Shown here: one piece after another, positions 1 to 64,000 of the stretch | How positions within the stretch are numbered: position 1 is the stretch's first letter | Layout of the letters: every line of letters begins with the position of its first letter | Source of the DNA: an uncultured Kofleriaceae bacterium | GTDB lineage: Bacteria; Myxococcota_A; Polyangia; HGW-17 | NCBI GenBank assembly: GCA_964516435.1 | Contig: CAZEZP010000078.1 | Coordinates: forward strand, 118,707 to 182,706 | Length of the DNA stretch: 64,000 bases | Direction: 5' to 3' | Position numbers and translations under genes: made by a program | The notes under the pieces: generated by a model | The model's input: the letters and a program-made list of their open reading frames with translations, nothing else | Told to the model about the DNA's origin: nothing | Database searches by the model: none

Positions 1-126
1 CTCGTACAGGGAAACGAAGGCGCGCGCCTGGTCGAAACCGCGCGCGCATTCCTGCAGGAACAGCGCCTGCGCCAGGAGGAAAACTGGCTCACCCTGCTGG
101 TTCCTGGTTTTTCCCCTTCGATTTGA
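1..126 (+). CDS. partial CDS (C-terminal fragment) of unknown protein entering from left edge
   Basis: Frame 1 is open from base 1 to the TGA at 124-126 in high-GC coding-like sequence. No homology recognised. Confidence 0.3.
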   Translation, partial: LVQGNEGARLVETARAFLQEQRLRQEENWLTLLVPGFSPSI

Positions 127-168
127 TTTTTTTGAAAATAGATAATTACAGGGTCCGAATGCCGTGCA

Positions 169-2661
169 TCAGGCGGAAGCGGACCTGGTCATGCCCTTGG
201 ACATCCACCGGGCCGCCGCGATCAGCGCCACGGGGCTCACCAGCGCGATCAGGCCATAGATGAACCAGAGCATCTCGGGATTCTGCGGGCCCACGAGCGG
301 GCAGTACTTGGACAGGAAATACCCGCTGTAGAAGCCGGTCATCACCTTGGTCAAAAACCAGGGGAACTGGGCGATGCCCATGTACGCGCCGGTCTTGCCC
401 TCGGGGGCGATCTGGGCGACCCACTGCAAAAAGCGCGGCTGCCACATGGCTTCGCCGATGGTCATCAGCAGGATGTACAGCAGCAGCATGGCCGGCGAGG
501 GCGGCAGCGCCAGCAGAAACGTGGGCACGGCCATCACCAGCGTTCCCCACACCATCATGGTGTACACGCGCACCTTCGACGTGAGCGCCGCCACGAACGG
601 CGTGAGGAAGAAGATGAGGATGGGATTGAGATTCGAGAACATCTCGAAGTTCTGTCCCACATACGTGCCGCCGAAGGCGCGGTCGATGTAGTACGGCAGC
701 GTCAGCCAGTTGTGCGCGAACAGGGTCTGCACCGGAATCAGGATGAAGATGAAGAATACGAACCGGCCGTTGTGGAACGGATGGTCGGGACGCTTCCTGA
801 GCAGCAGGATTACGAGGAGCACAGTAAAGAAAATTACGGCGGCCAGCGGTACGCCATAGCGCTTCATGAACGAGCCGAAAGCGGTGAGACCCGAAACGTA
901 CACGGCGTTTTCCGCGGCTTTCTTCATGTCACCGGAAAAGGCCGCCTGGAGTCCGAAGTGCATGGACAGGATCGTCCCATTGAGCGGCGTGCTGGCCTTG
1001 GCGGCCAGAAGCGGGGCCACCTGCTTGATCAGGAGCGTGCCGACGCCATAGAACCGGTCGACGAACAGGTTCGCCGCCGCCGGGCCGCCAGCCGTTCTCT
1101 GGGCGGCTTCCCGCAGCAGGCGGGCTTCCAGTTGCAGCGACTGCGAAAGCGCCTGGACGCCATCTCCCAGAAGTTGCACGGCCAGGGCGCCCGTCTCTTC
1201 CGAGAGTTGGGCCAGCGACTCGAACATGCGGGCCCGGTCGGCGGACGTCATCTCCATGATGCGGGCGCGGACGGGTTCTGGAATGGGAATCGTCGCCTCT
1301 TCCGGCAACTTCTGCTGGCGGGCGATGCGTTCCAGCACCTTCGCATCGAAATTGCCCACCAGGCGGTAGGCGGCCGACATGTACGCCAGCCCCAGCGCGC
1401 GCACCTGCGTGCGCACCTGCAGGGCCGCGGGCGTTCCCGTTTCGGCCTTCACGTCCAGTTTGGGCAGCAGCGCGCCCAGGGAGGCGGCGAATTCGGCCTG
1501 ATGGCGCACCACCGCGCGAATCGCCTGATACACTTCCGGATCCAGTTTCGCCCCATCGGGCAGGGTCGAGGGTTCCCGGATGCGATCCGCCAACTGGGAG
1601 ATTTCACCGGCGACCTTCCTGAATTCCTCTTCCGTCGGAGCGGGAGCGGGCTTCTGCGGATCCGCGGGAGCCAGCATGCCCGCCGTGTTTCCCATGTGCC
1701 GGGCGAACGCGTCCATGGGACCGTCGACGGGTCCCGGCGGCGATGTGAACATCAGGTAGAACACGCCTCCGAGCGCGGCGATGACGCCCACGGCCGCAGC
1801 GATGAACCCCGGCGTGAACAGGGGAGCGGGCTTCTCTTCCTCCTTCGCGCCTTCCCCGGCTTCTCCCTCCTTGCCGGAAGGCTTCTTGGAGATGTCCGTC
1901 ACGGTGTCGCGCTCCACCGCCTTCTGGGACATGATGAACAGCACGCACAGGAACGCGAGCACGCTCGAGCCCGCATACACCCAGTACACCGCGCCGATGC
2001 TCAGCGAATTGCGGATGACCGGGCTGAGCAGGCCGGAGAAGAACGCCCCCAGGTTCATCAGCCCGTAAATCATGGCGAACGCCATGGAAGCGTTCTTTTC
2101 GTCGGTGAACTGCTTCACGCCGGAATAGGAAGCCGGCTGGTACATGCCGTACCCCAGCACCACGAAGAGCATCCCGATGACGATGAACAGGAACATCATG
2201 GAGCCGAAACCGCCCCCGCCGGGGAAGAATGTTCCGGATGCGGCGAAGGAGATGCGGCCGAGGATCATCAGCCCCAGGGAAATGAGCAGGGCCTTGCGCA
2301 CGCCGATCCTGTCCGCGACTCCCCCCAGGAAGAGCATGGACAGCGTGATGCCGCCGGTGAAGAAACTGTACACCCAGCCAGCGTGCACGTCGGAGAGTCC
2401 CACGTTCTCGGACAGGTACTTGCCGAAAATGGTCAGGATTCCAAAATACACCATCCCTTCGAGAACATAGGAGAGATACAGGCCCCACAGGGAGCGGCTC
2501 GTATTCGCCAAGCCCTTGAAGGGCTCCACGATTTCCTTGATGGCCTGGCGCAGCGGGCTCGATTTTTCAGTTGTCTGTTCCGGAGCCTCATCGGCCTTCT
2601 TTTCCGGTTCCTGGCTTTCCGTCTTCTTTTCCGGTTCCTGGATGTCGGTGGGGTCGGTCAT
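169..2661 (-). CDS. POT/PTR2-family proton-dependent oligopeptide transporter (MFS) with a large hydrophilic insertion
   Basis: POT signature motifs EGMVYFGI and GGVADRIGVRKALLIS are present, with multiple TM helices in the N and C halves. The likely start is ATG 2659-2661 (MTDPTD), preceded by AAGGAG; the listed ORF runs 57 nt further upstream. A hydrophilic segment of roughly 330 aa is inserted mid-protein. Confidence 0.7.
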   Translation of the reverse strand: MTDPTDIQEPEKKTESQEPEKKADEAPEQTTEKSSPLRQAIKEIVEPFKGLANTSRSLWGLYLSYVLEGMVYFGILTIFGKYLSENVGLSDVHAGWVYSFFTGGITLSMLFLGGVADRIGVRKALLISLGLMILGRISFAASGTFFPGGGGFGSMMFLFIVIGMLFVVLGYGMYQPASYSGVKQFTDEKNASMAFAMIYGLMNLGAFFSGLLSPVIRNSLSIGAVYWVYAGSSVLAFLCVLFIMSQKAVERDTVTDISKKPSGKEGEAGEGAKEEEKPAPLFTPGFIAAAVGVIAALGGVFYLMFTSPPGPVDGPMDAFARHMGNTAGMLAPADPQKPAPAPTEEEFRKVAGEISQLADRIREPSTLPDGAKLDPEVYQAIRAVVRHQAEFAASLGALLPKLDVKAETGTPAALQVRTQVRALGLAYMSAAYRLVGNFDAKVLERIARQQKLPEEATIPIPEPVRARIMEMTSADRARMFESLAQLSEETGALAVQLLGDGVQALSQSLQLEARLLREAAQRTAGGPAAANLFVDRFYGVGTLLIKQVAPLLAAKASTPLNGTILSMHFGLQAAFSGDMKKAAENAVYVSGLTAFGSFMKRYGVPLAAVIFFTVLLVILLLRKRPDHPFHNGRFVFFIFILIPVQTLFAHNWLTLPYYIDRAFGGTYVGQNFEMFSNLNPILIFFLTPFVAALTSKVRVYTMMVWGTLVMAVPTFLLALPPSPAMLLLYILLMTIGEAMWQPRFLQWVAQIAPEGKTGAYMGIAQFPWFLTKVMTGFYSGYFLSKYCPLVGPQNPEMLWFIYGLIALVSPVALIAAARWMSKGMTRSASA

Positions 2662-2735
2662 GTCGTTCTCCTTTGCAGACGGGCGAACTGCCGCGAAGCA
2701 AGAAACTTTTACCGTCAATTTTCCGCCCGAGTAAA

Positions 2736-2764
2736 GAAAAAACCGAATCGTGCCCGACTTTCGG
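2736..2764 (-). terminator. weak hairpin plus U-tract downstream of the 2832-3212 gene
   Basis: CCGAA-N12-TTCGG stem followed by a T-run on the minus strand. The stem is only 5 bp, so this is a low-confidence terminator. Confidence 0.25.
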
Positions 2765-2831
2765 CTGCCTGTCGTTTACCCCTGGGTGGCCGTCCGGTTT
2801 CAATCTTTCATTTTATTTTTTATTTTATTGA

Positions 2832-3212
2832 TTATTTACATCCAGGGAACGAATCGACAAACTTGATCTTGTAATCAGGAAAAGATTCAACGAATTTGAC
2901 CTTGTAATCAGGAAAAGAATCCACGATCTTCCATTTTCCGGGGGCATCGGGGAAGGAATCCACGATCTTGACCTTGATGTCGGGAAAGGATTCCACCACC
3001 TTGACCGTCACGTCGGGGAAGGAATCCACATACTTGATTTTTCCATACAGTTTGCACTTGTCCGGCTTGCCGCTGGCCCAGGCCTCCTCGCAGGCCTTCA
3101 GTTCGATGCCGAAGCGCTCGGATTTCGAGAGGGAGCGGGAATGGGGAGAAGACGGCGCCCACTGCAGGAGGAAAGCGCCCAGAAACGACAGGAGAACGAC
3201 GATTTTCTTCAT
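2832..3212 (-). CDS. secreted repeat protein with 11-aa (V[DE]SFPDxKVK[IVF]) tandem repeats
   Basis: N-terminal signal peptide MKKIVVLLSFLGAFLL, then six tandem VDSFPD/VESFPD repeat units ending in a C-terminal Cys. Confidence 0.6.
   Translation of the reverse strand: MKKIVVLLSFLGAFLLQWAPSSPHSRSLSKSERFGIELKACEEAWASGKPDKCKLYGKIKYVDSFPDVTVKVVESFPDIKVKIVDSFPDAPGKWKIVDSFPDYKVKFVESFPDYKIKFVDSFPGCK
2835..3041 (-). repeat. in-frame 33-bp tandem repeat array (about 6 copies) inside the 2832-3212 CDS
   Basis: Repeated tcaggaaaagattc/aatccacgatctt... units, corresponding to the protein-level VDSFPDxxVKx periodicity. Confidence 0.6.
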
Positions 3213-3242
3213 GATGCACCTCCCGGACCGCGGCCCGGAGAA

Positions 3243-3810
3243 CTAGAAGAACGCCTGGACGCCGAGATACCCGACATCCAGGATGAAACTGTCGTAATTG
3301 GACGCCGCGGGGTGGTCGTTATCACGCCAGATCCGGGTGATTCGCGCACCCACGTCCAGTGCCACGGACGAAGAGAGCGGAATGAGCATGCCCAAGGGAA
3401 AGATCACGCCGAAATCCAGGGTATCCTCGTCGGAAGCCTCGTAAGACGTGAAGAACACGCCCGCCTCGGCCCCGGCATACAGGTGCAGGACCGCCAGCGG
3501 CTGCACCAGCCGAAAGCCGCCGCCAATGGAAAAGACATGGCGCTCCACCGCGTCCCCGGAGATGGACTCGTAGCCCACGCGGCCGACGAAAACCAGGTAT
3601 GAACGGAAAAAGTATCCGAATTCCGGAGAAAAACGGAAGGTCTCGACCGTGGCGTCTCCGGCCGGCGAAGGAAAATCCATCTCGTGGGTCTGGAATTCGA
3701 TGACGCCGCCCGCGCTCATGGTGCCCGGCTGGAAGAGCATCGCCGACTGGGCCAGGGCGGGAACGGGAAAAAGAAGGACTGCGAAAAGAATCCACCACGT
3801 CCTGCGCATG
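3243..3810 (-). CDS. outer-membrane beta-barrel protein (OmpW/OmpA-like small OMP)
   Basis: Signal peptide MRRTWWILFAVLLFPVPALA, alternating amphipathic beta-strand pattern, and a C-terminal aromatic terminus ...GVQAFF. The start is chosen at the internal Met; the ORF finder extends it to 3932. Confidence 0.7.
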
Positions 3811-3926
3811 AAGATCTCCTGTCCGTCATCCCGGGACTTCCCGGGCCGCTGCCAATACGCGGGCAGTATAGAAGCATTCATGACCCGGAGCAAGCCGTGC
3901 AAAAAAATCCATGGCGATTTTCTCCT

Positions 3927-3954
3927 TTGCAAGAAAGGCGGCTTTCCATACTAT
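3927..3954 (+). promoter_or_regulatory. candidate sigma70 promoter for the EBP operon
   Basis: TTGCAA-N16-TACTAT lies about 45 nt upstream of the GTG start at 3996, in the divergent intergenic region that also contains the palindrome CCCGGGActTCCCGGG (3868-3883). Confidence 0.35.
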
Positions 3955-3995
3955 CCCTGCTTGAGCCCATATGCGGGCATTTTCGAGGTACGAGC

Positions 3996-5480
3996 GTGAA
4001 TTTCGATCCCCGGCGCCATCCCATCCTGTACGTGGACGATGAAACGGACAACCTCGACGTGTTCCGCTTCAACTTCCGCTCGCAGTTCACGGTGCTCACC
4101 GCGGCTTCCGGGGAGGAAGCGCTCCAGATCCTGCAGCGCGAGCCCGTGGCGGCCATCGTGTCCGACCAGCGCATGCCGCGCATGTCGGGCCTGGAATTCC
4201 TCTCCGAGGCCCGCAAGGTGCGCCCCCGGGCCATCGGCATCCTGCTGACCGCCTATCGCGACGTGGACGTCCTGATGGAGGCCATCCGGGCAGGAACCGT
4301 CTACCGTTTCGTCACCAAGCCGTGGAATGCCGAGGAACTGCGGACGCTGCTCCTGCAGGTGCTGGAACTGTACCACCTGCGCGAGGAGAACGAGCGCCTG
4401 GAACAGCGCCTGCGCGCCTATGCGGGCTACCTCGACAAGGAAGTCCACCAGGAGTTCAATTTCGGCAACATCATCGGCGAATCTCCGGGACTGGCGCGGG
4501 TGCTGCAGCAGATCGAACGCGTGGCGCCCACGTCGTCCACGGTGCTCATCCGCGGCGAGACGGGAACCGGCAAGGAACTGGTGGCGCATGCCATCCATCT
4601 CAATTCGCCGCGCAGCGACGGGCCCTTCGTGAAGGTGAACTGCGCCGCGCTGAGTCCCGGCGTGCTGGAAAGCGAACTGTTCGGCCACGAGAAGGGCTCG
4701 TTCACCGGCGCCGTCTCCCGCCGCCTGGGCCGCTTCGAACTGGCCGACGGAGGCACCCTCTTCCTCGACGAGGTGGGCGACATTCCGCCGGAAATCCAGG
4801 TGAAGCTCCTGCGCGTCCTGCAGGAGCGCGAATTCGAGCGGGTGGGCGGCGAGGAGACGATCAAGGTGGACGTGCGCGTCATCAGCGCCACGCACCGCAA
4901 CCTCGAGGCGCTGGTGGCGTCCTCGCAGTTCAGGCAGGACCTCTACTACCGGCTCAACGTGTTTCCCATCGAACTGCCGCCCCTGCGGGAGCGCCCCACG
5001 GACATCCCCCTGCTGGTGCAGCATTTCATCGCCCGATTCACCCCCATCACCGGCCGCCGCGTGGTGCGTGTGGACGATTCCTTCATGGATGCGCTCCTGT
5101 CGTATTCATGGCCCGGAAACGTGCGGGAACTGGAGAACCTCGTCGAACGGGCCATGGTGCTGTGCACCGACGGCGTCCTCACGCGGGCGGAACTGCAGTT
5201 CAATCCCGCCATGCCGCCCGAGGGAACGGCCGTGACCCCTCCGCCCGTCCAGGTGACGCCTGTGCCCATCGAAAACCGTCCCCTCTCGGAGCGCCTCCAG
5301 GAGGAGGAACGGCGCAACATCCTCAAGGCCATCGAGTCCGCTTCCGGAAACATGGCCGAAGCCGCCCGCATGCTGGGCATTCCACGCTCCACGCTGTACT
5401 ACCGCATGCGCAAGCACGATCTGCTGCACCTGCTGCCATACAAATGGACCCGCAATGCGGCGGATGAACCCGAGTCATGA
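3996..5480 (+). CDS. sigma-54-dependent Fis-family response regulator (NtrC-like enhancer-binding protein)
   Basis: REC domain (ILYVDDE ... SDQRMPRMSG), AAA+ sigma-54 activation domain (GESPGL..., GETGTGKE Walker A, GSFTGA motif, ESELFGHEKG), and a C-terminal Fis-type HTH (IPRSTLYYRMRKHDL). Start is GTG 3996 after GAGGT. Confidence 0.9.
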   Translation: MNFDPRRHPILYVDDETDNLDVFRFNFRSQFTVLTAASGEEALQILQREPVAAIVSDQRMPRMSGLEFLSEARKVRPRAIGILLTAYRDVDVLMEAIRAGTVYRFVTKPWNAEELRTLLLQVLELYHLREENERLEQRLRAYAGYLDKEVHQEFNFGNIIGESPGLARVLQQIERVAPTSSTVLIRGETGTGKELVAHAIHLNSPRSDGPFVKVNCAALSPGVLESELFGHEKGSFTGAVSRRLGRFELADGGTLFLDEVGDIPPEIQVKLLRVLQEREFERVGGEETIKVDVRVISATHRNLEALVASSQFRQDLYYRLNVFPIELPPLRERPTDIPLLVQHFIARFTPITGRRVVRVDDSFMDALLSYSWPGNVRELENLVERAMVLCTDGVLTRAELQFNPAMPPEGTAVTPPPVQVTPVPIENRPLSERLQEEERRNILKAIESASGNMAEAARMLGIPRSTLYYRMRKHDLLHLLPYKWTRNAADEPES

Positions 5481-6748
5481 AACCGCAGCATGCGCCCATC
5501 CTGTTCTTCGTGCTGGTGTTCGCCGGACTGGTCGTGTTCCTGCTGCTGCGGCCCGATGTCCGGGAAAGCCCGGAACCCTTCTGGCGCCTGGATCTCTCAC
5601 AAAAGAACGATGCGCCCCGGATTCCGGAGAACTGGGGCCGCGAACTGGACCTGAACGCCTTTCGCGAGCGGGATGGCGCCTACTGGCAGAAGACGCCATC
5701 GGGAATTCTCGTGCAGGCTTCGCTGGAGCCGGCTCTCCAGACGTTCTTCGAGCAGGAATTCAAGAAATACGAGTTGCCGTACGCTGCCGCCGTGGTCATC
5801 CACCTTCCGGACGGAGAGGTACGCGCCCTGGCCGGCCATTCCAGCCGGGATCCGCGTCTGACGGCCGGCGAACTGGCCCTGACCCCCTGGGCGCCCGCGG
5901 CCTCCCTGTTCAAGGTCGTGACCGCGCTGGCGCTGCTTTCGGTCCCCGGATTCGACCCGAACGAAACGGTGTGCTTTTCGGGAGGACAATCCGGACTGGC
6001 CGCCAGGCATCTGGAGGAACCGGCGCCGGGCGATCCAAAGGCCGTCTGTGAAAATTTGGAGATGGCTCTGGCCAATTCCTCCAATGCCGTGCTGGCGAAA
6101 CTCGCCCTGCGCCATCTGGACACCCGGCGCCTGCGGGATGCGGCCAGCGCCTGCGGTTTCAACCAGACTCTGCCCTTCGAATTCGAGGTGGGCCGCAGCG
6201 TGTTCCGCCTTCCCGACGACGGAGCCGATCCCATGGCGTTGCCGCTGGCCGCCGCCGGATTCGGGCACACCGCCATGAGCCCTTTCCATGCGGCGTGGCT
6301 TTCCGCCCTGCTGGCGGCCGACGGCGTGGCGGCGCCCGTGCACGTCATCCGCCGGGCGCTGGACCCGGATGGCCGGGAGATTCCCGTGAAGCATCCGCAA
6401 TGGGAAGCGCAGCCCCGCTTTCCCGATGTAAGCAAACTGCGCCGCATGCTCGCGGCGACCGTGGAGACGGGAACCGCCCGGGAGGGTTTCTTCCGCGGCG
6501 AGACGCGCCTGGTGCCGGTTCCCGTGGGCGGCAAGACGGGCACGCTGGCGCGCCAGGAGCCGGAAATCCTTACGTATACGTGGTTCATCGGGTATTTTCC
6601 CGTGGACGGCGCGCGCTGGGCGTTCTCGGTGCTGGTGGTGAACCCGGAGAAATGGCGCACCAAGGCGGCCCACGTATCCGCGCGTCTCGTGAACCGCCTG
6701 CTGGAACTCGAGGAAAAGGTCGCACCGACGAAAAAGACCGGAGAATGA
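5477..6748 (+). CDS. penicillin-binding-protein transpeptidase-fold protein (PBP/beta-lactamase superfamily), membrane-anchored
   Basis: N-terminal TM helix plus the active-site triad SxxK (ASLFK), SxN (NSSNA) and KTG (GGKTGT) at canonical spacings. ATGA overlap with the upstream EBP gene. Confidence 0.75.
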   Translation: MKPQHAPILFFVLVFAGLVVFLLLRPDVRESPEPFWRLDLSQKNDAPRIPENWGRELDLNAFRERDGAYWQKTPSGILVQASLEPALQTFFEQEFKKYELPYAAAVVIHLPDGEVRALAGHSSRDPRLTAGELALTPWAPAASLFKVVTALALLSVPGFDPNETVCFSGGQSGLAARHLEEPAPGDPKAVCENLEMALANSSNAVLAKLALRHLDTRRLRDAASACGFNQTLPFEFEVGRSVFRLPDDGADPMALPLAAAGFGHTAMSPFHAAWLSALLAADGVAAPVHVIRRALDPDGREIPVKHPQWEAQPRFPDVSKLRRMLAATVETGTAREGFFRGETRLVPVPVGGKTGTLARQEPEILTYTWFIGYFPVDGARWAFSVLVVNPEKWRTKAAHVSARLVNRLLELEEKVAPTKKTGE

Positions 6749-6751
6749 GAC

Positions 6752-9079
6752 ATGGGAACGTGGATGTTCGCCCTCCTGCTGACGGGAACGCTCGACTGCG
6801 GTTCGGGCGCACGGCTGGAAACCTCGCCCCGGCTCCGTCTGGTGGCGCCAGCCGGCATCGATTGCCCCCTGCCGCCGGACACGCAGGCGCCGGTGGATTC
6901 CTGCGCATGGCATGCGCCGGGCCGCCTGCTGCACGTGGTCGCGGGAAACCGCCAGACGCTCTTTCTCGTGCATTGCAACAAGAACAGCGGCGCGAACACC
7001 CAAAACGAAGGCATGTCCCAGGTGCGCGAGGGCCGCATCGATGCGGGACATCCCTGGCGTTTCGATGCCGCCCTGGGCGAAGTCTACCAGGAGGCCGGAC
7101 GCCACTGCGACGGCCGGCCGTTTCGGGTGCGCCGGGAGCGCTTCACGACGGCCGGCTGGGTTCCGGCGGAGGAAAACACGGCCAAGACCAGGGCCATCGC
7201 GAAAGAATACCAGGCCGTGCGCGGGCTTCCCCCCGGAATCCTGCGCAGGCCCTGGCTTTCTCCCCCCGTGCCGGATGTGATCGGGCCCGCTTCGGACCCC
7301 GACGAGGAAGCGCCTTCCCCCGTACGCCTTTCCGATGCCGACGCCGAAACGGCCTGGGTGGATGATGCGAAGACTCCAGGAACCACTCTCATCTACAGGC
7401 TGCCGGTTTCCTTTCCGCCCATGCGCGTCCTATCCATCCTGCCGGGACACGGCGGCAGCGAAAATGCCTTCAGGCGCCATGCCCGGCTCAAAAGCCTGCG
7501 GATCACGTCGGGAAACCGGGTTGTGCGCTTGCGCTTCCCGCAGGATCCGGCTTCCACGCCCGGATCGTTCCATGTTCCCTGGCACGTGGAATTCAAGGAA
7601 CCTCCAGGAAACTGCCTCGAAATCACAATCGAGGAACTGTATCCCGGCGAAAACGCCGCCATTTCCGAAATTTCCCTCTATACGGCCATGGATTTCGCGC
7701 CGGATCCGGTGGCGTTCTTCGCAGGGGCGGCGGCTTCGTGGCCCGCCGAAATCACACTGAAGACGGCTGGCGGCTTCACCGATGCCCAACTGGCTCAGGC
7801 ATGGCGCATCCTGCCTCCGGAGCAAAAAATAAAGATTGCAGCCGAAGTGATCCGCCGAACTTCCCCGGAACTGGTGAGCGCCCAACTGGAAATGCTGGCA
7901 TGGGCCGATGCTTCCCTCCTGCCGCGGCTGGCCCGTATCCTGGCGCGGCCGGAAGCCCGCGGCGCACTTCTGGAGAAGATGAAGACCGTCGCAGATGTGG
8001 AAATCCTGGCCCGCATCCTGCCACCGTTCCTTGCGGGCGGGGTTCCCGAAGCCGGCATTCTGGACGGCATTCTCGAAAAACGCCCGGAACTCTCCTCCAT
8101 GGTGCGCGATCACGTCCGCCCCGCCGACCGGGCCGCCCTGGTGGAGGCCTGGTGCGCGATTTTGCCCCAGCGCTCTTTCGTGCTGACCCACTGGGCCAAA
8201 AACGACCCGCGGGTCCACGAAAAAGCCGTGGCGTGCCTGGCGGCGGCGCCGGCGGCGAAAAGCCTGCAGGAGCGGCTGGACCTCCTGCGGGCGGCGTCCA
8301 TCCTGGGCGACCGGAAACTGCGGGCCCGCGTGAAGGAAGAACTCCGCAGGCCGGGTCCGGACGTCGTGCGCCTGCAGGGGCTCGCCACGCTCCTGCATCT
8401 GCAGCCCACGCCCCGCGAACTTTTGGAACTGGCCCGCACGCGGCGTCCCGATGCCCAGTGGGTGCTTCTGACCCACTGGCCCGAAAAGGCGCCCCTGACG
8501 CCCGAAATCGCGGGCCTCGCGAAAAGCCCGTGGCCGCCCGTCGCCCGGCAGGCGCGAAACCTGCTGGCATCCCGCTGCCATCCTTCATTTTTACCCATTG
8601 CTCGCACCATCCTCCTGAAAACTCAGCACGAGGACTGGTTCGACGTGCTGAATCGCGTGAAGGATTGCGGATACGACACCCTGCGCCGGGACCTTTTGGC
8701 CGTGTTCGCCCGCAAGGGGCTTTCGGCGGATGCCTTTGCAGCCCTGGCCCACGTGTTCGCGCTCGAGGGAGAAAGAAAGACGGCCGCCGCCGTGGCGCTC
8801 CGGATGCAGGATTTCTTCTCTCCCCGGCATGGCAGACGCTTCCTGGAGGAACGCGCACCGGAAGGCTCCCGCCTGCTGTGGGCGCTCGCCGCCTACGATC
8901 GCCCGGAAGACACTGCGACCTTCGCCGGCCTGGCGCGCCGCGACCTGCCGGAATCCCACCTGGAAATCCTCGCGTCCATTCTGGCGGCCCGCTGCAGAAA
9001 GCCGGTCGTCGTGCCCGAACGCGTATGGCGGCGGCCAGCCGAGTTTCACGCCTTCATCCGGGACTGCACGGGGTATTGA
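6752..9079 (+). CDS. hypothetical large protein with HEAT-like helical repeats (possible lipoprotein)
   Basis: 775-aa ORF with an N-terminal hydrophobic segment and Cys (LTGTLDCG), and repeated helical LARILARPEARGALLEKM-type HEAT-like segments. No catalytic motifs recognised. Confidence 0.5.
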   Translation: MGTWMFALLLTGTLDCGSGARLETSPRLRLVAPAGIDCPLPPDTQAPVDSCAWHAPGRLLHVVAGNRQTLFLVHCNKNSGANTQNEGMSQVREGRIDAGHPWRFDAALGEVYQEAGRHCDGRPFRVRRERFTTAGWVPAEENTAKTRAIAKEYQAVRGLPPGILRRPWLSPPVPDVIGPASDPDEEAPSPVRLSDADAETAWVDDAKTPGTTLIYRLPVSFPPMRVLSILPGHGGSENAFRRHARLKSLRITSGNRVVRLRFPQDPASTPGSFHVPWHVEFKEPPGNCLEITIEELYPGENAAISEISLYTAMDFAPDPVAFFAGAAASWPAEITLKTAGGFTDAQLAQAWRILPPEQKIKIAAEVIRRTSPELVSAQLEMLAWADASLLPRLARILARPEARGALLEKMKTVADVEILARILPPFLAGGVPEAGILDGILEKRPELSSMVRDHVRPADRAALVEAWCAILPQRSFVLTHWAKNDPRVHEKAVACLAAAPAAKSLQERLDLLRAASILGDRKLRARVKEELRRPGPDVVRLQGLATLLHLQPTPRELLELARTRRPDAQWVLLTHWPEKAPLTPEIAGLAKSPWPPVARQARNLLASRCHPSFLPIARTILLKTQHEDWFDVLNRVKDCGYDTLRRDLLAVFARKGLSADAFAALAHVFALEGERKTAAAVALRMQDFFSPRHGRRFLEERAPEGSRLLWALAAYDRPEDTATFAGLARRDLPESHLEILASILAARCRKPVVVPERVWRRPAEFHAFIRDCTGY

Positions 9080-9102
9080 AATAAAATTGCAATTTATTGT
9101 AA

Positions 9103-9732
9103 TCAGCAGGATTTATATGCGGGGTCTGGAACACCAACGGGTATCACATACAATACCTTTTCGCTGGTGACGGACAACCCCACCAGCGGCTGCAGTTCCT
9201 CTTCCGTGAACGCCCCCACCGGCACCGAGCCGAGCCCTTCCGCCACCGCCTGCAGATGGAGGTTCTGGGCGATGTGGCCGGCCTCCAGGAAAAGATACTG
9301 GACGCTGCGGTCCTTATAGCGCGGCATGATGCGCTCGTGAATGCCGGTGAGAAGAAAGACCGCCGCCCCCTGGCGCACCCACGGCTGGGACAGGCAGGCA
9401 TGCATGAGGTCCTTCGCGATGTCCCGCTCCCTTTCGCAGGACAGGGCATGGCGGGCGTGCCGGTAGCGATACAAGCCGGGCTCAATGCCCTCCACGCGGT
9501 GCGCCGAAACCAGGATTTCCACGGGATAGCAACTGCCCGCGGACGGCGCCGTGCGGCACCCGCGGCCCGCTTCGTCGAACACCCGCCCATCGGCCGCGAA
9601 CAGCAGGTTCGAAAGTTGACGTTGCGTGATGGGATCGGGAGAAAAATGGCGGACGCTTCGGCGCGCCAGCAGGACATTCTTCAAGGGTGTCTCGTTCAAT
9701 TCGGGCGGCGGCAGGGAAATCCATTCATTCAT
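9103..9732 (-). CDS. nitroreductase-family protein (SagB-type/NADH oxidase-like)
   Basis: LLARRSVRHFS motif typical of nitroreductase N-termini, with a conserved C-terminal GxxxQNLxLxAxxLGLG-like segment (GHIAQNLHLQAVAEGLGS). Start chosen at MNEW; the ORF is open to 9792. Confidence 0.7.
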   Translation of the reverse strand: MNEWISLPPPELNETPLKNVLLARRSVRHFSPDPITQRQLSNLLFAADGRVFDEAGRGCRTAPSAGSCYPVEILVSAHRVEGIEPGLYRYRHARHALSCERERDIAKDLMHACLSQPWVRQGAAVFLLTGIHERIMPRYKDRSVQYLFLEAGHIAQNLHLQAVAEGLGSVPVGAFTEEELQPLVGLSVTSEKVLYVIPVGVPDPAYKSC

Positions 9733-9752
9733 TCTTTTCTTCTTTCTCTTCT

Positions 9753-11072
9753 TTATATCTGAAACTTCATGGAATCGATTGCTTTTTTCCATTCATTGCC
9801 ATTGAAATCGATTCCCAGTTCCAATGCAATCAGACGCACAAGAAAATACATGGCTTCCGGTGGGGAGACAATGGAAAACAGGTGGTGCACAAAGGGATGA
9901 TCGAGCGCCAGCGCCCATTCCCCGCAAACATCCGGTTTCGGAAAGCGACGGCATGCCACGCGGCGCGCCACTGGCAGCGCGGTCGCTGGAAAACCGGGAA
10001 GTTTTAGTTCAAAAACCCCCGCAGATGGCGGCATTTCCCGGTCGTCGGATGCAAGGACGAACATGGGCCAGCATTCCATTGGCGCAGGGTCGAGAAAAAC
10101 CAGATGCAGTCGGCCCCCGTTTCCCGGAAGAAACCGCAGGAGGGATGCTCCGATGCGCTCCAGTTCGGAAAACGGCCCCGCAGCCTCCAGCATGTGCGCC
10201 ACACAGGCCGGTTTTTCATCCGCGGGCATGGATTTTTCATCCTGCGCTTTCCTCTCCAGTTTCATGGCGTCCTGAAAGTCGCGCGCCACGGCGGAAGCCG
10301 CATTGCCGGCATCCATGCGGAAGCGGGAATCCCAGTCGAAATGATGGAACGCTACCGGACATGGCTGGCTCTGGACCCAAAAACCCTTATGGAACAGCCG
10401 GATTTCCCCATCGGGATGATCCAGCCGGTACAGGACGCACTCGCCCCACGGACGACTGAGCCTGCAGGCGGAAAGCGCGCCCGCAGGCGTCGAAGGCCAC
10501 GAATGCTCCCTGCCATTGACGAACACCCGAAGTTCCGGCCGCGCGGGACGGCTCTGCAGCACCCTGGCCAGACGACCCTCCAGCGTTTCGGGCGTGAAGC
10601 CGCGCAGAAACCACTGGATGCGCTGCCCCGGCGACGGTTCCGACAACACATGGATCTCGGCCGATCCATCCGACAGCAGCCAGGCTTCCAGCGTGGCGCC
10701 GGCAGCATGCGTTCGCCACAGCGTCAGAATGCACCCATCGGGCGGCCCGACCGGAAGGGAAATCTCCATGCGCGTCCAGTCCGTCGAATCCGTTTCCCAG
10801 ATGCCTTTCTCCAGCAGTTGCTTCAACTGCGTGAAATCGGGACCATCCGCGGCATGCGCGAACTGTGCCACCGCAAAACCGGCCCCGACGGGATCCCAGA
10901 ACGTGCGGATGTCCAGATCCCGCGCGCCGGCGGCCACGGCTCCCTGCAGCACCTGGAAAAGCGCATGCTCCAGGCTCCTCTCGTCCGCATCGGGCGCCTG
11001 CACCGCCTGCAAACCGCCCTCGACACGGGGAAACAGCCATTCCCGCAGAAGGGAGAATCCATCTTCTTCCAT
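9753..11072 (-). CDS. hypothetical protein (last gene of a 4-gene coupled operon)
   Basis: 439-aa ORF with high-GC coding statistics, 3 nt downstream of the AAA gene stop. No recognisable motifs. Confidence 0.5.
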   Translation of the reverse strand: MEEDGFSLLREWLFPRVEGGLQAVQAPDADERSLEHALFQVLQGAVAAGARDLDIRTFWDPVGAGFAVAQFAHAADGPDFTQLKQLLEKGIWETDSTDWTRMEISLPVGPPDGCILTLWRTHAAGATLEAWLLSDGSAEIHVLSEPSPGQRIQWFLRGFTPETLEGRLARVLQSRPARPELRVFVNGREHSWPSTPAGALSACRLSRPWGECVLYRLDHPDGEIRLFHKGFWVQSQPCPVAFHHFDWDSRFRMDAGNAASAVARDFQDAMKLERKAQDEKSMPADEKPACVAHMLEAAGPFSELERIGASLLRFLPGNGGRLHLVFLDPAPMECWPMFVLASDDREMPPSAGVFELKLPGFPATALPVARRVACRRFPKPDVCGEWALALDHPFVHHLFSIVSPPEAMYFLVRLIALELGIDFNGNEWKKAIDSMKFQI

Positions 11073-11075
11073 GGA

Positions 11076-12668
11076 TCACGCTTCCGTTTCCAGTTCGAGC
11101 ATCGCCCGGCGGCGGGCCCGTTCCTCCCGCACCCATTCCCGCACCCGGGCATTCACCAATTCTTCCTCCTCGCGCGCGCTGGCTGCTTTCACGAAATCCA
11201 TAACGTATTGATATTGCTCGAAAAATTCGCGCGCCGAAAGATTGCGTCTGGTTTTGCGAAGCATTTCCCGGCGGGCATCCGGATCGGCTTCGAAAAATCC
11301 ATCGGGATATTCCACGTCGTCCATCAGCGCGCACAGCCGACGGGCGAAATGGGCACAGTCACGGCCCGAAAGCCCGGCTGCGGCTGCCTTTTCACCGAAT
11401 TCTCTCCACTGGCGCGCCGAAAGCCCCGCGTGCGGCGCGTACTCTTCCCCCAGCAGGCGGTCGCGCACCAGCACGGTGTACTGCTGGGGCGTCACCGGGC
11501 CTTCCAGCAGATAGGGCTGCTGCGCCAGACGGCTGATGGTGGCGTCGTCCATCTGCATGTAGTTGGCGTCGCAGATCAGGAACCACTGTCCGTTGCCGGG
11601 AAGAAGCGTGCCATCGAACAGGCCGAACGCCGCCCCCAGGATGCTCTTTTCCTCGGGGCGCAGGTCGCCGCCGGAACGCGTGCCGAACGCCGTGTCGATA
11701 TCCGGCCAGTAGAAGCCCACCACGCCGGGAAACCCCTGCAGTTCGCTGGTGAAACGCTCGATGAGCGCCGAAGCCGAGGCGTTCTGGTATGCCGAGGCCC
11801 AATCGGTGCGCCGGATGACGCAGAACTTGGCTGAAAGCCCCACCGCGGCTGCGCGCTCCAGCAGATGCCGGCCCAGCGCATGCGCGCTGGCCGTCTTGCC
11901 GCATCCCGGCTTTCCCAGCGCGAACAGGATGGGATTGATGCGCTTGGGATTCGTTCCCGAACGGGGATCGTAGGCCAGCACGTCGCGCACCAGGCGGCGC
12001 CCCGCGGCCAGGAATTCCTCGTTGCCCACGATGTCCTCCATCCGGACGGGAAGAATGGGCTGTGGCTGGATTTTTTGAATGTCTCCAAAGGGTGTATAGA
12101 AAAACTCGAACAATTCGAAGGAATTCGATCTGATTCCATTCAATGCCCCGTGGTAGCGCGGATCCATGGATTGCATGATGCAGAAGGACGCCATGAGATG
12201 CGCATATGCACACAGCGCCTCGTCGGCGGCATATCCTTTCTGCACGTGATCCTTCACGAACAGGAATGCGTCCTTCAGGAATACTTCCAGCAGTGGATCC
12301 CGAAGCAGAATGGCGCGGGTTTCGGCCTGTGGAAGCGCGTTGACGGTCCGCACGCGGCCGCGGGTGACCTCGTCCATGCCCCGGGCCAGAAACGATGCGG
12401 CCGCATGCACGGCCACCAGGCGGTTCAGGGGAAGCGGTGCGTCACCGGCGGCATCCCCCGTGCTGCGCTGGAGAAATCCCTGCATGGCCAGCAGCACGCC
12501 GCCGGCGCGCTCCAGCATGCCGAGCACCGCATGGCCCCGGGGTCCCAGCCCATAGGGCCAGCGTTCCCAGGCAACCAGGAATGCCGGCCAGCCGGCCTGC
12601 AGGATGGCGGGTGCCAGGTCGGCCTGCAGCGGTGCGAACTGTTCCACGTGAAACGTGAAGCGCGTCAT
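11076..12668 (-). CDS. AAA+ family ATPase with about 230-aa N-terminal extension
   Basis: Walker A GKPGCGKTASAHAL and a Walker-B-like FYWPDIDTAF segment. ATGA overlap with the upstream gene. Confidence 0.65.
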   Translation of the reverse strand: MTRFTFHVEQFAPLQADLAPAILQAGWPAFLVAWERWPYGLGPRGHAVLGMLERAGGVLLAMQGFLQRSTGDAAGDAPLPLNRLVAVHAAASFLARGMDEVTRGRVRTVNALPQAETRAILLRDPLLEVFLKDAFLFVKDHVQKGYAADEALCAYAHLMASFCIMQSMDPRYHGALNGIRSNSFELFEFFYTPFGDIQKIQPQPILPVRMEDIVGNEEFLAAGRRLVRDVLAYDPRSGTNPKRINPILFALGKPGCGKTASAHALGRHLLERAAAVGLSAKFCVIRRTDWASAYQNASASALIERFTSELQGFPGVVGFYWPDIDTAFGTRSGGDLRPEEKSILGAAFGLFDGTLLPGNGQWFLICDANYMQMDDATISRLAQQPYLLEGPVTPQQYTVLVRDRLLGEEYAPHAGLSARQWREFGEKAAAAGLSGRDCAHFARRLCALMDDVEYPDGFFEADPDARREMLRKTRRNLSAREFFEQYQYVMDFVKAASAREEEELVNARVREWVREERARRRAMLELETEA

Positions 12669-13432
12669 GGACCTGCCTCCGGAAACTCGGGTCTCAGGTA
12701 GGGAAAGGTTTCGCGAAAATGCTCGAAATCACTTGAACTTCCGCTCAGCACCAGCCGTCTCCGGCGCTCCACGCGATATCCCGCGCGGCGCCGGAATGCA
12801 TGCAGACGGTCTGGCGGAAAAATCCCGGGATGCTCGAAAAACGGATCGTCGCAGATATCGGGTCCTTCCATGGCGGACACCATTTCCATCGGAACGTGCA
12901 GCAGCAGCGCATCTGGATGCGATTCGAAGAAACCGCGAAAAGCATCCGGGCAGACCCGTGCGCTCCATATCGGCCCCAGCCGCACCCAGGATGCCGATTC
13001 CATGCGCACACCGGAATTGGCCAGCGCCTGCACGAATCCCAGTTCGGCCTCCTGGAGGAAAGCATTTTCAAAAAAATCCAGAATGGCCGGTTTCACGAAG
13101 TCGGATGCCGGCGGCAGGGAAAACGGATCCGGACCCGCAGTTCCGCGAACCTCGAACACGCATCGATGCCGGCCCCAGACGTGGTGCACGGGGTCCACGC
13201 GATCCCGAATCCATTCCATGCGTGCACTCCCGCCAGTTGCGCCGAGCCAATCCACCCGCGAGCGGGGCGCCGGGGCATGGCGGGAGCCGAAGTGCAGCGG
13301 CATGCCGGAAACGGAATGAGCGAAATTCCCCGCATGCAGGCAGGCATCCGCCGCCGCCCGGGCATCCGGTGCGCGCACATCGGTGCGCAGGTGGTTCAGC
13401 AGATGGGATGCGGCCTGGGAAAAATCGTTCAT
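12665..13432 (-). CDS. hypothetical protein
   Basis: 255-aa ORF, translationally coupled (ATGA overlaps) to both neighbours. No recognised motifs. Confidence 0.5.
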   Translation of the reverse strand: MNDFSQAASHLLNHLRTDVRAPDARAAADACLHAGNFAHSVSGMPLHFGSRHAPAPRSRVDWLGATGGSARMEWIRDRVDPVHHVWGRHRCVFEVRGTAGPDPFSLPPASDFVKPAILDFFENAFLQEAELGFVQALANSGVRMESASWVRLGPIWSARVCPDAFRGFFESHPDALLLHVPMEMVSAMEGPDICDDPFFEHPGIFPPDRLHAFRRRAGYRVERRRRLVLSGSSSDFEHFRETFPYLRPEFPEAGP

Positions 13433-14493
13433 TCCCCGGTTTTTTCACGTTCTTCGAGCGCCTTCTGCAGGATGCGCTCGAGTTGCTGCTGGCGGATTTC
13501 CTTTTCGGCGGCGAGATTGCGTTCCACCAGATCCTCCACCTGCCGGTCGTAGATGTGCATGTCGGCCACGATCTGCTCCACGTTGCGCGTGAGGAACAGC
13601 GAGGTTTCCGATGTGATCACCGCCACCTTGTTCATGCTTTCCTTGAGGCTCTCCATGCTCGCCGTCACCTGCAGCGACAACTGGCCTGCTTCCGCCAGCG
13701 TGGCCAGGCGCGCCGCATGCTGGCGCAGTTCATCGAGCACCAGTTCGGCGGTATCGTGGATGATCGTCATGTTGGCATGCAGATTTTTCGAAATTTCCTC
13801 GAAATGGCGGTTCATCTTCATGATGGAATCGAGATGGGACAGGGCATGGTCGAACATCTGCATTTTTTGTCCATGTTCCCACACCAGGCGGTCCACCTCC
13901 ACCAGTTGCGCTTCCAGGGTGCGGTATTCCTCGGAACTGGCATCCTGAATCTGCGACAAGCGGCTCATGATCTCTTCCCGCGCCTGCTTGAGCTCCAGCA
14001 CCAGATCCACGAACTGCCTCTTGCCCTTGGCCGCCTCCACCTTCTTGGACTGCAGCGTCTTCTGGTCTTCGTGAAGCGCGGAAATGGTCCGCTCCACCCT
14101 GCGCAGGTATTCGGAAATCTTCTTCAGATGACCATCCGCGATGTCGATCTTGGCCGCCAGCAAATCCGCCAGCGGCCGGCGCCGGAAGGGACGCCCCAGC
14201 AGGGGAATCCGGCCCAGCGCGCCGCGCAGGCCCCTGGAGAAGCCTCCCTTCTCTCCGGACGCCATGGTCTTGATTTCATCGAGCAGGCTGCGCTGTTCGG
14301 CGATTTCCCGGTTCATGTCCGCCGCCAGTTTCTCGTGCTCCTCCTGCAGGCGCTTGAGTTCCTGCAATCCATCCTGATGCCGGGCGCGATACTGCTCATC
14401 GATTTGCGCCGTCGCCTCCCGGCTCCACCGGCTGCCGTCGAATTCCACCTGCTTCTTGAGAATTTCCTCGATGTGCGACGCTTCGTCCGTCAT
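13429..14493 (-). CDS. coiled-coil protein (TelA-like? uncertain)
   Basis: Highly charged heptad-rich sequence throughout. Likely start is MTDEAS, preceded by a GAAGGAAGGGAAGG Shine-Dalgarno; the ORF is open to 14598. Confidence 0.55.
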
Positions 14494-14673
14494 GGATGCC
14501 TTCCCTTCCTTCGCCCGCGGGCGGTGCCTGCATTCTAGTGAAACATCCCGGCGCAAATCAATTGCGAAATGCTCCGCCCGCAGTTTCATCTCCTGCAAAT
14601 ACCCGAGGCCTTCCCACTTTCGGGATCGGCGGTTCCCCCTTTCATTTCCCGGGTCTTTGGCATGGACACAATC

Positions 14674-14697
14674 ACCCGTTTCGTTATAGAAACGGGT
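14674..14697 (+). promoter_or_regulatory. 9-bp stem/6-nt loop hairpin in the serS 5' leader
   Basis: ACCCGTTTC-gttata-GAAACGGGT lies about 25 nt upstream of the serS start. There is no U-tract, so a terminator is unlikely. Confidence 0.3.
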
Positions 14698-14720
14698 CTC
14701 GTGAAAGGACGTGTTTCCTC

Positions 14721-16004
14721 ATGATCGACATCCGTTTGCTCGTGGAACAACCCCAGTGGCTGCGGGAGCGTCTTTCCACCCGCGGCGCCAACGCCATTTC
14801 CCGCCTGGACGAACTCGAAGGCGTCCATCTGGAATGGAAAGCCCTCAAGCAGGAAATCGACAACCTCAAGCATGAGCAGAATCAGCGCAGTTCCCGCATG
14901 AAGGAACTCAAGGGCGAAGAGCAGGCCGCCCTGCGCGCGCAACTGCGCGAACTGTCGGACATGATTCGCGATAAACAAAAAATTCTGGCGGAACTCGAGG
15001 AAAAACGGGAAAGACTGCTGCTCTTCATTCCCAACATCCCCCAGGAGGACGTGCCCGTGGGGGACGAGTCCTGCAACCAGGTGGTACGTTCGTGGGGCCA
15101 GCCGCGCACCTTCGATTTCCCCGTGCTGCCGCACTGGGACCTGGGCGCAAGACTGGGAATCCTGGATTTCGACCGGGCCCAGAAGATGTCGGGGTCCCGC
15201 TTTTCCGTACTCATCGGGGCCGGAGCCCGGCTGGAGCGCGCGCTCATCGATTTCATGCTGGATTTCCACCGGAAGGCCGGCTACGTGGAGATTTCCCCGC
15301 CGCTCCTGGTCAAGCGCGAAACCATGGTGGGAACCGGACAGTTGCCAAACCTCGAAGCCGATGCCTACAAGACGGCCGACGAGGATCCCTACTACCTGAT
15401 CCCTACGGCGGAAGTGGTGCTGGTCAACCATCATCGGGAAGAAATACTCGAGCCGCATCAACTGCCCATCCGCTATGCGGCCGCCACGCCCTGCTTCCGT
15501 TCCGAAGCCGGTTCCTACGGGCGCGACGTGCGCGGGCTCATCCGCCAGCACCAGTTCTACAAGGTGGAAATGGTGCAGATCACCACGCCCGAAACGTCGG
15601 CGCAGGCCCTCGAGGACATCACCCGCCAGGCGGAAGGCATCCTGCAGGCGCTGGAACTGCCATACCGCGTCGTACTTCTTTCCACTGGAGACATGGGATT
15701 TTCCAGTTCCAAGACATTCGACCTGGAAGTATGGCTACCGTCCGAAGAACGCTACCGGGAGATTTCCAGTTGCTCCAACTGCGGCGATTTCCAGGCGCGA
15801 CGCGCCCGCATCCGTTTCCGCACCGAAGCCGGAGCAAAGCCGGAACTCGTCCACACGCTCAACGGCAGCGGGCTGGCGGTCGGGCGCACGCTTCTTGCAC
15901 TGCTGGAAAACGGCCAGCAGCCGGATGGCACCATCGTGCTTCCCAGGGCGCTTTCTCCCTATCTGGGCGGAGGCACGCGCATCACATCGAAAGGAATCGA
16001 GTAA
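14721..16004 (+). CDS. serS: seryl-tRNA synthetase
   Basis: N-terminal coiled-coil arm MIDIRLL...[10 protein letters not shown] and a class-II aaRS core with motifs [21 protein letters not shown] and [16 protein letters not shown]. Start is ATG 14721 inside a longer read-through frame. Confidence 0.92.
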
Positions 16005-16027
16005 CTCCTCGAATATGGAGGAAAATC

Positions 16028-16819
16028 ATGCGCTTTCAACGACGTCAATGTGCCGGCATCGAGTACTACGTGCAAATCGATGAGCAGGGAAAGATCCTGG
16101 CCGTATCCCAGTCACTGGAACTGCTCATGCAGGGCCGCGGCATCCAGGCGCGCGTCCTGCTCGACAAGATCGAGACTTCCCAGGGGAAGATCCTGCCGCC
16201 GGTGCCGGTCGGAAAAATCGTGGCCGTCGGCCTCAACTACAAGGCCCATGCCGAGGAGACGGGAAAGGAACTGCCCAGGGAGCCGCTTCTTTTCATGAAG
16301 CCCTCCACGGCCGTCATCGCCCACATGGATCCCATCCTGCTGCCGCCGGACAGCGAGGAAGTCCATTTCGAGGGAGAACTGGCATTCATCATCGGCAAGA
16401 CCGCCAAGGACGTCCCCGTGGAGAAGGCAGCCGATTACATTCTCGGATACACCATCCTCAACGACGTCACCGCGCGCGACATCCAGCGCCGTGAGGGAAA
16501 GTACACGCGGGCCAAGGGCTATGATACCTTCGCGCCGCTGGGTCCGACCGTCGTCACCGACATCGATCCGATGAACTGCGTCATCGAAACCCGCGTCAAC
16601 CATGAACTCAAGCAGCACAGCCCCACGAGCGACATGATTTTCAGTCCATTCCAGTTGCTGAGTTTCATTTCCTCCATCATGACGCTGCAGCCCTTCGACG
16701 TCGTCACGACCGGCACCCCCTGCGGCGTGGGAGCGATCCATCACGGCGATACGGTGCGCATCAGCATTTCCGGCATCGATACGCTGGAAAATCCGGTCCT
16801 TTCCCGCTCCATGCGCTGA
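16028..16819 (+). CDS. fumarylacetoacetate hydrolase (FAH)-family protein
   Basis: FAH-fold motifs VGLNYKAHAEE, FMKPSTA, EGELAFIIGK and TPCGVG. GGAGG sits 8 nt upstream of the ATG. The real start lies inside a 575-aa read-through frame. Confidence 0.85.
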   Translation: MRFQRRQCAGIEYYVQIDEQGKILAVSQSLELLMQGRGIQARVLLDKIETSQGKILPPVPVGKIVAVGLNYKAHAEETGKELPREPLLFMKPSTAVIAHMDPILLPPDSEEVHFEGELAFIIGKTAKDVPVEKAADYILGYTILNDVTARDIQRREGKYTRAKGYDTFAPLGPTVVTDIDPMNCVIETRVNHELKQHSPTSDMIFSPFQLLSFISSIMTLQPFDVVTTGTPCGVGAIHHGDTVRISISGIDTLENPVLSRSMR

Positions 16820-16946
16820 TTCGCCCGGCGGCCCCGGATTGCAAATCCTCCTTCATCCGCATAGCATGCAATTCACACAAAAGGGGAAAAATGCCGCACG
16901 GAGTCCCCGTGCATTGCAAGGCATGCCCCTTTGAAGGAAAATTCCG

Positions 16947-18485
16947 ATGAACATTCCTTTCACTCACATCCAGAGTACCCTGCAACCCTATTCGAAAAAA
17001 ATTTTCTTCGCCCTCACACTGATATTCCTGCATACCCTGGCCGGTTTCCTCCTCATTTTCTTTTCCCGCAAGGTTCAGAGGGACAGTTTTCCCGTCTACA
17101 TCATCTTCATCTTTTCCTTCCACCAGGTTTTTTCCATCTTCGATGACTGGATTCTTTCCGGCCTTTCCCACGCCTGGACGCGCGATACCCGAAGGAACAT
17201 CCTGCAGCAGTACATCCACAAGAAAATGACCATCACCGGAAACAGCCAACACGACTGGAACGAAATCCAGAAAGAAATCTACTGGCTTGGCGAATCCATC
17301 TTTTCCTTCTTTCGGGGCACGTTCCGGCGAGTTCTCCAGATTGCCGTCTTCTCGGCCTTTCTCCTCTATCTTTCACCTGCCCTCTTCCTGTATTGCTTTA
17401 TATTCTTCCTGCTGCTGCTGCTCTTCGGTTTTCTTCATGGCCGGATCATCAATTCCATCCGTTCCCGCTACATCGACACGGAAAGCCGCCTCTCGGTATT
17501 CGAACTGGAGGCGGCCCGTTACCGTGACATCATCGAAATTCACGGCAAAGGTTCGTTCATGGAGAAAATCCACGCATCATTCCTGGATAAATCCATGAAG
17601 AACGCCATGCTTTTCGATCGCATCCGCATGACCCATCATCCCATCCAGGTCATCCTCTTTTTGATTACCGTTGCGTTCATCTTCTACACTGGCAATAACT
17701 GGGTCCAGCAGGGATCCCTGTCTCCCCGGGATTTTCATTCCTTCCTCGCGGGACTTTCGCTTCTGTACACGCCGCTCAGCGGCATTTCGAGCGACGTGGG
17801 AGCTTTCCTGAGCCTGCAGCGGATGAAAAATCTTTCATTCATCCTGCAGCGAAGCGACATTCCGGAATGTTCCTCCATTCGAAATCTCGTGTCCCTCTCC
17901 CGCATATCCATGAAAAATGTTTCTTTTTCCTATGATTCGACTCCCCTCTTCGTCCGGATGAATCTGGAAATCACGGATCCCATTGCAGGTTTTCGCGGCA
18001 GCAACGGTTCCGGAAAAACCACGTTGGCGTTGCTCCTCGCCCGCATCCTTCATCCAAGGGAAGGAAGCATCCGCTTTCTGGACAATCAGAACGAGGAACG
18101 CAGCGACATCGCTATTTCCTATATCGACCAGAATGGTTCCGTATTTTCCCTGAGTCTGGCAGACAATCTCTTTCTCTCCAGAATCGGTGAACTCCACTTC
18201 CTCCAGCATTTCCATGAACTGACGGAAAAAGAATCCGTGGGACCGGAAATTATCTCCGCGGGCCAGAAAAAAGCCGTTTCCATCGAGAGGGCCCTGCAGC
18301 ATCCCTGTTCGCTCCTCATCATCGATGAGCCGGAAAATGCCCTGGATTCCGAAAAAAAACAGATATTGAGAGAAATCCTCCTGGAAAAAAGCCAGAAGGG
18401 CGTCAGGATCATCCTGTTCAGCCACGACGATTTTTTCCTGAAAATTTGCTCAAAAGTCGTGGATATGCAAACCTTGCGGAACTAG
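16947..18485 (+). CDS. ABC transporter permease/ATP-binding fusion protein (exporter type)
   Basis: N-terminal polytopic TM domain, then Walker A GSNGSGKTT, signature ISAGQKK, Walker B LLIIDEPENALD and H-loop FSHD. Noticeably lower GC than its neighbours. Confidence 0.8.
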   Translation: MNIPFTHIQSTLQPYSKKIFFALTLIFLHTLAGFLLIFFSRKVQRDSFPVYIIFIFSFHQVFSIFDDWILSGLSHAWTRDTRRNILQQYIHKKMTITGNSQHDWNEIQKEIYWLGESIFSFFRGTFRRVLQIAVFSAFLLYLSPALFLYCFIFFLLLLLFGFLHGRIINSIRSRYIDTESRLSVFELEAARYRDIIEIHGKGSFMEKIHASFLDKSMKNAMLFDRIRMTHHPIQVILFLITVAFIFYTGNNWVQQGSLSPRDFHSFLAGLSLLYTPLSGISSDVGAFLSLQRMKNLSFILQRSDIPECSSIRNLVSLSRISMKNVSFSYDSTPLFVRMNLEITDPIAGFRGSNGSGKTTLALLLARILHPREGSIRFLDNQNEERSDIAISYIDQNGSVFSLSLADNLFLSRIGELHFLQHFHELTEKESVGPEIISAGQKKAVSIERALQHPCSLLIIDEPENALDSEKKQILREILLEKSQKGVRIILFSHDDFFLKICSKVVDMQTLRN

Positions 18486-18497
18486 GTTATCCGGTCG

Positions 18498-18515
18498 ATG
18501 TTTCACGTGAAACAT
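18498..18515. promoter_or_regulatory. perfect 18-bp palindrome ATGTTTCACGTGAAACAT
   Basis: Located 12 nt after the ABC transporter stop and upstream of the next ORF. Candidate dimeric-regulator site or hairpin. Confidence 0.35.
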
Positions 18516-18546
18516 GACGGAAGAAGTTTTGAAAAAAGGATGAGCG

Positions 18547-19071
18547 ATGCTTCATACATTGATTTTCACGTGTCTGTTTTTTCTGCAGGGAACATCGAAC
18601 GAAACGCCCAAGGATGCCCCGAAGCCCAAGAACGTGGTCGTAGCGAAGTACGATGGCGTATCCCCCCCGAATCCCACACTTCCAAAAGAAATTCCTCCTC
18701 CCGGGGGAAAATGCACGTTGCTGTGGCCGGGTTTCCAATTGCTCGCTTCCCCTGGCGGTTCCCGTTTCTTTTTCCTTTTCAGCGTGCCCTTCCAGTTGCA
18801 AACCCAGGAATTGAGCGCCAATTCCATGCTGGTATATCGCCTGATTGCACCTGGATGCGCTGCATGGGACAAGCACGCATGGCGCGACCTCATCACGCGT
18901 TTTTTCCAGACTCCCATCGAAAAGGTTGGCTTTTACCGGGATGAAAAGGGAACGAAACTTTTCATCGACTTTCTCTTCAAGGATCCGAAATCCACCGTCC
19001 GTCCGAAAATTTCCAATCTCAATTTCATGAACTACTATCTTCTGATCCTGGAATTTCCCCCACAGCCTTGA
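18547..19071 (+). CDS. hypothetical secreted protein
   Basis: AAAGGA Shine-Dalgarno 7 nt upstream. Hydrophobic N-terminus MLHTLIFTCLFFLQG. Confidence 0.45.
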   Translation: MLHTLIFTCLFFLQGTSNETPKDAPKPKNVVVAKYDGVSPPNPTLPKEIPPPGGKCTLLWPGFQLLASPGGSRFFFLFSVPFQLQTQELSANSMLVYRLIAPGCAAWDKHAWRDLITRFFQTPIEKVGFYRDEKGTKLFIDFLFKDPKSTVRPKISNLNFMNYYLLILEFPPQP

Positions 19072-19120
19072 TTATTTCTCGATCCTGAAATTGATTTCGA
19101 TTCCCTGATCAGTTCGATTT

Positions 19121-20155
19121 TTACCCGATTTTGCCGTTTTCCACCTGCCACGCGTGAGAAAAATCCGGATTCTTCCGTCTTCCGGTGATGATCGAATCCA
19201 CACCGAAGTCCTGGATGACACGAACGATGTTGGAAACACGGATTTCATCCATTTCGCTTTCCAGATCATCGAGCAGAACCAGGCAATTTTCGTTCTTCTC
19301 CCGCAACAGGGAAAGGAAGGAAAAATGAAAGGCCAGCAATAGCGCCTTTTTTTCCCCGTTGCTGAAAAAATGGCGGATATCGCGGGAATCCTTCCTGAAA
19401 AGAATCTCATCCTTGTTGCAACCGAACAGGGATTTCTTCTGCATCATCTCCTGCTCGATGGCGTTTTCGGGAATGGAGCGCACCTGATACCGTATTTCCG
19501 TTCCCAGCAACTTCGCGTTCTTTTCGGAAAGGAAGAAATGAAATCTATCCTTCAATGTTTCTTCCAGGAATTTTTTCCGAATGGAGGAAATGGACTGGCT
19601 CGTTTCCGCGAATTCTGCATGATCGATTTGCAGCAATTCCCGCATCTTCCGCGTGCTGGAAAGAAGAATTTGAATGCGCCGGTTGCGCAGATGCTGGTAT
19701 CGATTCAACAAATGGATGTAATGCTCATCCATGTAGGAAATGTATCGGTCGATGATGGAACGGCGGTATTCCAGACTCTGCAGAAAATTTGCCGTATCTT
19801 CAGGTGAAAAATACAGGATGCGCCTGCCGCGGATGAAATCCAGAGCCCCTACGGTCTTTTCATCCCGGAAAAAACTCTTTTTATTTTCTCTTCTCGAGTA
19901 TACGATTTCGCATGAATTTCCGCTGATTTCGGCCTGGATGCGAAAAAAATCCTCCCTGTCTTTCACGCAATCCTGAAAACTCTTCCGGTTGCGGAAACTC
20001 TTGCTCGTGTAGATGGAGAAAACGGCTTCCAGAAAGTTGGTCTTTCCGCTGCCATTGTCTCCATACAGGTAAACGCTTTGAACTTCTTCAGGAAAAGAAA
20101 GATGAAGATGCGCGTAATTGCGGAAATGCGTCAGCGTGATGGATTGCAATTCCAT
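19121..20155 (-). CDS. recF: DNA replication and repair protein RecF
   Basis: N-terminal LTHFRNY...YGDNGSGKTNFLEA Walker A and the SMC-like signature FSNGEKKALLLAF...LLDD near the C-terminus. Confidence 0.92.
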   Translation of the reverse strand: MELQSITLTHFRNYAHLHLSFPEEVQSVYLYGDNGSGKTNFLEAVFSIYTSKSFRNRKSFQDCVKDREDFFRIQAEISGNSCEIVYSRRENKKSFFRDEKTVGALDFIRGRRILYFSPEDTANFLQSLEYRRSIIDRYISYMDEHYIHLLNRYQHLRNRRIQILLSSTRKMRELLQIDHAEFAETSQSISSIRKKFLEETLKDRFHFFLSEKNAKLLGTEIRYQVRSIPENAIEQEMMQKKSLFGCNKDEILFRKDSRDIRHFFSNGEKKALLLAFHFSFLSLLREKNENCLVLLDDLESEMDEIRVSNIVRVIQDFGVDSIITGRRKNPDFSHAWQVENGKIG

Positions 20156-20184
20156 GGAAAGGGAAGAAAAGAAAAAAAGAGAAA

Positions 20185-21297
20185 TCAGTCGATGCGGATG
20201 GGCATGAGAACAGCCAGGAAATTCGACGTATCCACGGGCTTGAAAAGCACGGGACTCTTGGAACTGTGCAGGAACATGGAAAATTCCTTGCCCCTGATTT
20301 TATTGATGATCAGTTCGAAAAATTTGATATTGAAAGCCAATTGCATGGGTTCTCCCACGTAATCGACTTCGATTTCCTCACGGCCCTTCCCTTTGATGGT
20401 ATCGATGCCGCTCATGTGAACGCGGTCCTTCTCTACCTGCAGAATGACGCCGGATTCGGATGAATCGAAGAGCAGACTGATGCGCTTGAGTGCCTGCAGG
20501 AATTCATCCTTGGGCACCACCAGGCGGTTCTCCTTGTATTGCGGAATCACCTGCTCGTAAGGTGGAAACTTGGAATCCACCAGTTTGATATTCATTTTTG
20601 TCGTATCTGTTTTGATTCCAAGAATTTTATTATCACGGTCATAATATAAACCAATATTTATATTATCATCAGACAAGAGTTTGATGATGTCGTTCACTCC
20701 CTTGCGGGGAATGATGATTCCCGAGGATACCTGAAATTTTCCTTCATAAGGATATTCCGCCAAGGCCAGTTTGTGCCCGTCCGTGGCTACCGTTCTGGCG
20801 ATGTTCTTGTCCGTGATGAAATACACGCCGCACAGATGCGGCTTGCTTTCGTCGGTTCCGGAAGAAAACAACGTCAAATCCAGCAGTTCGCGAAGGATGA
20901 ACGCTTCGAAGGAGGTATACAGACTATCTTCGTAAAATGAAAACGTCGGATAATCTTCATCTCTCAAAGATGTAATTTCAAATTGACTTTTTTGACTAAA
21001 TATATTTACTATTGTATCATTTTTTTGAATTTCTATTTCATTTCCAGACAAATTGCTGGCCAGTTGATACAAGAGTTTGCCGTTGACCGTCATCGTGCCG
21101 GGCTGAAACACTTCGCCATTGAATTCCGAAACGACGGAAGTGCTCATATCCGTGGCCTTGCATACGATTTTGCCATCGCTTTGCGCCTGGATCTGGATGT
21201 TGGACAGAATGGGCTGGATGCTCGCGTTTCCTTCGGATATCTTTTGGGGCATGAAAATTCCGTTGAGAAACGTGGACTTGTTCACTGATATTTTCAT
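20185..21297 (-). CDS. dnaN: DNA polymerase III beta sliding clamp
   Basis: 370 aa with the three-domain clamp pattern (MKISVNKSTFLNG...; ...PVLFKPVD...AVLMPIRID). Located immediately upstream of recF as in the canonical order. Confidence 0.92.
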   Translation of the reverse strand: MKISVNKSTFLNGIFMPQKISEGNASIQPILSNIQIQAQSDGKIVCKATDMSTSVVSEFNGEVFQPGTMTVNGKLLYQLASNLSGNEIEIQKNDTIVNIFSQKSQFEITSLRDEDYPTFSFYEDSLYTSFEAFILRELLDLTLFSSGTDESKPHLCGVYFITDKNIARTVATDGHKLALAEYPYEGKFQVSSGIIIPRKGVNDIIKLLSDDNINIGLYYDRDNKILGIKTDTTKMNIKLVDSKFPPYEQVIPQYKENRLVVPKDEFLQALKRISLLFDSSESGVILQVEKDRVHMSGIDTIKGKGREEIEVDYVGEPMQLAFNIKFFELIINKIRGKEFSMFLHSSKSPVLFKPVDTSNFLAVLMPIRID

Positions 21298-21614
21298 GGT
21301 CTACCTCGCCTGCGGCACATTATCCGTTCATTCGGGAGAAATCAACAGGATCCATGAAGATCCATACATGGAGAAGTCTTCTCTGTCGAAAAATGGTGAA
21401 AAGACCAGGATGAAAAGGGAATTTTCATCGACAGGCGGAATAGTCGAAAAAAACGATATCGACATTTTTGCATGGAAACCTGTTCATATCTGGCATGAGT
21501 TGTCATTTTCCTGTTCTTCGGGAGGAAAAATGGGAATAGGGCTACCATCCCCGTTTCTTTCGGAACGATCATGATTTATAACGGCAAGGGAGTCACAACC
21601 CGAAGAGGTCATCC

Positions 21615-24600
21615 ATGATTCGCAAATGTCTGCATTGTGGTTCATCCATTTTCGAAAATGCGACACAGTGTGCCTACTGCTTCAAGGAGTTGGATGAAAA
21701 TTCCATTCGTTTTTCGATAGATGGAATTTCTCATGTCTATGTGAAGAGAGAAAACGAGAAAGTATTCGGTCCTTTTCCCGTCGAAAAGGTCTTGTCGCTG
21801 GTGCGTACCCAGAAACTCAAGGAAACGGAATGGATTTCCGATGACCGCAACGTGTGGGTAGAAGTTTCCAAGATCATCGAATTTCTGCCATCGAAGGATT
21901 CGTCTGTTCTTCCTCATTCTTCTCCGCCGGGCGCCGGTCTGCCAGGGTTGAAGCCGGATTTGCCGGGATTGAAGACCGATTTGCCAGCGATCAAGCCGGA
22001 TTTGCCGGGCATTCGTCCTGACCTGCCGGGATTGAAGACCGATTTGCCAGCGATCAAGCCGGATTTGCCGGGTGTTCGTCCGGATCTGCCGGGTGTTCGT
22101 TCGGACCTGCCGGGTGTTCGTCCGGATCTGCCAGGTGTTCGTCCGGATCTGCCGGGTGTTCGCCCGGATCTGCCGGGTGTTCGCCCGGATCTGCCGGATA
22201 TTCGCCCGGATCTGCCGGAAGAAAAGCAGAAGGAGGAAGAGGAAAGTTCCAGGGAATCGAGAGATTTCTCACTGCCTCCCATCGGTGGTGGCGCTCTTCC
22301 CGAACTCAGAATCGACATGAAATCCAGTCCGCTGGAATTGAAACTCGACGAGTTCATCGGGAAGGCGGAAAATACGCTGAATCCGCAAAATCAGCCGGCC
22401 GGGAATGATATCCGGTCTTCATTGTTCTCTACATCGGAGGGCATCGATTTTTCGGGATTATCTGCTGGAAGCTCACGGGAAAAGGCGGACATGCAGCCAC
22501 TTTCCCTGCAGCCGATGACCGAGGAAAAGACGCTGCCGCTCATGGACGACTCGGATGAAGTGATTCCCGCGACGGCCGAAAAGGCGAAAAAGGAGAGAAC
22601 GAAATCAGAATCCGACCGTGAAAGAAGAGCCTCCCTGCTCCTTCCGCTTCTGCTCCTTCTGGTCGCAGGTGCCGCCGCTGCCGGATTTTTCCTCTTCCAG
22701 AAAAAGGATGCCCGAAAGGAGACGGCTGGACCTTCCATTTCACAGAAAACCGTGACCAAACAGGAAATATCCGACCACGAAAGAAAGATATTGAATCTGG
22801 ATTATCCCGGACTTCTCTCATCCGCATCGGGAAAGGAATTGATCCACTGCGAATCGGCGCTCGCTCTCGTCTGGCTGTTCCATGATTTTTCCAGGGTCGA
22901 AGCCTGTTCGCCTTTCGCTGCCCAGAATCTGGAATCCGGCGGCGCCCCCGCCCTGCGCCGCTACCAGTTCCTGCGCGCCATGGTGCTGGCCAGCCATTCC
23001 AAGGCCTCCTGGATCGACAAGGTCTTTTCATCGAAGAATCCGGTGGATGCCGGGCGCATTGCGGAAGAGATCCTGTCCAGGGCGAAAAGCGAAAATCAAA
23101 ATTCTCCGTTCTGGCGGTTCGTCTGTGGTGTCCGGCAACTGGAACTCGGCAAGAAGGAAAAAGCCCTGGAAGAATTCTCGTTCATTCGCAACACGGAAAC
23201 CACGGTGCCGCCTTCCGTGCTGTTCTTTGCCGCCAAAGCCGGCGACGAGAGCGCGGCGAAGAGCCTCCAGGAAAACCGGGAAGCCGCCTTCTGGAAGGAT
23301 TTGTTCGAAGGCGAGCGCTTCATGAGCGCGCATGAGAAGGATTTCTCGTTCCTGTTCCTGCCGGAGGGCTTTCCTGCGATCGGCAAAGCCGAAAACGGGG
23401 TCGATCACGGTCCGCGCTTCACTTCCCTGCATAGGATGCATGCAGGCATCTCTGCCTGGCAGAAAGGTCTTCTGGACGAGGCCATGACGCTGTGCGAGGA
23501 GGCCTTGAAACTCGATCCGGAATCGGCAAAGCCGTGCAGGAGCCTCCAGGTGTTTCACGGGCAGTTCGGGTGGATCGCCACGCAGGTTCCAGCGCAGCCG
23601 GATGTCGCGCATATCGTTTCGCTTTTGGCCGAAGGCCGCATCCAGACGGCGCTCTCCAACTGGGACGAGTGGAAGAAGGCCAATCCGGAAAAGACATGGG
23701 TGGCCCCGCTGGTGCTGCTGCTTTCCCGCTCCGACCGGGAGGAATGGAAAAAGGCGCTGGATGCCGCGTTGAGCGCAAATATCGAAAAAACACTGGATCT
23801 GCTCTGGGTGGGAATCTGGATTTCGGAGCAGAAAAACTGGATGCGGGAAGACCTGGCTTCCTGGAAGGAAGAAAAGAAACCGCAGGGCGTGTCGATCGAT
23901 GCGTTCCTGGATCTGCTGGATGCCGTTTTGGCTTTCAATCAGGGGGATGCGGAGAATCTCAAAAAGCGTTCGGAATCCGTAAAGGGATCGCCAGCCGTGG
24001 CCCGGATCCTCGAAGGCTTGCAGATGCAGATGGCGATCCAGGCCGACAGGAAGAACGAAAAAGCGGCACGCTGGGCCGAGGAAGCCGCATCATCACTGGT
24101 CGCCGATGCCCGGATAGCCGCTGCGGTCATCCGCATATACACGCTGCTTGGAAAATTGCAGGATGCCCACGTCATTTTGGACAAGGTTCAGGAAAAACTC
24201 ATGGATCCCCAACTGTACCGCGCCGCTGCGCAACTGTACCTGGAGGGCACCCGCATGGACCGCCTCATGCGCGCGCGCTTCTTCGTGGAAAAGGCGCTCA
24301 AGATCAACCCGCAGGATTTCGAGTCGCTGATGGTGACGGGCTTCGTGCAACTGGAGAGCGGACAATTCGACGCCGGCGAGAAATCCCTGGTGCAGGCGGT
24401 TTCCTTCATGGCGCAGCCGGATCCCCGCTGGTTCATGCGCTGGAGCGAACTGGAAAGCCGCCTCAAGCGCTCGCAGATGGCGCTGGCCGCCATGGACATG
24501 GGGTTGCGCAAGATTCCCGACTACACGCCGTTCCTCTTCCGCAAGGCGCAGATTCTCGCGACCCAGGACAAGCCGAAGGAAGCCTTGGAGTTGCTGGAAA

Positions 24601-25052
24601 AGACGAAGAACGCCCAGGGCATCGAAGAGGTGCAGAAGCACATCCTCACGGGACGCTGCCATCTATCCCTGCGCCAGAAGAAGGAAGCCGAGGATGCCTT
24701 CGCAAAGGCCGTCGGGGCGGATGGAGACAACATCCTCGCCCGTTACATGCTCGGAAAGACGGCGCTTTCCAACGGAAACATCCGGATGGCCCTGCCCCAC
24801 CTGGAGGAGGCCGTGAAGAGACTGGAAAAACTCCAGTCGGAACAGCGGATTCCGGAAGAAGCCGCCCACTGGCAGGCGGAAACGGTCGAAAGCATGCTGA
24901 CCGAGAGCTACAGGCTGCTGGGGGGCGCCTACAAGGAAACGGGAAACCGGGCGCAGGCCATCAAGTATTTCAAGAAATACGCAACTCTCGTCCCCGACGG
25001 TCCCATGAAGGACGAGGCCATGCGGATGCTCCTGCTGCTGGGAGGGGAATGA
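21615..25052 (+). CDS. membrane-anchored zinc-ribbon/TPR-repeat protein with a PDLPGVR heptad repeat region
   Basis: N-terminal CxxC...CxxC ribbon, a DUF4339-like segment, 13-14 tandem DLPG[VLI][KR]P heptads, a TM helix LLLPLLLLLVAGAAAAGFFLF, and a long C-terminal TPR-like region. Confidence 0.7.
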   Translation: MIRKCLHCGSSIFENATQCAYCFKELDENSIRFSIDGISHVYVKRENEKVFGPFPVEKVLSLVRTQKLKETEWISDDRNVWVEVSKIIEFLPSKDSSVLPHSSPPGAGLPGLKPDLPGLKTDLPAIKPDLPGIRPDLPGLKTDLPAIKPDLPGVRPDLPGVRSDLPGVRPDLPGVRPDLPGVRPDLPGVRPDLPDIRPDLPEEKQKEEEESSRESRDFSLPPIGGGALPELRIDMKSSPLELKLDEFIGKAENTLNPQNQPAGNDIRSSLFSTSEGIDFSGLSAGSSREKADMQPLSLQPMTEEKTLPLMDDSDEVIPATAEKAKKERTKSESDRERRASLLLPLLLLLVAGAAAAGFFLFQKKDARKETAGPSISQKTVTKQEISDHERKILNLDYPGLLSSASGKELIHCESALALVWLFHDFSRVEACSPFAAQNLESGGAPALRRYQFLRAMVLASHSKASWIDKVFSSKNPVDAGRIAEEILSRAKSENQNSPFWRFVCGVRQLELGKKEKALEEFSFIRNTETTVPPSVLFFAAKAGDESAAKSLQENREAAFWKDLFEGERFMSAHEKDFSFLFLPEGFPAIGKAENGVDHGPRFTSLHRMHAGISAWQKGLLDEAMTLCEEALKLDPESAKPCRSLQVFHGQFGWIATQVPAQPDVAHIVSLLAEGRIQTALSNWDEWKKANPEKTWVAPLVLLLSRSDREEWKKALDAALSANIEKTLDLLWVGIWISEQKNWMREDLASWKEEKKPQGVSIDAFLDLLDAVLAFNQGDAENLKKRSESVKGSPAVARILEGLQMQMAIQADRKNEKAARWAEEAASSLVADARIAAAVIRIYTLLGKLQDAHVILDKVQEKLMDPQLYRAAAQLYLEGTRMDRLMRARFFVEKALKINPQDFESLMVTGFVQLESGQFDAGEKSLVQAVSFMAQPDPRWFMRWSELESRLKRSQMALAAMDMGLRKIPDYTPFLFRKAQILATQDKPKEALELLEKTKNAQGIEEVQKHILTGRCHLSLRQKKEAEDAFAKAVGADGDNILARYMLGKTALSNGNIRMALPHLEEAVKRLEKLQSEQRIPEEAAHWQAETVESMLTESYRLLGGAYKETGNRAQAIKYFKKYATLVPDGPMKDEAMRMLLLLGGE
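21938..22220 (+). repeat. in-frame 21-bp tandem repeat array (about 13.5 copies) inside the TPR protein gene
   Basis: Repeating ccggatctgccgggtgttcgt units coding for PDLPGVR. Confidence 0.7.
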
Positions 25053-25855
25053 GCGTGAAATCCGTGCATGGCAGGGAACTGACCTGGTTTCCGAGCAAGG
25101 CCTTCGGGCAGAACTATCTCATCAATGAGGGTGTGATCCGGAAAATCGTCGATATCGTGTCGGATCATCCAGGGCACGTGGTGGAAATCGGGCCCGGCCC
25201 AGGCGCCCTGACGCAGGAATTGCTCGCCCGCGGCTTTTCGGTGACGGGCATCGAGTTGCATCGCGAGACGGCGGCCGCGCTGCGTGAGAAGTTCGCGGGG
25301 GAGGCACGCTTCGCTCTCGTCGAGGCCGATGCCGCGGAAACCGATTTTTACACTCTGCTTCGATCCCCGAACGATGTGGTGCTAGGCAACCTGCCCTATT
25401 GCGTGGCCTCCCGCATCCTCTTTCAACTGTTCCGGACGGGACGTTCCGCCGCCCGCTGGGTGCTCATGTTCCAGCGCGAGGTCGCCATGCGGATCACGGC
25501 ATCGCCGAAGAGCCGGGATTACGGCCAACTCTCCATCGTTTCCCAACTGGCTTCCTCCCCATCGATGGTATTCCATGTGAGTCCCGGGTCGTTCTTTCCC
25601 GCCCCCGAGGTGGTCTCCACGGTGGTCGCCTTTCGCCCCTTTGCGGAAGCAGATTTGCCCTGGGATGATTTCTCCGCCTGGCTGACGCGGGTCTTTTCCT
25701 TGCGCCGCAAGCAGATGGGCCGCATTCTCGCCACGCTGGCGCCAGGGATCGATGCCGCACGATTGGCCGCCGCCTGCGGCTTCGACCTGAAGCAGCGGCC
25801 AGAGGAACTGCCGGCGCCGGTGCATTGGCGCCTGTTTTGCGAAGTTTTCCCGTGA
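25049..25855 (+). CDS. rsmA: 16S rRNA (adenine1518-N6/adenine1519-N6)-dimethyltransferase
   Basis: KsgA motifs GQNYLINEGVIRKIV, VVEIGPGPGALT, NLPYCVASRIL. The ATG overlaps the stop of the upstream gene (ATGA). Confidence 0.9.
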   Translation: MSVKSVHGRELTWFPSKAFGQNYLINEGVIRKIVDIVSDHPGHVVEIGPGPGALTQELLARGFSVTGIELHRETAAALREKFAGEARFALVEADAAETDFYTLLRSPNDVVLGNLPYCVASRILFQLFRTGRSAARWVLMFQREVAMRITASPKSRDYGQLSIVSQLASSPSMVFHVSPGSFFPAPEVVSTVVAFRPFAEADLPWDDFSAWLTRVFSLRRKQMGRILATLAPGIDAARLAAACGFDLKQRPEELPAPVHWRLFCEVFP

Positions 25856-25907
25856 CAATTTGTCACACGGAACAGCCGCCTTGCATCTTCTCGTGACAAT
25901 TTGTCAT
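25852..25907. promoter_or_regulatory. two copies of the palindromic operator-like motif GTGACAAtTTGTCAC, 41 bp centre to centre, upstream of gspC
   Basis: The first copy is perfect (7-1-7) and overlaps the rsmA stop. The second (GTGACAATTTGTCAt) has one mismatch. TTGCAT lies between them. Confidence 0.4.
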
Positions 25908-26083
25908 GTTTTCGTTTTTTCAATCCCGGCAGGCGCATGGAAAATTCTCGGAAAAACCATGTTTTTTCTTGAAAATTCAATCGAAATCATCATGATGCGG
26001 AATGCTTTTCATCCGGCGCGGTTCTTGCATGCAGAAGGCGCCGGTCCGCATGAGGCAGGAATTTCATCCGCGGGCCCCAATCC

Positions 26084-27019
26084 GTGAAAGATGGCGAAGT
26101 GATGGAAGAACTGAATCGTTTTGCTCCCCATCTCATCCAGGCGCTTTTAGTGCTGGTTCAGGGCGTCGGCGCCGGTGCGCTGGCGGCCAGCGCCGTTTCG
26201 TATTTTTTATACAAAAACCCCACCCATTCCGGAACCGTTCGCCGCCCGGAAACAAAGGCGGCTTCGGCACCGGTCAAACCCCAGTACCAAGCCGATTACA
26301 AGGCGCTTCTCCAGCGCAACATGTTCTGCGCGTCCTGCGATCCCATCCTGGTGGAGGAAACCCCGGCGCCCGGAGACGCGACGGCGGCGGCGGGATCCAG
26401 AGCCGCCACGCTGGAGGGAGCCGCGCTGGTGACCACGATGGTGGCTTCCGATCCGAAGGATTCGCTGGCGACCGTGGTGCTCACGGATCAGTCGGACGCC
26501 AAGTTCGTGCTGCTCTCCGAAGGGGATTCCTTTGGCGACGCCCAGGTGGTTTCCATCGAGCCCAAGCGCGTGGTGTTCATGCAGAACGGGCAGGAGAAGG
26601 TGCTCGAACTGATGGGCGAGCCCAAGAATACGCCGATCGTGGCCACGACGACCCCGCCGCCCGGCATGGGGAACACCGGCCCGGGCGACGACCAGATCCG
26701 CCAGGTGGGACCCAACAAGTACGAGGTGGACCGCTCGGTGATCACGGACTTCATGAAGAACATGGCCACGGCGTCCAGCGGCGCCCGCGTCATGCCGGAT
26801 CCCAACGGCGGCTTCCGCGTCACGTTCGTCCGCTCCTTCTCGATTTTCTACAAACTCGGAATCCGTTCCGGAGACGTCATTTCTTCCGTGAACAACATCC
26901 AACTGGATTCCATCGACCAGACGTTCGCCCTGTACACGAAACTCAAGGACGCCAATCACCTCACGGTGACACTCAACCGCGGCGGCCAGACCATCAACAT
27001 GGATTACTCCATCCGGTAA
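26084..27019 (+). CDS. gspC: type II secretion system protein C
   Basis: N-terminal TM helix and a C-terminal PDZ-like domain (GDVISSVNNIQLDSIDQ...LTVTLNRGGQ), immediately upstream of the secretin gene. Start is GTG 26084 or ATG 26102. Confidence 0.65.
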   Translation: MKDGEVMEELNRFAPHLIQALLVLVQGVGAGALAASAVSYFLYKNPTHSGTVRRPETKAASAPVKPQYQADYKALLQRNMFCASCDPILVEETPAPGDATAAAGSRAATLEGAALVTTMVASDPKDSLATVVLTDQSDAKFVLLSEGDSFGDAQVVSIEPKRVVFMQNGQEKVLELMGEPKNTPIVATTTPPPGMGNTGPGDDQIRQVGPNKYEVDRSVITDFMKNMATASSGARVMPDPNGGFRVTFVRSFSIFYKLGIRSGDVISSVNNIQLDSIDQTFALYTKLKDANHLTVTLNRGGQTINMDYSIR

Positions 27020-27028
27020 GCGTGCCCC

Positions 27029-29704
27029 ATGAAGATGCAGACACTCTCCCTTTCGGTTTTCCTCTCCATCGTTCTGGCGGCTGGATCCGTCTTCGCGCAG
27101 AATCCGCCGATCAACCGTCCTATCAAACCCATGACCCCGGCAGGCCCTTCTGCACCGCCGCCGCCGACACCGCCTCCACCGCCCGGCGGCTACAATCCGC
27201 AGGCCGGAAATCAGCCTGGATCCAAGCAGCCGCCTCCCGGCTCCACGGCGGACGCCGGGTCGGCCAAGGACGACCCCAATTTCAACGAATGCAAGAACAT
27301 CCCGGGTGGCCGCAAACTCAAGGTGACGCTCAAACCGGAGGCCACGCTGGCGGATCTGGTGTCCTGGATTTCCTCCATCACCTGCAAGCGCTTCATCGTG
27401 AGCGCCGGCCTGCGCGCCCAGCGGGTCACCATCTACAGCCCGTCCGAGGTCACGGCATTCGAGGCGTACAAGGCTTTCCTCTCGGCGCTCGAATCCATGA
27501 ACCTGACGATCGTGCAGACGGGATCCTATTACAAGGTGGTGGAAATCCAGGGCGCCAACAGTAATATCATGCCGCTTCGGCGCCCCGGAGAAGACATTCC
27601 CGACAATGAAAGTTTCACGACGGCCATGATCCGCGTGAAGCACGCGAGCGTTCAGGAAATCGCCGAAGTCCTCGGGAAATTCAAGTCGAAGTATGGTGAT
27701 ATTACAACATATGCGCCGACGAATCTTTTAATCATTACAGATCTGGGAACGAGTATCAACCGTTTGCTCAAGATCCTGAAGCAACTCGACGTGGAAGGCG
27801 TGCACGACGAACGCGTGTGGGTGCTCAAGGTCAAGCACGCGGATGCCGAGGAAATCGCAGGGAAACTGCTGGAAGTCTTCGAAATTTCGGATTCGGGATC
27901 CAGCGGGTCATCGCCATCCTTCGGCGGCCGTCAAACTGCGGGCGGCCCCAAGGTGTACAATCCCGGCGGCCAGCCGCAGGGGGGCGGCGGCGTGCAGAAC
28001 GTCGGAACCAAGAGTTCCATTTCCAAGATCATCGCCGAGCCGCGCACCAACAGCCTGATCGTGGTGGCCAACGACAAGGCGTATCTGGAATTGTTGGCAC
28101 TGTTCAATAAACTTGATGTCCCGTTGCCGGGCGGTGAGGAAAAAATCAACATCATCTATCTCGAGAATGCCATGGCCGAAGACATGGCCTCGCTGCTCAC
28201 CGCGCTCACGGGTGGCTCGTCCATGGGCCGTACCAGCACTACGCGCAGCACGCGCAGCACGCGCACGTCCACGTCGCGCAACACCAACACCCGCCAGCCG
28301 CAGCAGAATTTCAATCCTGGCGCCAATCCCTGGGGTGCCGGTGGAACCGACAGCATCTTCCAGGGCCCGGTGCAGGTGCAGCCCGACACGGCCACCAACT
28401 CGCTCGTGATCGTGGCGTCCAACAAGGATTTCCTGGCGCTCAAGCGCGTCATCAAGGAACTCGACCGGCCGCGCCGGCAGGTGTTCGTGGAAGTGACCAT
28501 CCTCGAGGTGTCCCTCGACAAGACGCGCAATCTGGGGCTTTCCATGCATGCCGGAGACCCTATCGGTTCCGGAGATAAGCAATCTATCCTGTTTGGCGGA
28601 TCCATCACCAATTCCTCGCTCAACTCCATCGTGCTCAATCCGCTTTCCCTGATGGGCCTGGCCGTGGGCCTGCGCGGGCCTGAAATCAAGGATGCCGAAT
28701 CCCTGCTGGGCATTCCGGGGCTCACCCTCCCTTCCTTCGGCGTCATGTTCCAGGCGCTGCAGACGGACAATGCCGTCAACGTCATCTCCTCGCCGCACAT
28801 CCTGACCACCGACAACGAGGAGGCCGAGATCACCGTGGGCGAGAACGTGCCGTTCCAGAGCGGCTACAGTTCCATCTCCTCGCTTCTGGGCAGTTCCTCC
28901 ACGTCGCTGACTTCGCTTCCCATGGTTTCCGTGCAGCGCCAGGACGTGGCCCTGCGCCTGAAGCTCACCCCGCACGTGAACCAGAGCGATTTCGTGCGCA
29001 TGGAGGTGGAGCAGGAAATCAATGAAGTGAAATCCATCGACCCGATCGTGGGACCCACCACGTCCAAGCGCAAGGCCACGACGGTGGTGGTGGTCAAGGA
29101 TCAGCAGACCGTGGTCATCGGCGGCCTGATCACCGAGAAGACCAAGGAGAATGTGCAGAAGGTGCCGCTTCTGGGCGACATGCCGATTCTGGGATACCTG
29201 TTCAAGACGACGACGCGCGTCAACGAGAAGACCAACCTGCTCATCTTCATCACGCCCTACATCATCCGCGACGAGAGCGACCTGCGCCGGATCTTCATGG
29301 AAAAGGTCAAGTTGCGCAAGGAATTCATCGACAAGTATTCTTCCTTCAAGGACCACGATTTCGAGGCCGACATCAATTACAAGCACAAGCACGGCTTCTT
29401 CGAGGAGATCAACCGTACGGCCGCCCGCATGGAAGAGGAAGTGGTGCAGCGCAAGAAGGCCATGGACGAATACAAGGTGGTGGATTCCTCTGGGCCCGTG
29501 GGGGTGAGCAAGACAGACGTCAGGAAATTGCAGGATATGCTGCAGAAACTGCGCGAGGAACAGGAAGCCGAGCCCGTGGATCCGGGCGCGGAGGATGGCG
29601 GCAAAACGGACGCGCCGCCCGCCGACGCGGTCCGGCCGGATTCGAAGGACGAGAAGAAACCGGCCGATTCCGGCTCGAAGAAACCGAAATCCCTCCAGCG
29701 GTAA
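27029..29704 (+). CDS. gspD: type II secretion system secretin
   Basis: Signal peptide, N0/N1 domains, and the secretin core (VPLLGDMPILGYLFKTTTRVNEKTNLLIFITPYII). Contains low-complexity Pro-rich and STRSTRSTRTS stretches. Confidence 0.92.
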   Translation: MKMQTLSLSVFLSIVLAAGSVFAQNPPINRPIKPMTPAGPSAPPPPTPPPPPGGYNPQAGNQPGSKQPPPGSTADAGSAKDDPNFNECKNIPGGRKLKVTLKPEATLADLVSWISSITCKRFIVSAGLRAQRVTIYSPSEVTAFEAYKAFLSALESMNLTIVQTGSYYKVVEIQGANSNIMPLRRPGEDIPDNESFTTAMIRVKHASVQEIAEVLGKFKSKYGDITTYAPTNLLIITDLGTSINRLLKILKQLDVEGVHDERVWVLKVKHADAEEIAGKLLEVFEISDSGSSGSSPSFGGRQTAGGPKVYNPGGQPQGGGGVQNVGTKSSISKIIAEPRTNSLIVVANDKAYLELLALFNKLDVPLPGGEEKINIIYLENAMAEDMASLLTALTGGSSMGRTSTTRSTRSTRTSTSRNTNTRQPQQNFNPGANPWGAGGTDSIFQGPVQVQPDTATNSLVIVASNKDFLALKRVIKELDRPRRQVFVEVTILEVSLDKTRNLGLSMHAGDPIGSGDKQSILFGGSITNSSLNSIVLNPLSLMGLAVGLRGPEIKDAESLLGIPGLTLPSFGVMFQALQTDNAVNVISSPHILTTDNEEAEITVGENVPFQSGYSSISSLLGSSSTSLTSLPMVSVQRQDVALRLKLTPHVNQSDFVRMEVEQEINEVKSIDPIVGPTTSKRKATTVVVVKDQQTVVIGGLITEKTKENVQKVPLLGDMPILGYLFKTTTRVNEKTNLLIFITPYIIRDESDLRRIFMEKVKLRKEFIDKYSSFKDHDFEADINYKHKHGFFEEINRTAARMEEEVVQRKKAMDEYKVVDSSGPVGVSKTDVRKLQDMLQKLREEQEAEPVDPGAEDGGKTDAPPADAVRPDSKDEKKPADSGSKKPKSLQR

Positions 29705-29715
29705 GGAATGCACCC

Positions 29716-31464
<1,749 letters not shown>

Positions 31465-31478
31465 CACGAGGAGCCGCC

Positions 31479-32714
31479 ATGCCGCTGTATGCCTACAAAT
31501 GCCTGGATGCCAAGGGAAAGACGGTCAAGGGCACCCGGGATGCCGACACCGAGAAGGCCCTGCGGGCGCTTTTGCGCAAGGAAGGCCTTTTCCTGCAGGA
31601 AGTGCGTCTGGCCACGGAGAAAAAAGGCAGAGGACTCCAGCGCGAGGTGGATTTATCTTTTTTAAACAAGGTATCTTCCGCCTCCGTGGCCGTGTTCACC
31701 CGCCAGTTGGCTACCCTGCTCAAGGCGGGCGTGCCGCTGACCGAAAGCCTGGCGGCCATCGCGGATCAGTTGCAGAGTGACAAAGGACAGAGAAAACTCG
31801 CGGCGCTGGTGGCCGATGTGCGCCGGGTGGTCAACGAGGGCCGCTCGCTGGCGGAAGCCCTGCAGCAGCATCCCAGGGAATTCAATGAATTCTACGTATC
31901 CATGGTGCGTTCCGGCGAAGCCGCCGGCAATCTCGATTCCGTGCTCTTCACGCTGGCGGATTTCCTGGAGCGCCAGCGCCGCCTCAAGGACAAGGTGTCC
32001 TCGGCCATGACCTATCCCGTCATCATGATGTTCATCACGGCGGGCATGGTGGGGCTGCTCATGACCACGGTCGTGCCCAATGTGGTGACGGTATTCGAGG
32101 ACAGCGGCCAGGTGCTGCCCATCTATACGCGCCTGCTCATCGGTGTGAGCCATTTCGTGGGCTCCTACTGGTTCTGGATGCTTCTGTTCCTTGCCGCGGC
32201 CATCTACGGCTTCCGCAAATGGAAGAATTCCCCATCCGGGCGGCGGCGCTGGGATCGCTTCGTGCTCAAGGCTCCGCTGGCGGGCAATCTCGCGCGCATC
32301 CTGGCCGTGTCGCGCTTCTCGAGCACGCTGGGCACCATGCTGCGCTCCGGGGTGCCCATCCTGCAGTCCCTGGAGATCGCCAAGAGCGTCATGGGCAACA
32401 CGCGCCTGCAGGAGGTGGTCGACGACGTGGCCGTGGCCGTGCGCGAAGGCGAGAGCATGGCGCGCGTCATGGAGCGCTCCGGCGAGTTTCCGCCGCTGGT
32501 GAGCCACATGGTCGCCATCGGCGAGAAATCCGGGCAACTCGACCAGATGCTGCACAACGTGGCCCAGGCCTACGACAACGAACTGGAAACGAGCCTCTCC
32601 CGGCTCACCTCCGTGCTCGAACCGCTCATGATTCTTTTCATGGGTGGTATGGTTGCTTTTATTGTATTTTCAATACTCATGCCGATCATGCAAATGAATA
32701 ATATTGGTTTCTGA
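31479..32714 (+). CDS. gspF: type II secretion system inner-membrane platform protein
   Basis: Duplicated GspF/PilC cytoplasmic domains with three TM segments. GAGGAG Shine-Dalgarno before MPLYAYKCLD. Confidence 0.9.
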   Translation: MPLYAYKCLDAKGKTVKGTRDADTEKALRALLRKEGLFLQEVRLATEKKGRGLQREVDLSFLNKVSSASVAVFTRQLATLLKAGVPLTESLAAIADQLQSDKGQRKLAALVADVRRVVNEGRSLAEALQQHPREFNEFYVSMVRSGEAAGNLDSVLFTLADFLERQRRLKDKVSSAMTYPVIMMFITAGMVGLLMTTVVPNVVTVFEDSGQVLPIYTRLLIGVSHFVGSYWFWMLLFLAAAIYGFRKWKNSPSGRRRWDRFVLKAPLAGNLARILAVSRFSSTLGTMLRSGVPILQSLEIAKSVMGNTRLQEVVDDVAVAVREGESMARVMERSGEFPPLVSHMVAIGEKSGQLDQMLHNVAQAYDNELETSLSRLTSVLEPLMILFMGGMVAFIVFSILMPIMQMNNIGF

Positions 32715-32730
32715 TTCAAGGAGATAACTC

Positions 32731-33171
32731 ATGGAAAACACCGAAATCACCCTCGAAAATACCGCTTCTCCCGCCCGGAACGAAAAGCCCCGCCGCAAGC
32801 CGTACGGCATGACGCTCATCGAAATCATGGTGGTCATCGTCATCATGGGTATGGTCATGGGTGCCGTGACGGTGGGTGTGATGTCGTACCTCAAGAAGGC
32901 CAAGAAGAAGACCACGCAGACCCAGGTCAACCGCATCGCGGCCACCATCAACGCGGAAGCCGCCGAGCCCGAGAACAAGGGCAAGGACGCCAAGGCCATC
33001 CTGGAGGGGCTGGTTTCCGACGGCTCCTTCAAGAAGAAGGATCTGCTCGATGCCTGGGGCAACGAAATCCGCGTGGAGAAGCAGGATCGCACGTTCTGCG
33101 TGATTTCGGCCGGCGCCGACGAGAGTTTCGGCACGGGCGACGACATCAAGGACGAGGACTGCGGTGAGTGA
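32731..33171 (+). CDS. gspG: major pseudopilin
   Basis: Prepilin motif G|MTLIEIMVVIVIMG with Glu at +5. AAGGAG Shine-Dalgarno before the ATG. The leader peptide is unusually long at 26 aa. Confidence 0.85.
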   Translation: MENTEITLENTASPARNEKPRRKPYGMTLIEIMVVIVIMGMVMGAVTVGVMSYLKKAKKKTTQTQVNRIAATINAEAAEPENKGKDAKAILEGLVSDGSFKKKDLLDAWGNEIRVEKQDRTFCVISAGADESFGTGDDIKDEDCGE

Positions 33172-33943
33172 ACCCTTCCCGGATGGAATGCCCCGAAAAG
33201 CGCGAAACTGCCGGCTGGAGAGGACCGGGTTGCATGAAACTGGCTTCACGCTGGTGGAAGTACTCACGGTCGTCATCATCGCGGCGCTGCTGTCGGCCGC
33301 CGTGGCCGCGGGCTTTTCCCAGGTGCCCCGCATGAAACTGCGCGAGGCCGCCCGCAAGATGTCCGGCATCATCCGCTTCGTTTCGGGGCGTGCGCGCACG
33401 TCGCGCACCATCCTGCGCCTGGTCATGGATCTGGACCGCGAGGGCTCCACGGTCACCCTGCAGCAGTATCCGCCGGGACAGCCGGCCCCGGTGCGGGACC
33501 CGCGAATCGAGGAGGAAACCGCGGAAAACCTGGAATGGCGCTATGAGAACTGGGTGCGTTTCGACCCGGCCAATCCGGTGGGCCCACTGGGGCCGGCGGA
33601 TACCGGAAAACCGTTCCTGCCGCCTGTAAGCCAGTGGGAAGAGTTGAAGACCGGACTCAAGGCGAGTTTCGCCCTGGAGGACGTGCGCATCGCCCGCGTG
33701 GTGTTTCCCTGCCTCGGTCAGGAATTCGAGGAAGGCAAGGTGGGGCTCGTCTTCCATCCCGACGGCACCAACGAGGGCGCGGTGATCCTGCTGCGCTCCT
33801 CGGGGGATCACGAAATCAGCCTCATCGTGGATCCCATGGACGGCTCCATCCGCTACGAATCCGGATTCACGGTCCCATCCGACCTGTGCGTGGATGCCGC
33901 GGGCAACGAACTGCCGGCAGGAGGCGAAGACGATGCGCAATGA
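33164..33943 (+). CDS. gspH: minor pseudopilin (GspH-like)
   Basis: Prepilin motif G|FTLVEVLTVVII. The listed ORF starts at GTG 33164. An in-frame TTG at 33230 with a GGAGAGG Shine-Dalgarno would give a canonical 5-aa leader (MHETG), so the true start is uncertain. Confidence 0.6.
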   Translation: MSEPFPDGMPRKARNCRLERTGLHETGFTLVEVLTVVIIAALLSAAVAAGFSQVPRMKLREAARKMSGIIRFVSGRARTSRTILRLVMDLDREGSTVTLQQYPPGQPAPVRDPRIEEETAENLEWRYENWVRFDPANPVGPLGPADTGKPFLPPVSQWEELKTGLKASFALEDVRIARVVFPCLGQEFEEGKVGLVFHPDGTNEGAVILLRSSGDHEISLIVDPMDGSIRYESGFTVPSDLCVDAAGNELPAGGEDDAQ

Positions 33944-34658
33944 ATCCGGCTTCACCCTGCTGGAAGTGATGGTCGCGCTGACCATCCTGGGCATGTCGCT
34001 TTTGTGGCTGCTCAAGGGACAGGCGGATTCGCTCGCGCGCAACATCGGCGCGCGCATGCGCCTGCAGGGAATCCATCTGGCCAACTATAAAATGCTGGAA
34101 ACGGAGCAGTTGATGCGCAAGGAGGGATGCGGCACGTTCGAGGGAGAGACGTGCGGGGATTTCGAATCCGATCACCTCGAGGGCGTGGAGCAGTTCCGCT
34201 ACTGTGTTTCCATCGAGAAAATCGAATTGCCCGATTTGTCCATGTTCACCCAGCAACTCTCCGGCGCCCTGGGGGGCTCGGACACCACGGGCGCGGCCGA
34301 TGCGGCAGCCGCCGGCGACATGCAGTTGCCGCCCTTCTTCCAGGACATCCTCTCCCAGTTGATTCCCGGCGGGGGCGGCGACGTGCTTTCGGGACTCTCC
34401 GGCATGATGGGCAACATATTGACCATGGCCATTTCGACCATCCAGAACGTGCTCGAGCAGGCCGTGCGCCGCGTCCGGGTGACGGTGTTCTGGAACCTGG
34501 GAAAACGTCAAAAATCCTATGAACTGATAGCCTTTTTCACGGATCCCACGGTGCTCGACCAGAACATCCTCGATCTTTCGGGACTGGCTGGTTCTCTGAC
34601 GGGAGGATCCTCCCCGTCCGGCGGAACAAATCCCGCTTCCGGAGGCCGAATTCCATGA
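33933..34658 (+). CDS. gspI: minor pseudopilin (GspI-like, extended)
   Basis: MRNESG|FTLLEVMVALTILG prepilin N-terminus. At 241 aa it is longer than a typical GspI. Confidence 0.6.
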   Translation: MRNESGFTLLEVMVALTILGMSLLWLLKGQADSLARNIGARMRLQGIHLANYKMLETEQLMRKEGCGTFEGETCGDFESDHLEGVEQFRYCVSIEKIELPDLSMFTQQLSGALGGSDTTGAADAAAAGDMQLPPFFQDILSQLIPGGGGDVLSGLSGMMGNILTMAISTIQNVLEQAVRRVRVTVFWNLGKRQKSYELIAFFTDPTVLDQNILDLSGLAGSLTGGSSPSGGTNPASGGRIP

Positions 34659-35485
34659 AACGGCCGCTCGGTTTCACCCTGGTGGAAATGATCGTAGCCA
34701 TGACGCTGGTGGCGTTCATGTCCTTCCTGCTCATTTCCACGGTGCGCACCACGCGCGCGGCCCAGGCCGTTTCCGAGGAGCGCTCCGAGCGCACGTTCGC
34801 CGCCGCCGCCGCCCTGGACATGCTGGTTTCGGATATCAATATGGCCTACCTGTCCATGGCCGAAGACGCCACGGTGGAGTTCAAACGCACTTTTTTCAAG
34901 GCTGTCTTCGACCTGGGCGGCATGGACGTGATGTTTTCCACGCTCTCGCACCGTCCTTCTTCGCGCAATGCCAAGGAATCCGATTCCTGCGTGGTGCATT
35001 ACCGCCTGGAGAGGGATCCGGAGAGCAAGGGCCGCTATTCCCTCGTGCGCAGCGAGTCCTACCGGCTGGAAGCCTCCGACCCGCTCAATCTGCCGGCCCG
35101 TACCCGCCGCCTCGTGCGCGGCGTGGCCGTTTTCGAGATGTGGTTTTTCGATCCGACGCGCGACGAATGGATCGACACCTGGGACACCACCACGCTCGAC
35201 GGCCAGAACCAGCGGCTGCCTTCGCTCGTGCGCATCCATCTGGGCGTGGATACGGGCACCGGCTTCATCATGCATTTCCACACCATGGCGCGGCCGCACA
35301 TCCAGGAGCCGCTCAACCTGCTTCCGGCGACGGGCCGCGTGACGCAGTTCAAGACCCAGGAAGGAACCCGCGGCGGCAGCAGCGACGGGTCCAGGCCTTC
35401 GGATGGCTCCTCGCGCCCGTCGCGCCCCGACGGCGGCGGCCCGTCGCGCCCGGTGCGGCCCATCGAAATGCCCAAGGTGCAGTGA
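34655..35485 (+). CDS. gspJ: minor pseudopilin (GspJ-like)
   Basis: MKRPLG|FTLVEMIVAMTLVAF prepilin N-terminus. ATGA overlap with the previous gene. Confidence 0.6.
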   Translation: MKRPLGFTLVEMIVAMTLVAFMSFLLISTVRTTRAAQAVSEERSERTFAAAAALDMLVSDINMAYLSMAEDATVEFKRTFFKAVFDLGGMDVMFSTLSHRPSSRNAKESDSCVVHYRLERDPESKGRYSLVRSESYRLEASDPLNLPARTRRLVRGVAVFEMWFFDPTRDEWIDTWDTTTLDGQNQRLPSLVRIHLGVDTGTGFIMHFHTMARPHIQEPLNLLPATGRVTQFKTQEGTRGGSSDGSRPSDGSSRPSRPDGGGPSRPVRPIEMPKVQ

Positions 35486-35487
35486 CC

Positions 35488-36747
35488 ATGCGCAGCGCGA
35501 CGCCTTTCTCCCGTCCCTCCCCTTCCCGCGGCCAGCGGGGCGTGGCCCTGCTGGTGGTGGCGTTCGGCCTGTCGCTGGTGGCGGTGCTTGTCCAGATCTT
35601 CATCTATCGCAGCCAGATCCACCACCGCAGTGCGATCGCCGAGGGGGAACGGCTGCGCGCCCGCTACTACGCCTATTCCACGCTGGAGATCGCGCGCATC
35701 TTCCTGCGGGTGCAGGCCAAGTTCATCGACAACAATTCCATGGCCCAGAATCTGGGTCTGGACATGACGCAACTGGTGCCCACGATCATTCCGCTCTTCT
35801 TCGACGAAGGACTTGCATCGAAGATGCTGGGCGGGGAAGCACTCGGACTGGGCGCCTTGCCGGAAAAGGGTTCGGGCGTGCTCGACGTGTTCCGCCCGGA
35901 GGAAGGCCGCATCAATGTCAATTGCGCCTACAACTCCACACAACTGGAGCGCTTCAACCAGTTGACGCTGGGCCTCTTTCTGGACCGCCGCTACGACGAA
36001 CTCTTCGGACGTGTGCTCGACGACGGCCAGACGCTGGACCGGCCGTCACAGGTGGCCGCCATCGTGGATTACATCGATCTGGATCAGAGTTCCACGGGAA
36101 GCACCGAAGATGAAAACTCGTATTACAAGAATCTTCCACAACCCAGCCTGTCTCGAAACAATCTGCTGGATACGGTGAGCGATCTTCGCCTGATTCGCGG
36201 CGTGGACGACATCTTCTGGGCCAATTTCGGCTCCAGTTTCAGCGTCTACGGCGGCTGCCAACTGCACCTGTGCGCCATGGATCCCGAAAACTGGCAACTG
36301 CTCGCGGCCCTCATCGTGCTTACGGCGGTCAATCCCAACGATCCCGTCATCACGGACCCCGTGAAACTCAAACTGCTGGCCGCGACCGTGGCGCCGCAAA
36401 TCCCCGTGCTGTGCCAGGACCTGCAGGCGTTCGTGCAGGCAGTGGCCAATCCGGGCGCGGCGTCCACGCTCATCTCGGGCCTCACGCAGACGTCGGTCGA
36501 GGATTCCGGCGACCTGGGCGGGGATGGCATCGCGGACGCCCAGGTACAGGGCGTGGAACTGGATGCGGCCAAACTGCGCTCGCTCGTGGTGGGCGGCCAG
36601 AAGCGCTATTACCGTCTGCGGGCCGTCGGCGTTTCAGACCAGGCCGCCTTTTCCATCGAGGCCGTCTGGGACCAGTTGGCCGTCTCCACGCAGGCGAACG
36701 CCTCGGCATCGGGTCCGGGCGCCTACATTTACTGGAAAGAAGATTGA
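35488..36747 (+). CDS. gspK: type II secretion system protein K (minor pseudopilin, no E+5)
   Basis: Hydrophobic N-terminus GVALLVVAFGLSLVAV without Glu+5, and a GspK-type EGRINVNCA helix-hairpin-helix region. The real start lies inside a 535-aa read-through frame. Confidence 0.7.
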   Translation: MRSATPFSRPSPSRGQRGVALLVVAFGLSLVAVLVQIFIYRSQIHHRSAIAEGERLRARYYAYSTLEIARIFLRVQAKFIDNNSMAQNLGLDMTQLVPTIIPLFFDEGLASKMLGGEALGLGALPEKGSGVLDVFRPEEGRINVNCAYNSTQLERFNQLTLGLFLDRRYDELFGRVLDDGQTLDRPSQVAAIVDYIDLDQSSTGSTEDENSYYKNLPQPSLSRNNLLDTVSDLRLIRGVDDIFWANFGSSFSVYGGCQLHLCAMDPENWQLLAALIVLTAVNPNDPVITDPVKLKLLAATVAPQIPVLCQDLQAFVQAVANPGAASTLISGLTQTSVEDSGDLGGDGIADAQVQGVELDAAKLRSLVVGGQKRYYRLRAVGVSDQAAFSIEAVWDQLAVSTQANASASGPGAYIYWKED

Positions 36748-36756
36748 GGTCGGCTC

Positions 36757-38505
36757 ATGACATTGTGCGGATCCATCGATATCGGCTCCTCCACCCTGGC
36801 CGGGTGCGTCGTGGAAAAGAATCGCGCGGGCGTGCGCGTGCTGCGCTATGAAGTCCTTCCCCGTCCCGCCGATGCGGAAGGCTTTTCCGCGGCCCTGCGG
36901 GAACTGGCCGCGCGCCTGGATTTCTCCCATGTGCGGCACGTGGCGGCCAACGTGGACGGTCCCCTGTTCGTGCGCAACCTGGAATTTCCATTCGCGGACC
37001 TGAAGAAGGTGGAGCCCCTGGTGAACTACGAGCTCGACGAGCAGATTCCCGGGGACGTGGAAGACATGGTGGTGGTGACGGTGCCCACGGTTCTCAGGGA
37101 GAAGACCGAGGTGCTGGCGGCGGCCGTCCCGCGGGAGACCATTTCTGCCCAACTGCAGGCGTTTGCGCAGGCGGGCATCCAGCCGTACCGCCTGGTGCAT
37201 CCCGCCGCGCGCGCCGCGATTCTGGCGGGTGCGGAAAAAGGCTGCACGGCGGTCATCGACATCGGGGCCACCCTGACCCATCTGGCCGCCGTTGTGGACG
37301 GCCGCCTGCGTTCCGTGCGGACATGGGCCGAAGGCATGGAATCCCTGGTCAGCGCGCTGGCTGCCTACAGTTCACAGAATCCAGAACAGATTCGTTCCTG
37401 GCTCTCTTCTTCGGGGCACATCCAGCCGCCCGTTCCCGGCGAGGAAGGGTACGAGGAGGTCATCCGTTCGTCCATGGGCCGCGCCTTCGAAGAATGGCGG
37501 CGTTTCCTGCTGCAGGCGCAGGCCCGCCACGGCGTGCCGGTCTCCCGGCTGGTGCTGTGCGGCGCCGGCGCGCGGTTGGCCGGATTGGCCGCTGTGGCGG
37601 CTTCCTTCTTCGAGATTCCCGTGCAGATCGCCCAGATTCCAGGCGACGTCCCGGATCCCAAGCGCGCATCCGTGGCCGCGCAGGCGCTGTCGTGCCTGCA
37701 GCCGGAAATCCTCAATTTCCGCCGTGGCGAATTCGCGTATGGCTCCGGGGAGAGCCTCGTCAAGAAGAAGGCTCTGGCCATCGCGTGGGGATTGAGCCTC
37801 TTCTTCCTGATGACCTCCGTATCCGCCCTGTTCACCCTGTGGCGCCTCGAGAGGGAAGAGAAGGATGCGCTCGAGCGCCTGGGGCGGATCAGCGGGGAAG
37901 TGCTAGGCAAGACCACCTACAATCCGGCTTCCGTGCGCAAGCAGGTCAAGCAGCGTTCCCAGAAGGGCGCGCGCGCTTCCTCCGGTGCCCAGTTGCCTTC
38001 CATGAGCGCCTGGACGCTTCTGAGCCTGATTTCCCAGAACCTGCCGGAAAATGCCCTGCGCGCATCCGGAAATCCGGCGCCGGAGGCTCCGGGAACAGCG
38101 GAAAAGAAAGAGGAAAAGAAGGAAGAATCGCCGGAAACCGCCAAGACCGAGGCCGCCAGGCCGGCGGATTCGGGCAGTCCATCGGGTTCGGATGCGAAAG
38201 CCGGCGTTCCGGGCGAAAGCGCCGAAAACAAGCCGGATTCCGGCAAGGAGGGCGACAGGAAGGAAGAAAAGAAGGAAGAGCCCATTTCCCCGGTCGTGGT
38301 GGACATCCAGAAACTGCACATCCGCTCCGGCAAGGTGACCCTGGGCGGCGTCGTCACCAAGGCCCAGGAGGTGGATGAAATCGTGCGCGCGCTCAAGCGC
38401 ATCCCCTGCTTCCAGGAGATTGCTCCGGGCGCCATCAAGACGGTGGGTTCGGGAGCGGACGAAAAGCGCGAATTCTCCATCGAAATCACGATGGACTGCC
38501 TGTAG
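36757..38505 (+). CDS. gspL: type II secretion system protein L (actin-like cytoplasmic domain + TM + periplasmic domain)
   Basis: N-terminal GSIDIGSSTL PilM/GspL actin-like fold, a single TM helix (LAIAWGLSLFFLMTSVSALFTLW), and a K/E-rich linker. Confidence 0.65.
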   Translation: MTLCGSIDIGSSTLAGCVVEKNRAGVRVLRYEVLPRPADAEGFSAALRELAARLDFSHVRHVAANVDGPLFVRNLEFPFADLKKVEPLVNYELDEQIPGDVEDMVVVTVPTVLREKTEVLAAAVPRETISAQLQAFAQAGIQPYRLVHPAARAAILAGAEKGCTAVIDIGATLTHLAAVVDGRLRSVRTWAEGMESLVSALAAYSSQNPEQIRSWLSSSGHIQPPVPGEEGYEEVIRSSMGRAFEEWRRFLLQAQARHGVPVSRLVLCGAGARLAGLAAVAASFFEIPVQIAQIPGDVPDPKRASVAAQALSCLQPEILNFRRGEFAYGSGESLVKKKALAIAWGLSLFFLMTSVSALFTLWRLEREEKDALERLGRISGEVLGKTTYNPASVRKQVKQRSQKGARASSGAQLPSMSAWTLLSLISQNLPENALRASGNPAPEAPGTAEKKEEKKEESPETAKTEAARPADSGSPSGSDAKAGVPGESAENKPDSGKEGDRKEEKKEEPISPVVVDIQKLHIRSGKVTLGGVVTKAQEVDEIVRALKRIPCFQEIAPGAIKTVGSGADEKREFSIEITMDCL

Positions 38506-38523
38506 CCGGGGGGAGGTGGACAC

Positions 38524-39171
38524 ATGAATTTCACGCAACGCATCGAAAACGCCTATGACCAACTCGCCCCACGGGAACGCCGCGTGGTGGTGGCGCTTTT
38601 GTTCGTGGTCGTATTTTTCATTTTCTCGGTGTTCGCATTCTTCATCATCGATGCTTTCGATGAGCGCCGGGAACGCATCCGGGCCATCGAGGACGCCATT
38701 TCGCTTCTCCAGAAGAATGCGCCGCAACTGCAGGAGAAGCAGGAGAGTCTGGGCAGCCTGGAATTCAAGGCCGTACAGAAGCCGCCCTCCCTGCAGGGGC
38801 ATCTGGACCAGTTGGCCACCCAGGTGGGCCTTTCGCCCAACTTCACGCCCCAGAAGCCCAAGGATCTGGGCGACAACCAGGAATACCAGGTGGAAAGCGT
38901 GGAAGTGCGCTTCAACGACGCCCCGATCGCGAGTTTCATCCAGTTTCTCGACAGCATCGAGAAAGGCGCCAGCCTGATTCTGGTCACCGAGATCAAGCTC
39001 AACACGCGCCGCGGGCAGCCGGATCGCATCGATCCTACGATAGTTGTAAGTAGTTATTACAAGAGAAGTGCTGAAGAATTGAAACAATTGCATGAAAAAG
39101 CCTTGGATGAAAAAAACAAAGGCAAGAGTAGTGACAGCAAAGACGAAAAACCCGTGACCGATGAGATTTGA
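38524..39171 (+). CDS. gspM: type II secretion system protein M
   Basis: Bitopic protein with an N-terminal TM helix (VVVALLFVVVFFIFSVFAFFII) and the position and size typical of GspM. The C-terminal 45 aa are encoded by an AT-rich K-rich tail. Confidence 0.6.
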   Translation: MNFTQRIENAYDQLAPRERRVVVALLFVVVFFIFSVFAFFIIDAFDERRERIRAIEDAISLLQKNAPQLQEKQESLGSLEFKAVQKPPSLQGHLDQLATQVGLSPNFTPQKPKDLGDNQEYQVESVEVRFNDAPIASFIQFLDSIEKGASLILVTEIKLNTRRGQPDRIDPTIVVSSYYKRSAEELKQLHEKALDEKNKGKSSDSKDEKPVTDEI

Positions 39172-39219
39172 CATGGCTTGTAAGAAGCCCGTCCACATCG
39201 GGAAGGGAGTTGGACCCTC

Positions 39220-40347
39220 ATGCTCAAGAAAATCGCAATCAGAGTGGCCGTGGCCTTCGGGTATTCGCTGCTGGGAGGGCTGGCGTTCTACCTGGCCTTC
39301 GACGGATTCATGGACTGGAACCTCGTGCGCCAGCGCGTGGCGTACGAACTGGAGCGCTCCACGGGCTACGACGTGAAGCTCTCCTCCGTGTCTCTGTCGG
39401 GATTTTCGGGCATGACGCTCGAAGGACTGGTCCTGGAAGAGAGGAATCCCAAGGATCCCGAAAAGCCCACCCGCATCAAGGTGGCGCAACTGGATCTGAA
39501 GATGGGAATCTGGGGCATGCTGCGCGGCCGGCGCGAGGTGGATTTCGACGCCGAGGCTCTGGGCGGCCAGATTCGCGGGCGTTTCGTGGAATCCAGAAAG
39601 TCGCGCCACGTGGACCTGGACATCGACGGCATCAGGGTGGACCAGATTCCAGGGATGGCCTCCGCCATCACGCTGCCGCTCACCGGCCGCCTGGACGTGA
39701 AGGGCTACCTGGACATGCCTCCCGACGGTCTCAAGTCCGCCGACGGAAAGATCCATCTCTCCTGCCGCAAGTGCGTCATGGGCGACGGCAAGGCCAAGGT
39801 CAAGGCATCCTTCGTGGCCACCCCCAACAATCCGGGTTCCGCCGCGTGGGCCAAGGAAGGCTTCACGCTGCCGCCGCTGTCGCTGGGCAAGTTCGCGGGC
39901 GAGGTGGAAATAAAAAAAGGCAAGGCCACGTTCCGCGACATCTCGGCATCGAGCCCCGACGGCGAGGCGGAACTGAGCGGCTTCATCACGTTCCGCACGC
40001 CGGTGAAGATTTCCTCCACGAACCTGTACTTCCGCTTCAAGTTCTCCGACGAGGTGAAGAAGCGCCATCCCAACCTCGAGGGCATCGAGATGTCGCTTTC
40101 GGCCCGCGGCAAGCGCGCCGACGGCTATTTCGGCATTTCCATGACGGGCCAACTCGGTTCCATGCGCTTCATGCCGGCCAAGACGGGCGTCAAGGATTTC
40201 GCGCGGCCCGAGGGCGAGCCCGGAATCGAACTCAAGCCCGGCGGCACGCGTTTCGAGAAGCCCGACAAGTCTGCGCCCGACAAGCCCCCGCGCACCCGGC
40301 GCGAGCGCCCTTCCACTCCGCTTCCGGAAGGCGAGAAATGGGAATGA
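39220..40347 (+). CDS. gspN: type II secretion system protein N
   Basis: N-terminal TM helix and a GspN-like periplasmic domain. Last gene of the gsp operon; C-terminal Pro/Arg-rich tail. Confidence 0.6.
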   Translation: MLKKIAIRVAVAFGYSLLGGLAFYLAFDGFMDWNLVRQRVAYELERSTGYDVKLSSVSLSGFSGMTLEGLVLEERNPKDPEKPTRIKVAQLDLKMGIWGMLRGRREVDFDAEALGGQIRGRFVESRKSRHVDLDIDGIRVDQIPGMASAITLPLTGRLDVKGYLDMPPDGLKSADGKIHLSCRKCVMGDGKAKVKASFVATPNNPGSAAWAKEGFTLPPLSLGKFAGEVEIKKGKATFRDISASSPDGEAELSGFITFRTPVKISSTNLYFRFKFSDEVKKRHPNLEGIEMSLSARGKRADGYFGISMTGQLGSMRFMPAKTGVKDFARPEGEPGIELKPGGTRFEKPDKSAPDKPPRTRRERPSTPLPEGEKWE

Positions 40348-40394
40348 TACAGGTGGATACCGAAATATTGTTTTATTGAAAAAGGATATTAAAA

Positions 40395-41552
40395 ATGTTT
40401 CCTTTTATTTATTACAATCCAGTTCGCATATTGTTTGGTCAAAATGCATTGGAAAAACTGGATGGGAAATGGCTGGGCGAAGGACCGGTCCTGGTGCTTT
40501 CCGCCGGCCGCTCGTTTGCGGAAAGCGGCGCGCGCGCGGCGGTGCTCGCAAAACTGGCCGGCCGGGATTTCGTGGAATTTCCGGGCATCCGGCCCAACCC
40601 GCACCTGGACCAGTTGCTCGATGCCGTGGCCCTCGTGCGCGAAAAGCGCGTCGGGTTCATCCTGGCGTGCGGCGGCGGCTCCGTCATCGACGCGGCCAAG
40701 TTCATCGCGGCCGCGGCCGTGCACGAGGGTTCGGATCCATGGGATCTGGTCATCGGCAAGGCCAAGATCCGCAATGCCCTGCCGCTGGGCGCCGTGCTCA
40801 CGCTGCCGGGCACGGGCTCCGAGCACAACGATGGCGCCGTGATTTCCCGCAGTTCCCCCACGGACAAGCAGGCTTTCCGCAATGAAAGGCTCTATCCGCG
40901 CTTCGCCGTGCTGGATCCCGCCTTCACGCTGAGCCTGCCCTGGCGGCAAACGGCCAACGGCATCGCGGACGCCTTCGTGCACGTGATGGAGCAGTACGCC
41001 ACGCGCCCGGATTTCGCGCCGCTGCAGAACCGTCTGGCCGAATCCATCCTGGCCACGCTGGTGGAGACGGCGCCGCTCGTGCGCGCCCGGCCGCAGGATC
41101 TGGCGGTGCGCGGGGAAATCATGTGGTGCGCAAGCCTGGCGCTCAACCGGCTCATCGGCTGCGGCGTGGCGCAGGATTGGACGACACACCTGATCGGCCA
41201 CGCGGTCACGGCCGTCACCGGCATGGATCACGCCCGCACACTCACGGCGATTCTGCCGCAACTGCTGCGCGACCGCCTGGAATCCAAGCGTGCACGCCTG
41301 GCGCAGATGGGCCGGCGCGTCTTTTCCATCGCCGAGGCCGACGACACCCGCGCCGCCTTGGCCTGCATCGAAGCCATCGAATCCTTCTTCCTTTCGCTGG
41401 ACATGCCGGTGCGCCTGCCTGCCGACGAATGCCCGCCCTCGTCTCTACCCGCCATTCTTGAGATCTGCTCGCGCTACCGCTTCGGCCTGGGCGAAAACCG
41501 CGACCTCTTCCTCCCCGACCTCTCCCGCATCCTCACCTCCAGCCTGCAGTAA
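40395..41552 (+). CDS. iron-containing alcohol dehydrogenase (YqhD/BdhA-like)
   Basis: Fe-ADH motifs GGGSVIDAAK, TLPGTGSE, and the His-rich metal site HLIGHAVTAVTGMDHA. Confidence 0.88.
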   Translation: MFPFIYYNPVRILFGQNALEKLDGKWLGEGPVLVLSAGRSFAESGARAAVLAKLAGRDFVEFPGIRPNPHLDQLLDAVALVREKRVGFILACGGGSVIDAAKFIAAAAVHEGSDPWDLVIGKAKIRNALPLGAVLTLPGTGSEHNDGAVISRSSPTDKQAFRNERLYPRFAVLDPAFTLSLPWRQTANGIADAFVHVMEQYATRPDFAPLQNRLAESILATLVETAPLVRARPQDLAVRGEIMWCASLALNRLIGCGVAQDWTTHLIGHAVTAVTGMDHARTLTAILPQLLRDRLESKRARLAQMGRRVFSIAEADDTRAALACIEAIESFFLSLDMPVRLPADECPPSSLPAILEICSRYRFGLGENRDLFLPDLSRILTSSLQ

Positions 41553-41646
41553 GGTCCAATACAGCCTGCAGTAAGACATAACTTGGCCCGGCCGGTGACG
41601 TTGCCCAACGGGTCCCCCAAATCCTCGCCTACAGTCTGCAGTAGGA
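41541..41646. repeat. three phased copies of CAGyCTGCAGTAgG (23-nt phase: offsets 0, 23, 92)
   Basis: Copies at 41541-41554 (overlapping the ADH stop), 41564-41577 and 41633-41646. Each contains the CTGCAG palindrome. Confidence 0.3.
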
Positions 41647-41738
41647 ATCGGAACCTTTGAAAAATTCTGCAATTTGTTGATTTTCCAATAAAAAAAGTTC
41701 TTGACAAAACATTTGGTTCTCTGTACAAAGGAAATGCC

Positions 41739-41831
41739 ATGACTTCATGGTCTGATTGTTTCCAGGTTCTACAAGAGGCCCTGCAGTATAAAGAATTGCC
41801 ACTTTTTCCATGGCATGAACCTAAGCAGTGA
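41739..41831 (+). CDS. candidate 30-aa small ORF in the AT-rich intergenic region
   Basis: AAAGGAAA Shine-Dalgarno 4-6 nt before the ATG. Peptide MTSWSDCFQVLQEALQYKELPLFPWHEPKQ. No homology recognised, so this is speculative. Confidence 0.2.
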   Translation: MTSWSDCFQVLQEALQYKELPLFPWHEPKQ

Positions 41832-42118
41832 AAATAGAGACACAAACAAAACAAAACAACATTACACAATTTTTTTCATTTTTTTTGCTCCTTGTTATTG
41901 TTTGAAAATTTCAAAAAAAACCGAACAAATCAACGATAGATAAAATCAAAACTTTGTAAATTAAAATTAATAAAAATGTATAGGTTTGTCAAGCCGGTTT
42001 TTTCATTAAAAATTTTTCAGCGTGAGAAACACGAATACCGGAACTTCTGTCAGATGCAGGAAAAACTTCCGTCTTTCAGCGAAGAAGACCATTTTGCGGT
42101 CTTCAGAAAGGATTGCTC

Positions 42119-43231
42119 ATGAAAACGATGAACGAACAGGAAATGCGCCGGCAATTTGAGGCCGAATACCAGAAAACCCGCCAGAAGAACTTCAAGCGTC
42201 CCAACATTCTGGTGATCGGCTATACGGGAGCCGGAAAAACATCCCTGATCCAGACGATCCTGGGCAATGACCTGGTGCCGGAAAGCAAGATCGGCAGCGG
42301 AAAGCCCGTCACCCAGGGATACGAATACTTCGAAAACGAACTGATTCGCCTCTGGGATTCCAAGGGCTTCGAACTCGGCCACACGGAAGCGGAGTTCATG
42401 GAGAACACGCGCCGCTTCCTGCGGGAGCGCCAGAACGATCCGGACGTGGACAATCACATCCACCTGATCTGGTATCTCATCCAGGGGCCTTCCGCCCGCG
42501 TCACGGATTGCGACCGCAGTCTGATCCAGAACATTCTCCCGAAAAACCGCACGCTCGTGGCGATCAGCAAGGTCGACATCACGCGTCCCCAGCAGGAAGC
42601 CGCCATCCGTGAAATCGTCGAATCCTGCGGAATTCCGGCCAGCCAGATCTTTGCGGTATCCGATGCGCAGGCGAGATCCATCGGCGTCAGGGAGTTGGTG
42701 GCGCGCTCGTATGAGATGCTTCCGGACGCCTACCGGGCCGCTTTCGTGGATGCGCAGATCGTGGACCGCGAGATGAAGATTGCCGAAATCCGAAGCCGCA
42801 AGGGCAAGGCTTCGGCCATAATCTCTACCGCCACGGCGGCCGCAGCGGCCATTGGCGCCACTCCCATCCCCGTTTCCGATGCACCGATCCTGATGGGCGT
42901 GCAGGTGAGTCTGATCGGTTCCCTGGCGGCCCTGTACGATTTGCCGAAAGAAGGACTGAAACAACTCGCCTATCCCCTGCTTCTTCGTATGGTCGGCATA
43001 TACACGGCTTCCAGTCTGCTGAAACTCTTTCCTTTTCTGGGTTCTGCGATCAACGCGGCCGTCGCGGGCACGCTCACCGGTGCCCTGGGCTGGTACGTCG
43101 CCAATAAGTTCGAGAAAGCCGCCATCGCCCGCATCGAATCGAACTCACAGTATTATATCGACAACATCGATTTCGATATCGATGAATTCATGAACTTCAA
43201 GAATCAATACGAAAAGGAGCAGGGCAGATGA
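42119..43231 (+). CDS. GTPase-domain protein with C-terminal membrane/DUF697-like region
   Basis: G1 GYTGAGKTS, G3 DSKG, G4 SKVD. The C-terminal hydrophobic Gly/Ala-rich segment resembles YcjF/DUF697. AAAGGA Shine-Dalgarno. Confidence 0.7.
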   Translation: MKTMNEQEMRRQFEAEYQKTRQKNFKRPNILVIGYTGAGKTSLIQTILGNDLVPESKIGSGKPVTQGYEYFENELIRLWDSKGFELGHTEAEFMENTRRFLRERQNDPDVDNHIHLIWYLIQGPSARVTDCDRSLIQNILPKNRTLVAISKVDITRPQQEAAIREIVESCGIPASQIFAVSDAQARSIGVRELVARSYEMLPDAYRAAFVDAQIVDREMKIAEIRSRKGKASAIISTATAAAAAIGATPIPVSDAPILMGVQVSLIGSLAALYDLPKEGLKQLAYPLLLRMVGIYTASSLLKLFPFLGSAINAAVAGTLTGALGWYVANKFEKAAIARIESNSQYYIDNIDFDIDEFMNFKNQYEKEQGR

Positions 43232-44250
43232 AACCCAACATTCTCGTATGTGGAAAGACGGGGTCCGGAAAAACCTCGCTCATACAGGCGATCACCGATG
43301 ACGGGACCGTTCCGGAAAGCGCCATCGGCCATGGTGCGCCCGCCACGCGGGGATTCCAGGTGTATTCGACCCCGGCTGCCAATTTCATCGATACGGAGGG
43401 CTTTGTGCCCGGGCAGTCCCTGGAAGAAATGGTCGAATTCATCCGTGCGGAAATGCGGCGCCGGCTGGCAAGCGACTCGCCCGAATTTCTGGTGCATTGC
43501 ATCTGGTTCTGTGTGGACGGCAGCGGCGCCCGCATCACGGATGCGGAAATGCAGGTGATTCGGCATTTTTCGTCGCGATGCCTCCTGGTCCTCACCAAGA
43601 TGGACCTGCTCGAGGGGAGTGACCGCGGCAGGAAACAACGGGAAGAACTGCATGCCGCGGCGCAATCCTGCCTGGATGCCTCCCGCATCGTGATCGTATC
43701 GGCGAAGGACAGGACGGGATTGAAAACGCTCGTTGAGCAATCGGAAAATCTGGCCCGGGAAACCATGCTGGGCGCGCAGGAGGAATTGCGCCGTTTCTGG
43801 CAGACCTGGGAAGGATATTTCCGGGAACGCCGCCAGCAGTGGCTGGCGCGTGCCGCACAACGGGCCGATGAAGCCATCAGATGGGCAGCCGGCCGGGCGG
43901 CGGCCATTGCCATCGTTCCCATTCCGCTGGCCGACGTGGGACCGCTGGTGCTCAATGAAATCTACATGATCCACCGGATTGGAAATGCATATGGCATCAG
44001 TGTCACGCAGTCCATGGTGGCCATGTTGCTGGGCGCCAGTGCGGCCAGCACTCTGGGAAAAATCCTGGCCAGTTTCCTGCCGGGCTTCAAGATCCCCATC
44101 GCCGCCGCCATCACCTACGGTCTGGGCAAGGGCGTCAAGGCGTATTTCGAATCCGGCATGGAACTCAGTCCGGAAGAACTGAAGATACTCGTCCAGGAAG
44201 AAACGGAAAAAGCCAGGAAAAATGATTTTCAACCCATTCGGGAAGAATGA
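43228..44250 (+). CDS. GTPase-domain protein, paralogue of the upstream gene
   Basis: G1 GKTGSGKTS, G3 DTEG, G4 TKMD, and a similar C-terminal DUF697-like region. ATGA overlap with the upstream paralogue. Confidence 0.7.
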   Translation: MKPNILVCGKTGSGKTSLIQAITDDGTVPESAIGHGAPATRGFQVYSTPAANFIDTEGFVPGQSLEEMVEFIRAEMRRRLASDSPEFLVHCIWFCVDGSGARITDAEMQVIRHFSSRCLLVLTKMDLLEGSDRGRKQREELHAAAQSCLDASRIVIVSAKDRTGLKTLVEQSENLARETMLGAQEELRRFWQTWEGYFRERRQQWLARAAQRADEAIRWAAGRAAAIAIVPIPLADVGPLVLNEIYMIHRIGNAYGISVTQSMVAMLLGASAASTLGKILASFLPGFKIPIAAAITYGLGKGVKAYFESGMELSPEELKILVQEETEKARKNDFQPIREE

Positions 44251-44346
44251 AATTTTGCTGTAGAGTTCCTGCTTTTTAATAATCTTCCAAAAAAATGGTT
44301 GTCTGATTTGAAAAGTTGTGAAAATACTCAGTCAAAGGGGTTTGTC

Positions 44347-46803
44347 ATGACACAATCAAAAAACATGGAAATCCTCCTTTTGTATAACAAAATTATCAAG
44401 CGGCTGGTTCGTTCTGGTCGCAACAAATATCCACACCCCTATTTAAAAAATTTGATTAAAGAAATAAAAATTTATGGATTGAATCTTGATCCACTTGTGG
44501 TGTGGATTCCTGATTCAGATTGTATTTTTAGATTGAAATTTCTCGTTATTTTTATTGGAAAATTATTTGATCTTTATAGAAAAAGCATAGAGTTGGATGC
44601 CTATGAAAAATTTGTAAGGTATATTGATTTTTTTGAAAATTTAAAAAAAGATTGTTTTTATCCATTAAAAAATATTCTGGATAAAGAAATAGAAGAGAGA
44701 AAAATAACCTTCAAAGAGTCTTTAGAAAAGAAAAAGAAACGTGAGAGAAAGAGTCAGATTCAAAACGGTCCAAAAGACAAAAATCCATTCAAAAGCAACC
44801 AAGCATTGCAGTCAGGTGAAAACCCAGAATCGAAACAACCGCGGAAATTGTTCTTGAAACCGCGGCCCATCAATGTGGGATTCCGGGAAAAACTCAATAA
44901 AATCATATCGATATACGTTGATGAATCCTGGCCGCATGAGGAAATTGCCGGAATTCTGGCTGGCATCGTATGGCTCGGAGAAAAACCGGATCCCCAGGTT
45001 CTGCCGATTCCTCCGCAGCATACTCGCGGAACTGACAATATGCGGCATTATCTCGAAAGACTCGATGCCTGCGACCGGGCCATTCCGTTTTTCGTGGAAT
45101 TCGAGCCGCCTCCGGAAATATCGCGCGGATTGGCCTATGAACAGATGGTGCATGAGACGCTTCTGGTGGTTTTGGGATGGCTGCTGCCGGAAAAACTGGA
45201 ACTGAAGGCTGGGGAAACCGTAGGGGTGAACGTCGTTTGCGAGGCGATTGCCGGATACGAGCATGGAACCGATCATACGCGGGAATTTCAGGGAATTCTG
45301 ACCCAGGCGGCCCGGCGCAACCCTTCCCTGTTCCAGAGGTGGCGGATCCAGAAATTCCAGTGGGTGCAAAAAATTGGAGGACTGCCAAATAAATTTTCGG
45401 ATTCCCAGATCGAGGAACAGGGATACCTGGCGTACGGGGATTTGCTGGCATACCTGGCGTTCCGCAACACCAATGACAATGCCGCCGCCGTGGCCAGACG
45501 AATTGGCTTCGACAGTTTTCCCAACCGGATGCGCATTTCCCCCGGGTTGCTCTCGACGCTGGAGTTTCTGCAGTCCCATCAGACTTTCCGTCCGGACGTG
45601 TTTCTGGATCAGATGGCGCCCAACCAGCATCTGCCCTTCCTGCAGGCGTTTTTCGACAATGTGCGGCAAGCGCTTGCACAGGACAAAAAAGCACGGCTTT
45701 CCCTGCTGGAGGAACTGGACCGGCGCTATCAGGAGAAAGTGCGCGATCTGCACGCGTTGTCCCGACAGTTTTCCCTCGTGCAGCGGGTGGTAGGCGAACT
45801 CTCCGAAGATGCGCCGCGACGTCTTCGCCTGCTGGACCTGGGAATCCGGCTGCAGCATGCCAACCATTTCGGAGATCCGGAAAAACTGGGAAACCTGGAG
45901 GCCAACTACGCGCAACTGCGTGAGATCGCCCTGGAAAACGGCGATGCCGACCTGGTGGCGCACGTGGATCTGAATCTGGCCGTCCGGGCCGCGGACCGTT
46001 TCGAGCCCGAGGAAGCCCTGTCGATCGTGGAGGAACTGCTCGAAGAGGAGCACCGCCTTTCCCTTCTTTTCAGGGGCCGGGCCCATTCGGCACGCGGCCA
46101 GTACCTTTCGATGATGGAAGACCATGAGGAAGCCCGCCGCGAGTTCGAACGGGCGATTTCGCTCTTCGAGCGGGCCGACCTGAGCCCCGGGGAGCGTCTC
46201 GGGGAACTCGATCAGACGGGCATTTACCGCGCGTTCGCGGCCATCGATGCCGAGGATCCGGATGCGGAAACGCTGGTCGCCGCCCTGATGCGACCTGGAG
46301 AACCGAACCTGTCGCTGGAGAACCAGTTTCGCCATCACCTGTATGTGCGCTGGCTGGATTCGCTCGACGAGTACGCGGAAAAACGCCGGGCATACATGGA
46401 AAACGTCACACGCGAAATCCTGCCGGATACGCACCCGTGGCAGTTGATCGCCATGTATCGCGGTCTTTTCGCCCTGGAGCAGGAAAAGGACGAAGATGCC
46501 ATTTTCTGGCTGCGCCAGGCCATCGACATCGCCAGCCAGGGAGCGGGAGGCAGCCATGGCGCCACCTTGCGCATGATGGCCGCCGTCATTGCCACGCTGG
46601 CCTGGGTGACCACGGAAGAAGAAGAATTCCACAGGCGTGCCCTGGTGCTTCTCGACGGTGAAGCGCCGAATCCCGTCCGGCTCGAGGACGTGCTTCCTGT
46701 TGTGCGTGAAAAAACCGGATTTCTGCGGGAGGTGCTCGAGCGATATCCGCCTGCCGATTCGCTGGACGATGTCCTTTCGGTATTGACATTCAACTACAGG
46801 TAG
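44347..46803 (+). CDS. large hypothetical protein with TPR-like helical C-terminal half
   Basis: AAAGGGG Shine-Dalgarno before MTQSKN; the ORF is open from 44299. The N-terminal 180 aa are K-rich and AT-rich, the rest GC-rich and helical-repeat-like. Confidence 0.5.
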   Translation: MTQSKNMEILLLYNKIIKRLVRSGRNKYPHPYLKNLIKEIKIYGLNLDPLVVWIPDSDCIFRLKFLVIFIGKLFDLYRKSIELDAYEKFVRYIDFFENLKKDCFYPLKNILDKEIEERKITFKESLEKKKKRERKSQIQNGPKDKNPFKSNQALQSGENPESKQPRKLFLKPRPINVGFREKLNKIISIYVDESWPHEEIAGILAGIVWLGEKPDPQVLPIPPQHTRGTDNMRHYLERLDACDRAIPFFVEFEPPPEISRGLAYEQMVHETLLVVLGWLLPEKLELKAGETVGVNVVCEAIAGYEHGTDHTREFQGILTQAARRNPSLFQRWRIQKFQWVQKIGGLPNKFSDSQIEEQGYLAYGDLLAYLAFRNTNDNAAAVARRIGFDSFPNRMRISPGLLSTLEFLQSHQTFRPDVFLDQMAPNQHLPFLQAFFDNVRQALAQDKKARLSLLEELDRRYQEKVRDLHALSRQFSLVQRVVGELSEDAPRRLRLLDLGIRLQHANHFGDPEKLGNLEANYAQLREIALENGDADLVAHVDLNLAVRAADRFEPEEALSIVEELLEEEHRLSLLFRGRAHSARGQYLSMMEDHEEARREFERAISLFERADLSPGERLGELDQTGIYRAFAAIDAEDPDAETLVAALMRPGEPNLSLENQFRHHLYVRWLDSLDEYAEKRRAYMENVTREILPDTHPWQLIAMYRGLFALEQEKDEDAIFWLRQAIDIASQGAGGSHGATLRMMAAVIATLAWVTTEEEEFHRRALVLLDGEAPNPVRLEDVLPVVREKTGFLREVLERYPPADSLDDVLSVLTFNYR

Positions 46804-47119
46804 TTTTTCAAGATTCAAGAAATTTTTCGAAATGAATGAAATAACCTTTTTTCGATTTCGATTTTTGTTGAAATCCCTGTGACTTCAAAGGCGAACATCG
46901 GTGGAACCCAACTTTCCTTTTGACCATCAGAACCAGAAAGCCCGTAAAAACGTGGATTTCACGGCATCCAGCGTGCTTCTCTGCACATTGGGTACAACAT
47001 GGACGGTTATACCGGAAGTTGCAGGCATGATGTGCAGGGAGATGTTTGGCTGAGTCGTCAGAAAAGCCCGGGCATTCCGTCCGCGAAACGGAAGTTCGGG
47101 AGAATCTTGGAGGCACGAA

Positions 47120-48331
47120 ATGAGCGGACGCAAGGATTACCCGGTGTATTCGAGCCAGTTGGAACAAGTGGTGGGCCGATTGCGCGGTCAGATGCAAAAC
47201 CAGCGGCAGGAACTGAAACGGCAGATGGATGCGAAGATTTCCAGCATGCAGAGCCAGATGCAGGGATATGTGAAACAGCGGGTGAATTTTTTGCATCAAA
47301 ACATCCAGCAGGTGGAAGCGAATTTTCAACGTGATCTGCAAAACATGCAAGGCAGATTGCAATCGTCCATAGATGCTGTACGGCGTCACGTGGATGCTTC
47401 CATTGGAAAGTTGCGCCAAGAACTGCGTCTCGAGCGTGAAAACAGGCAGAAAACTGCAGAAGAATGGATGCGGGTACAGGAGTTTCTGCTCACGGAGCTC
47501 GATCGGCTCCAGGCAGGCCGTTTTCGTCCGGTGGAAGCGCAGAAGCATGTGCAGATGCGGGAGTTGATGCAACAGAACATGGCCAGCGGGAATTTCGAAG
47601 CCGTCATTGGTCAGGTGCAGGCCCTCTACGTCGATTCCTTCGCCCTGCGCGCGGAACTGGAAATCGTCAACCAGCAGGCGGCGCAGATGGAAATGGAAAT
47701 CCGGCAGGGCATGGAGTTTCTTGCGCAGGCGCTCCAGAATCCGGTTTTGCGGCAGGAATACGGCACATCCGAAGGCGGGAAGGAACCGGTGGAAATCGAC
47801 CTGCGCTTCTGGGCCGAGGAAGCCTGGAAGGATTTGGAGTCGAGACAGGTCCAGTTGCAGGATGCCGTGCGGGACATGTCCCGGTTCGATATCGATGCGC
47901 TCCGGCAACTTCGCGAGAGCGTCGAAGCCACCTTGCAACTGCATGCGGAAGCGATGGAAGAAGGCTTGCGTCGCCATTTTCTGCACATAGCTAGCATGGA
48001 TCGGCAGGAAAGCATCGTCGAGGCGCTGGCACGCCAGGGCTTCGAGGTCATCGACAACTTCTTCGAGCAGGATGACGAGCGAAAAGCCAATGTACTGCTG
48101 CTGGAAAACGCCTCGGGAGAAAAGATCCTGGTGCGGGTGGTGCCCACCAGGGATGGAGAGAACATCAAGATCAGTTTCAGTTCGCTCAATCCCGTGACTC
48201 ATGGTTCCCGCATGCGGGCACTCAACCAGGCCATCGGCGTTCAGCCGAGGGAAGAACCCGGCTACGAGACACGGCCGGCGCCGCCCGAGGATTTCGATTT
48301 GGAGCGCTATCGCGTGAAACAGAAGGCATGA
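47120..48331 (+). CDS. Gln-rich coiled-coil protein
   Basis: GGAGG Shine-Dalgarno. Long heptad-repeat N-terminal two-thirds (MQNQRQELKRQMDAK...). No catalytic motifs. Confidence 0.55.
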   Translation: MSGRKDYPVYSSQLEQVVGRLRGQMQNQRQELKRQMDAKISSMQSQMQGYVKQRVNFLHQNIQQVEANFQRDLQNMQGRLQSSIDAVRRHVDASIGKLRQELRLERENRQKTAEEWMRVQEFLLTELDRLQAGRFRPVEAQKHVQMRELMQQNMASGNFEAVIGQVQALYVDSFALRAELEIVNQQAAQMEMEIRQGMEFLAQALQNPVLRQEYGTSEGGKEPVEIDLRFWAEEAWKDLESRQVQLQDAVRDMSRFDIDALRQLRESVEATLQLHAEAMEEGLRRHFLHIASMDRQESIVEALARQGFEVIDNFFEQDDERKANVLLLENASGEKILVRVVPTRDGENIKISFSSLNPVTHGSRMRALNQAIGVQPREEPGYETRPAPPEDFDLERYRVKQKA

Positions 48332-48903
48332 TCATGACTTTTTTGCGTGTGGCCGATTTTTGCCACAAAACCACGGCGTTCGGTCCGCAGCCCGCCTGTG
48401 TGCTGTGGCTGCAGGGCTGCACCCGCACCTGCCCGGGCTGCATCGCTCCGATGTGGCAGGATCCGGCCGGCGGTCAGGAGCATTCCGTGGCAAAGGTGCA
48501 TTCCTGGATCGAGCAGTCTGATATGCCCGTGCTGGTGGTCTCGGGGGGAGAGCCCCTGGATCAATGGCAAGGATTGCATGAACTCATGCGCACAACGTCC
48601 CGGGACGCACGAAGCGCCATTTTATATACGGGATACACCTATACGGAATTATTGCAGCATTCAGGCTTTCAATCGCTCATTCCATTTTTTGATTTGCTCA
48701 TTTGCGGCCCATACATCGAGGAATTGAACGATTCGAAAGGCCTTCGGGGTTCTTCCAACCAGGAGTTGATATTCCGGACGGCGCGCTTCGAGGCATGGCG
48801 GGAATGGTTCGTTTCCGGTGCGCGCACGCTGGAAGTGGAAATCCGCTCCGATTTCGTGCGCATGACGGGGATTCCCCCGGCAGGCATGCACCTGAATTTC
48901 TGA
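48328..48903 (+). CDS. NrdG-family radical-SAM activating enzyme homologue (anaerobic RNR activase-like), orphan
   Basis: CxxxCxxC cluster motif LQGCTRTCPGC, SAM-binding SGGEPL, and NrdG-like C-terminal blocks YTGYTYTELL and LRGSSNQELIF. Compare E. coli NrdG WTGYKLDELN and WRGSSNQVV. Confidence 0.75.
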   Translation: MIMTFLRVADFCHKTTAFGPQPACVLWLQGCTRTCPGCIAPMWQDPAGGQEHSVAKVHSWIEQSDMPVLVVSGGEPLDQWQGLHELMRTTSRDARSAILYTGYTYTELLQHSGFQSLIPFFDLLICGPYIEELNDSKGLRGSSNQELIFRTARFEAWREWFVSGARTLEVEIRSDFVRMTGIPPAGMHLNF

Positions 48904-48919
48904 GAGGCGGTGAGATTCG

Positions 48920-51469
48920 ATGGCACAGTCCCAGGAACAGGCATTTGCGCTATTGAGTGATTATTCCCGGCGCATCTTTTTGTTCAACGGAAAAACCAAG
49001 GATTATTTCCTCATGCCCGATGGGCGTTACATGCGCTTTGAATTGGTACTTCATGAATATCTCAAAAAAGAATTGAATTATGATATTGTCGCTTTTGTTG
49101 ATCATAATGGGCTCTTTTTCTGGGATGAAGAATCTGCCAGAGAAGCCATGCAGGCCAAAAGCCGCCGGGAGAAACCGCGCCCGGCATCCATTCGCGGCCT
49201 CATGAAACGCCCGAAAGGAATCACGACGCGTCCGCCAGCGGAAGCGGAAGCGCCAGCCCCCGTGCAGTGGCGCTATGATTTTGCGGGCGATGCGCGCATG
49301 CTGCTGCCGCAGGTGATGGGCATCCTCCAGCGGGACATTTCGGCGGCCGTGGTGGTGCTGGAGCGCAGCCTGCTGTTCAACATCCACCCGCAGGATCCCG
49401 TTTTTTTCAATTTTCGCGGCTTCCTGTGCGATACGATGACGTTTTTCCCGCACGATAACCGCAATCTCATGATATTTGCAGAAAACACCGAAAACATTCA
49501 GGACCTGGCGCGCCAGTTTGGAGAAATGGGTCTGGGAGACCTGTTTTTTACCCGGGAAAACAGCCAGAGCGACGGCAAGGCTGGATTCGCCTACATCGGT
49601 CCGCCGGGAAGAGAGGAATGCCGGCGGCTTTTTTCCTGGTTCCGGGTGGTCAAACAGCGGCCTGTCCACCTGCCGGATGCCGATGCCATGGGGGTGCTGG
49701 CAGCGTCGTGGTCAAAAGAAAAAAATCAAGGTCTGCATGTTCTAGCGGCGAGACTGGAAAAGGTTCGGGAGTTTCGCCTGGATTCAGTTGAGGAAAAATT
49801 GGAGATGAAGGCCGAAAAGAGCGCGCAGGAATTGCTCGACGACCTGGTAGGCATGGAGGAAGTCAAGAAACAGGTTCTGTTGCAACTGGCCACCCTGAAC
49901 CGGGAGGAAGCGAAAAAGGAGGATGCCAAAAAAGAAGAGATGTTCTGGCCGAAAAGGCTGGGCGCACAGAAAACCACCGGAACCCACCCTTACCTGGATC
50001 ATTTCGCATTGCTTGGCAATCCGGGAACCGGCAAGACCACTGTGGCCCGCATCATCGGAAAACTTTTGCAGGAACGGGGGCTTCTGGAAACGGGGCATTT
50101 CATCGGCGTGACACGGGGAGACCTGGTGGGGGAATACGTGGGAAGCACGGCCGTGAAGACCCGCCAGGTGCTGGAGCGGGCCATGGGAGGCGTGCTCTTC
50201 ATCGATGAGGCGTACTCCCTGTACAAAGGTGAGAGCGATACATTCGGGCAGGAGTGCATCGATACGCTCATCGAGGCGATGGAGACGCAGCGCGGGCGTT
50301 TCGTGATGATCCTGGCCGGCTATCCCAACGAGATGCGCAGACTGATCGCCTCCAATCCCGGCTTCAGGAGGCGCGTAAAGGAAATCGTGATTCCGGATTA
50401 TACGGATGCGCAACTGGCTGAAATCATGCGCCGGATGCTGGCGAAGGATGCCTGCGAATCCGACGTTCGGGAAAACCTCGATTTTTATGTGAAGAATCTG
50501 CTGGCCAACCGGACGGTGAGGAACGACTGGGGCAATGCAGGCGAAATCCGCCGGATTTGCGAAGATGCCCGCAAACGATGCGATGCCCGCAGGGGGAAGG
50601 AACTGTGTGCCCAGGATTTCGAGCATCCGGAATATTTCCAGCCGACTTCGGTCAGGACGGAAACGACGCTCGATGACCTGATTGGCATGGCGTCTCTCAA
50701 GCAGCATCTGAAGAAACTGTTCGTGAGTTTCAAGAGCAAGCAGAATCGGGGGCAGAAGGTGGACGTGGGGCATTATTTCTTCATTGGCAATCCGGGAACG
50801 GGGAAAACCACGGTCGCCCAGATTCTGGCCCGGGAACTGTATGCGCGCGGACTTTTGCGGACACCACGCTGTCTGGAGCATACGGCAATGGACTTCATTG
50901 GCCGGTACGTGGGGGAAACCGAAAACAGGACCCGGGAGATTTTCGAAAAGGCTTTGGGCGGCGTGCTGTTCATCGACGAGGCCCACCAGTTGGTGGATGC
51001 CACCCCCAGAGGTGAAACGTATTCCTATGGACAAGCGGTTCTCAAGACACTGGTGCCCTTGATGGAAAATCACCGGCATGAAATTTCGGTCGTCTTTGCA
51101 GGCTATCCGCAGCAGATGAAGCGTTTGCTGGAATACGACCCCGGGATGAAGAGTCGCATTAAAAGTACAATTCGATTTGAAGATTATAGTAATGAAGAAC
51201 TTCTTCAAATATTTTTAATACAATTTAAAAAAGAATATCCAGACATGTCTTTCCCCCTGGAAATGCAGGCGCCGCTGGCGGATTTCTTTGGAAAAGTGCG
51301 TGCCCTGGAAAGGGAGAAGTTCGGCAATGCACGCATGGTGCGCAATTTCGTGGGAAAACTGGTGGACACTTTGGAGTCGCGCTGGAACGAAGAGTCCGAA
51401 AGTGAAAAAAACATCTCAATGGCAGATCTGGAAAACGCCATGCAGGAATACATGCACCAGAATATGTGA
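48920..51469 (+). CDS. tandem AAA+ ATPase of the CbbX/SpoVK family
   Basis: Two modules, each with GNPGTGKTTVA[RQ]I Walker A, ...GGVLFIDEA[YH] Walker B and sensor regions. The first module is near-identical to the CbbX consensus. 849 aa. Confidence 0.8.
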   Translation: MAQSQEQAFALLSDYSRRIFLFNGKTKDYFLMPDGRYMRFELVLHEYLKKELNYDIVAFVDHNGLFFWDEESAREAMQAKSRREKPRPASIRGLMKRPKGITTRPPAEAEAPAPVQWRYDFAGDARMLLPQVMGILQRDISAAVVVLERSLLFNIHPQDPVFFNFRGFLCDTMTFFPHDNRNLMIFAENTENIQDLARQFGEMGLGDLFFTRENSQSDGKAGFAYIGPPGREECRRLFSWFRVVKQRPVHLPDADAMGVLAASWSKEKNQGLHVLAARLEKVREFRLDSVEEKLEMKAEKSAQELLDDLVGMEEVKKQVLLQLATLNREEAKKEDAKKEEMFWPKRLGAQKTTGTHPYLDHFALLGNPGTGKTTVARIIGKLLQERGLLETGHFIGVTRGDLVGEYVGSTAVKTRQVLERAMGGVLFIDEAYSLYKGESDTFGQECIDTLIEAMETQRGRFVMILAGYPNEMRRLIASNPGFRRRVKEIVIPDYTDAQLAEIMRRMLAKDACESDVRENLDFYVKNLLANRTVRNDWGNAGEIRRICEDARKRCDARRGKELCAQDFEHPEYFQPTSVRTETTLDDLIGMASLKQHLKKLFVSFKSKQNRGQKVDVGHYFFIGNPGTGKTTVAQILARELYARGLLRTPRCLEHTAMDFIGRYVGETENRTREIFEKALGGVLFIDEAHQLVDATPRGETYSYGQAVLKTLVPLMENHRHEISVVFAGYPQQMKRLLEYDPGMKSRIKSTIRFEDYSNEELLQIFLIQFKKEYPDMSFPLEMQAPLADFFGKVRALEREKFGNARMVRNFVGKLVDTLESRWNEESESEKNISMADLENAMQEYMHQNM

Positions 51470-51478
51470 AGGTGAATC

Positions 51479-52072
51479 ATGTCGGATCCGAAACAGGCCT
51501 TTTTTCAGGAAATACGGAAAAGAATCCGCAACCATCCGGAAGGTGGCGTGCTGGAGGTCATGGATGCCATCCTGAAACTTTTCAACATGCTTCCGCCGAG
51601 TCATTCCTGGGGGCAATCCGATGCCTGGATGGAAAAGTTCCAGAAATTGATCGTAGCCATCGATTTTTGCGTGCATTCGGCGGGAATGGAAACGGAAAAG
51701 CAGAAAATCGCGCAGTTGCAGGAAAAGATTGAAAAAAACCAGAATGAGAAAAAAGCACTTGAAGATACGATTCAAAATTTGGAAAATACGCTGGGATTGG
51801 AAAACAAGACGCTGGCCGATTTGCGCGCACTCCTGGAGCAATTGCAGAGCATCGAATTCTTTTTGTCAGCAAACGAGTCCGTGCGCGTCTTGAGAGATCG
51901 GCTCAAGGACGACCAGCAGTTTTGCGTTTCGCTTCCGCAATGGCGCAAGGAGTATGAGAAAGACATGGAAAAAGCCCTGCAGCATCTCACGGAAGCCGAA
52001 AAGATCGTGCAAGTCATCAGCGAGGAATTCGAGCGGCATACCCGGGAAATCCAGGAACGCAACGGAAGGTAA
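51479..52072 (+). CDS. hypothetical coiled-coil protein
   Basis: AAGGTGA Shine-Dalgarno. 197 aa with a central KQKIAQLQEKIEKNQNEKKALEDTIQNLEN heptad region. Confidence 0.5.
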   Translation: MSDPKQAFFQEIRKRIRNHPEGGVLEVMDAILKLFNMLPPSHSWGQSDAWMEKFQKLIVAIDFCVHSAGMETEKQKIAQLQEKIEKNQNEKKALEDTIQNLENTLGLENKTLADLRALLEQLQSIEFFLSANESVRVLRDRLKDDQQFCVSLPQWRKEYEKDMEKALQHLTEAEKIVQVISEEFERHTREIQERNGR

Positions 52073-52081
52073 GGAGAAAGA

Positions 52082-53854
52082 ATGCTATTCGAGATGAAAG
52101 AACTCAGTGCTGAAGAATTTGAAGAGCGGGTCGCCTTCTGGAGTGAGCGGCTGAATAGCAATCGGGTGAAATGTACGCCCGGCCATATGCGCTATTACAT
52201 CGCCGCGCCCCGGCAATCGGAACTGGTGCTGGTCCAGAATGTGGCGGGTTTTTCCCAATGTTTTCTGGAAAAAGCAGATTTTTCACCCCTTTCCAGGATT
52301 CTTCCCACGGGAAAGGAACTCATTCGCCGGCTACTCGATGGGGATTCCGAAGAACGCCGGATTCTGGAAACGCTGGCGGATGCGCTGGATCAACTCGGTT
52401 CATACAACCGGCATGTTTTCTGGCTGGATCCCGATCTGATCCTGTGGGATGGCAGCCGCATCCTGTTTCATCCTTTCGCGTGGCCCCAGATGTTCGTTTC
52501 CGACGAAACCGTCGTCAATCCGGAAATCCGGAACCAGTATGGCTACAAGATGGCCGTAAAAAATCCACGGATTGCCGCAGGCCAGATCGACAGCGACCTG
52601 GAGCGGGTCGCCTTCCTGTATTTTTTGCTGGAGTTGCTTTTCCCCGAGGTTCCATTCCGGAAAATGGACCGGACCATGATCCCCAAATTCCTCAAGTATT
52701 TTTCGAGGGCAGGTGTGTTTATGAAAAAATTTTTGTCGCGCTGGTTTGGAAAATCGCAAAATGAAAAGATTGCGGAAAAACCGCGGGAGATGCTTCAGGG
52801 CATCATCGGCGCGGCCAAGAACAATCCGCTGGCGCCACTTCCCTATCAGGAAGCGCGATATGAATGCGAGTATGATGTGCGCCGCGGGAGACACAAGAAG
52901 GGAACGCACAGCGAAGACGAATATGAAGTGATTGAATCCGGAAAGCACGAGAAGAGCCGGTATTTCATCTTCGTGAGCGATGGCGTGAGCACGGCGGATT
53001 TCGGGGATGGGGACGGCATGGTCCGTTTCCTGCGCGATCAGGTGCAAAATCAGAAGGAACAGATTGCATCCTTCCTGGATTCATTGCCCACGGATGATGC
53101 AAGGAAGTTTGCGGAAGAAAGCCGCTCTTTTCTGCTTGATTTGTGCCGCAAATTGAATGAGGCCGCTATTGAAAAACTCAATGAGCAACTGAAAAAGGAA
53201 AGCAAATCGGCCGAAGACATCCAGCATCCCATGAGCGCCACGCTCGTGCTGGGCGTGGTGTGCGGCAACTGGGTGCATTTCGTTCACATGGGCGACAGCG
53301 AGGTGATTTTCGTGCGGGGTGCAGATGCGTACATTCTGAATACGCCGCACAACGGGCTGCGCGACCGGCTTCTCGAAGAAGCGGCCCATGCGCAGGAAAT
53401 CCGCTCCCGCGTCGATGGGGACGAAGAACTGACGCTCGTCATTCCGGAATTTTCCATCGAGCAGGGGCGATTCGTCTCCAGTCTGGATGCCAATGCCCTG
53501 GAAAGTGTTTCCCTGTATCTGCAGAAGGGGGATTTGCTGCTGTTCTGCACGGATGGCCTGCTCAGTTGTCTGGGACACAATCCCGCCCAGCGGGAGGATG
53601 CCCTTCCGGAGTTGCTTCGCATCCTGCGGGAAACCGATGCGCTTCCTTTCTATGACCGGATCCAGAAGTTGCTCGATGAAGCCAAGAAAACGGGGGAAGA
53701 CGACGTGGCCGTGGTGGGACTGAAGAACATGGGACTGCCCGTTGCAACTTTGGCATCGGGGCAGGAAAAGGAAAGGGAGAAGCCAGGTTCCAGGGAAAAG
53801 GAATCCAGTATTTCTATTACAATCAGGGATTCAAAAAAAGAACGTAAATTATAA
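52082..53854 (+). CDS. PP2C-family Ser/Thr phosphatase with about 270-aa N-terminal extension
   Basis: PPM motifs FVSDGVSTADFGDGDG, HMGDSEVIF, FCTDGLLS and DDVAVVGL in the C-terminal half. TAAGGAGA Shine-Dalgarno. Confidence 0.75.
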   Translation: MLFEMKELSAEEFEERVAFWSERLNSNRVKCTPGHMRYYIAAPRQSELVLVQNVAGFSQCFLEKADFSPLSRILPTGKELIRRLLDGDSEERRILETLADALDQLGSYNRHVFWLDPDLILWDGSRILFHPFAWPQMFVSDETVVNPEIRNQYGYKMAVKNPRIAAGQIDSDLERVAFLYFLLELLFPEVPFRKMDRTMIPKFLKYFSRAGVFMKKFLSRWFGKSQNEKIAEKPREMLQGIIGAAKNNPLAPLPYQEARYECEYDVRRGRHKKGTHSEDEYEVIESGKHEKSRYFIFVSDGVSTADFGDGDGMVRFLRDQVQNQKEQIASFLDSLPTDDARKFAEESRSFLLDLCRKLNEAAIEKLNEQLKKESKSAEDIQHPMSATLVLGVVCGNWVHFVHMGDSEVIFVRGADAYILNTPHNGLRDRLLEEAAHAQEIRSRVDGDEELTLVIPEFSIEQGRFVSSLDANALESVSLYLQKGDLLLFCTDGLLSCLGHNPAQREDALPELLRILRETDALPFYDRIQKLLDEAKKTGEDDVAVVGLKNMGLPVATLASGQEKEREKPGSREKESSISITIRDSKKERKL

Positions 53855-53877
53855 TAAATATAAAGGAGATTTGAAGC

Positions 53878-55182
53878 ATGTCGGAAGGAAAAGTCATTCT
53901 CACCATGTATTCCAACCCGGATTACCTTCCGGGCAACCAGGTAGACCAGGTCATCGAGGGGGTGCTGGTCGTGGAGCCGCCGACGTCCAGCCAGAACGTC
54001 CAGACGGGCACGGATCTCGTGCTGCTGCTCGACTCCAGCGGTTCCATGAATGAAGCCTACTATGACGTGGGCATGTCCAAGCGCCAGAAGGTGGTGGAAG
54101 CCGTCCGTTCGCTTCTGCCGCTCATGTCGGATCTGGATACGCTGACATTCATCAGTTTCAATACAGGCGCTACTTTGTTGCTGGATCATGAGCGCAGGTC
54201 GGCATCCACCCGCATCGAAACCTGCCTGCAGGAATACATGGGCCAGGATGGCGGCACCAATTTCGAAGCCGCCATGCAGGTAGCCAGCACGGTGTGCCAG
54301 AACCGGGTCAACCCCGTTACCCGGCTCATTTTTTTGACGGATGGGCACGCATATGGCGGCAACCCCCAGCGGGCCGTTGAAATTGCCGGGCGTATGGCCA
54401 GTCAGGGAATCATGATCGATTCCATGGGCATTGGCGCCGAATTCAATTTCGATTACATGCGTCAGTTTTCCGCCCTCTGTGCTGGCATCACGGAAAACCT
54501 CGCCCGGGAGGCCAATCCGCAGGTGATATTCCGCAACATCCTGCGTTCCGGCCAGCGCACGATAGCTGCCAACCTCCAGTTGCAGGTGTTTTTCGGGAAT
54601 CACGTGCGCGACGTGGAAATCTACCAGTGCGCGCCCGAAAAGCGCTCGCTGTCCGCCTCTTCCACCACGAGTGCCCATGGGACGTTCTACCAGATGCTCA
54701 TCGGGGATTTGTCCATGGGAAATCCCAAGCAGTTCGTCATGCGCTGCCATGCGGACCTGCCGGATGCCTCCTATGTCAAACTGGCGGATATCCTGGTTAC
54801 CTACCGGGATCCCGCGACCGGCAACCCGGGAAAGATGGAAATCGCCTGGACGATCAACCTGTCGAAAGACGACAAAAACGTGCGCTATGACAGTTTCGTG
54901 CGCGACTGCCTGCGGGAAGTGGAACTGCTCATTGGTCTGGAACAGGCCTTGCGCCTCTACCAGAATGGCAACATCGCCGAGTGCCTGAAGAAAATGGACG
55001 GTCTGATCAAGGATGCCCGGAGCCTGGGCGACGTGGAGCAGGAGCGCATGCTGAGAAAGGCTTTTGAAAAGGTTCAGCGCAACGAGAATCTTTCCCAGGA
55101 GGAACTCAACCGGATGCTACATCGCTCCTCGCGATCGAGCCGGGTGCGCACGACACAGCCGAAGAATACATCCACGTTGTAA
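53878..55182 (+). CDS. von Willebrand factor type A (vWA) domain protein
   Basis: MIDAS motif DLVLLLDSSGSM, plus GGTNF and IFLTDGHAYGG. AAAGGAG Shine-Dalgarno. Confidence 0.75.
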   Translation: MSEGKVILTMYSNPDYLPGNQVDQVIEGVLVVEPPTSSQNVQTGTDLVLLLDSSGSMNEAYYDVGMSKRQKVVEAVRSLLPLMSDLDTLTFISFNTGATLLLDHERRSASTRIETCLQEYMGQDGGTNFEAAMQVASTVCQNRVNPVTRLIFLTDGHAYGGNPQRAVEIAGRMASQGIMIDSMGIGAEFNFDYMRQFSALCAGITENLAREANPQVIFRNILRSGQRTIAANLQLQVFFGNHVRDVEIYQCAPEKRSLSASSTTSAHGTFYQMLIGDLSMGNPKQFVMRCHADLPDASYVKLADILVTYRDPATGNPGKMEIAWTINLSKDDKNVRYDSFVRDCLREVELLIGLEQALRLYQNGNIAECLKKMDGLIKDARSLGDVEQERMLRKAFEKVQRNENLSQEELNRMLHRSSRSSRVRTTQPKNTSTL

Positions 55183-55194
55183 TCGAGGTGTTGC

Positions 55195-56250
55195 ATGACG
55201 CAGAAAGCCTTTCTTTGTGCGGGCACTTCATCGAACAACTATTTATTCAACCCATTTTATCCAGAAACGGACGTAGAATGGACCATTCCGGAGAACTTTC
55301 CGGAAGAAAACGTTCAACTTCACAAGGATGAGAACGGACATCTGCACATCCAGTGCAAGGAAGCCGATGATGTCTATGTTTTCATCTGCAACCGGGGGGA
55401 CATGAAACAGGAAATCGAGAGCCGGTTTGTACGGTTGCCGGAAGTCCTGGAGATTCCCGTGAATGGTTCCTGGCAGTTCCCGCTTTTGGACGGTGCCGTT
55501 TCTCTGCAATGCGAGATGCTGCCGGAAATCGGTCGTCTGGAGCGTTCGCAGGCCGGAAATGAATGGAAACTGATGCCTTTGCAAGAAGGATATGCCACAT
55601 GCACCTGCGTATGGGGTGAAGAAAAAAAATATAAAGTGCAGTCCCAGTTCCGGCTGCGTATCATCCAGGTATCCACGTACTTCGCTCCGTCCGAATCGAG
55701 CCGTCCCGGAATTTTGGCTTCCCCGGACAATGCGAGGGATTCCCTTTCGGCGGCCGCAGATTCTCGGCAAACGGGGCAGGAAGCATCCGGAAAAACCGGG
55801 ATACAGGCGCAGGATTCCGATTCTCCGGCGGATTCCCTGGCATCCCCCAATTCTTTATCGGGAAGTTGGACGGGAAGCATCGATGCCGTTCCAGAGTTGC
55901 GCGGCCCCGTTTTTCTGGTCGTGCGGAAAAAAAATGGAACGGAAGAAATTTCGCGCCATTCCGTGGGATTGGGAAAGAGTCTCGTCGTGGGTAGGGCTTC
56001 CGGATCGGCGCCGCTGGCCGTGGATGTGGATCTCGCTCCCCATCTTTCCAGGGAGAACCGGGACCTGTGTTCCCGCAACCAGTTGCGCGTATTCATTTCC
56101 AACAACCGGGTATACGTGAAAAACATTGGAAGCGTGGATGTCGAACTGGATGACGGAAAACTGCTGCCGGCCGGACAGGGGATGTTTCTGGCCGTTGGCC
56201 GACAGTTGGAAATCGCAGGAGAGATTGCGCTGACGCTGCAGGAAGGATGA
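55195..56250 (+). CDS. FHA-domain protein
   Basis: C-terminal FHA fold (GKSLVVGRASGS...SRNQLRVFISNNRVYVKNIGSVDVELDDGKL). N-terminal 200 aa unknown, with a Ser-rich linker. Confidence 0.7.
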   Translation: MTQKAFLCAGTSSNNYLFNPFYPETDVEWTIPENFPEENVQLHKDENGHLHIQCKEADDVYVFICNRGDMKQEIESRFVRLPEVLEIPVNGSWQFPLLDGAVSLQCEMLPEIGRLERSQAGNEWKLMPLQEGYATCTCVWGEEKKYKVQSQFRLRIIQVSTYFAPSESSRPGILASPDNARDSLSAAADSRQTGQEASGKTGIQAQDSDSPADSLASPNSLSGSWTGSIDAVPELRGPVFLVVRKKNGTEEISRHSVGLGKSLVVGRASGSAPLAVDVDLAPHLSRENRDLCSRNQLRVFISNNRVYVKNIGSVDVELDDGKLLPAGQGMFLAVGRQLEIAGEIALTLQEG

Positions 56251-56251
56251 C

Positions 56252-58582
56252 ATGCTGCCCACCATCAGGACCTTCGAGAACAAGGGCGTACAGTACCAGA
56301 TTCCAGAAACCCTGCAGCAGGGCCGCTACCGAGTCACCGGGGTGCTGGCCCGCGGGGGAATGGGAATCATCTACAAGGCGCTGGATACGCGTCTGCACAA
56401 CAAGATGGTGCTGATCAAGAGCCTCATCTACAAACCATCCATTTTCCAGTACAAAAGCGACAAGGCGCGTGATGAGGAAATCCTCGCCCGGCGGGAGCAG
56501 ATGCGTTCCGAGAAGGTCGTATTGCAATACTTGTGGGAACGCGGTATTGGTGGGGTTCCAATCGTCCTGGATGCATTCGAGGATTTCAATCCCATGCTCC
56601 ACGGTCCGCACCGGGACGAATCCACGGGCGATCTGTACACGTGCAGTGAGTTTTCAACTTCGGATCCCTATCTGGTGCTCAATTATTTCGACGGGGTTCC
56701 CGTTGGCGACTGGGTGTTGGCAGACCCGACGCAACGGCAGAATTTTGCCAAAAGGATTCTGGTCAGCATCACCAAGATTCTGGAGGTGTTGCATCAACCC
56801 TACCGGATGACACTGACGGATGGCCGGGAAATCGTCCTGCAATGCATCTATGGCGACATGAAGCCGGGAAACATCATTCACACCACGGACAAGTCCATCG
56901 TGCTGATCGATCTGGGCAGCGTCGTCAAGAAAATCAATGGCAATATCGAAGGCATCATCACCACCACGCCGGGCTACTGCGCGCCCGAGGTCAACGAGCA
57001 GCTGCAGAATTCCATCCTTGCGGCGGATGTCACTCCTGCGGTGGATGTCTACTCGCTGGCCGCCACGCTCTACGAAATCCTGGCCCGGCAGCCCCCGGCA
57101 GTTTCCATGGGCCACAACCAGTTCGATTTTTCCTTGATTCGCAGGGATTTTCCGGCATGGGAAAAATTTTTACTCACAGCGCTCGATGAACTTCCACAGA
57201 ACCGGTTTCAGAACATGGCGCAGATGCGTGCGGCTTACTATGCCATGGTGGAAGGAAAAACACAGGCAAGTCCACCCGTTGATCGCGGCGAGATTTCCCG
57301 CCGGCTCATGCCGCCGCAGCGGCGGGTTTTCTTTGCTTTTCCGGGCTGGGAAACCCGCCATGAACATTGGGAGCAGAGAATCTTCCTGATGGCCACCCTG
57401 CAGAAGTTGGCCGGCAATTTCTATCTCAATGCCCAAGGGCTGTATGTAGACGCTTCCCGGTTGACTCCTTTGATACCGTTGACTTCCGTGGAAAGAACGA
57501 TGTATTTTCCTTCCTTGAAGTTGCAGTTGCAACAGGTATCGAAGATTTTATGCAAAAACAAGGTTTATTTGCCTGAATTGCTGGAAGAGTATTTTTCAGA
57601 TGAATATTTTTATATAATTTATAAAAGCAAGCAGGGGAATTCCATCAACAAGGATAACCCGGATAAAAATTACATATACAAGAGAATTTCCAGGATCATC
57701 AATACATTCATCGACATGCATGCCAGCGGCATTCTCCTGCCCGAGATTTCCTGGGATGAAATCCGGTTCGACATCACGGATGCGCCGTTGTTCACCCATG
57801 TTTCCCGCCTTACCCATTTGGAGCATCCGCAGCAAGCCTTTCCGCAGTTCCTGCTGCGGATGCTCCAGCCGCGGCATTCGGCGCCGGAAATCGTGCAACT
57901 CAATGAATTCAACGAAAAAACCTACAGCTACCTGGTGGGCCGGCTGCTGCTGGAATTTTTGGCCGATGCCCGCCGGATTTCGTTGGATGACATATATCGG
58001 GGACAGGATTTTCTGGAAAAAGATGCGCTCGAGTCCTGGGCAGGACATCTTACGAACGATCCCGTGCTGCAGAAGTTTCTGTTGCATTCCCTGGCCATTC
58101 CATTGAATTTCCGGGCGTCCCTGTGGGATCTTCGCAGCCTGCTGGCCGACGGAGATATAAACACCCATCAGAGAGCGGGACACGCCGCCGCCGTGCAGGG
58201 GAATCTGATTACGATCCTCTCCAATTTCCATTTGGATTATCAACGGATCTATGCACGGGCTCTCGAGGTTTTTGGAAAGAGGATTCTGTATCAATCATTT
58301 GCCGTCCGGAGAAATGGCGGTACGACCAAATTACCCTCCTTCGTGCAAGTCGTTGTGCATGCCCAGCCGGAAGTCGCCCTGCAGCAAATTCTCCAGCAGC
58401 ATGCCCAGCCGTATCTGATCCTGTGCATCAATTCGCACCACGATGCATGTTTTCAGGTCATCGATCGTCATGCCCGGAATTTTAAGGGGATATTCATCCT
58501 GACAGACAATTTCAATTATTCCTTCCGGCATGCCAACGTGCATGTTCAGACGCTGCTCGAATTTCAGAAGAGGGGAACATGA
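56252..58582 (+). CDS. Ser/Thr protein kinase (non-RD; catalytic motif YGDMKPGN) with about 450-aa C-terminal extension
   Basis: G-loop ARGGMGIIYKA, beta3 Lys VLIK, catalytic loop IYGDMKPGNIIH, DLG (in place of DFG), and TTPGYCAPE. Confidence 0.8.
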   Translation: MLPTIRTFENKGVQYQIPETLQQGRYRVTGVLARGGMGIIYKALDTRLHNKMVLIKSLIYKPSIFQYKSDKARDEEILARREQMRSEKVVLQYLWERGIGGVPIVLDAFEDFNPMLHGPHRDESTGDLYTCSEFSTSDPYLVLNYFDGVPVGDWVLADPTQRQNFAKRILVSITKILEVLHQPYRMTLTDGREIVLQCIYGDMKPGNIIHTTDKSIVLIDLGSVVKKINGNIEGIITTTPGYCAPEVNEQLQNSILAADVTPAVDVYSLAATLYEILARQPPAVSMGHNQFDFSLIRRDFPAWEKFLLTALDELPQNRFQNMAQMRAAYYAMVEGKTQASPPVDRGEISRRLMPPQRRVFFAFPGWETRHEHWEQRIFLMATLQKLAGNFYLNAQGLYVDASRLTPLIPLTSVERTMYFPSLKLQLQQVSKILCKNKVYLPELLEEYFSDEYFYIIYKSKQGNSINKDNPDKNYIYKRISRIINTFIDMHASGILLPEISWDEIRFDITDAPLFTHVSRLTHLEHPQQAFPQFLLRMLQPRHSAPEIVQLNEFNEKTYSYLVGRLLLEFLADARRISLDDIYRGQDFLEKDALESWAGHLTNDPVLQKFLLHSLAIPLNFRASLWDLRSLLADGDINTHQRAGHAAAVQGNLITILSNFHLDYQRIYARALEVFGKRILYQSFAVRRNGGTTKLPSFVQVVVHAQPEVALQQILQQHAQPYLILCINSHHDACFQVIDRHARNFKGIFILTDNFNYSFRHANVHVQTLLEFQKRGT

Positions 58583-60024
58583 ACTCGCCGGTTTATGAGG
58601 AAACCCGGAAAAAGGCGCTCGAGGCGCTCCGGAACAAGGACTACGAGTCGTCATTTCTGCTGCACCTCCAGCAACTCGAATGGTTGCGGCGGGAACCGGT
58701 GGACGTGGAGAATCTCCAGGAACGCCAGCGGGTGCTCAACAACCTGCTGGTGAGCCTGCATGGCCGCATCCAGCGCGGGCAGGCGGAAAATCCACGGGAA
58801 TCCTGCCGGTTGTTCCAGGATTTTCTGAAGGAATACCTGGACGTATCCGGAAACATTCCATTCGAACAGCGCCGCCGGGGAGCCGATAATGTCATTTCGG
58901 ACCTCTACCGCCATGCCCTGCGCGTGACGCTGCTGCAGGTAACGGAAGACGATGGCATTTCCCTGCAGGAACAGGAAAGGCAACTCAAGTGGCATGTGCG
59001 GGATATTTACGACCGGTTCTTCCAGGTATTTTGCCGTGATGGCGCTTTCCCATATGAAATTTTGCTCGATCCATCTATGGATATGTTGTATTTTGAACGT
59101 CGAAATATTTTGCGTAAAGGTCATTTGCAGCAAAATTATTATAATACAATCTGGATGGCAGAGGTGTTCCTGCAATTTTTCTCGGGAGAGCATATGGCAC
59201 GGGTGCGCTCCGAGATCCTGCTGCTGTGCAGTGATGTGAGCCAGTTTCTGCCGCCGCCCCCTGAACATTCCCGGATGCGGTTTGCCGCCGAAATGCAGGC
59301 GATTTCGTGGCTGGACAAAAGTCTGGCGGAATATCCGGAAAACCGGGTGGCACGCGAACGCCGCCAGCAACTGGTTTCGTTCCTCACGGCGGCCGAGCAG
59401 ATCAACCGTTTCCGCCATGATGTCGTTTCCAAGATCGAATCCATCCGGGGAATCCTGGGGAAACTGCAGGAAAGGAATCCCGATGGGGAAAGCCGGCAGC
59501 AACTGCAGGCCGCCATGGTCCACGTGCGCACCATTCTGGGTTCGTTCCGCCTGACCATGCGCGAGCGACCCTCTTTGCGGGGCGTAGCGTCCATGGAATC
59601 GTTCCTGGAACGCTTCGCGGATGCAGATGTCACGGCCAAACTGCAGGGAACTCCGCGGCCGGTGGTGACGGACGAGGAATATCTGGCTCTCGTGGTGCAG
59701 AACCTGGTGCAAAATGCCCGGGAGGCCTATGCCCGGAACCGGATTTCCGGCGGGCAGGTGCATGTCGTGTTCGATTACGACCGTCTGGCGCTGGAAGTTC
59801 GGGATTGGGCCGGCGGCATTCCGGAGGAATTGCGTGCCAATGACAAATTGTTTGAGCCCTATGCCTCTTCCAAGGGCATCCAGCAGAATGCTGGTCTTGG
59901 TCTGGCCAATGTGCGGGAAGCCTGCCGGCTGCTGGAAGCTTCGATACGGTACGAAATCCTGAAACAGGATGGCCATACAGGTACGGTTTTCATTATCACA
60001 CTGAAAGAACCAGAAAGGGATTGA
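58579..60024 (+). CDS. GHKL/histidine-kinase-like ATPase (cytoplasmic, degenerate H-box)
   Basis: C-terminal HATPase_c N-box LVQNLVQNAREA, G1 VRDWAGGIP and G2 GLGLA. FRHDVVSKIESIRG is a possible divergent phosphoacceptor box. ATGA overlap with the kinase gene. Confidence 0.7.
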   Translation: MNSPVYEETRKKALEALRNKDYESSFLLHLQQLEWLRREPVDVENLQERQRVLNNLLVSLHGRIQRGQAENPRESCRLFQDFLKEYLDVSGNIPFEQRRRGADNVISDLYRHALRVTLLQVTEDDGISLQEQERQLKWHVRDIYDRFFQVFCRDGAFPYEILLDPSMDMLYFERRNILRKGHLQQNYYNTIWMAEVFLQFFSGEHMARVRSEILLLCSDVSQFLPPPPEHSRMRFAAEMQAISWLDKSLAEYPENRVARERRQQLVSFLTAAEQINRFRHDVVSKIESIRGILGKLQERNPDGESRQQLQAAMVHVRTILGSFRLTMRERPSLRGVASMESFLERFADADVTAKLQGTPRPVVTDEEYLALVVQNLVQNAREAYARNRISGGQVHVVFDYDRLALEVRDWAGGIPEELRANDKLFEPYASSKGIQQNAGLGLANVREACRLLEASIRYEILKQDGHTGTVFIITLKEPERD

Positions 60025-60027
60025 AAC

Positions 60028-61020
60028 ATGCGTTCACTCAAAATCTTGATCATGGACGATGAAATCTTTGCCAATGACCAGAATCCGGCTATCCAGGCCG
60101 CCCAGCGCCTGCTTGAGGAAGGGCATCTTGTGCAGGTGACCGACCGGATGTCGGAAGTGCTGGGGGGCCTGCAGAAGAAGTTTTTCGATGTCTATGTGCT
60201 GGATATCGACATGTCCCTGGTGCAGGACATCGACAATGCCAGCGGTTCCAATGTCGGCCGGGCGCTTCGGAAATTCAGTTCGCTGACCAACATCGTCGTC
60301 TTCAGTGCGCGCGGCGAGGTGCCCGACTGGTTCACGGCCGCCAACTACCATTTCCAGGGATACGTATTCAAGGGCGATGACGGTGTGGAGAATCTGGCCC
60401 GCCATATCCGGGAACTGGCCGAGCGTCCGATTCCGGTGCCCCGCTTCGATCTCGGAGAACTCGAGCCGCCTTCGCGGGTTCTCGTGTACCGCCATCCCAG
60501 CCTGGGAGAACGCTTTGCGCCCGAGCGCATCCGTCCCTGGATCCAAGCCGTTTATCCCGATGCGGAAATCCATGTTTGCACGCAGTTGCAGGAAGTCGTG
60601 GATTTCCAGCAGGAATGCGGCTGCATTCTGCTCTTGCACACCATGTTCCGGGACCAGGAGAGCACCTGGAGCGATTTGGAGCGGATTTTTGGGCGCCAGC
60701 CCAGACCGCATGTCATCGTGGCCGTGGATAGTTCCGGGGATACGCCCCAGACGCATCGCGGCACCATTCTGAATCTGGTAAACCGGCATCCGTTCCGCCT
60801 TCTGGACCTTGCGGATCCCCGTTTCGAATCCAGTCTGCAGCAGGCCATCGAACGCTCCCGTTTCTGGTATGGCCGCCAGGAAGTATTCGAATATCCCGAG
60901 GAATTCCGGGATCGCATCGGCATGCCACTGACGGCAGAAGACGTGGCCTTGATCCGCGAGCAGGATGAGCGTTTCGATGAACTTTCAATGCAGGACGAGG
61001 GGGATGATCATGAAGCATGA
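60028..61020 (+). CDS. response-regulator receiver (REC) domain protein with uncharacterised C-terminal domain
   Basis: REC motifs ILIMDDE, phospho-Asp YVLDIDM, VVFSA, YVFKG. The C-terminal 200 aa are of unknown function. Confidence 0.7.
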   Translation: MRSLKILIMDDEIFANDQNPAIQAAQRLLEEGHLVQVTDRMSEVLGGLQKKFFDVYVLDIDMSLVQDIDNASGSNVGRALRKFSSLTNIVVFSARGEVPDWFTAANYHFQGYVFKGDDGVENLARHIRELAERPIPVPRFDLGELEPPSRVLVYRHPSLGERFAPERIRPWIQAVYPDAEIHVCTQLQEVVDFQQECGCILLLHTMFRDQESTWSDLERIFGRQPRPHVIVAVDSSGDTPQTHRGTILNLVNRHPFRLLDLADPRFESSLQQAIERSRFWYGRQEVFEYPEEFRDRIGMPLTAEDVALIREQDERFDELSMQDEGDDHEA

Positions 61021-61702
61021 AATTTTCCTTCTGGATACGAACGTCCTGTATGAAATCATTACCCTCTACAGTCCAGAGCCTTCGTCTCTGGCCAAGAAAA
61101 TCGACGGATTTTTGAAAGGCAGAAAACTCGTCTATATTCCGGATATCGTGTGGACGGAATTTACGGCTTCCATATTTCAAAAGAAAATTGATTATAGCGA
61201 TTACAACTCGTGGCATCAAAGAGTTCTATCTTCATATCTTCATGTGTATCAATATCTGCTTGAACATAAAGTAAGAGATTACAAAACCTCCGGAATCGCA
61301 TCCGTCGTGAACATCGATTTCATCGGCTTGGCCCGCGATTTCGCATTCATCCGGCCGGAAGATGATTTCATCCAGTCTCTGGTTGGTGAAACCAGCCAGA
61401 AACTGCAGGCTGCACTGGCGCAGGAGAATCCCGACCCGGCGACCCTGGAATTCATTGAGCGGCAGCGCCACAACCTGGCATCCGGAAAACTCATGGATGG
61501 CTGCGATACCATGATTCTGGCCAGCGCCATCGTGTTTGCCATCCAGCGTGCCGATTCCCGCGTGATTCTTCTGTCCAACGACCGCTGGATGGGCAGGGTC
61601 GCCAACCATTTATTGCAAAATCTGAACAAATATGGCCTGGAAGACCTGAAAAACCGGAGTTTTTCCTTGACAGTGGAAAACCCGAAAAACTTTCGCTTTT
61701 GA
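61010..61702 (+). CDS. PIN-domain nuclease (VapC-like fold, extended)
   Basis: N-terminal IFLLDTNVLYEI and the downstream acidic residues (DGCDTMILASAI) of the PIN fold. GAGGGGG Shine-Dalgarno. The start overlaps the REC gene stop. Confidence 0.7.
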   Translation: MKHEIFLLDTNVLYEIITLYSPEPSSLAKKIDGFLKGRKLVYIPDIVWTEFTASIFQKKIDYSDYNSWHQRVLSSYLHVYQYLLEHKVRDYKTSGIASVVNIDFIGLARDFAFIRPEDDFIQSLVGETSQKLQAALAQENPDPATLEFIERQRHNLASGKLMDGCDTMILASAIVFAIQRADSRVILLSNDRWMGRVANHLLQNLNKYGLEDLKNRSFSLTVENPKNFRF

Positions 61703-61718
61703 TGAGAAAGGAGCATCC

Positions 61719-61955
61719 ATGAATCAATGGAATTATTATTATGTTTTTTCATCAAAAAGTCTTCAAAAATACATTTTACATGGAAATAAATTGCAGTTTC
61801 TGGTAGGCGCAAGCAATCTGATTGAAGGCATTCCAACAAAAGTGATTCCCGCGGTTCTGGATTCGATGGGATTGCAGGCAGACACTGACTACCAGATTCT
61901 TTCTGCCTCGGCAGGCAGTACCCGCATCCTGTTTGCTTCGAAAGCGTCCGCATGA
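61719..61955 (+). pseudogene. 78-codon ORF with strong Shine-Dalgarno, probably the 5' remnant of a gene truncated by an IS256 insertion
   Basis: AAAGGAG Shine-Dalgarno 7 nt upstream. The ORF stops exactly where the high-GC IS-like sequence begins. The N-terminus MNQWNYYYVFSSKSLQKYILHGN... was not recognised. Confidence 0.4.
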
Positions 61956-62159
61956 GTCAAAGTCCAAATGTTGCTGTAAATGCCTTCGGTCCAGTATGCG
62001 CTTGAGTTCTCCAGGCGCCGGTTCCGGTCCTCGACCTCTTCATGTCATCTTCTCCGCCTTGCCGAGGTCGGGGGCAGGGCGTTGGCGTCCAGGTCAGGTT
62101 GTACCCGGCTCTCCAGGGCACCCATGGCAGGTGCCCGTGCCGAGTGCGGCCTGACCCGA

Positions 62160-63425
62160 TCAGGAGGATTCTGTATTCGTCAGGGCAAGTTCACAGCGCC
62201 TGCCCGCAGCCCGGCACCTCCTCTCTCTGGCCCCCTTCACGACCCACCCACTCCCAGAATTCTCCCATTCCAGGCAGCGCAGTTCAAGCCAGGTTTCATG
62301 CGGCTCCATCAGCAGCGCGCCGGTCAACCGCCCGGCGGACGCATTGTTGGGGAAGATCCGGATCACCCGCTCCCGGTGCCGCACTTCCGGATTCATGCGC
62401 TCCTGCATGTTCGTGCTGCGCATGCGTTTGCGGTACTTCTCCGGCAGGGCCATCAGAAGCCATGGCGTCATCGAACCCCTCCTCCAGGCAGGCCACGGAC
62501 TTCTGCGCGAACTTCTCGTATTTATTGCGAAATGCTTCCAGACGGCGGCGTGCCTCTGGAAGGTCCGATGCGTGAAGAACCAGGTTGGCGTCCGGGCCAC
62601 CGCCTCCCGGTGACGGACACTGCAACTGCCGAGGATGTCGCTCAGCAGATGAACCTGGCAGCGCTGCCATGTCATTCCCTGGAAGTTCTTGCGAATCGCC
62701 TCCCGCAAGCCATGATGGGCATCCGAAATGACGAACATCGTACCCCGCAGGCCCACGCCCCTTCAATCACCGGGCCCCTTCAATCACCGGAACGTCTCAT
62801 CCCAGGTGGCAAAACTCTCCGTATCACCGGTCTGGAGCCCGAACACCTCCCGGTAGCCGTCCTCGCGGATGCCGCTCACGATCAAGGCCGCCCGTGACAC
62901 CACCCGCTCATGCTCCCAGCTCTTGAAGAACATGGCGTCGACCAGAACGAATGGGAACGCCGCTTCCTCCAGGCGACGGCTGTTGAAGCCCTTCACCGGC
63001 AGTTCCAGCCACGCGCACAGCGCGCCCACCGTCGACTTCGAAAAAACTCGCTCCGCATAATTGCTCTGTGATTTCCGTGACTTTCCGGGTGGAGACCCCA
63101 TTGACGACCATCTCCATCAACGCCAGCAAGAACGCCTGCAGATGCGTTGATACCGCTGGAATATCTCCACGGAGAACGACCTAACCCGCGTTTGAGACAC
63201 CCGCAGGTTCAGTGGACCCACGCGCGAAAACAGCATCCGCTACCGATACCCGTTCCGGTACCCGGCCCGCTCCCCGGTGCGCTCGTGTTTCCCGGCACCC
63301 AAGGCTTCGGTCGGTTTTCCAGTATTTGATTCAATACCTCTTCCACCAACTGCGCCAATCCATCCCGGCTCGATAAAAGATGGCAAAAACTCCTGGTTCA
63401 CGCCAACTTCATATCCGGCCATCTA
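62160..63425 (-). pseudogene. IS256-family transposase, multiply frameshifted
   Basis: Hallmark segments lie in three frames: AGYRNGYR (63240-63422 ORF), LMEMVVNGVSTRKVTEITEQLCG (62908-63129), FVLVDAMFFKSWEHERVVSRAALIVSGIREDGYREV (62784-63101), and VISDAHHGLREAI...WQRCQVHLLSDIL...NMQERMNPEVRHRERVIRIFPN (62160-62756). Confidence 0.75.
62757..62790. repeat. 17-bp perfect tandem duplication ccccttcaatcaccggg/a inside the transposase pseudogene
   Basis: Two adjacent copies. A 17-bp length is not a multiple of three, which accounts for one of the frameshifts. Confidence 0.5.
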
Positions 63426-63579
63426 TTCCTCCTCTAGCGAATCAAAAACCTTGGCAATCTTGAATTTACAAAACCGAAGTGGTGGCCTCCACCTCTTTAC
63501 AGCACTCTATGAACTCGATCTTGAAAGTCGCGTCGGATTTTTATGAACCGTCAGGATTAGCAGGAATTCGATGGAAGGC

Positions 63580-64000
63580 TCATGAAATGAGCTCGATACG
63601 CGTGATTTTTACATTGTTTCCATCGATGGCAATAGTAATTTTTCCTTCGACCTCTTTCTTGCTTTCCTTGATTTTCTGCGCGAATTCAGCAGATATTTGT
63701 TGTTCTTTCACCAACTCCTCGAGGTCTGCTTCCACAGAAGTTTTTTTTGTTTTTTCAGATTTGATTTGAATACTAATTTTTTTATTTCCCTTATTGTAAT
63801 TTATTGTTTGTTGAAATGTTTCTTCGGTGCTTGAAGAGCCTGAAGTTGCAGCCGAAGAATTCCTGGATTTGCTTACAGAAATAAGGCGGCCATAACCTGC
63901 CACCGTTTTGGCTCCCACTCCCCATTCTTCGAGGGCATCGAGCAAGAGCGCCATTGCCAGATCGACCCAGTCTGAAGGGCCGGAGAGGCAGACCAGAAAC
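63580..64000 (-). CDS. partial CDS (continues beyond right edge) with a glycine-rich GhGxxxxxGhG loop and an AT-rich S/K/E-rich C-terminal tail
   Basis: The frame is open to the window end (…FLVCLSGPSDWVDLAMALLLDALEEWGVGAKTVAGYGRL...). The G-loop resembles Cas6/RAMP glycine-rich loops but is not diagnostic. Confidence 0.4.
   Translation of the reverse strand, partial: FLVCLSGPSDWVDLAMALLLDALEEWGVGAKTVAGYGRLISVSKSRNSSAATSGSSSTEETFQQTINYNKGNKKISIQIKSEKTKKTSVEADLEELVKEQQISAEFAQKIKESKKEVEGKITIAIDGNNVKITRIELIS

Follow-up and report, generated by a model that had tools for sequence, protein, structure and literature searches.

Four genes packed tightly around an AAA+ ATPase on the minus strand of a 64,000-nucleotide stretch of DNA (the window) from an uncultured Kofleriaceae bacterium form one operon with a single conserved sigma-70-type promoter, and the operon has no described equivalent in Pfam, NCBIfam, PADLOC, PHROGs or the literature that was searched. 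From the promoter onwards, the genes encode a soluble all-helical protein (CC, 354 aa, 13429..14493), an alpha/beta protein (U255, 255 aa, 12665..13432), a divergent classical-clade AAA+ ATPase (AAA, 530 aa, 11076..12668) and a degenerate HSP90/sacsin-like GHKL paralogue (U439, 439 aa, 9753..11072), identified by hhalign and through its orthologues, that is a predicted pseudo-ATPase. The reading that we favour, with somewhat less than even confidence, is that the four genes would make up a chromosomal, vertically inherited and apparently constitutive cytoplasmic protein-remodelling module. No described system matches the operon, which makes it a candidate for a new machine of protein remodelling.

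The four genes are real and not chance open reading frames, because each has homologues elsewhere at E<1e-30. The preliminary description of an overlapping minus-strand operon of four genes was borne out, with open reading frames of 354, 255, 530 and 439 aa and a promoter that is kept in relatives. The two ATGA overlaps and the 3-nt gap that it gave could be read directly at the junctions, which are gaATGAac between CC and U255 (13432-13429), ccATGAcg between U255 and AAA (12668-12665) and TGA-tcc-ATG between AAA and U439. An open reading frame does begin at 14493 as described, but the first product is 354 and not 355 aa in length. The mechanical ORF of the CC gene starts at a TTG at 14598, and in 20 homologues the start is the methionine encoded at 14493. 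Gene order and 4-nt overlaps were repeated in relatives, and transmembrane segments were predicted in none of the four proteins. A stoichiometric complex, as had been proposed from the tight coupling, can reasonably be inferred from that coupling together with the co-conservation of the genes.

The sigma-70-type promoter (14532..14561, minus strand) consists of a -35 element TTGATT, an 18-nt spacer and a -10 element TAGAAT, lies approximately 39 nt ahead of the ATG start of CC (14493) and is the sole promoter-like site in the region 8900-15000. The motif TTGnnT...TTTCACTAnAATG was kept in seven loci in which the intergenic DNA around it was otherwise unalignable, and no sigma-54 or sigma-32 consensus was found upstream of the module in 13 loci. 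Downstream, 20 nt separate the TAA of the 439-aa gene from an ATG at 9732, as noted earlier, which begins a SagB-type nitroreductase (209 aa, 9103..9732, minus strand) matching PF00881 (E 3e-28) and TIGR03605 (E 1e-31, 109.6 bits against a cut-off of 78.4). The nitroreductase is probably co-transcribed with the module in the window.

The partners of the ATPase had been described as lacking recognisable motifs, which does not hold for U439: comparison by way of its orthologues shows it to be a degenerate HSP90/GHKL paralogue. U439 was aligned by hhalign to an active clade of orthologues at 96.6% probability (E 6e-10). The link to HSP90 is transitive: the profile of the window clade (A7) matched that of the active clade (A8) collinearly and over the full length at 99.1% probability (E 4e-19, 438 columns), and the active clade matched E. 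coli HtpG at 98.9% probability (E 2e-17, residues 19-459). The A7 profile alone gave no signal against HtpG or the PDB. Orthologues of U439 matched HATPase_c_3 (4.9e-11), SACS (1.2e-9), HtpG (3e-10) and TRAP1 (4e-10), and the NCBIfam sacsin ATP-binding domain passed its cut-off on an orthologue (59.9 bits against 50). The orthologue L021 fell far below the NCBIfam equivalog thresholds for HtpG (PRK05218, 44.3 against 371 bits) and for the HSP90 family (PRK14083, 46.7 against 455 bits), and U439 itself had no NCBIfam match.

Like the HSP90 family (HtpG, TRAP1, Grp94) and the sacsin repeat region, the 12 orthologues of the active clade have full and intact Bergerat motifs (ExxxNxxDA, DxGxG, GxxGxG), with N35, D67, G69, G71, G100 and G102 invariant, and their TL(T/S)R(D/E) segment aligns with the HtpG catalytic loop NVSRE (Arg336). 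In the window clade, unlike HSP90, neither the catalytic Glu nor the Mg-binding Asn is kept, and both the G2 box and the catalytic loop are lost. U439 has Q40 where GHKL proteins have the catalytic Glu, G44 in place of the Mg-binding Asn and Ala in place of the Asp; its G1 box has degenerated to AHAADGP, its G2 box is lost to an alignment gap, and the middle-domain segment of the catalytic loop is deleted throughout the clade. Judged from these alignments, the HSP90-like protein of the window clade has lost its ATP-binding and catalytic-loop residues. For a C-terminal dimerisation domain, the conserved NHPLV..L...P..A is weakly collinear with TRAP1 584-616 (domain i-E 7), and the HtpG alignment by hhalign ends at residue 459. 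The HSP90-like proteins of the module, at 440-620 aa, are shorter than HSP90, and their genes share an operon with an AAA+ ATPase, an arrangement of which we know no previous description for a bacterial HSP90.

Residues 251-380 of the ATPase make up its Pfam AAA domain, so that the N-terminal extension described earlier is real and about 230-250 aa long, and the match to PF00004 is by a slim margin (22.9 bits against a cut-off of 21.2, E 1.3e-4). The N-terminal domain of approximately 245 aa carries a P38-Y-G40 motif. Walker A (G252-K-P-G-C-G-K-T259) was invariant in 31 sequences, the pore loop is Y294-Q-N with Y294 opposite the pore-loop Trp of Msp1 (KWYG), sensor-1 N369 lies opposite the sensor-1 Asn of Msp1, the Arg finger R380 is the second Arg of the RR pair with S379 at the position of the first, and the lid motif is S434-G-R(-D), of the SGxD type. 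Walker B is non-canonical: Y320-W-P-D-I-D325 aligns with F-I-D-E-I-D of Msp1 so that DE is replaced by P322-D323. This WPDID form, which departs from the canonical hhhhDE, was invariant or nearly so across the family. Because of the DE replacement, AAA may hydrolyse ATP poorly or may act as a switch instead of a motor.

The nearest PDB sequence to AAA was Msp1/ATAD1 (E 0.006), and the family profile barely reached the AAA proteins of the PDB (NVL only, 7.5e-4). Like Msp1/ATAD1 and Vps4 (PF00004), AAA has GxPGCGKT, an aromatic pore-loop residue, a sensor-1 Asn, one SRH arginine, an SGxD-type lid and one AAA module only, preceded by an N-domain for substrate recognition. Unlike these proteins, to which its similarity is marginal, it has P-D for the Walker B DE and Ser for the first SRH arginine, no transmembrane anchor, no recognisable MIT domain and a P(Y/F)G motif of its own in the N-domain. 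The idea that the N-domain co-varies with the presence of the partners was discarded, as neither the P(Y/F)G motif nor G40 varies anywhere in the family, the partner-less Nannocystaceae included.

Of the four proteins CC was the best conserved, with identities to the loci L004-L008 of 75-78% compared with 57-60% for AAA, 39-42% for U255 and 34-40% for U439. Its helices span residues 25-78, 108-181, 188-266, 273-328 and 334-353, and the loop at 79-107 is conserved, basic and proline-rich. The structural model of CC was of moderate confidence only (pLDDT 69), its fold matches were generic long helical bundles, and sequence and profile searches of the PDB returned generic coiled coils only. U255, a shortened member of a family usually of about 340 aa, lay directly downstream of CC at every locus examined that had both. 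Its profile had no match in the PDB or Pfam and a Foldseek search with its model returned nothing significant; as modelled, the U255 fold is without a confident match to any known fold.

Conservation of the gene neighbourhood, which had been put forward as a check on the operon, was strong. CC, U255 and AAA were linked in genomes of at least five phyla (Myxococcota, Eremiobacterota/Vulcanimicrobiota, Armatimonadota, Planctomycetota and UBP9), and in a neighbour-joining tree of AAA linkage to the partners was found in all the deep branches. The HSP90-family paralogue is the usual fourth gene and probably ancestral to the unit. In the Vulcanimicrobiota loci the GHKL gene was absent within 8 kb, which means that four subunits in fixed stoichiometry are not the rule everywhere. 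AAA was apart from CC-U255 in the UBP9 loci L018, L020 and L033, in Persicimonas caeni (L084) and in L053, and a large Nannocystaceae radiation of AAA had none of the partners nearby. At L084, CC lies at 7797-8912, U255 at 9001-10029 and AAA at 15256-16932. Two further candidates for membership were rejected: c24, a possible alternative fourth gene in Vulcanimicrobiota, encodes a Zn-alcohol dehydrogenase of the ordinary kind, and c85, a possible replacement of CC, resembles a beta-rich protein with a membrane anchor and lies last in a neighbouring operon, which we take to be possibly one for type II secretion. The flanking genes were housekeeping genes, with serS, recF and dnaN in the window, rpoD and dnaG in Eremiobacterota, and rpoA and ribosomal protein genes at L088. 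There was no enrichment of E. coli-type DnaA boxes near dnaN. In searches of the window proteins against Pfam, NCBIfam, PADLOC and PHROGs, only AAA and the nitroreductase were matched, and no description of the gene set was found in the literature searched.

A membrane-remodelling pair of the ESCRT-III/Vps4 or PspA type, in which CC would polymerise on the inner membrane face and the Msp1/Vps4-like AAA would disassemble it, is unlikely. The module resembles ESCRT-III/Vps4 and the PspA-AAA+ associations (PMC11237479) in that a helical protein, possibly of the hairpin kind, is encoded beside a classical-clade AAA ATPase, but CC differs from PspA and Snf7 in having no sequence-profile membership, and U255 and the HSP90-like protein have no part in those systems. 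The preliminary description had raised TelA or PspA as a lead for the coiled-coil protein, and a bridge to these families was sought by an exhaustive HMMER search with the CC profile, after which 43 distant members were compared with Pfam. PF05816, PF04012 and PF03357 were not matched by the window CC at E<=1 or by the 43 diverse members at E<=0.01, NCBIfam gave no match, and ter or psp genes were not found nearby. An operon for tellurite or toxic-anion resistance of the TelA type, or for the phage-shock response (PspA), for which the size and all-helical nature of CC speak and nothing else, is therefore highly improbable and already close to refuted.

In an anti-phage or conflict system, CC would be a pore-forming effector like ClyA or XaxA, restrained or released by the two ATPases. 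The defence protein TmtA of Tiamat (PADLOC) does share a sacsin-like GHKL ATP-binding domain with the U439 orthologues (E 1.6e-12), but the likeness is confined to this domain of about 100 residues, at the N-terminal end of models of 1,063-1,782 positions, and U439 itself has no TmtA match. CC is hydrophilic along its whole length (maximum 19-residue Kyte-Doolittle mean 0.66), without the hydrophobic head or tongue of the ClyA/XaxA toxins, and it is the most conserved component rather than the most variable. The genomic context is not a defence island; the core housekeeping flanks are syntenic within lineages, and searches of 72,556 plasmids and of IMG/VR found no relatives. PADLOC gave no meaningful match for CC, U255 or AAA, the one match among the window proteins being IetA on the Walker A (E 0.048). 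We regard such a system as quite improbable. There is very little chance that the operon belongs to a small-molecule or peptide-modifying pathway, with a T-fold-like U255 and the SagB-type nitroreductase as the enzymes and the ATPases as accessories; the nitroreductase adjoins the module in the window and at L089 only, is absent at L088, at L004-L009 and in all other clades, and is not a conserved member.

Under the protein-remodelling reading, AAA would form a ring that threads or pulls a protein substrate, and CC, as an elongated helical bundle, would be the substrate or a scaffold. The extreme conservation of CC suggests many fixed contacts or self-assembly, with the basic proline-rich loop and the C-terminal helix as candidate docking elements. 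U255 may be an adaptor or regulator of CC. The HSP90-like protein would be a dimeric clamp holding the client, and in the window clade, because the nucleotide-binding and catalytic-loop residues are lost, it would serve only as a non-catalytic holder or scaffold. A bolder and more doubtful proposal is that the module is a multi-component machine centred on HSP90, the first of its kind in bacteria to have dedicated partners encoded in its operon. The partners would be an AAA+ unfoldase whose active site has been re-wired, a conserved helical protein as scaffold or client and, as adaptor, a protein whose fold has no confident match. The machine would be ancient, multi-phylum and absent from current family databases and defence catalogues, with an HSP90 subunit that became a pseudo-ATPase in some lineages, that of the window among them.

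The bacterial HSP90 (HtpG) is not known to work with dedicated co-chaperones, and classical-clade AAA ATPases with operon-encoded substrates are, as far as we are aware, rare in bacteria. The multi-phylum unit brings together an HSP90 paralogue, an AAA+ ATPase and two orphan proteins and could expose a new pathway of ATP-driven remodelling. It offers two natural experiments, one in active versus degenerate HSP90 subunits and the other in an AAA family with the Walker B DE pair replaced throughout. Persicimonas caeni, which is cultivable and has CC, U255 and AAA, would provide a tractable entry point, and an understanding of the module would annotate at least four families now labelled hypothetical in hundreds of MAGs.

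Four consecutive minus-strand ORFs running from 14493 to 9753 were confirmed as an overlapping operon built around an AAA+ ATPase. The genes encode a helical protein (CC, 13429-14493), which is 354 aa long, a 255-aa protein (U255, 12665-13432), the 530-aa ATPase (AAA, 11076-12668) and a 439-aa protein (U439, 9753-11072). Junctions agreed exactly with the preliminary description, with ATGA overlaps at 13432-13429 and 12668-12665 and a 3-nt gap (TGA-tcc-ATG) at 11075-11073, and the nitroreductase gene (209 aa, ATG at 9732) follows after the 20-nt spacer it had described. Mechanical ORF calling starts the first gene at TTG 14598, and 14493 is the likely start of CC because 20 homologues align from the Met encoded there. 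The two nearest relatives, loci L088 and L089, have an identical gene order and identical 4-nt overlaps. The four are real genes that are co-transcribed and translationally coupled. The first ATG is preceded, at a distance of about 39 nt, by a sigma-70-type promoter (TTGATT, 18 nt, TAGAAT; 14561-14532, minus strand), the region's sole site of this kind, whose -35 and extended -10 elements (TTTCACTAnAATG) were kept in seven loci where the remaining intergenic DNA was unalignable. The upstream regions of 13 loci contained no sigma-54 or sigma-32 consensus.

The AAA profile was run against a single genome for each GTDB species and identified 161 relatives; 80 loci were retrieved, and their arrangements were determined by an HMM census and gene-order tables. 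CC, U255 and AAA were linked in multiple phyla, in many cases with an HSP90/sacsin-like (GHKL) gene as the fourth member. All four were found in order in the window clade and further Myxococcota MAGs, an Eremiobacterota MAG (L021), two MAGs deposited as Burkholderiales (L017 and L019), Armatimonadota (L041) and Planctomycetota (L079). The GHKL gene was missing in Vulcanimicrobiota, CC-U255 lay apart from AAA in UBP9, L053 and Persicimonas caeni, and AAA occurred without nearby partners in a large Nannocystaceae radiation. The components are genomically linked at depth, and since the linked arrangement fills all deep branches of a neighbour-joining tree of AAA, the four-gene unit is probably ancestral. 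Its flanks were housekeeping genes that differed by lineage. In the window these were serS, an FAA-hydrolase gene, recF and dnaN; Eremiobacterota had rpoD, dnaG and a gene for a pseudouridine synthase; L088 had rpoA and genes for ribosomal proteins, and L089, like some other loci, had NuoE/F-like genes. No relatives were present on 72,556 plasmids, and the sole match in IMG/VR was an unrelated AAA with 24% identity.

Several other arrangements were observed among the relatives. The usual place of CC, directly upstream of U255-AAA-GHKL, is taken in two Polyangia/Deltaproteobacteria MAGs by a patatin-like phospholipase (DUF3336 and Patatin; L013 330-1796, L016 2210-3676), which could reflect either coincidence or the exchange of CC for a membrane-active partner. 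The AAA paralogues of Nannocystis, Enhygromyxa and Plesiocystis (L023-L083), without CC, U255 or GHKL nearby, were often beside argS and a DUF4442 protein and retained the N-domain motif and WPDID. An AAA relative located with PilM, T2SSE, T2SSF and a response regulator (L086, contig of P0018) was labelled Candidatus Nitrosotenuis, an archaeon, which is probably a binning error as the gene content of the contig looks bacterial.

The AAA family is very divergent, given that the Pfam AAA match (residues 251-380) was barely over the cut-off (22.9 versus 21.2 bits), the closest solved sequence was Msp1/ATAD1 (E 0.006) and a 31-sequence family profile got no further among solved structures than NVL (7.5e-4). 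Motifs assigned from the Msp1 alignment and invariant family columns included Walker A (G252-T259), a pore loop of the threading type with its aromatic residue in Y294-Q-N opposite W-Y-G of Msp1, sensor-1 (N369), a single arginine finger (R380; S379 stands at the first Arg position) and the lid motif S434-G-R-D. An invariant Asp (D367) was observed just before the sensor-1 Asn. Unlike the standard DE of Msp1/ATAD1, the Walker B pair is P322-D323, set in a YWPDIDTAF stretch that was invariant across all family members examined; YWPDID (residues 320-325, DNA ~11694-11711) replaced hhhhDE in 31/31 aligned members. The chief reservation about any motor model is this change in Walker B. The N-domain of about 245 aa, with a family-wide P(Y/F)G motif and invariant G40, matched no known domain in any search run.

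U439 alone had no match in Pfam, NCBIfam or PADLOC, and the profile of its clade matched neither the PDB nor E. coli HtpG. In other lineages the gene following AAA encodes a 460-620-aa family with matches to Pfam HATPase_c_3 (best 4.9e-11) and SACS (1.2e-9), to HtpG (3e-10) and TRAP1 (4e-10) in the PDB, and in NCBIfam to the sacsin ATP-binding domain (59.9 bits, cut-off 50), HSP90 family protein and HtpG. Profile-profile comparison joined the window clade to this active family (96.6%), rising with better alignments to 99.1% (E 4e-19, 438 columns), and the active family itself aligned with E. coli HtpG residues 19-459 (98.9%, E 2e-17), the HtpG catalytic loop NVSRE falling on its TL(T/S)R(D/E) segment. 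N35, D67, G69, G71, G100 and G102 were invariant in 12/12 active members, while U439 has Q40 and G44 in place of the catalytic Glu and Mg-binding Asn, a degenerate G1 box, no G2 box and a deletion of the catalytic-loop segment. Because of these profile links and lost ATP-site residues, U439 is considered a full-length HSP90-type paralogue, predicted to have lost canonical ATP binding and hydrolysis.

CC is the most conserved member, with 75-78% identity to loci L004-L008 compared to 57-60% for AAA, 39-42% for U255 and 34-40% for U439. Only 96 CC relatives were found when 1.84 billion representatives were scanned exhaustively with HMMER. The AF2 model (pLDDT 69, pTM 0.55) has five long helices with a 2 x 75-residue hairpin and a low-confidence loop at residues 79-107, whose motif (R/K)(I/V)P(I/L)L...RP(L/I)xxLL was kept across phyla. 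U255 is a shortened form of a ~340-aa family of at least 134 cluster representatives, including FIV42_19220 of the cultured P. caeni.

Other features of the window included recF (19121-20155) and dnaN (20185-21297), both on the minus strand and ~5-7 kb from the module. GC falls to 0.45-0.48 at 18-22 kb, which together with the coinciding cumulative GC skew minimum suggests a nearby replication origin; no dnaA was adjacent, and E. coli-type DnaA boxes were not enriched (4 versus 6 expected), with none near 21 kb. A second GC dip (0.486 versus a background of 0.56-0.58) was seen at 44000-46000, and two near-consensus DnaA-box-like 9-mers were located at 44427 and 44676. A fused ABC transporter gene (transmembrane domain and ATPase; 16947-18485, plus strand) lies in a stretch of markedly reduced GC (0.48-0.54, in surroundings of ~0.62) and may have been acquired horizontally. 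The 97-nt tRNA-Arg(CCT) called by ARAGORN at 2069-2165 (minus strand) is probably either a spurious call or a highly atypical gene, and Rfam found no tRNA in the whole window, that interval included, even at E<=1. A sigma-54-dependent response regulator gene (3684-5480) and a penicillin-binding-protein transpeptidase-domain gene (5477-6748), both on the plus strand, share a 4-nt overlap, an unusual pairing. Convergent with the nitroreductase gene is that of a 775-aa protein (6752-9079, plus strand) with an NADase-type glycan-binding (discoidin-like) domain at residues 189-307 (NCBIfam NF047619, 41.4 bits, cut-off 38) and a long region without domain assignment as the remainder.

The module proteins are soluble, and our tentative reading is of a cytoplasmic remodelling machine in which the AAA ring would act on CC, or on clients bound to CC, with U255 as an adaptor next to CC and the HSP90-like dimer as a holding clamp that would be non-catalytic in this genome. 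An ESCRT-III/Vps4-like membrane system is unlikely. Profile searches of the PDB with CC returned generic coiled coils only, and neither CC nor 43 diverse relatives matched a TelA, PspA or Snf7 profile. The suggestion that CC might be TelA- or PspA-like therefore found no support, and a TelA/Psp operon is the least probable of the alternatives. Defence by way of a ClyA-like effector is slightly less likely still than the ESCRT-like reading. The gene combination and the CC and U255 families were absent from PADLOC, as from Pfam, NCBIfam and PHROGs. A small-molecule or peptide-modifying pathway is highly improbable. The nitroreductase, with its SagB-type domain, was downstream of the module in the window and L089 only.

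No description of the gene combination or of the CC and U255 families was found in the literature searched, and the AAA+ and GHKL/HSP90 superfamilies of its components are already known. As a remodelling machine the module resembles a known kind, namely ATP-dependent chaperone and remodelling machines, and it is somewhat doubtful, if conceivable, that it would represent a truly new type of system centred on a bacterial HSP90 paralogue.

Follow-up and report, generated by a model that had tools for sequence, protein, structure and literature searches.

The window (the whole 64-kb stretch of DNA that was analysed) carries on its plus strand an rsmA/ksgA gene encoding a 16S rRNA adenine dimethyltransferase (bp 25049-25855; Pfam RrnaAD, E = 6e-38), followed on the same strand by a type II secretion system (T2SS, gsp) operon (bp 26102-40379) in which gspC, gspD, gspE, gspF, the pseudopilin genes, gspK, L and M and a further ORF were identified with Pfam. 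The first of these genes, gspC (bp 26102-27019, + strand, ATG at bp 26102), matches the NCBIfam model NF041515 (GspC_delta) at 199.5 bits, with a cut-off of 150. Immediately upstream of rsmA is a gene for a 1145 aa protein whose N-terminus, judged from the translation, is zinc-ribbon-like and whose C-terminus has TPR repeats; within it, a 21-nt (7-residue) tandem repeat at bp 21933-22218 encodes PDLPG[VI][RK] about 14 times. The G+C content of bp 18000-22000 is 45-48%, compared to about 60% elsewhere, and this segment surrounds recF (bp 19121-20155) and dnaN (bp 20185-21297), both on the minus strand. dnaA is not adjacent to dnaN, and a search for a DnaA-box cluster near dnaN found none.

Two copies of a 13-bp palindrome, TGACAATTTGTCA, are located in the 246-bp rsmA-gspC gap region. 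The distal copy (site 1, bp 25853-25865) overlaps the rsmA stop codon (TGA, bp 25853-25855), while the proximal copy (site 2, bp 25894-25906) follows at a centre-to-centre distance of 41 bp. Read as 15-mers, site 1 (GTGACAATTTGTCAC, bp 25852-25866) is a perfect palindrome about a central T and site 2 (GTGACAATTTGTCAT, bp 25893-25907) has a single mismatch, at its last base. An earlier sequence-only reading of this DNA had described such a pair, one copy perfect and one with a single mismatch, 41 bp apart and with the first copy overlapping the rsmA stop codon, and its description is accurate on each of these points. The TTGCAT hexamer that it placed between the sites is indeed present (bp 25881-25886), but it is not conserved in relatives. 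As a promoter element this hexamer was rejected, given its lack of conservation, a GG-N10-TTGCA spacing that is wrong for sigma-54, and no usable -10 sequence after it.

The similarity between the two copies extends beyond the palindrome. A 19-nt direct repeat on the plus strand, TTCyCGTGACAATTTGTCA (bp 25847-25865 and bp 25888-25906; TTCCCGTGACAATTTGTCA and TTCTCGTGACAATTTGTCA), is identical at 18/19 positions (95% identity) and reaches 6 nt further 5' than the palindrome, such that its first copy takes in the last rsmA codons. Outside of these 19 shared nt, the other 22 nt of the 41-bp units agree at only two positions. A simple (recent) 41-bp tandem duplication can be ruled out, as the remainder of the two units is unrelated. 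The 13-mer core is found twice in 64 kb, both times between rsmA and gspC. When the window was scored with a weight matrix built from the sites of relatives only (the window sites being left out), both window sites scored 24.3 bits and the next best position in 64 kb scored 11.6, a value that falls inside the range of maxima from 20 shuffles (7.7-16.9).

Seventeen gspC loci were gathered by GspC protein homology, with the motif having no part in the choice: seven from close relatives and ten from more distant Myxococcaceae, of which 8/10 reach upstream of gspC. TGnCA-W3-TGnCA was found at the same place in all 15 of the Myxococcota gspC loci with upstream sequence. The sequence-only reading had named two observations that would count against a regulatory role, absence of the motif upstream of gsp in relatives and its scattering through the genome like a REP element; neither was made, as the motif is present in 15/15 of these relatives and has no further copy in 64 kb or elsewhere in the 17 gspC loci. 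The close relatives are Myxococcota MAGs (GspC identity 60-71%) that also have rsmA upstream and are alignable through the gap. Both sites are kept at the same place in 7/7 of these, with a spacing of 41 bp in six and 42 bp in L007. Averaged over alignment columns, identity among the window and these seven relatives amounts to 0.88 in site 1 and 0.91 in site 2, compared to 0.56 in the spacer between them. The distal site reads TGACAAwwTGnCA in L001-L007, L028, L041 and L115, and the proximal site of the relatives reads TGyCAAwTTGnCA. In the resulting consensus, TG[A/T/C]CA-A-W-T-TG[T/G/A]CA, the third base of each half-site varies among the relatives; perfect palindromy is peculiar to the window, which bears two copies of the best consensus. 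The Myxococcaceae, in which GspC identity is about 31%, have one full site rather than two: AGTGACATTTTGTC is present in 8/8 loci with upstream sequence, together with a half-site 32 bp upstream. Because the sites stand out as conserved islands in the alignment and because their weight-matrix scores contrast with those of the rest of the window, we regard the twin sites as a phylogenetic footprint and as neither a chance occurrence nor a dispersed repeat.

Downstream of the twin sites is a predicted sigma-54 promoter, CGGCGCGGTTCTTGCA (bp 26014-26029, + strand; GG at bp 26015-16, GC at bp 26027-28). Its core -24/-12 element, GGCGCGGTTCTTGCA (bp 26015-26029), spaces its GG and GC doublets by exactly 10 bp and agrees with 10/12 specified positions of TGGCACG-N4-TTGCW, the two deviations from TGGCAC lying in the window's -24 element (CGGCGC). 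The pattern GGCNCGRNNNTTGCW has one match in 64 kb, at this promoter. Matches to a loose sigma-54 consensus are not enriched in the window (six found, 11.8 expected), a count that is uninformative, and taken alone the window's -24/-12 block would be suggestive only. The same stretch (bp 26015-26029) is covered by a conserved block, GGnCCGGTTCTTGCA, with an identity of 0.94 and a fit to GGC.CGr...TTGCW, and GG..CGGTT.TTGCA is invariant in 11 members of the window's lineage. A -24/-12 element is located 35-75 nt before gspC in every lineage examined. It is canonical (TGGCAC-N5-TTGCT, 35-45 nt before gspC) in the Myxococcaceae, Myxococcus hansupus, Stigmatella and L123, and near-canonical (TGGCAT-N5-TTGCT) at the equivalent place in L051. 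Transcription from the window's promoter is predicted to start near bp 26040.

Metagenome contigs were also scanned for the twin pattern TGNCAAWWTGNCA-N28-TGNCAAWWTGNCA, which was found at at least 119 loci. Most of these are A/T-rich noise or tandem arrays, and the set is unreadable as a regulon. Sigma-54 promoters near the twin-site matches are about threefold more frequent than in control windows (28 of the 119 listed matches versus 44/515), a comparison made rough by matches that themselves contain TGGCA. At least six of the loci lie directly upstream of a gspC homologue. Three (L028, L041 and L115) belong to the window's own lineage, while the other three (L051, L103 and L123) represent deep lineages with GspC proteins 23-31% identical and different upstream neighbours. 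Each of the deep-lineage loci has a 41-bp pair, then a -24/-12 element, then gspC (L051, TGGCATGAAGATTGCT; L123, TGGCACAGAAGTTGCT; L103, TGGATCGTTTCTTGCG). As it is found in deep lineages with other upstream neighbours, the module of motif, sigma-54 promoter and gspC is, judging by these sequences, much older than the rsmA-gspC junction.

Other scan loci are of separate interest. In L051, a hybrid histidine kinase gene (HisKA and receiver domains; L051:3191-4795) is located about 1 kb upstream of the twin sites and is a possible sensor gene for the L051 circuit. Two unrelated high-G+C contigs (L080:3830-4121 and L132:541-700) have twin 13-mers 41 bp apart (TGTCAATTTGACA twice in the former, TGCCAATTTGACA and TGTCAATTTGTCA in the latter), each pair followed by a canonical sigma-54 promoter (TGGCACGGCCTTTGC and TGGCACGCGGTTTGC, respectively) and then by dnaK; this order suggests that a chaperone gene is controlled there by an enhancer-binding protein (EBP), from an enhancer laid out in the same way. 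Arrays of tandem repeats with a period of 41 bp and one TGTCAATTTGACA-type palindrome per unit are found at L042:2387-2650 (six or more units) and also in L040, L076, L066 and L127, and are iteron-like in appearance.

The position of the sites with respect to the promoter differs between the window and its relatives. The gap is about 45 nt longer in the window, and the distances from the site centres to the -24 GG downstream are 115 and 156 bp, compared to 70 and 111 bp in the relatives. Across lineages, the proximal site lies 51-134 bp and the distal site 92-175 bp upstream of the -24 GG; with the 45-bp difference between the window and its relatives, the site-promoter distance shows no constant helical phase across lineages. 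In an alternative alignment (A3), window site 2 is placed onto site 1 of the relatives, and a degenerate 13-mer, TGGAAAATTCTCG (bp 25938-25950), is aligned with their proximal site. This 13-mer is 29 nt before CTTGAA, compared to 28 nt for the proximal site of the relatives, and its weight-matrix score is below those of the listed matches; it is possibly the decayed ancestral proximal site. The inclusion of the last rsmA codons in the first copy of the 19-nt repeat suggests that, in the window's lineage, site 2 arose from site 1 by copying or conversion. Based on alignment A3 and on the 19-nt identity that takes in rsmA-derived flank, a one-step enhancer shift is suggested, in which the window's lineage gained a distal copy and its proximal site decayed.

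Between the sites and the promoter is an A/T-rich tract (bp 25907-25995; 89 bp) with 36% G+C, compared to 62-63% in the flanking genes. It contains phased A- and T-runs and a palindrome, TTGAAAATTCAA (bp 25969-25980), and about 45 nt of it are missing from the relatives. Lying between enhancer and promoter, it is a candidate for a DNA bend or for the binding of an architectural protein. A near-invariant 22-nt block, AAATCATCATGATGCGGAATGC (bp 25984-26005, + strand), is located 24 nt upstream of the -24 GG and has the consensus AAATCATGATGATGCGGAATGC, with a mean column identity of 0.97 across eight sequences. The block is near-invariant in 8-11 relatives despite a GspC identity of 60-71%, and is conserved more than the twin sites. 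Candidate roles for it are the site of a second regulator or of an architectural protein, or the -10/start region of a sigma-70 promoter. A small ORF over the block (MMRNAF...) was rejected, as the position of its stop codon differs between L001 and L007. A GGAAT-containing element recurs in Myxococcaceae intergenic regions (GGAATCTTCC, GGAATAATTCC) at a distance other than that of the 22-mer, and a further block, TTTTCCTTGAA, is conserved in the alignment of the window's lineage. A sigma-70-like match, TTGAAA-16-CATGAT, is located at bp 25969-25996, with both hexamers conserved in the lineage (TTGAAw-16-sATGAT); gsp may have an additional promoter here, immediately before the sigma-54 promoter. 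In the predicted gspC 5' leader of the relatives (L001:2945-2990 and equivalents) there is an inverted repeat, ATGAACGG...CCGGGTTCAT, with a weaker ATGAGG...TTTCAT inverted repeat at bp 26040-26075 of the window; this leader repeat possibly forms a hairpin. A search of bp 25600-26300 against Rfam returned no known RNA family at E ≤ 1.

The twin 13-bp palindromes are probably an upstream activator sequence (UAS; enhancer) for an NtrC response-regulator-type EBP that would drive the sigma-54 promoter of the gsp operon, their presumed target. The enhancer sites of EBPs are dyad-symmetric, are usually present in two or more copies and lie about 70-200 bp upstream of the sigma-54 promoter. With their centres 115 and 156 bp from the -24 GG, the two palindromes fall within this range. 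Points against this reading are the lack of an EBP gene next to gsp in the window, the two deviations in its -24 element, the lineage-conserved sigma-70-like match, the variable distance between sites and promoter and the single full site of the Myxococcaceae. The proposal of the sequence-only reading that the paired sites serve a dimeric regulator of gspC-N is supported by the comparison with relatives, amended as follows: because a conserved -24/-12 promoter lies 115 and 156 bp downstream of the sites, they look like a UAS rather than the operator of a repressor.

The main competing explanation is that a dimeric regulator other than an EBP (a repressor or a class I-type activator) acts on the sigma-70-type promoter TTGAAA-16-CATGAT, and that this promoter drives gsp. 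We consider this unlikely, although it has several points in its favour. The match is the sole one in the region, with its TTGAAw and sATGAT hexamers in lineage-conserved blocks; in the close relatives, the centre of the proximal site is near -58 of this promoter, a classical activator position; and palindromes of 13-15 bp are typical of many HTH dimers. In the window, however, the sites would be near -103 and -144 of the sigma-70-like promoter, too far for contact activation or occlusion. In addition, the -10 candidate is weak (4 of 6), and the sigma-70 element is not visible in L051, L123 or the Myxococcaceae, which keep the motif together with sigma-54 promoters.

Alternatively, the palindromes could act in RNA, with site 2 alone, or sites 1 and 2 paired, forming an intrinsic terminator hairpin that ends the rsmA transcript. 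Site 2 can fold into a 7-bp hairpin (-6.4 kcal/mol) followed by UUUUCGUUUUUU, which was flagged by a consensus scan, and pairing of site 1 with site 2 can give a long hairpin (-22.2 kcal/mol, z = -3.1) that ends at the same U-run. We nevertheless judge this explanation very improbable for several reasons. First, the U-run lies within the roughly 45 nt that are present only in the window, and the relatives have no T-run after site 2. Second, the terminator stem is short and A/U-rich, with three G-C pairs for its -6.4 kcal/mol, and does not qualify as a Rho-independent terminator. Third, the conserved positions are TG.CA...TG.CA and the variable bases, which show no co-variation, are mostly unable to pair between the sites; because they usually cannot pair, the pattern of conservation points to protein contacts rather than to a stem. 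Fourth, the motif is kept in L051, L103 and L123, where no gene ends at it, and the region has no family match in Rfam. The last explanation, that the pair arose by a local duplication and has no function, or that it belongs to a dispersed repeat of the REP or MITE kind, can be dismissed almost entirely: the 19-nt identity does run into rsmA-derived flank, indicating a copying event, and 41-bp-period tandem arrays with similar 13-mers exist in unrelated metagenome contigs (L042, L040 and L076), but the window's two copies are both at this locus, none is found elsewhere in the 17 gspC loci, and the sites are kept at the same place and spacing across lineages with 30-70% GspC divergence.

If the sites are an enhancer for an EBP, its gene might be expected among the neighbours of gsp in some lineages, and such a gene is present in the Myxococcaceae. 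In 8/8 Myxococcaceae loci with upstream sequence, the order is EBP gene, TGACGTTCCGCCC, AGTGACATTTTGTC, promoter and gspC, with AGTGACATTTTGTC 32 bp after the conserved TGACGTTCCGCCC and a textbook promoter, TGGCACCGGGCTTGCT, about 35 nt before the gspC ATG. The EBP has REC, Sigma54_activat and HTH_8 domains and a GAFTGA loop. The order EBP gene, site, TGGCAC-N5-TTGCT, T2SSC and GspD was also found in two cultured complete genomes, those of Stigmatella aurantiaca (CP002271; TGACAAATTGTCC, then TGGCACTTGGCTTGCT) and Myxococcus hansupus (CP012109; TGACAATTTGTCT, then TGGCACCTGGCTTGCT). Because nla4 of M. xanthus is MXAN_2516 (PMC11980068) and its GspD is MXAN2514 (PMC3222651), we infer from synteny, using the M. 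xanthus locus tags alone, that the EBP at the position upstream of gspC is Nla4. None of the EBPs reached an NCBIfam equivalog cut-off by which it could be named. At another locus, L113, an EBP gene precedes twin sites, which are followed by a canonical sigma-54 promoter and then by a gene for a response regulator; the L113 EBP shares 49% identity (434 bits) with the Nla4-type protein and 42% (333 bits) with the EBP of the window.

In the window, no EBP gene adjoins gsp and rsmA precedes the sites instead. The sole EBP in 64 kb (about bp 4020-5477) shares 44% identity with the Nla4-type protein, a value at the level of a paralogue, and its recognition helix differs. Based on this identity and recognition helix, and on the closer relationship of the L113 EBP to the Nla4 type, the window's own EBP was rejected as the cognate regulator. 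It is an NtrC-type protein (REC, Sigma54_activat and HTH_8 domains; GSFTGA loop) encoded within bp 3684-5480, and its gene is followed by a penicillin-binding transpeptidase gene; no TGnCA-W3-TGnCA was found near it. The regulator that acts on the twin sites would instead be an orthologue of the EBP encoded upstream of gspC in the Myxococcaceae (the Nla4/MXAN_2516 position), encoded elsewhere in the window's genome.

In the enhancer model favoured here, dimers of the phosphorylated regulator would bind both sites; with about four helical turns between the sites (41 bp, or 3.9 turns), both dimers should sit on the same face of the helix. The bound dimers would then assemble into an active AAA+ ring, the A/T-rich tract would loop the DNA, with or without an architectural protein, and the ring would remodel the sigma-54 RNA polymerase bound at bp 26014-26029, such that transcription of gspC-N would start near bp 26040. 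More tentatively, and with slightly less than an even chance of being correct in our estimation, this may be an ancient Myxococcota module in which the TGACA-W3-TGTCA enhancer, mostly as a 41-bp pair, is recognized by a dedicated NtrC-type response regulator (in M. xanthus, Nla4) that switches on the T2SS via sigma-54, the arrangement outlasting the move of the regulator gene away from gsp.

Loss of nla4 results in slow growth, altered ppGpp and failed development. Myxococcota are predatory and social, and their T2SS exports hydrolases and lytic enzymes and is the route by which MYXO-CTERM proteins reach the cell surface. If the module is as proposed, the secretion machine would be the direct target of Nla4, and a secretion defect could underlie the pleiotropic phenotype of nla4 mutants. 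This would offer a concrete direct target for an activator that is known only via pleiotropic phenotypes. The conserved enhancer and sigma-54 promoter also make up a testable circuit, for which the motif is defined, the promoter predicted and a candidate regulator available. For annotation, the motif and the -24/-12 element together show where the gsp operon begins in several Myxococcota lineages. The literature searched contained no description of T2SS regulation in Myxococcota, no binding site or direct target for Nla4 and no paper that mentions nla4 together with type II secretion. Elements of this kind are textbook material. For the specific motif, for its association with the T2SS across Myxococcota lineages and for the implied relationship between Nla4 and gsp, that literature gave no account, and an earlier description is possible.

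Several characterized enhancers resemble the twin sites to differing degrees. The paired 5-W3-5 dyads agree in geometry with the EBP sites of LuxO and NorR, and twin dyads are also known for NmpR, which speaks for an EBP as the regulator. A PspF-type UAS was rejected, as the E. coli pspF-pspA intergenic region has no TGnCA-N3-TGnCA. The NorR enhancer boxes of E. coli norV (GT-N7-AC, for example TGTCAATTTGACT), the core of which is essential for binding (PMC2831303), are closely similar as a string (TGTCA-W3-TGAC), occur at multiple sites and have IHF bound between them and the promoter. NorR, however, needs GT...AC at exactly the positions that vary in the gsp sites (GA...TC in the window), its three sites are 21-22 bp apart, and it is a GAF-domain NO sensor rather than a response regulator. 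An identity as a NorR box was rejected because the GT-N7-AC core (PMC2831303) is not kept, the window having GA-N7-TC and the position being variable in relatives. At the qrr promoters of Vibrio, two copies of the LuxO UAS, TTGCAWWWTGCAA, are located upstream of a sigma-54 promoter (PMC10162802). The geometry is identical to that of the gsp sites, in which two 5-bp arms flank an A/T triplet to give a palindrome of 13 bp, but the arms are TTGCA rather than TGACA, and LuxO is a gammaproteobacterial quorum-sensing regulator whose regulon is not homologous.

Within the Myxococcota, NmpR of M. xanthus cooperatively binds two sites (S1 and S2) of the form GCGCA-N5-TGCGC upstream of sigma-54 promoters (PMC11841059). 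This system shares with the gsp sites its phylum, the presence of two dyad-symmetric sites upstream of a -24/-12 promoter and, for the regulator, a REC-AAA+-HTH architecture. It differs in half-site sequence and spacing (N5, compared to N3 in TGACA-W3-TGTCA), in the edge-to-edge gap between sites (14-15 bp, compared to 28 bp for gsp) and in its target, which for the gsp sites is the T2SS; binding at the gsp sites is predicted only. The comparison with Nla4 (MXAN_2516) is based on gene position. The window's lineage differs in having rsmA, not an EBP gene, before its sites, while by locus tags Nla4 occupies the EBP position directly upstream of gspC-gspD, and in M. hansupus, Stigmatella and eight MAGs the motif and a canonical sigma-54 promoter come after an EBP gene located at that same position.

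Follow-up and report, generated by a model that had tools for sequence, protein, structure and literature searches.

The 64-kb stretch of DNA analysed here (the window) contains 12 co-oriented, tightly packed genes on the + strand (26084-40347) in the order gspC-D-E-F-G-H-I-J-K-L-M-N. The earlier note had described them as a complete operon with canonical gene order, and HMM matches from gspC to gspN bear this out. gspC (26084..27019) starts either at GTG 26084 or at ATG 26102. It encodes a GspC of the delta-proteobacterial type (NF041515 GspC_delta, 199.5 bits, cut-off 150) with a C-terminal PDZ domain (residues 242-307 match PDZ_6 and PDZ_2). GspC is specific to the T2SS and acts as the partner of the secretin in the inner membrane. 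The secretin is encoded by gspD (27029..29704) and has an N-terminal linker rich in Pro and a C-terminal tail rich in K and E. It matches TIGR02517 with 499 bits (cut-off 351), contains the domains Secretin, Secretin_N and GspD N0 (PF00263, PF03958, PF21305) and is found with E. coli GspD as query at 2e-58. The assembly ATPase gene gspE (29716..31464; T2SSE 2.8e-143, MshEN N-domain) is found with E. coli GspE at 1e-126. gspF for the inner-membrane platform (31461..32714; two T2SSF domains, 4.3e-66) begins with GTG 31461 or ATG 31479, and its product has 411 aa in the public gene call. It is followed by gspG for the major pseudopilin (32731..33171) and by gspH, gspI, gspJ and gspK for four minor pseudopilins, which are described below. 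In GspL (36757..38505), a cytoplasmic domain of the actin-like (PilM/FtsA-like) type is combined with a transmembrane segment, a linker rich in K and E and a periplasmic domain. Its T2SSL score of 24.7 bits is slightly below the cut-off of 25.5; PilM_2 and FtsA match as well, and TIGR01709 is found at 5e-9. gspM (38524..39171) is identified by T2SSM (30.1 bits, cut-off 27.8) and NF040576 (1.7e-7), and gspN (39220..40347) is of the Leptospira/delta type (TIGR04411 T2SS_GspN_Lepto, 155 bits, cut-off 50). The set comprises secretin, ATPase, platform, GspL and GspM, GspC and the major and four minor pseudopilins. Judged by its sequence, the region 26084-40347 represents a type II secretion operon of the Myxococcota type ('delta-type') that is standard and complete. 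A promoter and terminator scan across the operon scored no better than shuffled sequence, and a search for DnaA boxes (dnaN and recF are nearby) did not reveal an enrichment.

GspG is translated from ATG 32731. A Shine-Dalgarno sequence (AAGGAG, 32718-32723) is located 7 nt upstream, an in-frame TAA stop codon is found at 32725, and between this start and the hydrophobic helix, the Met+1 codon (32809) is the only further ATG, GTG or TTG. Because of the SD sequence, the in-frame stop and the lack of a usable alternative, the start is fixed, as the earlier note had argued. The NCBI and the Logan gene calls agree on this product of 146 aa. It comprises a 26 aa leader (32731..32808, +; MENTEITLENTASPARNEKPRRKPYG) in front of G|MTLIE and a mature protein of 120 aa with Met at +1 and Glu at +5. 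This leader is about three times as long as the textbook leader (9 aa in E. coli K-12 GspG). Its N-terminal half is acidic and polar, and a basic cluster adjoins G-1. Residues 1-20 are predicted to be disordered (pLDDT <50), and the leader codons have a GC3 of 0.73. The cleavage region reads ...KPRRKPYG|MTLIEIMVVIVIMGMVMGAVTVGV and displays the class III features, a hydrophilic leader with a Gly at its end. Downstream of G-1, about 20 hydrophobic residues follow. The N-terminus matches PF07963 (N_methyl) with 32.5 bits (cut-off 21.2) and TIGR02532 with 25.7 bits (cut-off 16.3). Cleavage of GspG after G-1, N-methylation at +1 and the identity and location of the peptidase are inferred.

The leaders in this operon have mixed lengths: 26 aa in GspG, 27 aa in GspH and 18 aa in GspK vs 6 aa each in GspI and GspJ. 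For gspH (33164..33943), GTG 33164, which overlaps the gspG stop codon by 8 nt and yields the 27 aa leader, is the most likely start. The alternatives are ATG 33188 (19 aa) and TTG 33230 (5 aa). GTG 33164 was chosen because of its position, the SD sequence, translational coupling and the inability of relatives to encode short leaders: In three of them, a leader of <29 aa is impossible, and in one more, a leader of <14 aa. The leaders of GspH homologues comprise 14-40 aa with a single exception of 5 aa. The earlier note had given 28 aa for a long GspH leader, with the TTG start and its 5 aa leader as the alternative; the length has to be corrected to 27 aa. BLASTP gave no alignment between the GspH leader of the window and that of its 85% identical relative. 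The assignment as GspH is suggested by a weak HMM match confined to the N-terminus (TIGR01708, 5e-06).

gspI (33933..34658) most likely starts at ATG 33933 (AGGAGG 8 nt upstream) and not at 33894, and both public gene calls contain the resulting 241 aa protein. With this corrected start, the previous statement that GspI is twice as long as usual still holds: After removal of the 6 aa leader, the mature protein has 235 aa vs 119 aa in E. coli K-12. It is composed of a GspI core, an insert of ~75 aa (residues ~102-177) and a Gly/Ser tail. The double-sized GspI is clade-wide and represents the GspI core fold plus an insert. When the GspI alignment profile was compared with PDB sequences, the match was confined to the N-terminal helix of pilins. 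GspJ (34655..35485) has a Ser/Gly/Pro-rich tail and matches N_methyl and TIGR01711 gspJ (1e-4, residues 6-196); the Logan product, which is identical, is annotated with PF11612 T2SSJ. gspK (35488..36747) starts at ATG 35488 and encodes a pseudopilin with the cleavage site G|VALLVV and without Glu+5 (T2SSK_1st 34.9 bits, cut-off 26.2; NF037980 8e-16).

A prepilin peptidase gene is not part of the cluster. Pfam did not reveal a Peptidase_A24 domain in ~50 ORFs of the window. When E. coli K-12 GspO, GspA and GspB served as phmmer queries for every window ORF of >=50 aa, no match reached E <= 0.01. These results confirm the earlier report that gspO/pilD, gspA and gspB are missing from the window. 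A strict regular expression for the A24 GxGD motif returned nothing. A loosened version, validated on E. coli GspO (GYGDFK) as positive control, gave no credible match either in the 64-kb window or in 80 related Myxococcota loci. No gene for a pilotin (GspS) was seen in the window, where small ORFs were scanned in part. GspA, GspB and GspS are accessory, and many type II systems do without them. A GspO/PilD gene need not be linked to the gsp operon. In none of the 80 related loci was an A24 peptidase gene found within 10 kb of gspG, and hence the lack of gspO, which the earlier note had singled out, is not peculiar to the window. An unlinked, shared PilD is known from M. xanthus, P. aeruginosa and Shewanella (PMC3223724, PMC12075869). 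In Shewanella, a single PilD serves all such systems (PMC3223724). M. xanthus cannot do without PilD (mxan_5779), and promiscuity is a known property of prepilin peptidases (PMC12075869). Furthermore, deletion of M. xanthus gspD, gspE, gspG and gspK was not achieved (bioRxiv 10.1101/2022.03.08.483542). Since the window operon mixes 6 aa with 18-27 aa leaders, leader length does not define the peptidase. By analogy with Myxococcus xanthus, it is likely that a single PilD-type peptidase encoded elsewhere processes the pseudopilins of the window.

The earlier note had considered the GspG leader unusually long and had proposed a comparison among orthologues. To this end, 75 Myxococcota genome loci encoding a pseudopilin with the same GMTLIEIM sequence were used, and leaders were determined directly on the DNA without recourse to gene calls. 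If the nearest in-frame start that is possible is taken as the hard lower bound, the median length is 19 aa. For the 68 loci with an SD-supported start, the median is 21 aa and the minimum 13 aa, and not a single leader has <=9 aa. Thus, long leaders are the rule in this GspG family across Myxococcota. G|MTL(I/L)E is present in 94 of 95 GspG homologues, whose gene-called leaders have a median of 18 aa. When a GspG profile was run against a library clustered at 50% identity, the leaders of the best 150 matches (131 measurable) had medians of ~21 aa for proteins with Met+1 and 15.5 aa for those with Phe+1. G-1 is invariant (67/67 loci), positions -2 to -6 are mostly R/Q/R/R/R, and the net charge has a median of +5. 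In the relatives, AGGAG or AGGAGG precedes the start of the long-leader gspG, equivalent to AAGGAG in the window.

The loci nearest to the window by GspG identity (75-87%, with 87% for the top one) belong to the MAGs HGW-Deltaproteobacteria-17 and -22 and to MAGs labelled Kofleriaceae and Haliangium. Between lineages, leader length varies about three-fold from 13 to ~40 aa: Myxococcaceae have 13 aa, Archangium 16 aa and the closest relatives of the window 25-30 aa. The latter maintain this length while the sequence diverges, and an acidic N-terminus recurs in their leaders (MEN, MSEN...E...). By contrast, the first ~50 residues of mature GspG are identical among the five closest sequences. Non-synonymous divergence amounts to ~0.5 in the leader vs 0.04-0.10 in mature GspG, i.e., the leader evolves 5-10 times faster. 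The dN/dS ratio of the leader is 0.3-0.9 and mostly <1, a noisy value for 26 codons with synonymous sites saturated in many pairs. Our reading of leader evolution is drawn solely from the contrast in non-synonymous divergence and not from dN/dS. As far as the compared sequences tell, the long GspG leader is an inherited trait of the lineage and not a local oddity. Selection may act to some extent on its length or composition. In literature searches, no description of long leaders on myxobacterial pseudopilins was encountered, and none of the searchable papers dealt with a phylum-wide long basic leader, a double-size GspI with an insert or enlarged tip pseudopilins.

The Pul/Gsp systems of Klebsiella oxytoca and E. 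coli (gspC-O; PulG filament PDB 5WDA) have the same gene order from C to N and share with the window operon the secretin, the ATPase, the platform, GspL and GspM as well as one major and four minor pseudopilins. The GspG profile of the window aligns with PulG along the entire mature protein, the core fold of GspI matches, too, and GspK lacks Glu+5 both in the window and in E. coli. However, the leaders of GspG, GspH and GspK comprise 26, 27 and 18 aa in the window vs 9, 6 and 7 aa in E. coli K-12. GspG carries Met instead of Phe at +1, and its mature form has 120 instead of 136 aa. GspH, I, J, K, L and M are larger than their Pul/Gsp counterparts and contain low-complexity inserts. Furthermore, GspC belongs to the delta subtype and GspN to the Leptospira/delta type, and the cluster lacks gspO, gspA and gspB. 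The Gsp systems of Myxococcus xanthus and other Myxococcota share with the window the GspC subtype (NF041515), the invariant GMTLIEIM, leaders that are long and basic, a GspI of double size and a peptidase that is not linked to the cluster (PilD, mxan_5779, in M. xanthus). Compared to Myxococcaceae and Archangium, the window represents an uncultured lineage whose leaders lie at the long end and have an acidic N-terminal half.

In our view, it is highly probable that a standard T2SS operon is present, that GspG is a class III prepilin and that its long leader was inherited and is processed by an unlinked PilD-family peptidase. The individual steps are derived from what is known about the biogenesis of type IV filaments. 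SRP/Sec would insert preGspG, with the hydrophilic, locally basic 26 aa leader staying on the cytoplasmic side. An aspartic prepilin peptidase of the PilD family, encoded at another site of the genome and probably identical with the enzyme of the type IVa pilus, would cut after Gly26 and methylate Met+1. GspE, GspF, GspL and GspM would then polymerise the 120 aa mature GspG beneath the GspH-I-J-K tip, by which substrates would be pushed through GspD. Within the leader, constraint would act only on G-1 and on the basic residues between about -2 and -6. The N-terminal extension would be a disordered, fast-drifting appendage lost upon cleavage, and for this reason its length could vary from 13 to ~40 aa. 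A long leader would signal neither a different filament class nor a dedicated peptidase.

Alternatively, the GspG leader might be functional and selected: It could delay or gate processing by a peptidase shared with the type IVa pilus, withhold the abundant major subunit from the assembly platform prior to cleavage or dock on a cytoplasmic Gsp component. The long leader persists phylum-wide with no reversion to <=9 aa in the 68 SD-supported loci. Moreover, the subclade of the window retains 25-30 aa and a recurrently acidic N-terminus despite sequence turnover, and long leaders are found on GspG, GspH and GspK but not on GspI and GspJ. On the other hand, beyond the basic stretch near G-1 the leader contains no conserved motif, its length varies three-fold between lineages, no structure is predicted for it, and its non-synonymous divergence is near that of unconstrained sequence. 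In other systems, leaders could be shortened without effect (PMC4471445). Therefore, we regard a selected function of the leader as unlikely.

The earlier note had taken leaders of this length as typical of type IVb pilins and Tad systems. Type IVb pilins (TcpA, BfpA, CFA/III) and Flp/Tad pilins share with the window GspG a long leader that ends with Gly (~15-30 aa) and a residue other than Phe at +1. The latter is a classical type IVb trait and speaks for a type IVb- or Tad-like GspG matured by a dedicated peptidase of that class instead of a PilD-type enzyme. With 26 aa and Met+1, the leader itself looks like that of a type IVb prepilin, and a leader of 26 aa is a classical type IVb trait, too (PMC4471445), compared to <10 aa in classical type IVa prepilins (PMC4471445). 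However, type IVb pilins have a large mature domain (~180-200 aa), their own fold and their own assembly cluster. By contrast, mature GspG has 120 aa, and its family profile matches GspG structures over the full length (PulG, 5WDA, 7.5e-22; XcpT and EpsG, 1e-13), whereas TcpA (2e-5) and CFA/III (9e-4) match the N-terminal helix only. Flp/Tad pilins comprise ~50-80 aa and carry the motif G/XXXXEY, and their genes have tad/cpa genes and the gene for a TadV-type peptidase as neighbours. GspG lacks this motif and has no Tyr at +6. Neither tad genes nor an A24 peptidase gene were found in the window, and the cluster is a canonical gspC-N cluster without type IVb genes. In addition, GspI and GspJ from the same operon have 6 aa leaders, and Met+1 also occurs in E. 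coli GspI. Two reviews cite type IVa prepilin leaders of up to 18 aa and no longer accept leader length as a discriminator of filament classes (PMC4471445, PMC10191384). A precedent outside type IVb is provided by the type IVa major pilins of Streptococcus sanguinis with their 'very long' leaders and PilD-type processing (PMC10191384), although these belong to a monoderm type IVa pilus and the window to a diderm T2SS. A type IVb- or Tad-like GspG is very improbable, and the leader cannot be used as a sign of such biology.

The long leader might also be an annotation artefact, with translation starting from the Met+1 ATG (32809) and generating a leaderless pseudopilin that needs no peptidase. 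Met+1 is encoded by ATG in all family members, and in the window gspG, this ATG is the one alternative to the upstream start. Furthermore, a leaderless GspG would explain why no peptidase gene is found near any gsp cluster. However, an SD-like motif at a distance of 4-11 nt precedes the Met+1 ATG in no more than 3 of 75 loci compared to 68 of 75 for the upstream start. The upstream frame is open, and indels comprise whole codons across divergent relatives. The invariant G-1 and the conserved basic residues at -2 to -6 are only sensible if the leader is translated and recognised. Besides, minor pseudopilins of the same operon with ordinary G|F sites require a peptidase anyway. A leaderless GspG is, consequently, hardly tenable. 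That sequencing or assembly went wrong upstream of G-1 and created an artificial extension is next to inconceivable: No supporting point was found, the identical 146 aa product was obtained from the 193-kb NCBI contig and from the Logan assembly of SRR6186653 (possibly the same reads), and five related genomes have an equivalent open leader and an SD sequence at the corresponding start.

The window operon does not challenge current models of type II secretion. The long leader, the double-size GspI and the enlarged tip pseudopilins are modest descriptive points that may be of interest for work on the apparently essential T2SS of Myxococcus. It is conceivable, albeit doubtful, that the arginine-rich and otherwise freely drifting leader retained throughout Myxococcota on GspG, and also on GspH and GspK, is a selected device that controls when or where a peptidase shared with type IVa pili matures essential T2SS subunits, for instance by slower cleavage or by holding the precursor off the GspF/GspL platform. 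If true, the prepilin leader would gain a regulatory role beyond membrane topology. For annotation, the lesson is that GspG of Myxococcota and many environmental relatives normally has a leader of 13-40 aa, Met at +1 and an unlinked peptidase. As long leaders are normal in Myxococcota GspG, leader length should be used neither to reject start codons nor to assign these proteins to type IVb or Tad systems.

The gsp operon of the window (26084-40347), surrounded by DNA of about 62% G+C, comprises 12 genes, all on the + strand with intergenic gaps of -11 to +48 nt. They stand in canonical order, as the earlier note had stated. Most are identified by curated models with scores beyond their cut-offs: GspC (+; NF041515 'GspC_delta', 199.5 bits, cut-off 150), which has a PDZ domain at its C-terminus, GspD (27029-29704, +; TIGR02517, 499 bits, cut-off 351), GspE (+; T2SSE, 2.8e-143), GspF (+; T2SSF, 4.3e-66; gene end 32714), GspK (+; T2SSK_1st, 34.9 bits, cut-off 26.2), GspM (+; T2SSM, 30.1 bits, cut-off 27.8) and GspN (39220-40347, +; TIGR04411 'GspN_Lepto', 155 bits, cut-off 50). 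GspL (36757-38505, +) reaches 24.7 bits, slightly below the Pfam cut-off of 25.5, and the expected actin-like cytoplasmic domain is present. The pseudopilins are too divergent for equivalog models, so their identities were tested by other means. For GspG, a profile of its homologues aligns with the PulG filament subunit (5WDA) along the entire mature protein (E = 7.5e-22); XcpT, EpsG and EHEC GspG come next. GspJ (34655-35485, +) matches TIGR01711 weakly over its full length, and its identical public counterpart is annotated with PF11612. The assignment of GspH (+) relies on gene position, a class III signal and a weak match of the N-terminus to TIGR01708. By its sequence, the locus belongs to the type II secretion family and represents the delta/Myxococcota variant, which NCBI curated models (GspC_delta, GspN_Lepto) already recognise.

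The start of gspG is well defined. Its ATG (32731) is preceded by AAGGAG (32718-32723) and an in-frame TAA (32725-32727), and the only other ATG, GTG or TTG before the hydrophobic helix is the Met+1 codon (32809). The precursor is MENTEITLENTASPARNEKPRRKPYG|MTLIEIMVV..., with a leader of 26 aa and a mature part of 120 aa, on which PF07963 exceeds its cut-off. An identical 146-aa product is encoded by a 193 kb NCBI contig and by the Logan assembly of run SRR6186653. The 26-aa leader and its Shine-Dalgarno (SD)-fixed start were correctly read from the DNA. A leaderless pseudopilin initiated at Met+1 is rejected, since only 3 of 75 related loci have an SD-like motif before this ATG, whereas 68 of 75 have one before the upstream start.

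Compared to textbook systems, this leader is indeed unusually long. Those of E. coli K-12 comprise 9 (GspG), 6 (GspH), 6 (GspI), 7 (GspJ) and 7 aa (GspK), and classical type IVa prepilin leaders are shorter than 10 aa (PMC4471445). Within Myxococcota, the description no longer holds. All 95 database homologues of GspG are Myxococcota-type proteins; 94 of them have a G|MTL(I/L)E site, with a median gene-called leader length of 18 aa (interquartile range 15-24). Since gene callers can inflate N-termini, starts were determined anew from the DNA of 80 Myxococcota genome loci chosen by the motif GMTLIEIM. The closest in-frame ATG, GTG or TTG upstream of G-1 gives a median leader of 19 aa for the 75 GspG-sized genes, a hard lower bound. 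A leader of at most 9 aa is possible in principle in only seven loci, and in each of them the strong-SD start yields 19-63 aa. The comparison of orthologues proposed in the earlier note shows the GspG leader of the window to be unexceptional: The 68 SD-supported starts give a median of 21 aa, a minimum of 13 and no leader of 9 aa or less. Leaders measure 16 aa in cultured Archangium species, 13 aa in Myxococcaceae MAGs, 21 aa in many Polyangiales and Sandaracinaceae and 20-30 aa in the nearest relatives of the window. When 1.84 billion cluster representatives were searched with a profile, 8,344 relatives were retrieved (E <= 1e-10); among the best 150 matches, the 131 measurable leaders have medians of about 21 aa (Met+1) and 15.5 aa (Phe+1). 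Every Myxococcota GspG examined (loci L001-L080 and homologues P0001-P0095) carries Met instead of Phe at +1, and the N-terminus MTLIEIMVV is nearly invariant.

G-1 is invariant (67 of 67 loci), and R, Q, R, R, R predominate at positions -2 to -6, with a median leader net charge of +5. The window leader has a net charge of +1 overall and of +4 within its last eight residues. Against the four closest genome relatives, about half of its non-synonymous sites differ (pN 0.45-0.52), versus 0.04-0.10 for mature GspG, whose first ~50 residues are 100% identical in all five while synonymous sites are about half saturated. Leader indels comprise whole codons, and AGGAG or AGGAGG is located upstream of the corresponding start in each of the close relatives. 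In the AlphaFold prediction, residues 1-28 are without structure (pLDDT <50 at residues 1-20). These features indicate that the leader is translated, with clear constraint apparent only on G-1 and the membrane-proximal basic stretch. This would be expected if the leader does no more than determine membrane topology before it is cleaved off. The extension is present throughout the phylum and its length is kept in the subclade of the window; a functional role under selection, as opposed to neutrality, is nevertheless improbable.

The other pseudopilins differ in leader length. For GspH, the long form from GTG 33164 is most likely on sequence grounds, although this start is the least certain of the pseudopilins. 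From this GTG, which GAGG precedes by 6 nt, the reading frame overlaps the end of gspG by 8 nt and begins with a 27-aa leader, not 28 aa as noted earlier. The alternatives are ATG 33188, used in the NCBI gene call (19 aa), and TTG 33230 (5 aa). The minimum leader in relatives is 29 aa in loci L001, L003 and L004 and 14 aa in L005, and homologue leaders span 14-40 aa except for one of 5 aa. For GspI, the start is ATG 33933 (AGGAGG 8 nt upstream; leader of 6 aa), and both public gene calls have 241 aa; a start at 33894 is unlikely. The GspJ leader comprises 6 aa, and GspK (ATG 35488, no other start codon) has 18 aa before G|VALLVV. This combination of 6-aa with 18-27-aa leaders in a single operon is evidence against a special peptidase dictated by leader length.

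Mature GspI is, as observed before, twice the normal length (235 versus 119 aa in E. coli K-12). Since 116 Myxococcota GspI-like homologues also have a median of 235 aa (5-95% range 202-267), the double size is clade-wide. In the predicted model (33933-34658), a long alpha-1 helix and two strands are followed by a helical insert of ~75 residues (~102-177; low confidence at 110-160, high at 160-177), two further strands completing the sheet, a helix and a disordered Gly/Ser tail. About 81 residues superpose onto the whole soluble domain of XcpV. The insert between strands 2 and 3 is conserved in length in Myxococcota, and no structural relative of it was identified. Low-complexity segments account for most of the enlargement that is likewise seen in GspH, J, K, L and M and at the ends of GspD and GspN. 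Long extensions of this type without counterpart in E. coli K-12 are the Pro-rich N-terminus and ~140-aa K/E-rich C-terminal tail of GspD, the Ser/Gly/Pro tail of GspJ, the K/E-rich linker of GspL (~residues 440-520) and the basic, Pro-rich tail of GspN.

The reported lack of gspO/pilD, gspA and gspB in the window was confirmed. Pfam scans of ~50 ORFs covering it revealed no Peptidase_A24 domain, and phmmer with E. coli K-12 GspO, GspA and GspB found no match among all ORFs of at least 50 aa, while E. coli GspD, E, F, G and K, used as positive controls, matched the expected ORFs. None of 80 related loci yielded a peptidase within 10 kb of gspG, whether by phmmer or by the motif GxGD(V/I/F)K, which had been validated on GspO, so that, judged from these neighbourhoods, an unlinked peptidase is the normal arrangement of the clade. 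In M. xanthus, the prepilin peptidase PilD (mxan_5779) is essential and discussed as a promiscuous general peptidase (PMC12075869), and gspD, gspE, gspG and gspK could not be deleted (bioRxiv 10.1101/2022.03.08.483542). In Shewanella, all such systems share one PilD (PMC3223724).

Elsewhere in the window, a sigma-54-dependent response regulator (receiver, Sigma54_activat, HTH_8; 3684-5480, +) is encoded 20 kb upstream of the operon. The region 16000-22000 (G+C 0.45-0.54 versus 0.60-0.65 on either side) contains an ABC exporter (16947-18485, +), a recF-like SMC_N gene (19121-20155, -) and dnaN (20185-21297, -) with a GC3 of only ~0.57-0.66; dnaN has no adjacent dnaA, and the window shows no enrichment of DnaA boxes. 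An Fe-dependent alcohol dehydrogenase gene (40395-41552) follows gspN after 47 nt and precedes tandem paralogous GTPases with C-terminal DUF697 (42113-43231 and 43228-44250, +; 4-nt overlap). A lower-GC block (44000-62000; 0.49-0.57) with signalling and ATPase genes encodes a TPR protein (44299-46803), a Fer4_12 radical-SAM-like protein (48328-48903), a double-AAA ATPase (48920-51469), a PP2C phosphatase (52082-53854), a VWA protein (53878-55182), a Ser/Thr kinase (56252-58582), a histidine kinase (58579-60024) and a response regulator (60028-61020), among them a VWA, PP2C and kinase combination. At its end, a Mutator-family (IS256-like) transposase (62160-63101, -) is distributed over two neighbouring ORFs: 62160-62756, which matches profile positions 222-378, and 62784-63101, which matches positions 131-215. 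This is probably an insertion sequence that has decayed or suffered a frameshift.

The long leader had been regarded as a type IVb/Tad trait. Window GspG does share two signal-peptide traits with type IVb pilins, the long leader and a non-Phe +1 residue, but size, fold and gene context exclude it as a type IVb or Flp pilin. Two reviews (one is PMC4471445) say explicitly that filament classes can no longer be told apart by leader length. As the literature search found no paper on long basic leaders of myxobacterial pseudopilins, the trait is under-described rather than new in kind. The operon is an ordinary one and was correctly read in the earlier note; its apparent anomaly vanishes on comparison with relatives.

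Follow-up and report, generated by a model that had tools for sequence, protein, structure and literature searches.

Within the window (the whole 64,000-nt stretch of DNA that was analysed) we find a run of eleven genes, g4-g14 (47120-61702), that probably represents a rare type III CRISPR-Cas ancillary cassette in intact form. Most likely it encodes an uncharacterised type III ancillary cascade that has been orphaned in this genome, since its CRISPR partner has decayed to a cas10 stub and a deaminase stub. The genes fall into three blocks, A (g4-g7), B (g8-g11) and C (g12-g14), and together they suggest a way in which an alarm raised by CRISPR might be converted into the phosphorylation of proteins and the cleavage of RNA.

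The cassette is part of a cluster at 42119-61955 in which all genes lie on the plus strand, and which consists of 14 intact ORFs and two gene stubs, one cas10-like and one deaminase-like. An earlier note on this DNA had counted 16 co-directional genes; the shared direction holds and the count does not, possibly because g3 is split in two by an independent gene call on a near-identical contig. The short gaps and ATGA overlaps reported for the whole cluster are found in g4-g14, where spacing ranges from -17 to +23 nt and ATGA overlaps are present, but g3 and g4 are separated by 316 nt. Both edges are as previously described. On the left, an AT-rich region at 41553-42118 (566 nt, 37.5% GC, close to the 560 bp given before) separates a chromosomal Fe-alcohol dehydrogenase gene with 65.6% GC from g1, and on the right there is a frameshifted relic of an IS256-family (Mutator) transposase on the minus strand at 62160-63422. 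Two fragments of this relic (62160-62756 and 62784-63101, minus strand) match Pfam Transposase_mut at 1.2e-32 and 2e-17, and a third, at about 63240-63422, was assigned by reading only. The GC content of the island is lower than that of the chromosomal flank. Promoter and terminator scans of the island gave results no better than shuffles, so the operon structure is read from gene spacing alone.

The first three genes of the cluster do not belong to the conserved unit. Two of them are paralogous GTPases that are 29% identical and whose ORFs overlap by 4 nt: g1 (42119-43231) combines a P-loop GTPase with a hydrophobic, DUF697-like domain at its C-terminus, with Pfam scores of 26.3 bits for MMR_HSR1 and 21.6 bits, below the cut-off, for DUF697, and g2 (43228-44250) matches MMR_HSR1 and, at 33.9 bits and above the cut-off, DUF697. 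They are followed by g3 (44299-46803), whose product of 834 aa contains a TPR region (residues 531-624) and has an N-terminal third that is rich in Lys and encoded at low GC. Apart from the window, g1 and g2 occur only in L004, a near-identical contig whose g3 is frameshifted; g3 is likewise lineage-specific. No other locus contains the two GTPases or the TPR protein, and the conserved unit is therefore the eleven genes at 47120-61702 and not the 16-gene island proposed earlier.

The order of the cassette genes recurs in at least eight lineages, with 20-56% identity between proteins and GC contents from 32 to 57%. The full g4-g14 order is present in the window and L004, L002, L003, L007 (a Desulfospira chromosome) and L032, and the loci L001/L028, L006/L031 (Cloacimonadota) and L029 keep the same order up to the ends of their contigs. 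Reduced forms also exist, with blocks B and C in L030 (25% GC), the Ser/Thr kinase gene and block C in L055 and L058, and block C only in L053. All but one of the loci compared are metagenomic. Recurrence of the order NrdG/CbbX/PP2C/vWA/FHA/STK/GHKL/REC/PIN had been proposed as a test of the island, and it is clearly observed, with the same order in distant lineages. Residues for catalysis or phospho-acceptance are conserved in the kinase, the phosphatase, the vWA MIDAS, the histidine kinase, the receiver, the PIN domain, the radical-SAM cluster and both AAA+ modules. The window and L004 differ by 18 synonymous and 14 non-synonymous substitutions (dN/dS roughly 0.26), and judged from these sequences the window cassette is intact and shows signs of purifying selection.

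Type III CRISPR-Cas loci enclose or adjoin the cassette, or sub-modules of it, in 10 of the 12 lineages whose flanks could be read. CRISPR arrays stand on both sides of the cassette in L007, together with Csx19 and a TIGR03986 RAMP, and in L032 an array lies upstream and Cas6-RT-Cas1 downstream. RT-Cas1, Cas2 and a deaminase are directly upstream in L001 and L030, a RAMP and a Csx19-like protein are found in L029, and Cas1, Cas2, RT and a 93-repeat array in L058. The PIN gene is followed by Csx20, a small Cas10 and a RAMP in L006, by Csx1 and Cmr1-6 with Cas6 after a gap of 36 nt in L053, and by a CARF-deaminase, a GGDD Cas10 and fused RAMPs in L055; the gaps into cas10, csx1 or cad1 in these three loci are 26-91 nt and co-directional. 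No cas genes were seen in the short available flanks of L002 and L003. Overall, the flanks contain arrays, Cas6-RT-Cas1/Cas2, Csx19/Csx20, RAMPs, small HD-less GGDD Cas10, Cmr1-6 and the CARF-adenosine deaminase.

The window, which counts as one of these ten lineages, itself retains remnants of such a locus at both ends of the cassette. In the gap between g3 and g4, a tblastn search with the L001 deaminase detects the 5' relic of a CARF-adenosine deaminase (Cad1-like) gene (46955-47053, plus strand; 14/21 identities, E=1.6e-4), and the N-terminal motif vLLcTLG..W.viPE is common to this relic and the deaminases of L001, L030 and L055, with the full-length copies in L001 and L030 lying directly upstream of the cassette. 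After the PIN gene, and about 200 bp before the IS256 relic, there is the 5' stub, 78 codons long, of a gene for a small HD-less Cas10-like protein (61719-61955, plus strand). From residue 3-6 onwards this stub can be aligned with the N-terminal ends of the Cas10-like proteins of L006 (481 aa; blastp 1e-7) and L055 (526 aa; 8e-6), both of which carry the Cas10/Cmr2 palm2 domain and GGDD. The earlier suggestion of an anti-phage or abortive-infection island was right in spirit; it was too unspecific, since the cassette accompanies type III CRISPR-Cas loci and the window holds flanking cas10 and CARF-deaminase stubs, a context that it missed.

Profile searches bear out the earlier domain calls, with the FHA domain seen through orthologues and its motif and the PIN domain at or below Pfam cut-offs. 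Block A begins with the coiled-coil protein g4 (47120-48331), whose N-terminal MSGRK is invariant and whose globular C-terminal part is conserved; a G381-[YF]-E...PA motif, also invariant, lies 22 residues before its C-terminus. Next comes g5 (48328-48903), an NrdG-like radical SAM enzyme (Pfam Fer4_12 2.8e-22) with the motifs CX3CX2C and GGEP, of which C31, C35, C38 and G73-G74-E75-P76 are invariant in the orthologue alignment. Like NrdG/PflA-type activating enzymes, g5 aligns over the whole NCBIfam NrdG model and keeps both motifs, and all identified hosts or sources of the cassette look anaerobic. It differs from them in scoring 69.4 bits, far under the NrdG cut-off of 126.1, and in that no gene for NrdD or another glycyl-radical enzyme lies near it in any locus examined; the sole candidate target motif, the G381-[YF] of g4, lacks the R-V-x residues that precede true glycyl-radical sites.

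The AAA+ protein g6 (48920-51469; Pfam AAA 2.5e-36, AAA_lid_6) has two Walker A/B modules with invariant GxPGTGKT and DEA after a degenerate AAA+-like N-terminal domain. Its NCBIfam matches to SpoVK, CbbX and EccA range from 1e-95 to 1e-113 and are all below the equivalog cut-offs, so g6 is a member of the CbbX/SpoVK/EccA family and not an orthologue of any named protein. An AlphaFold2 (AF2) model of residues 1-290 (pLDDT 80) was compared with known structures by Foldseek; the matches listed are all AAA+ or clamp-loader-type ATPases (p97, NSF, spastin, RFC, ORC), the best at E=6e-4 with a TM score of about 0.38, and on this predicted model the N-domain is a degenerate AAA+ domain. While g6 shares the two Walker A/B modules and AAA_lid_6 with its family, the extra N-domain is specific to the cassette, and g6 occurs without a Rubisco, sporulation or ESX context. 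Proteins of the CbbX family remodel other proteins by pulling on their terminal tails, as established for CbbX. The last gene of block A, g7 (51479-52072), encodes a 197-aa coiled-coil whose position and size are kept in every full cassette, with a poorly conserved sequence.

Block B contains the components of Ser/Thr phospho-signalling. The phosphatase g8 (52082-53854) matches PP2C_2 at 5e-10 and SpoIIE at 6e-9, and its catalytic motifs (NED..Y, DGVS, GDS, DG) are invariant and preceded by a 270-aa N-terminal domain. The MIDAS motif of the vWA protein g9 (53878-55182; VWA_2 1e-12, vWA-TerF-like 29.9 bits), DxSxS...T...D, is intact, and the protein has a C-terminal extension that is conserved. 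In g10 (55195-56250) a beta-rich N-terminal part is joined through a low-complexity S/T/P/Q linker to a C-terminal FHA domain, which Pfam does not detect in the window protein alone; it appears as the alignment motif GR..S..SRNH/Q..N.GS, as matches to Pfam FHA (1.2e-4) and Yop-YscD_cpl in two of the six orthologues, and as a PDB match to 3gqs at E=0.43 only. The block ends with the non-RD Ser/Thr kinase g11 (56252-58582; Pkinase 6e-14), in which the Gly loop, K56, D202, N207, DxG and APE are invariant. The C-terminal half of g11 gives weak Pkinase matches in two orthologues (1.2e-3 and 0.15) and looks like a degenerate second kinase domain.

In block C, the protein that the earlier note labelled a GHKL ATPase, g12 (58579-60024), does carry the ATPase domain (HATPase_c 1.7e-14), but it is a genuine cytoplasmic histidine kinase with an invariant H-box. 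Its N-terminal domain is helical and TPR-like, and it also has a DHp domain with N, G1 and G2 boxes beyond it; H280-D281, N375, N379, D409, G412, G413, G439 and G441 are invariant in eight orthologues, and a PDB profile match to ThkA covers DHp and CA (4e-11). The response-regulator protein g13 (60028-61020) has a canonical REC domain (D10, D11, D59, S93, K115), followed by a second domain that is REC/flavodoxin-like and by an acidic helix at the C-terminus, and no DNA-binding domain was found in it. The two proteins carry the hallmarks of a two-component pair, namely the H-box and N/G1/G2 of g12 and the acidic pocket, phospho-acceptor Asp, Ser/Thr and Lys of g13. The g13 family is rare and discrete, with only 52 cluster representatives at E<=1e-30 among 1.84 billion. 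The gene g14 (61004-61702) overlaps g13, its longest ORF beginning at 60965, and encodes a predicted PIN-domain nuclease, which matches PIN_12, PIN_4 and PIN at 1.6e-4 to 8.5e-4, at or below the cut-offs. Its D-E-D-D acidic tetrad is conserved in eight of nine sequences, and on these residues g14 is a predicted effector, a protein of the kind that arrests the cell or destroys nucleic acids.

These features can be arranged in a working model. Recognition of target RNA by the type III complex would switch on the GGDD cyclase of the small HD-less Cas10, and the Cas10 product, or the complex itself, would be read by a putative sensor within the cassette, for which the TPR-like N-domain of g12, the second REC-like domain of g13 and the N-domain of g8 are candidates. 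The signal might then be relayed by His-Asp phosphotransfer from g12 to g13 and by a Ser/Thr phosphorylation switch that g11 would write, the FHA domain of g10 read and g8 erase, with g9 as a scaffold. The output would be the PIN RNase g14, leading to growth arrest or abortive infection. The NrdG-like g5 and the AAA+ protein g6 could form an oxygen-sensitive arm for protein modification or remodelling, with the coiled-coils g4 and g7 as its likely partners or substrates. Which way the signal flows and what block A does are guesses, and adjacency to type III loci is no proof of functional coupling. We found no CARF, SAVED or other recognisable nucleotide sensor in the cassette with Pfam, the g6 N-domain model or g13 domain 2; the last, examined as a sensor candidate, is REC-like, and a Cad1 CARF profile aligned by hhalign with g13, g8 and g11 reaches probabilities of at most 1.4%.

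The missing sensor also fits a stand-alone anti-phage or abortive system resembling TerY-P, which would sense infection itself through the vWA, FHA, kinase and phosphatase proteins and kill through PIN, its proximity to CRISPR reflecting the clustering of defence genes. The vWA, PP2C and kinase triad resembles TerY-P, which has been shown to defend against phage on its own (Gao et al. 2020, as cited in PMC11090510), the window cassette is intact and constrained though cas10 is cut, and neighbours of the defence-island type occur, with Schlafen/AlbA_2 by the L002 cassette and McrBC by the L053 block C. A constrained cassette beside a broken CRISPR partner could thus work on its own. We nevertheless consider this reading unlikely, as 10 of the 12 lineages with readable flanks tie the cassette to a single kind of system, type III, and the linkage is intimate, with the L007 cassette placed between two arrays and short co-directional gaps in L006, L053 and L055. 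Moreover, PADLOC models do not match the vWA or PP2C proteins, and the OB or zinc-ribbon tail that TerY-P kinases carry is missing from g11.

It is less probable still that the cassette regulates CRISPR-Cas rather than acting as an effector, its kinases sensing stress or infection and controlling cas expression, the activity of the complex or spacer uptake by RT-Cas1. The cassette often adjoins the adaptation module of RT-Cas1 and Cas2 (L001, L030, L032, L058), and a complete two-component pair with a reversible Ser/Thr switch is typical of regulatory circuits, but g13 as response regulator lacks a DNA-binding output domain, the last gene of the cassette encodes a predicted nuclease whose active site is conserved, and an energy-consuming triple AAA+ protein together with a radical SAM enzyme would be unusual for a mere regulator. 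We give almost no credence to an accidental row of unrelated housekeeping and signalling genes, for anaerobic ribonucleotide reduction, Rubisco- or sporulation-type AAA+ functions and cell-envelope kinases. Each domain family does have housekeeping members, and the best NCBIfam names are NrdG, CbbX and SpoVK; yet every NCBIfam score is below the equivalog cut-off of its family, neither NrdD nor Rubisco genes occur in any locus, the conserved order across phyla at such low identities contradicts it, and the island has a GC content below that of its flank and an IS relic at its boundary. An ancillary cassette of type III CRISPR-Cas is the reading that we prefer.

The statement that the island is no named system stands, as PADLOC gives only generic kinase, AAA and GTPase matches: none for the PP2C, vWA, FHA, histidine kinase, REC, PIN and radical SAM proteins, and for g11 only generic kinase models (PD-T4-6, mad6, MkoA). 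Among CRISPR-linked modules from metagenomes, UAS-87 and UAS-91 of Altae-Tran et al. (2023), given there by label and locus picture, are similar in being CRISPR-associated sets of vWA, kinase and phosphatase genes, as far as their labels and coordinates tell; they differ in being listed, in the part of the source available to us, without description, gene count or mechanism. The UAS-87 seed gene, at about 324 aa, has the size of g13 or g10 orthologues, a comparison by length alone.

TerY-P consists of a TerY-like vWA protein, a PP2C phosphatase and a Ser/Thr kinase (Anantharaman et al. 2012, as cited in PMC11090510). Block B resembles it in having an adjacent vWA protein (with its intact MIDAS, and vWA-TerF-like at the cut-off), an active-looking PP2C and an active-looking kinase. 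TerY-P also attaches to larger defence systems (CoCoNuTs), and one of its extensions is joined by a tandem SpoVK-family AAA+ ATPase, just as the cassette has a SpoVK-type AAA+ protein. The order in the cassette differs, being PP2C-vWA-FHA-STK with an extra FHA gene inserted, and g11 is non-RD and has, in place of the zinc ribbon or OB fold, a half resembling a pseudokinase, in which profile searches matched neither of the two. The triad is further wired to the HK/REC/PIN trio and the radical SAM/AAA+ block, and it is linked to type III CRISPR, whereas TerY-P is linked to McrBC or Ter genes.

We also compared the cassette with the type III ancillary systems Csm6/Csx1, Can1/2, Cad1, CalpL-T-S, SAVED-CHAT, type III-E Craspase and Cam2. 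The survey of Hoikkala left out loci with a Cas10 shorter than 500 aa, so the L006 Cas10 falls outside it, and that of L055 is just above the limit. Like these systems, the cassette is recurrently embedded in type III loci whose Cas10 appears cyclase-competent from its sequence, and its final gene encodes a predicted non-specific nuclease. Relays of several proteins that act after type III recognition are already known, and in Cam2 a REC-like domain has been proposed as a sensor of cyclic oligoadenylate (PMC11229360). The cassette differs from them in having eleven genes and no CARF or SAVED domain that we could find, and in combining His-Asp and Ser/Thr phosphorylation with a radical SAM enzyme and an AAA+ motor, none of which is known to belong to a characterised type III pathway.

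The stretch from 42.1 to 61.7 kb of the window carries 14 intact ORFs (g1-g14), all on the plus strand, and the last eleven of them (g4-g14, 47120-61702), which we call the cassette, are spaced by only -17 to +23 nt. Four-nucleotide ATGA overlaps occur three times in the island as a whole, and its only larger internal gaps are the 48 nt between g2 and g3 and the 316 nt between g3 and g4. The left edge is a segment of 566 nt with 37.5% GC that comes after an Fe-alcohol dehydrogenase gene and a type II secretion cluster; the right edge is formed by a minus-strand IS256/Mutator transposase gene with frameshifts. The GC content of the island genes is 47-59%, versus 65.6% in the flanking dehydrogenase gene. 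This layout agrees with the earlier note, which had described a plus-strand island with short gaps or ATGA overlaps, an AT-rich left boundary and an IS256 relic on the right, except that the 16 genes counted there reduce to 14 intact ORFs and a 78-codon stub 3' of g14. Scans for promoters and terminators did not perform better than on shuffled sequence, and neither Rfam nor tRNA scanning of the window had a match inside the island.

Searches of Pfam and NCBIfam bear out the domain content that had been proposed. The proteins g1 and g2 are paralogous GTPase-DUF697 proteins, g3 (834 aa) contains TPR, g5 is a NrdG-like radical SAM enzyme, g6 a tandem AAA+ protein of the CbbX/SpoVK/EccA type, g8 a PP2C, g9 a vWA protein, g11 a Ser/Thr kinase (STK), g12 a HATPase_c protein (a histidine kinase, HK), g13 a receiver (REC) protein and g14 a PIN protein with a weak match; g4 and g7 are coiled-coil proteins. 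The g10 protein of the window has no match in Pfam; an FHA domain is recognized by Pfam in two of six orthologues (1.2e-4), and the alignment contains the signature GR...SRNH/Q...N. No named defence system is recognized by the PADLOC models over all 14 island proteins; the earlier note, too, had recognized no named system. The adjoining g1 and g2 genes (42119-44250) overlap by 4 nt and encode 29% identical paralogues, each with a GTPase and a DUF697-like hydrophobic domain, that give weak PADLOC matches to the dynamin-like proteins LeoA/LeoBC; with g3 the two may constitute a membrane-associated module of their own. The initial third of g3 (44299-45000) is Lys-rich and has about 39% GC.

Other features of the window lie outside the island. 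The genes recF and dnaN (19121-21297, minus strand) are found in a stretch of 45-46% GC at about 19-22 kb, in a window of otherwise roughly 60% GC; such low GC is unusual for core replication genes and could mean that they are a second, acquired copy or that base composition deviates near the origin. A 21-nt periodic repeat with ten overlapping copies (21913-22227) is located within the gene for a 1145-aa TPR protein (21615-25052). ARAGORN calls an unusually long (97 nt) tRNA-Arg(CCT) at 2069-2165 on the minus strand, and a run of 33-nt periodic repeats (2841-3046) is found about 700 nt away; Rfam has no match for either.

Cassette loci were gathered from homologues of g6, g13 and g9. The complete g4-g14 order is present in the window and the near-identical metagenomic contig L004, in the loci L002, L003 and L032, and in L007, on the chromosome of an uncultured Desulfospira; the loci L001/L028, L006/L031 (a Cloacimonadota MAG) and L029 are colinear with the cassette up to their contig ends. 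Across these full or colinear loci the protein identity is 20-56% and the locus GC ranges from 32 to 57%. The gene order from NrdG-like to PIN, whose recurrence elsewhere the earlier note had left to be checked, is thus found in several lineages. As a linked unit, the island holds for g4-g14, which are not scattered elsewhere, and it does not hold for g1-g3, which among the loci recovered are present only in the window and L004. Nearly all of the evidence on the cassette comes from metagenomes and from gene position.

Reduced forms delimit three blocks within the cassette, A (g4-g7), B (g8-g11) and C (g12-g14). Locus L030 (25% GC) carries PP2C-FHA-vWA-STK-HK-REC-PIN-PIN without g4-g7, in L055/L056 STK-HK-REC-PIN stands at the end of a contig, L058/L059 combine a split kinase with HK-REC, and L053 has HK-REC-PIN only, with a single CbbX-like AAA+ protein encoded farther upstream. 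The L030 cassette (5684-16032), located 3' of Cas6-RT-Cas1, Cas2 and an adenosine deaminase gene, has the FHA and vWA genes in exchanged order, and the second of its two PIN genes has a degenerate active site. In L053 (1-20686) the genes upstream of HK-REC-PIN are those for McrBC, an 802-aa CbbX-like AAA+ protein and five small unknown ORFs. The L058 locus (GCA_016583985.1, NRSD01000012.1, 107-14300) is without a PIN gene, and its kinase is split between a kinase of 350 aa and a second protein of 462 aa.

The cassette is rare. At E<=1e-30, 52 of 1.84 billion cluster representatives belong to the g13 family, and a pattern scan for the vWA protein g9 found a full-length orthologue in only two species genomes among 185,579. 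A scan of the genome collection with patterns from the g6 N-domain gave no match, no cassette was found on the plasmids of PLSDB or the viruses of IMG/VR, and the search for g4 homologues returned 2 matches in an output dominated by coiled-coil words.

Type III CRISPR components adjoin the cassette in 10 of the 12 lineages with readable flanks, the window counted. In L007 the cassette lies between two CRISPR arrays, with 11 and 14 repeats of 36 nt, and Csx19 and a TIGR03986 type III RAMP are encoded upstream; L029 likewise has a Csx19-like protein and a RAMP upstream, and L032 an upstream array of 12 repeats and a downstream Cas6-RT-Cas1 fusion. Directly upstream in L001 and L030 are RT-Cas1, Cas2 and an adenosine deaminase of 686-702 aa. 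On the other side, the PIN gene of L006 overlaps csx20, which is followed by a 481-aa Cas10-like gene product and a RAMP, and that of L053 is separated by 36 nt from Csx1, a complete Cmr1-6 (type III-B) set and Cas6. In L055 the genes after PIN encode an adenosine deaminase with a CARF (Cas_NE0113) domain, a Cas10-like protein of 526 aa and RAMP fusions (667 and 465 aa), and in L058 Cas1, Cas2 and RT are convergent with the cassette and accompanied by an array of at least 93 repeats. By our reading, the repeats of L007 and L058, and those of L032 as the reverse complement, terminate in TTGAGAC or ATGAAAC, which we take to be the usual 8-nt crRNA tag region. The small Cas10-like proteins of L006 and L055 are without an HD domain and keep GGDD. 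The remaining two lineages, L002 and L003, have one short flank each, with a Schlafen/AlbA_2 gene in the former and a methyltransferase and a HEAT protein in the latter.

In the window this linkage is preserved as relics. The 78-codon ORF at 61719-61955, directly 3' of the PIN gene, is a Cas10-like 5' stub of the small HD-less type that aligns from its first residues to the N-terminal ends of the Cas10-like proteins from L006 (blastp 1e-7) and L055 (8e-6), and the IS256 relic starts about 200 bp 3' of it. One frame of the 316-nt gap between g3 and g4 reads ...SSVLLCTLGTTWTVIPEVAG... and then a stop; this peptide shares 14 of 21 residues with positions 12-32 of the L001 deaminase (E=1.6e-4), and its CARF N-terminal motif also occurs in the deaminases of L030 and L055. 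A full-length deaminase gene occupies the same position in L001 and L030. Judged by this alignment, 46955-47053 is what is left of the 5' end of a Cad1-like gene, coding for a CARF-adenosine deaminase. A relationship of g3 itself to the deaminase was considered and rejected, sequence similarity being absent. The window contains no CRISPR array and no further cas gene beyond the stubs, and because only these are left we infer that the cassette survived its CRISPR partner. The window and L004 are 99.77% identical across 14.6 kb, with 18 synonymous and 14 non-synonymous changes and a dN/dS of roughly 0.26 from this small sample. In L004, where the gene caller divides g3 into two ORFs, one additional base at 44536 puts g3 out of frame; the base may reflect genuine decay, or an error in a homopolymer or in the assembly. 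The window can be viewed as an evolutionary snapshot of a cassette persisting after the loss of its CRISPR partner.

The catalytic and binding sites of the cassette proteins are largely retained. In the orthologue alignment g11 has an invariant Gly loop, K56, D202, K204, N207, D220 and APE, and since the residue preceding D202 is not Arg, it is a non-RD kinase. Its C-terminal half (residues 350-776, 57299-58582) gives weak Pkinase matches in two orthologues, and the sequence suggests a tandem kinase-pseudokinase architecture; a PE...W..EKS.SY.AG pattern is also seen in this half. The metal-binding motifs of the g8 PP2C are invariant, and the MIDAS motif of the g9 vWA protein is intact. In g12, H280-D281 and the N, G1 and G2 boxes are invariant, a PDB profile match spans DHp and CA, and the N-terminal domain is TPR-like. 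The receiver pocket of g13 is complete, and its AF2 model (pLDDT 80.6) combines REC with a second domain, five-stranded and REC/flavodoxin-like, and with a C-terminal helix; a DNA-binding domain is absent. The D-E-D-D tetrad of the g14 PIN protein is found in eight of nine sequences, the exception being the degenerate second copy of L030. The radical SAM enzyme g5 retains CX3CX2C and GGEP, and g6 joins two complete Walker A/B modules to an N-domain specific to the cassette (residues 1-290, 48920-49790; disordered insert at residues 79-122) that AF2 (pLDDT 80) and Foldseek identify as a degenerate AAA+ without Walker A, so that g6 has three AAA+-like domains. The g4 protein starts with an invariant MSGRK and has an invariant G381-[YF]-E..PA motif 22 residues before its end.

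Domain searches detected no CARF or SAVED domain in the cassette proteins, and the absence of a detected sensor is the chief weakness of the functional argument. A hidden CARF was rejected for the g6 N-domain on account of its degenerate AAA+ fold; the second domain of g13, the other one modelled, is REC/flavodoxin-like and not CARF. A Cad1-like CARF profile compared by hhalign with g13, g8 and g11 gave no match. A REC domain has been proposed as the nucleotide sensor of the type III effector Cam2 (PMC11229360), and the second REC-like domain of g13 is therefore a candidate sensor. For g4, the G-[YF] pair near the C-terminus is what speaks for a glycyl-radical protein; the residues before it do not fit and there is no PDB match, so this identification is retained as a low-probability idea only.

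Because their Cas10 is HD-less yet cyclase-competent, the partner type III systems must depend on ancillary effectors. The cassette would convert type III activation to phosphorylation, through a relay from the HK to REC alongside the STK/FHA/PP2C/vWA switch, with RNA cleavage by PIN as the end point; the overlap of g13 and g14 and the lack of another output domain suggest that g13 directly controls g14. Block A is missing from L030 and L053 and is hence optional. It would probably add a protein-radical or remodelling step, since the substrates of NrdG-type enzymes are proteins, motors of the CbbX type work by pulling at terminal tails, the termini of g4 are conserved and the identified hosts and sources of the cassette all appear anaerobic. 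The full scheme is one that we put forward tentatively and consider rather doubtful: a Cas10-derived signal or active complex would be read by a non-CARF sensor (the REC-like or the HK TPR-like domain) and lead to His-Asp and Ser/Thr phosphorylation licensing the PIN RNase, and a glycyl-radical-type activase and AAA+ unfoldase would act on g4 in an execution step that is sensitive to oxygen and possibly irreversible.

In the literature, the 11-gene combination, its block structure and its mechanism are described in no paper found, and catalogue labels are the most that was encountered. Altae-Tran et al. 2023 list a CRISPR-linked 'vwa + PPC + kinase system' (UAS-87, 14 loci), 'vWA + FHA + PP2C' (UAS-91) and related sets as labels that carry no description, and going by the labels the cassette may be one of these sets. 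The association of TerY-like vWA genes with a tandem SpoVK AAA+ is already known from type III-A CoCoNuT extensions (PMC11090510). The partners of the cassette, small HD-less and cyclase-competent Cas10 proteins, were partly left out of the recent ancillary-effector survey of Hoikkala, where Cas10 below 500 aa was excluded. Block B works like the TerY-P triad, but it differs from the triad in the kinase tail and does not match the models.

To our knowledge, every characterized type III ancillary pathway reads cyclic oligoadenylates or SAM-AMP by means of CARF, SAVED or one of a few other sensors, with a single enzyme or a protease relay as its output. The cassette sets itself apart as an 11-gene module held together across phyla, which brings to type III loci an HK/receiver pair, a switch made up of kinase, phosphatase, FHA and vWA proteins, a radical SAM enzyme and an AAA+ motor with three domains. 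Should the link prove functional, prokaryotic immunity would gain a new class of signal conversion, in which the state of a nucleotide or complex is translated into protein phosphorylation, and an orphan NrdG-like enzyme would gain a testable role; if the proposed scheme is true, the cassette would be the first CRISPR ancillary pathway with two-component signalling and radical chemistry.
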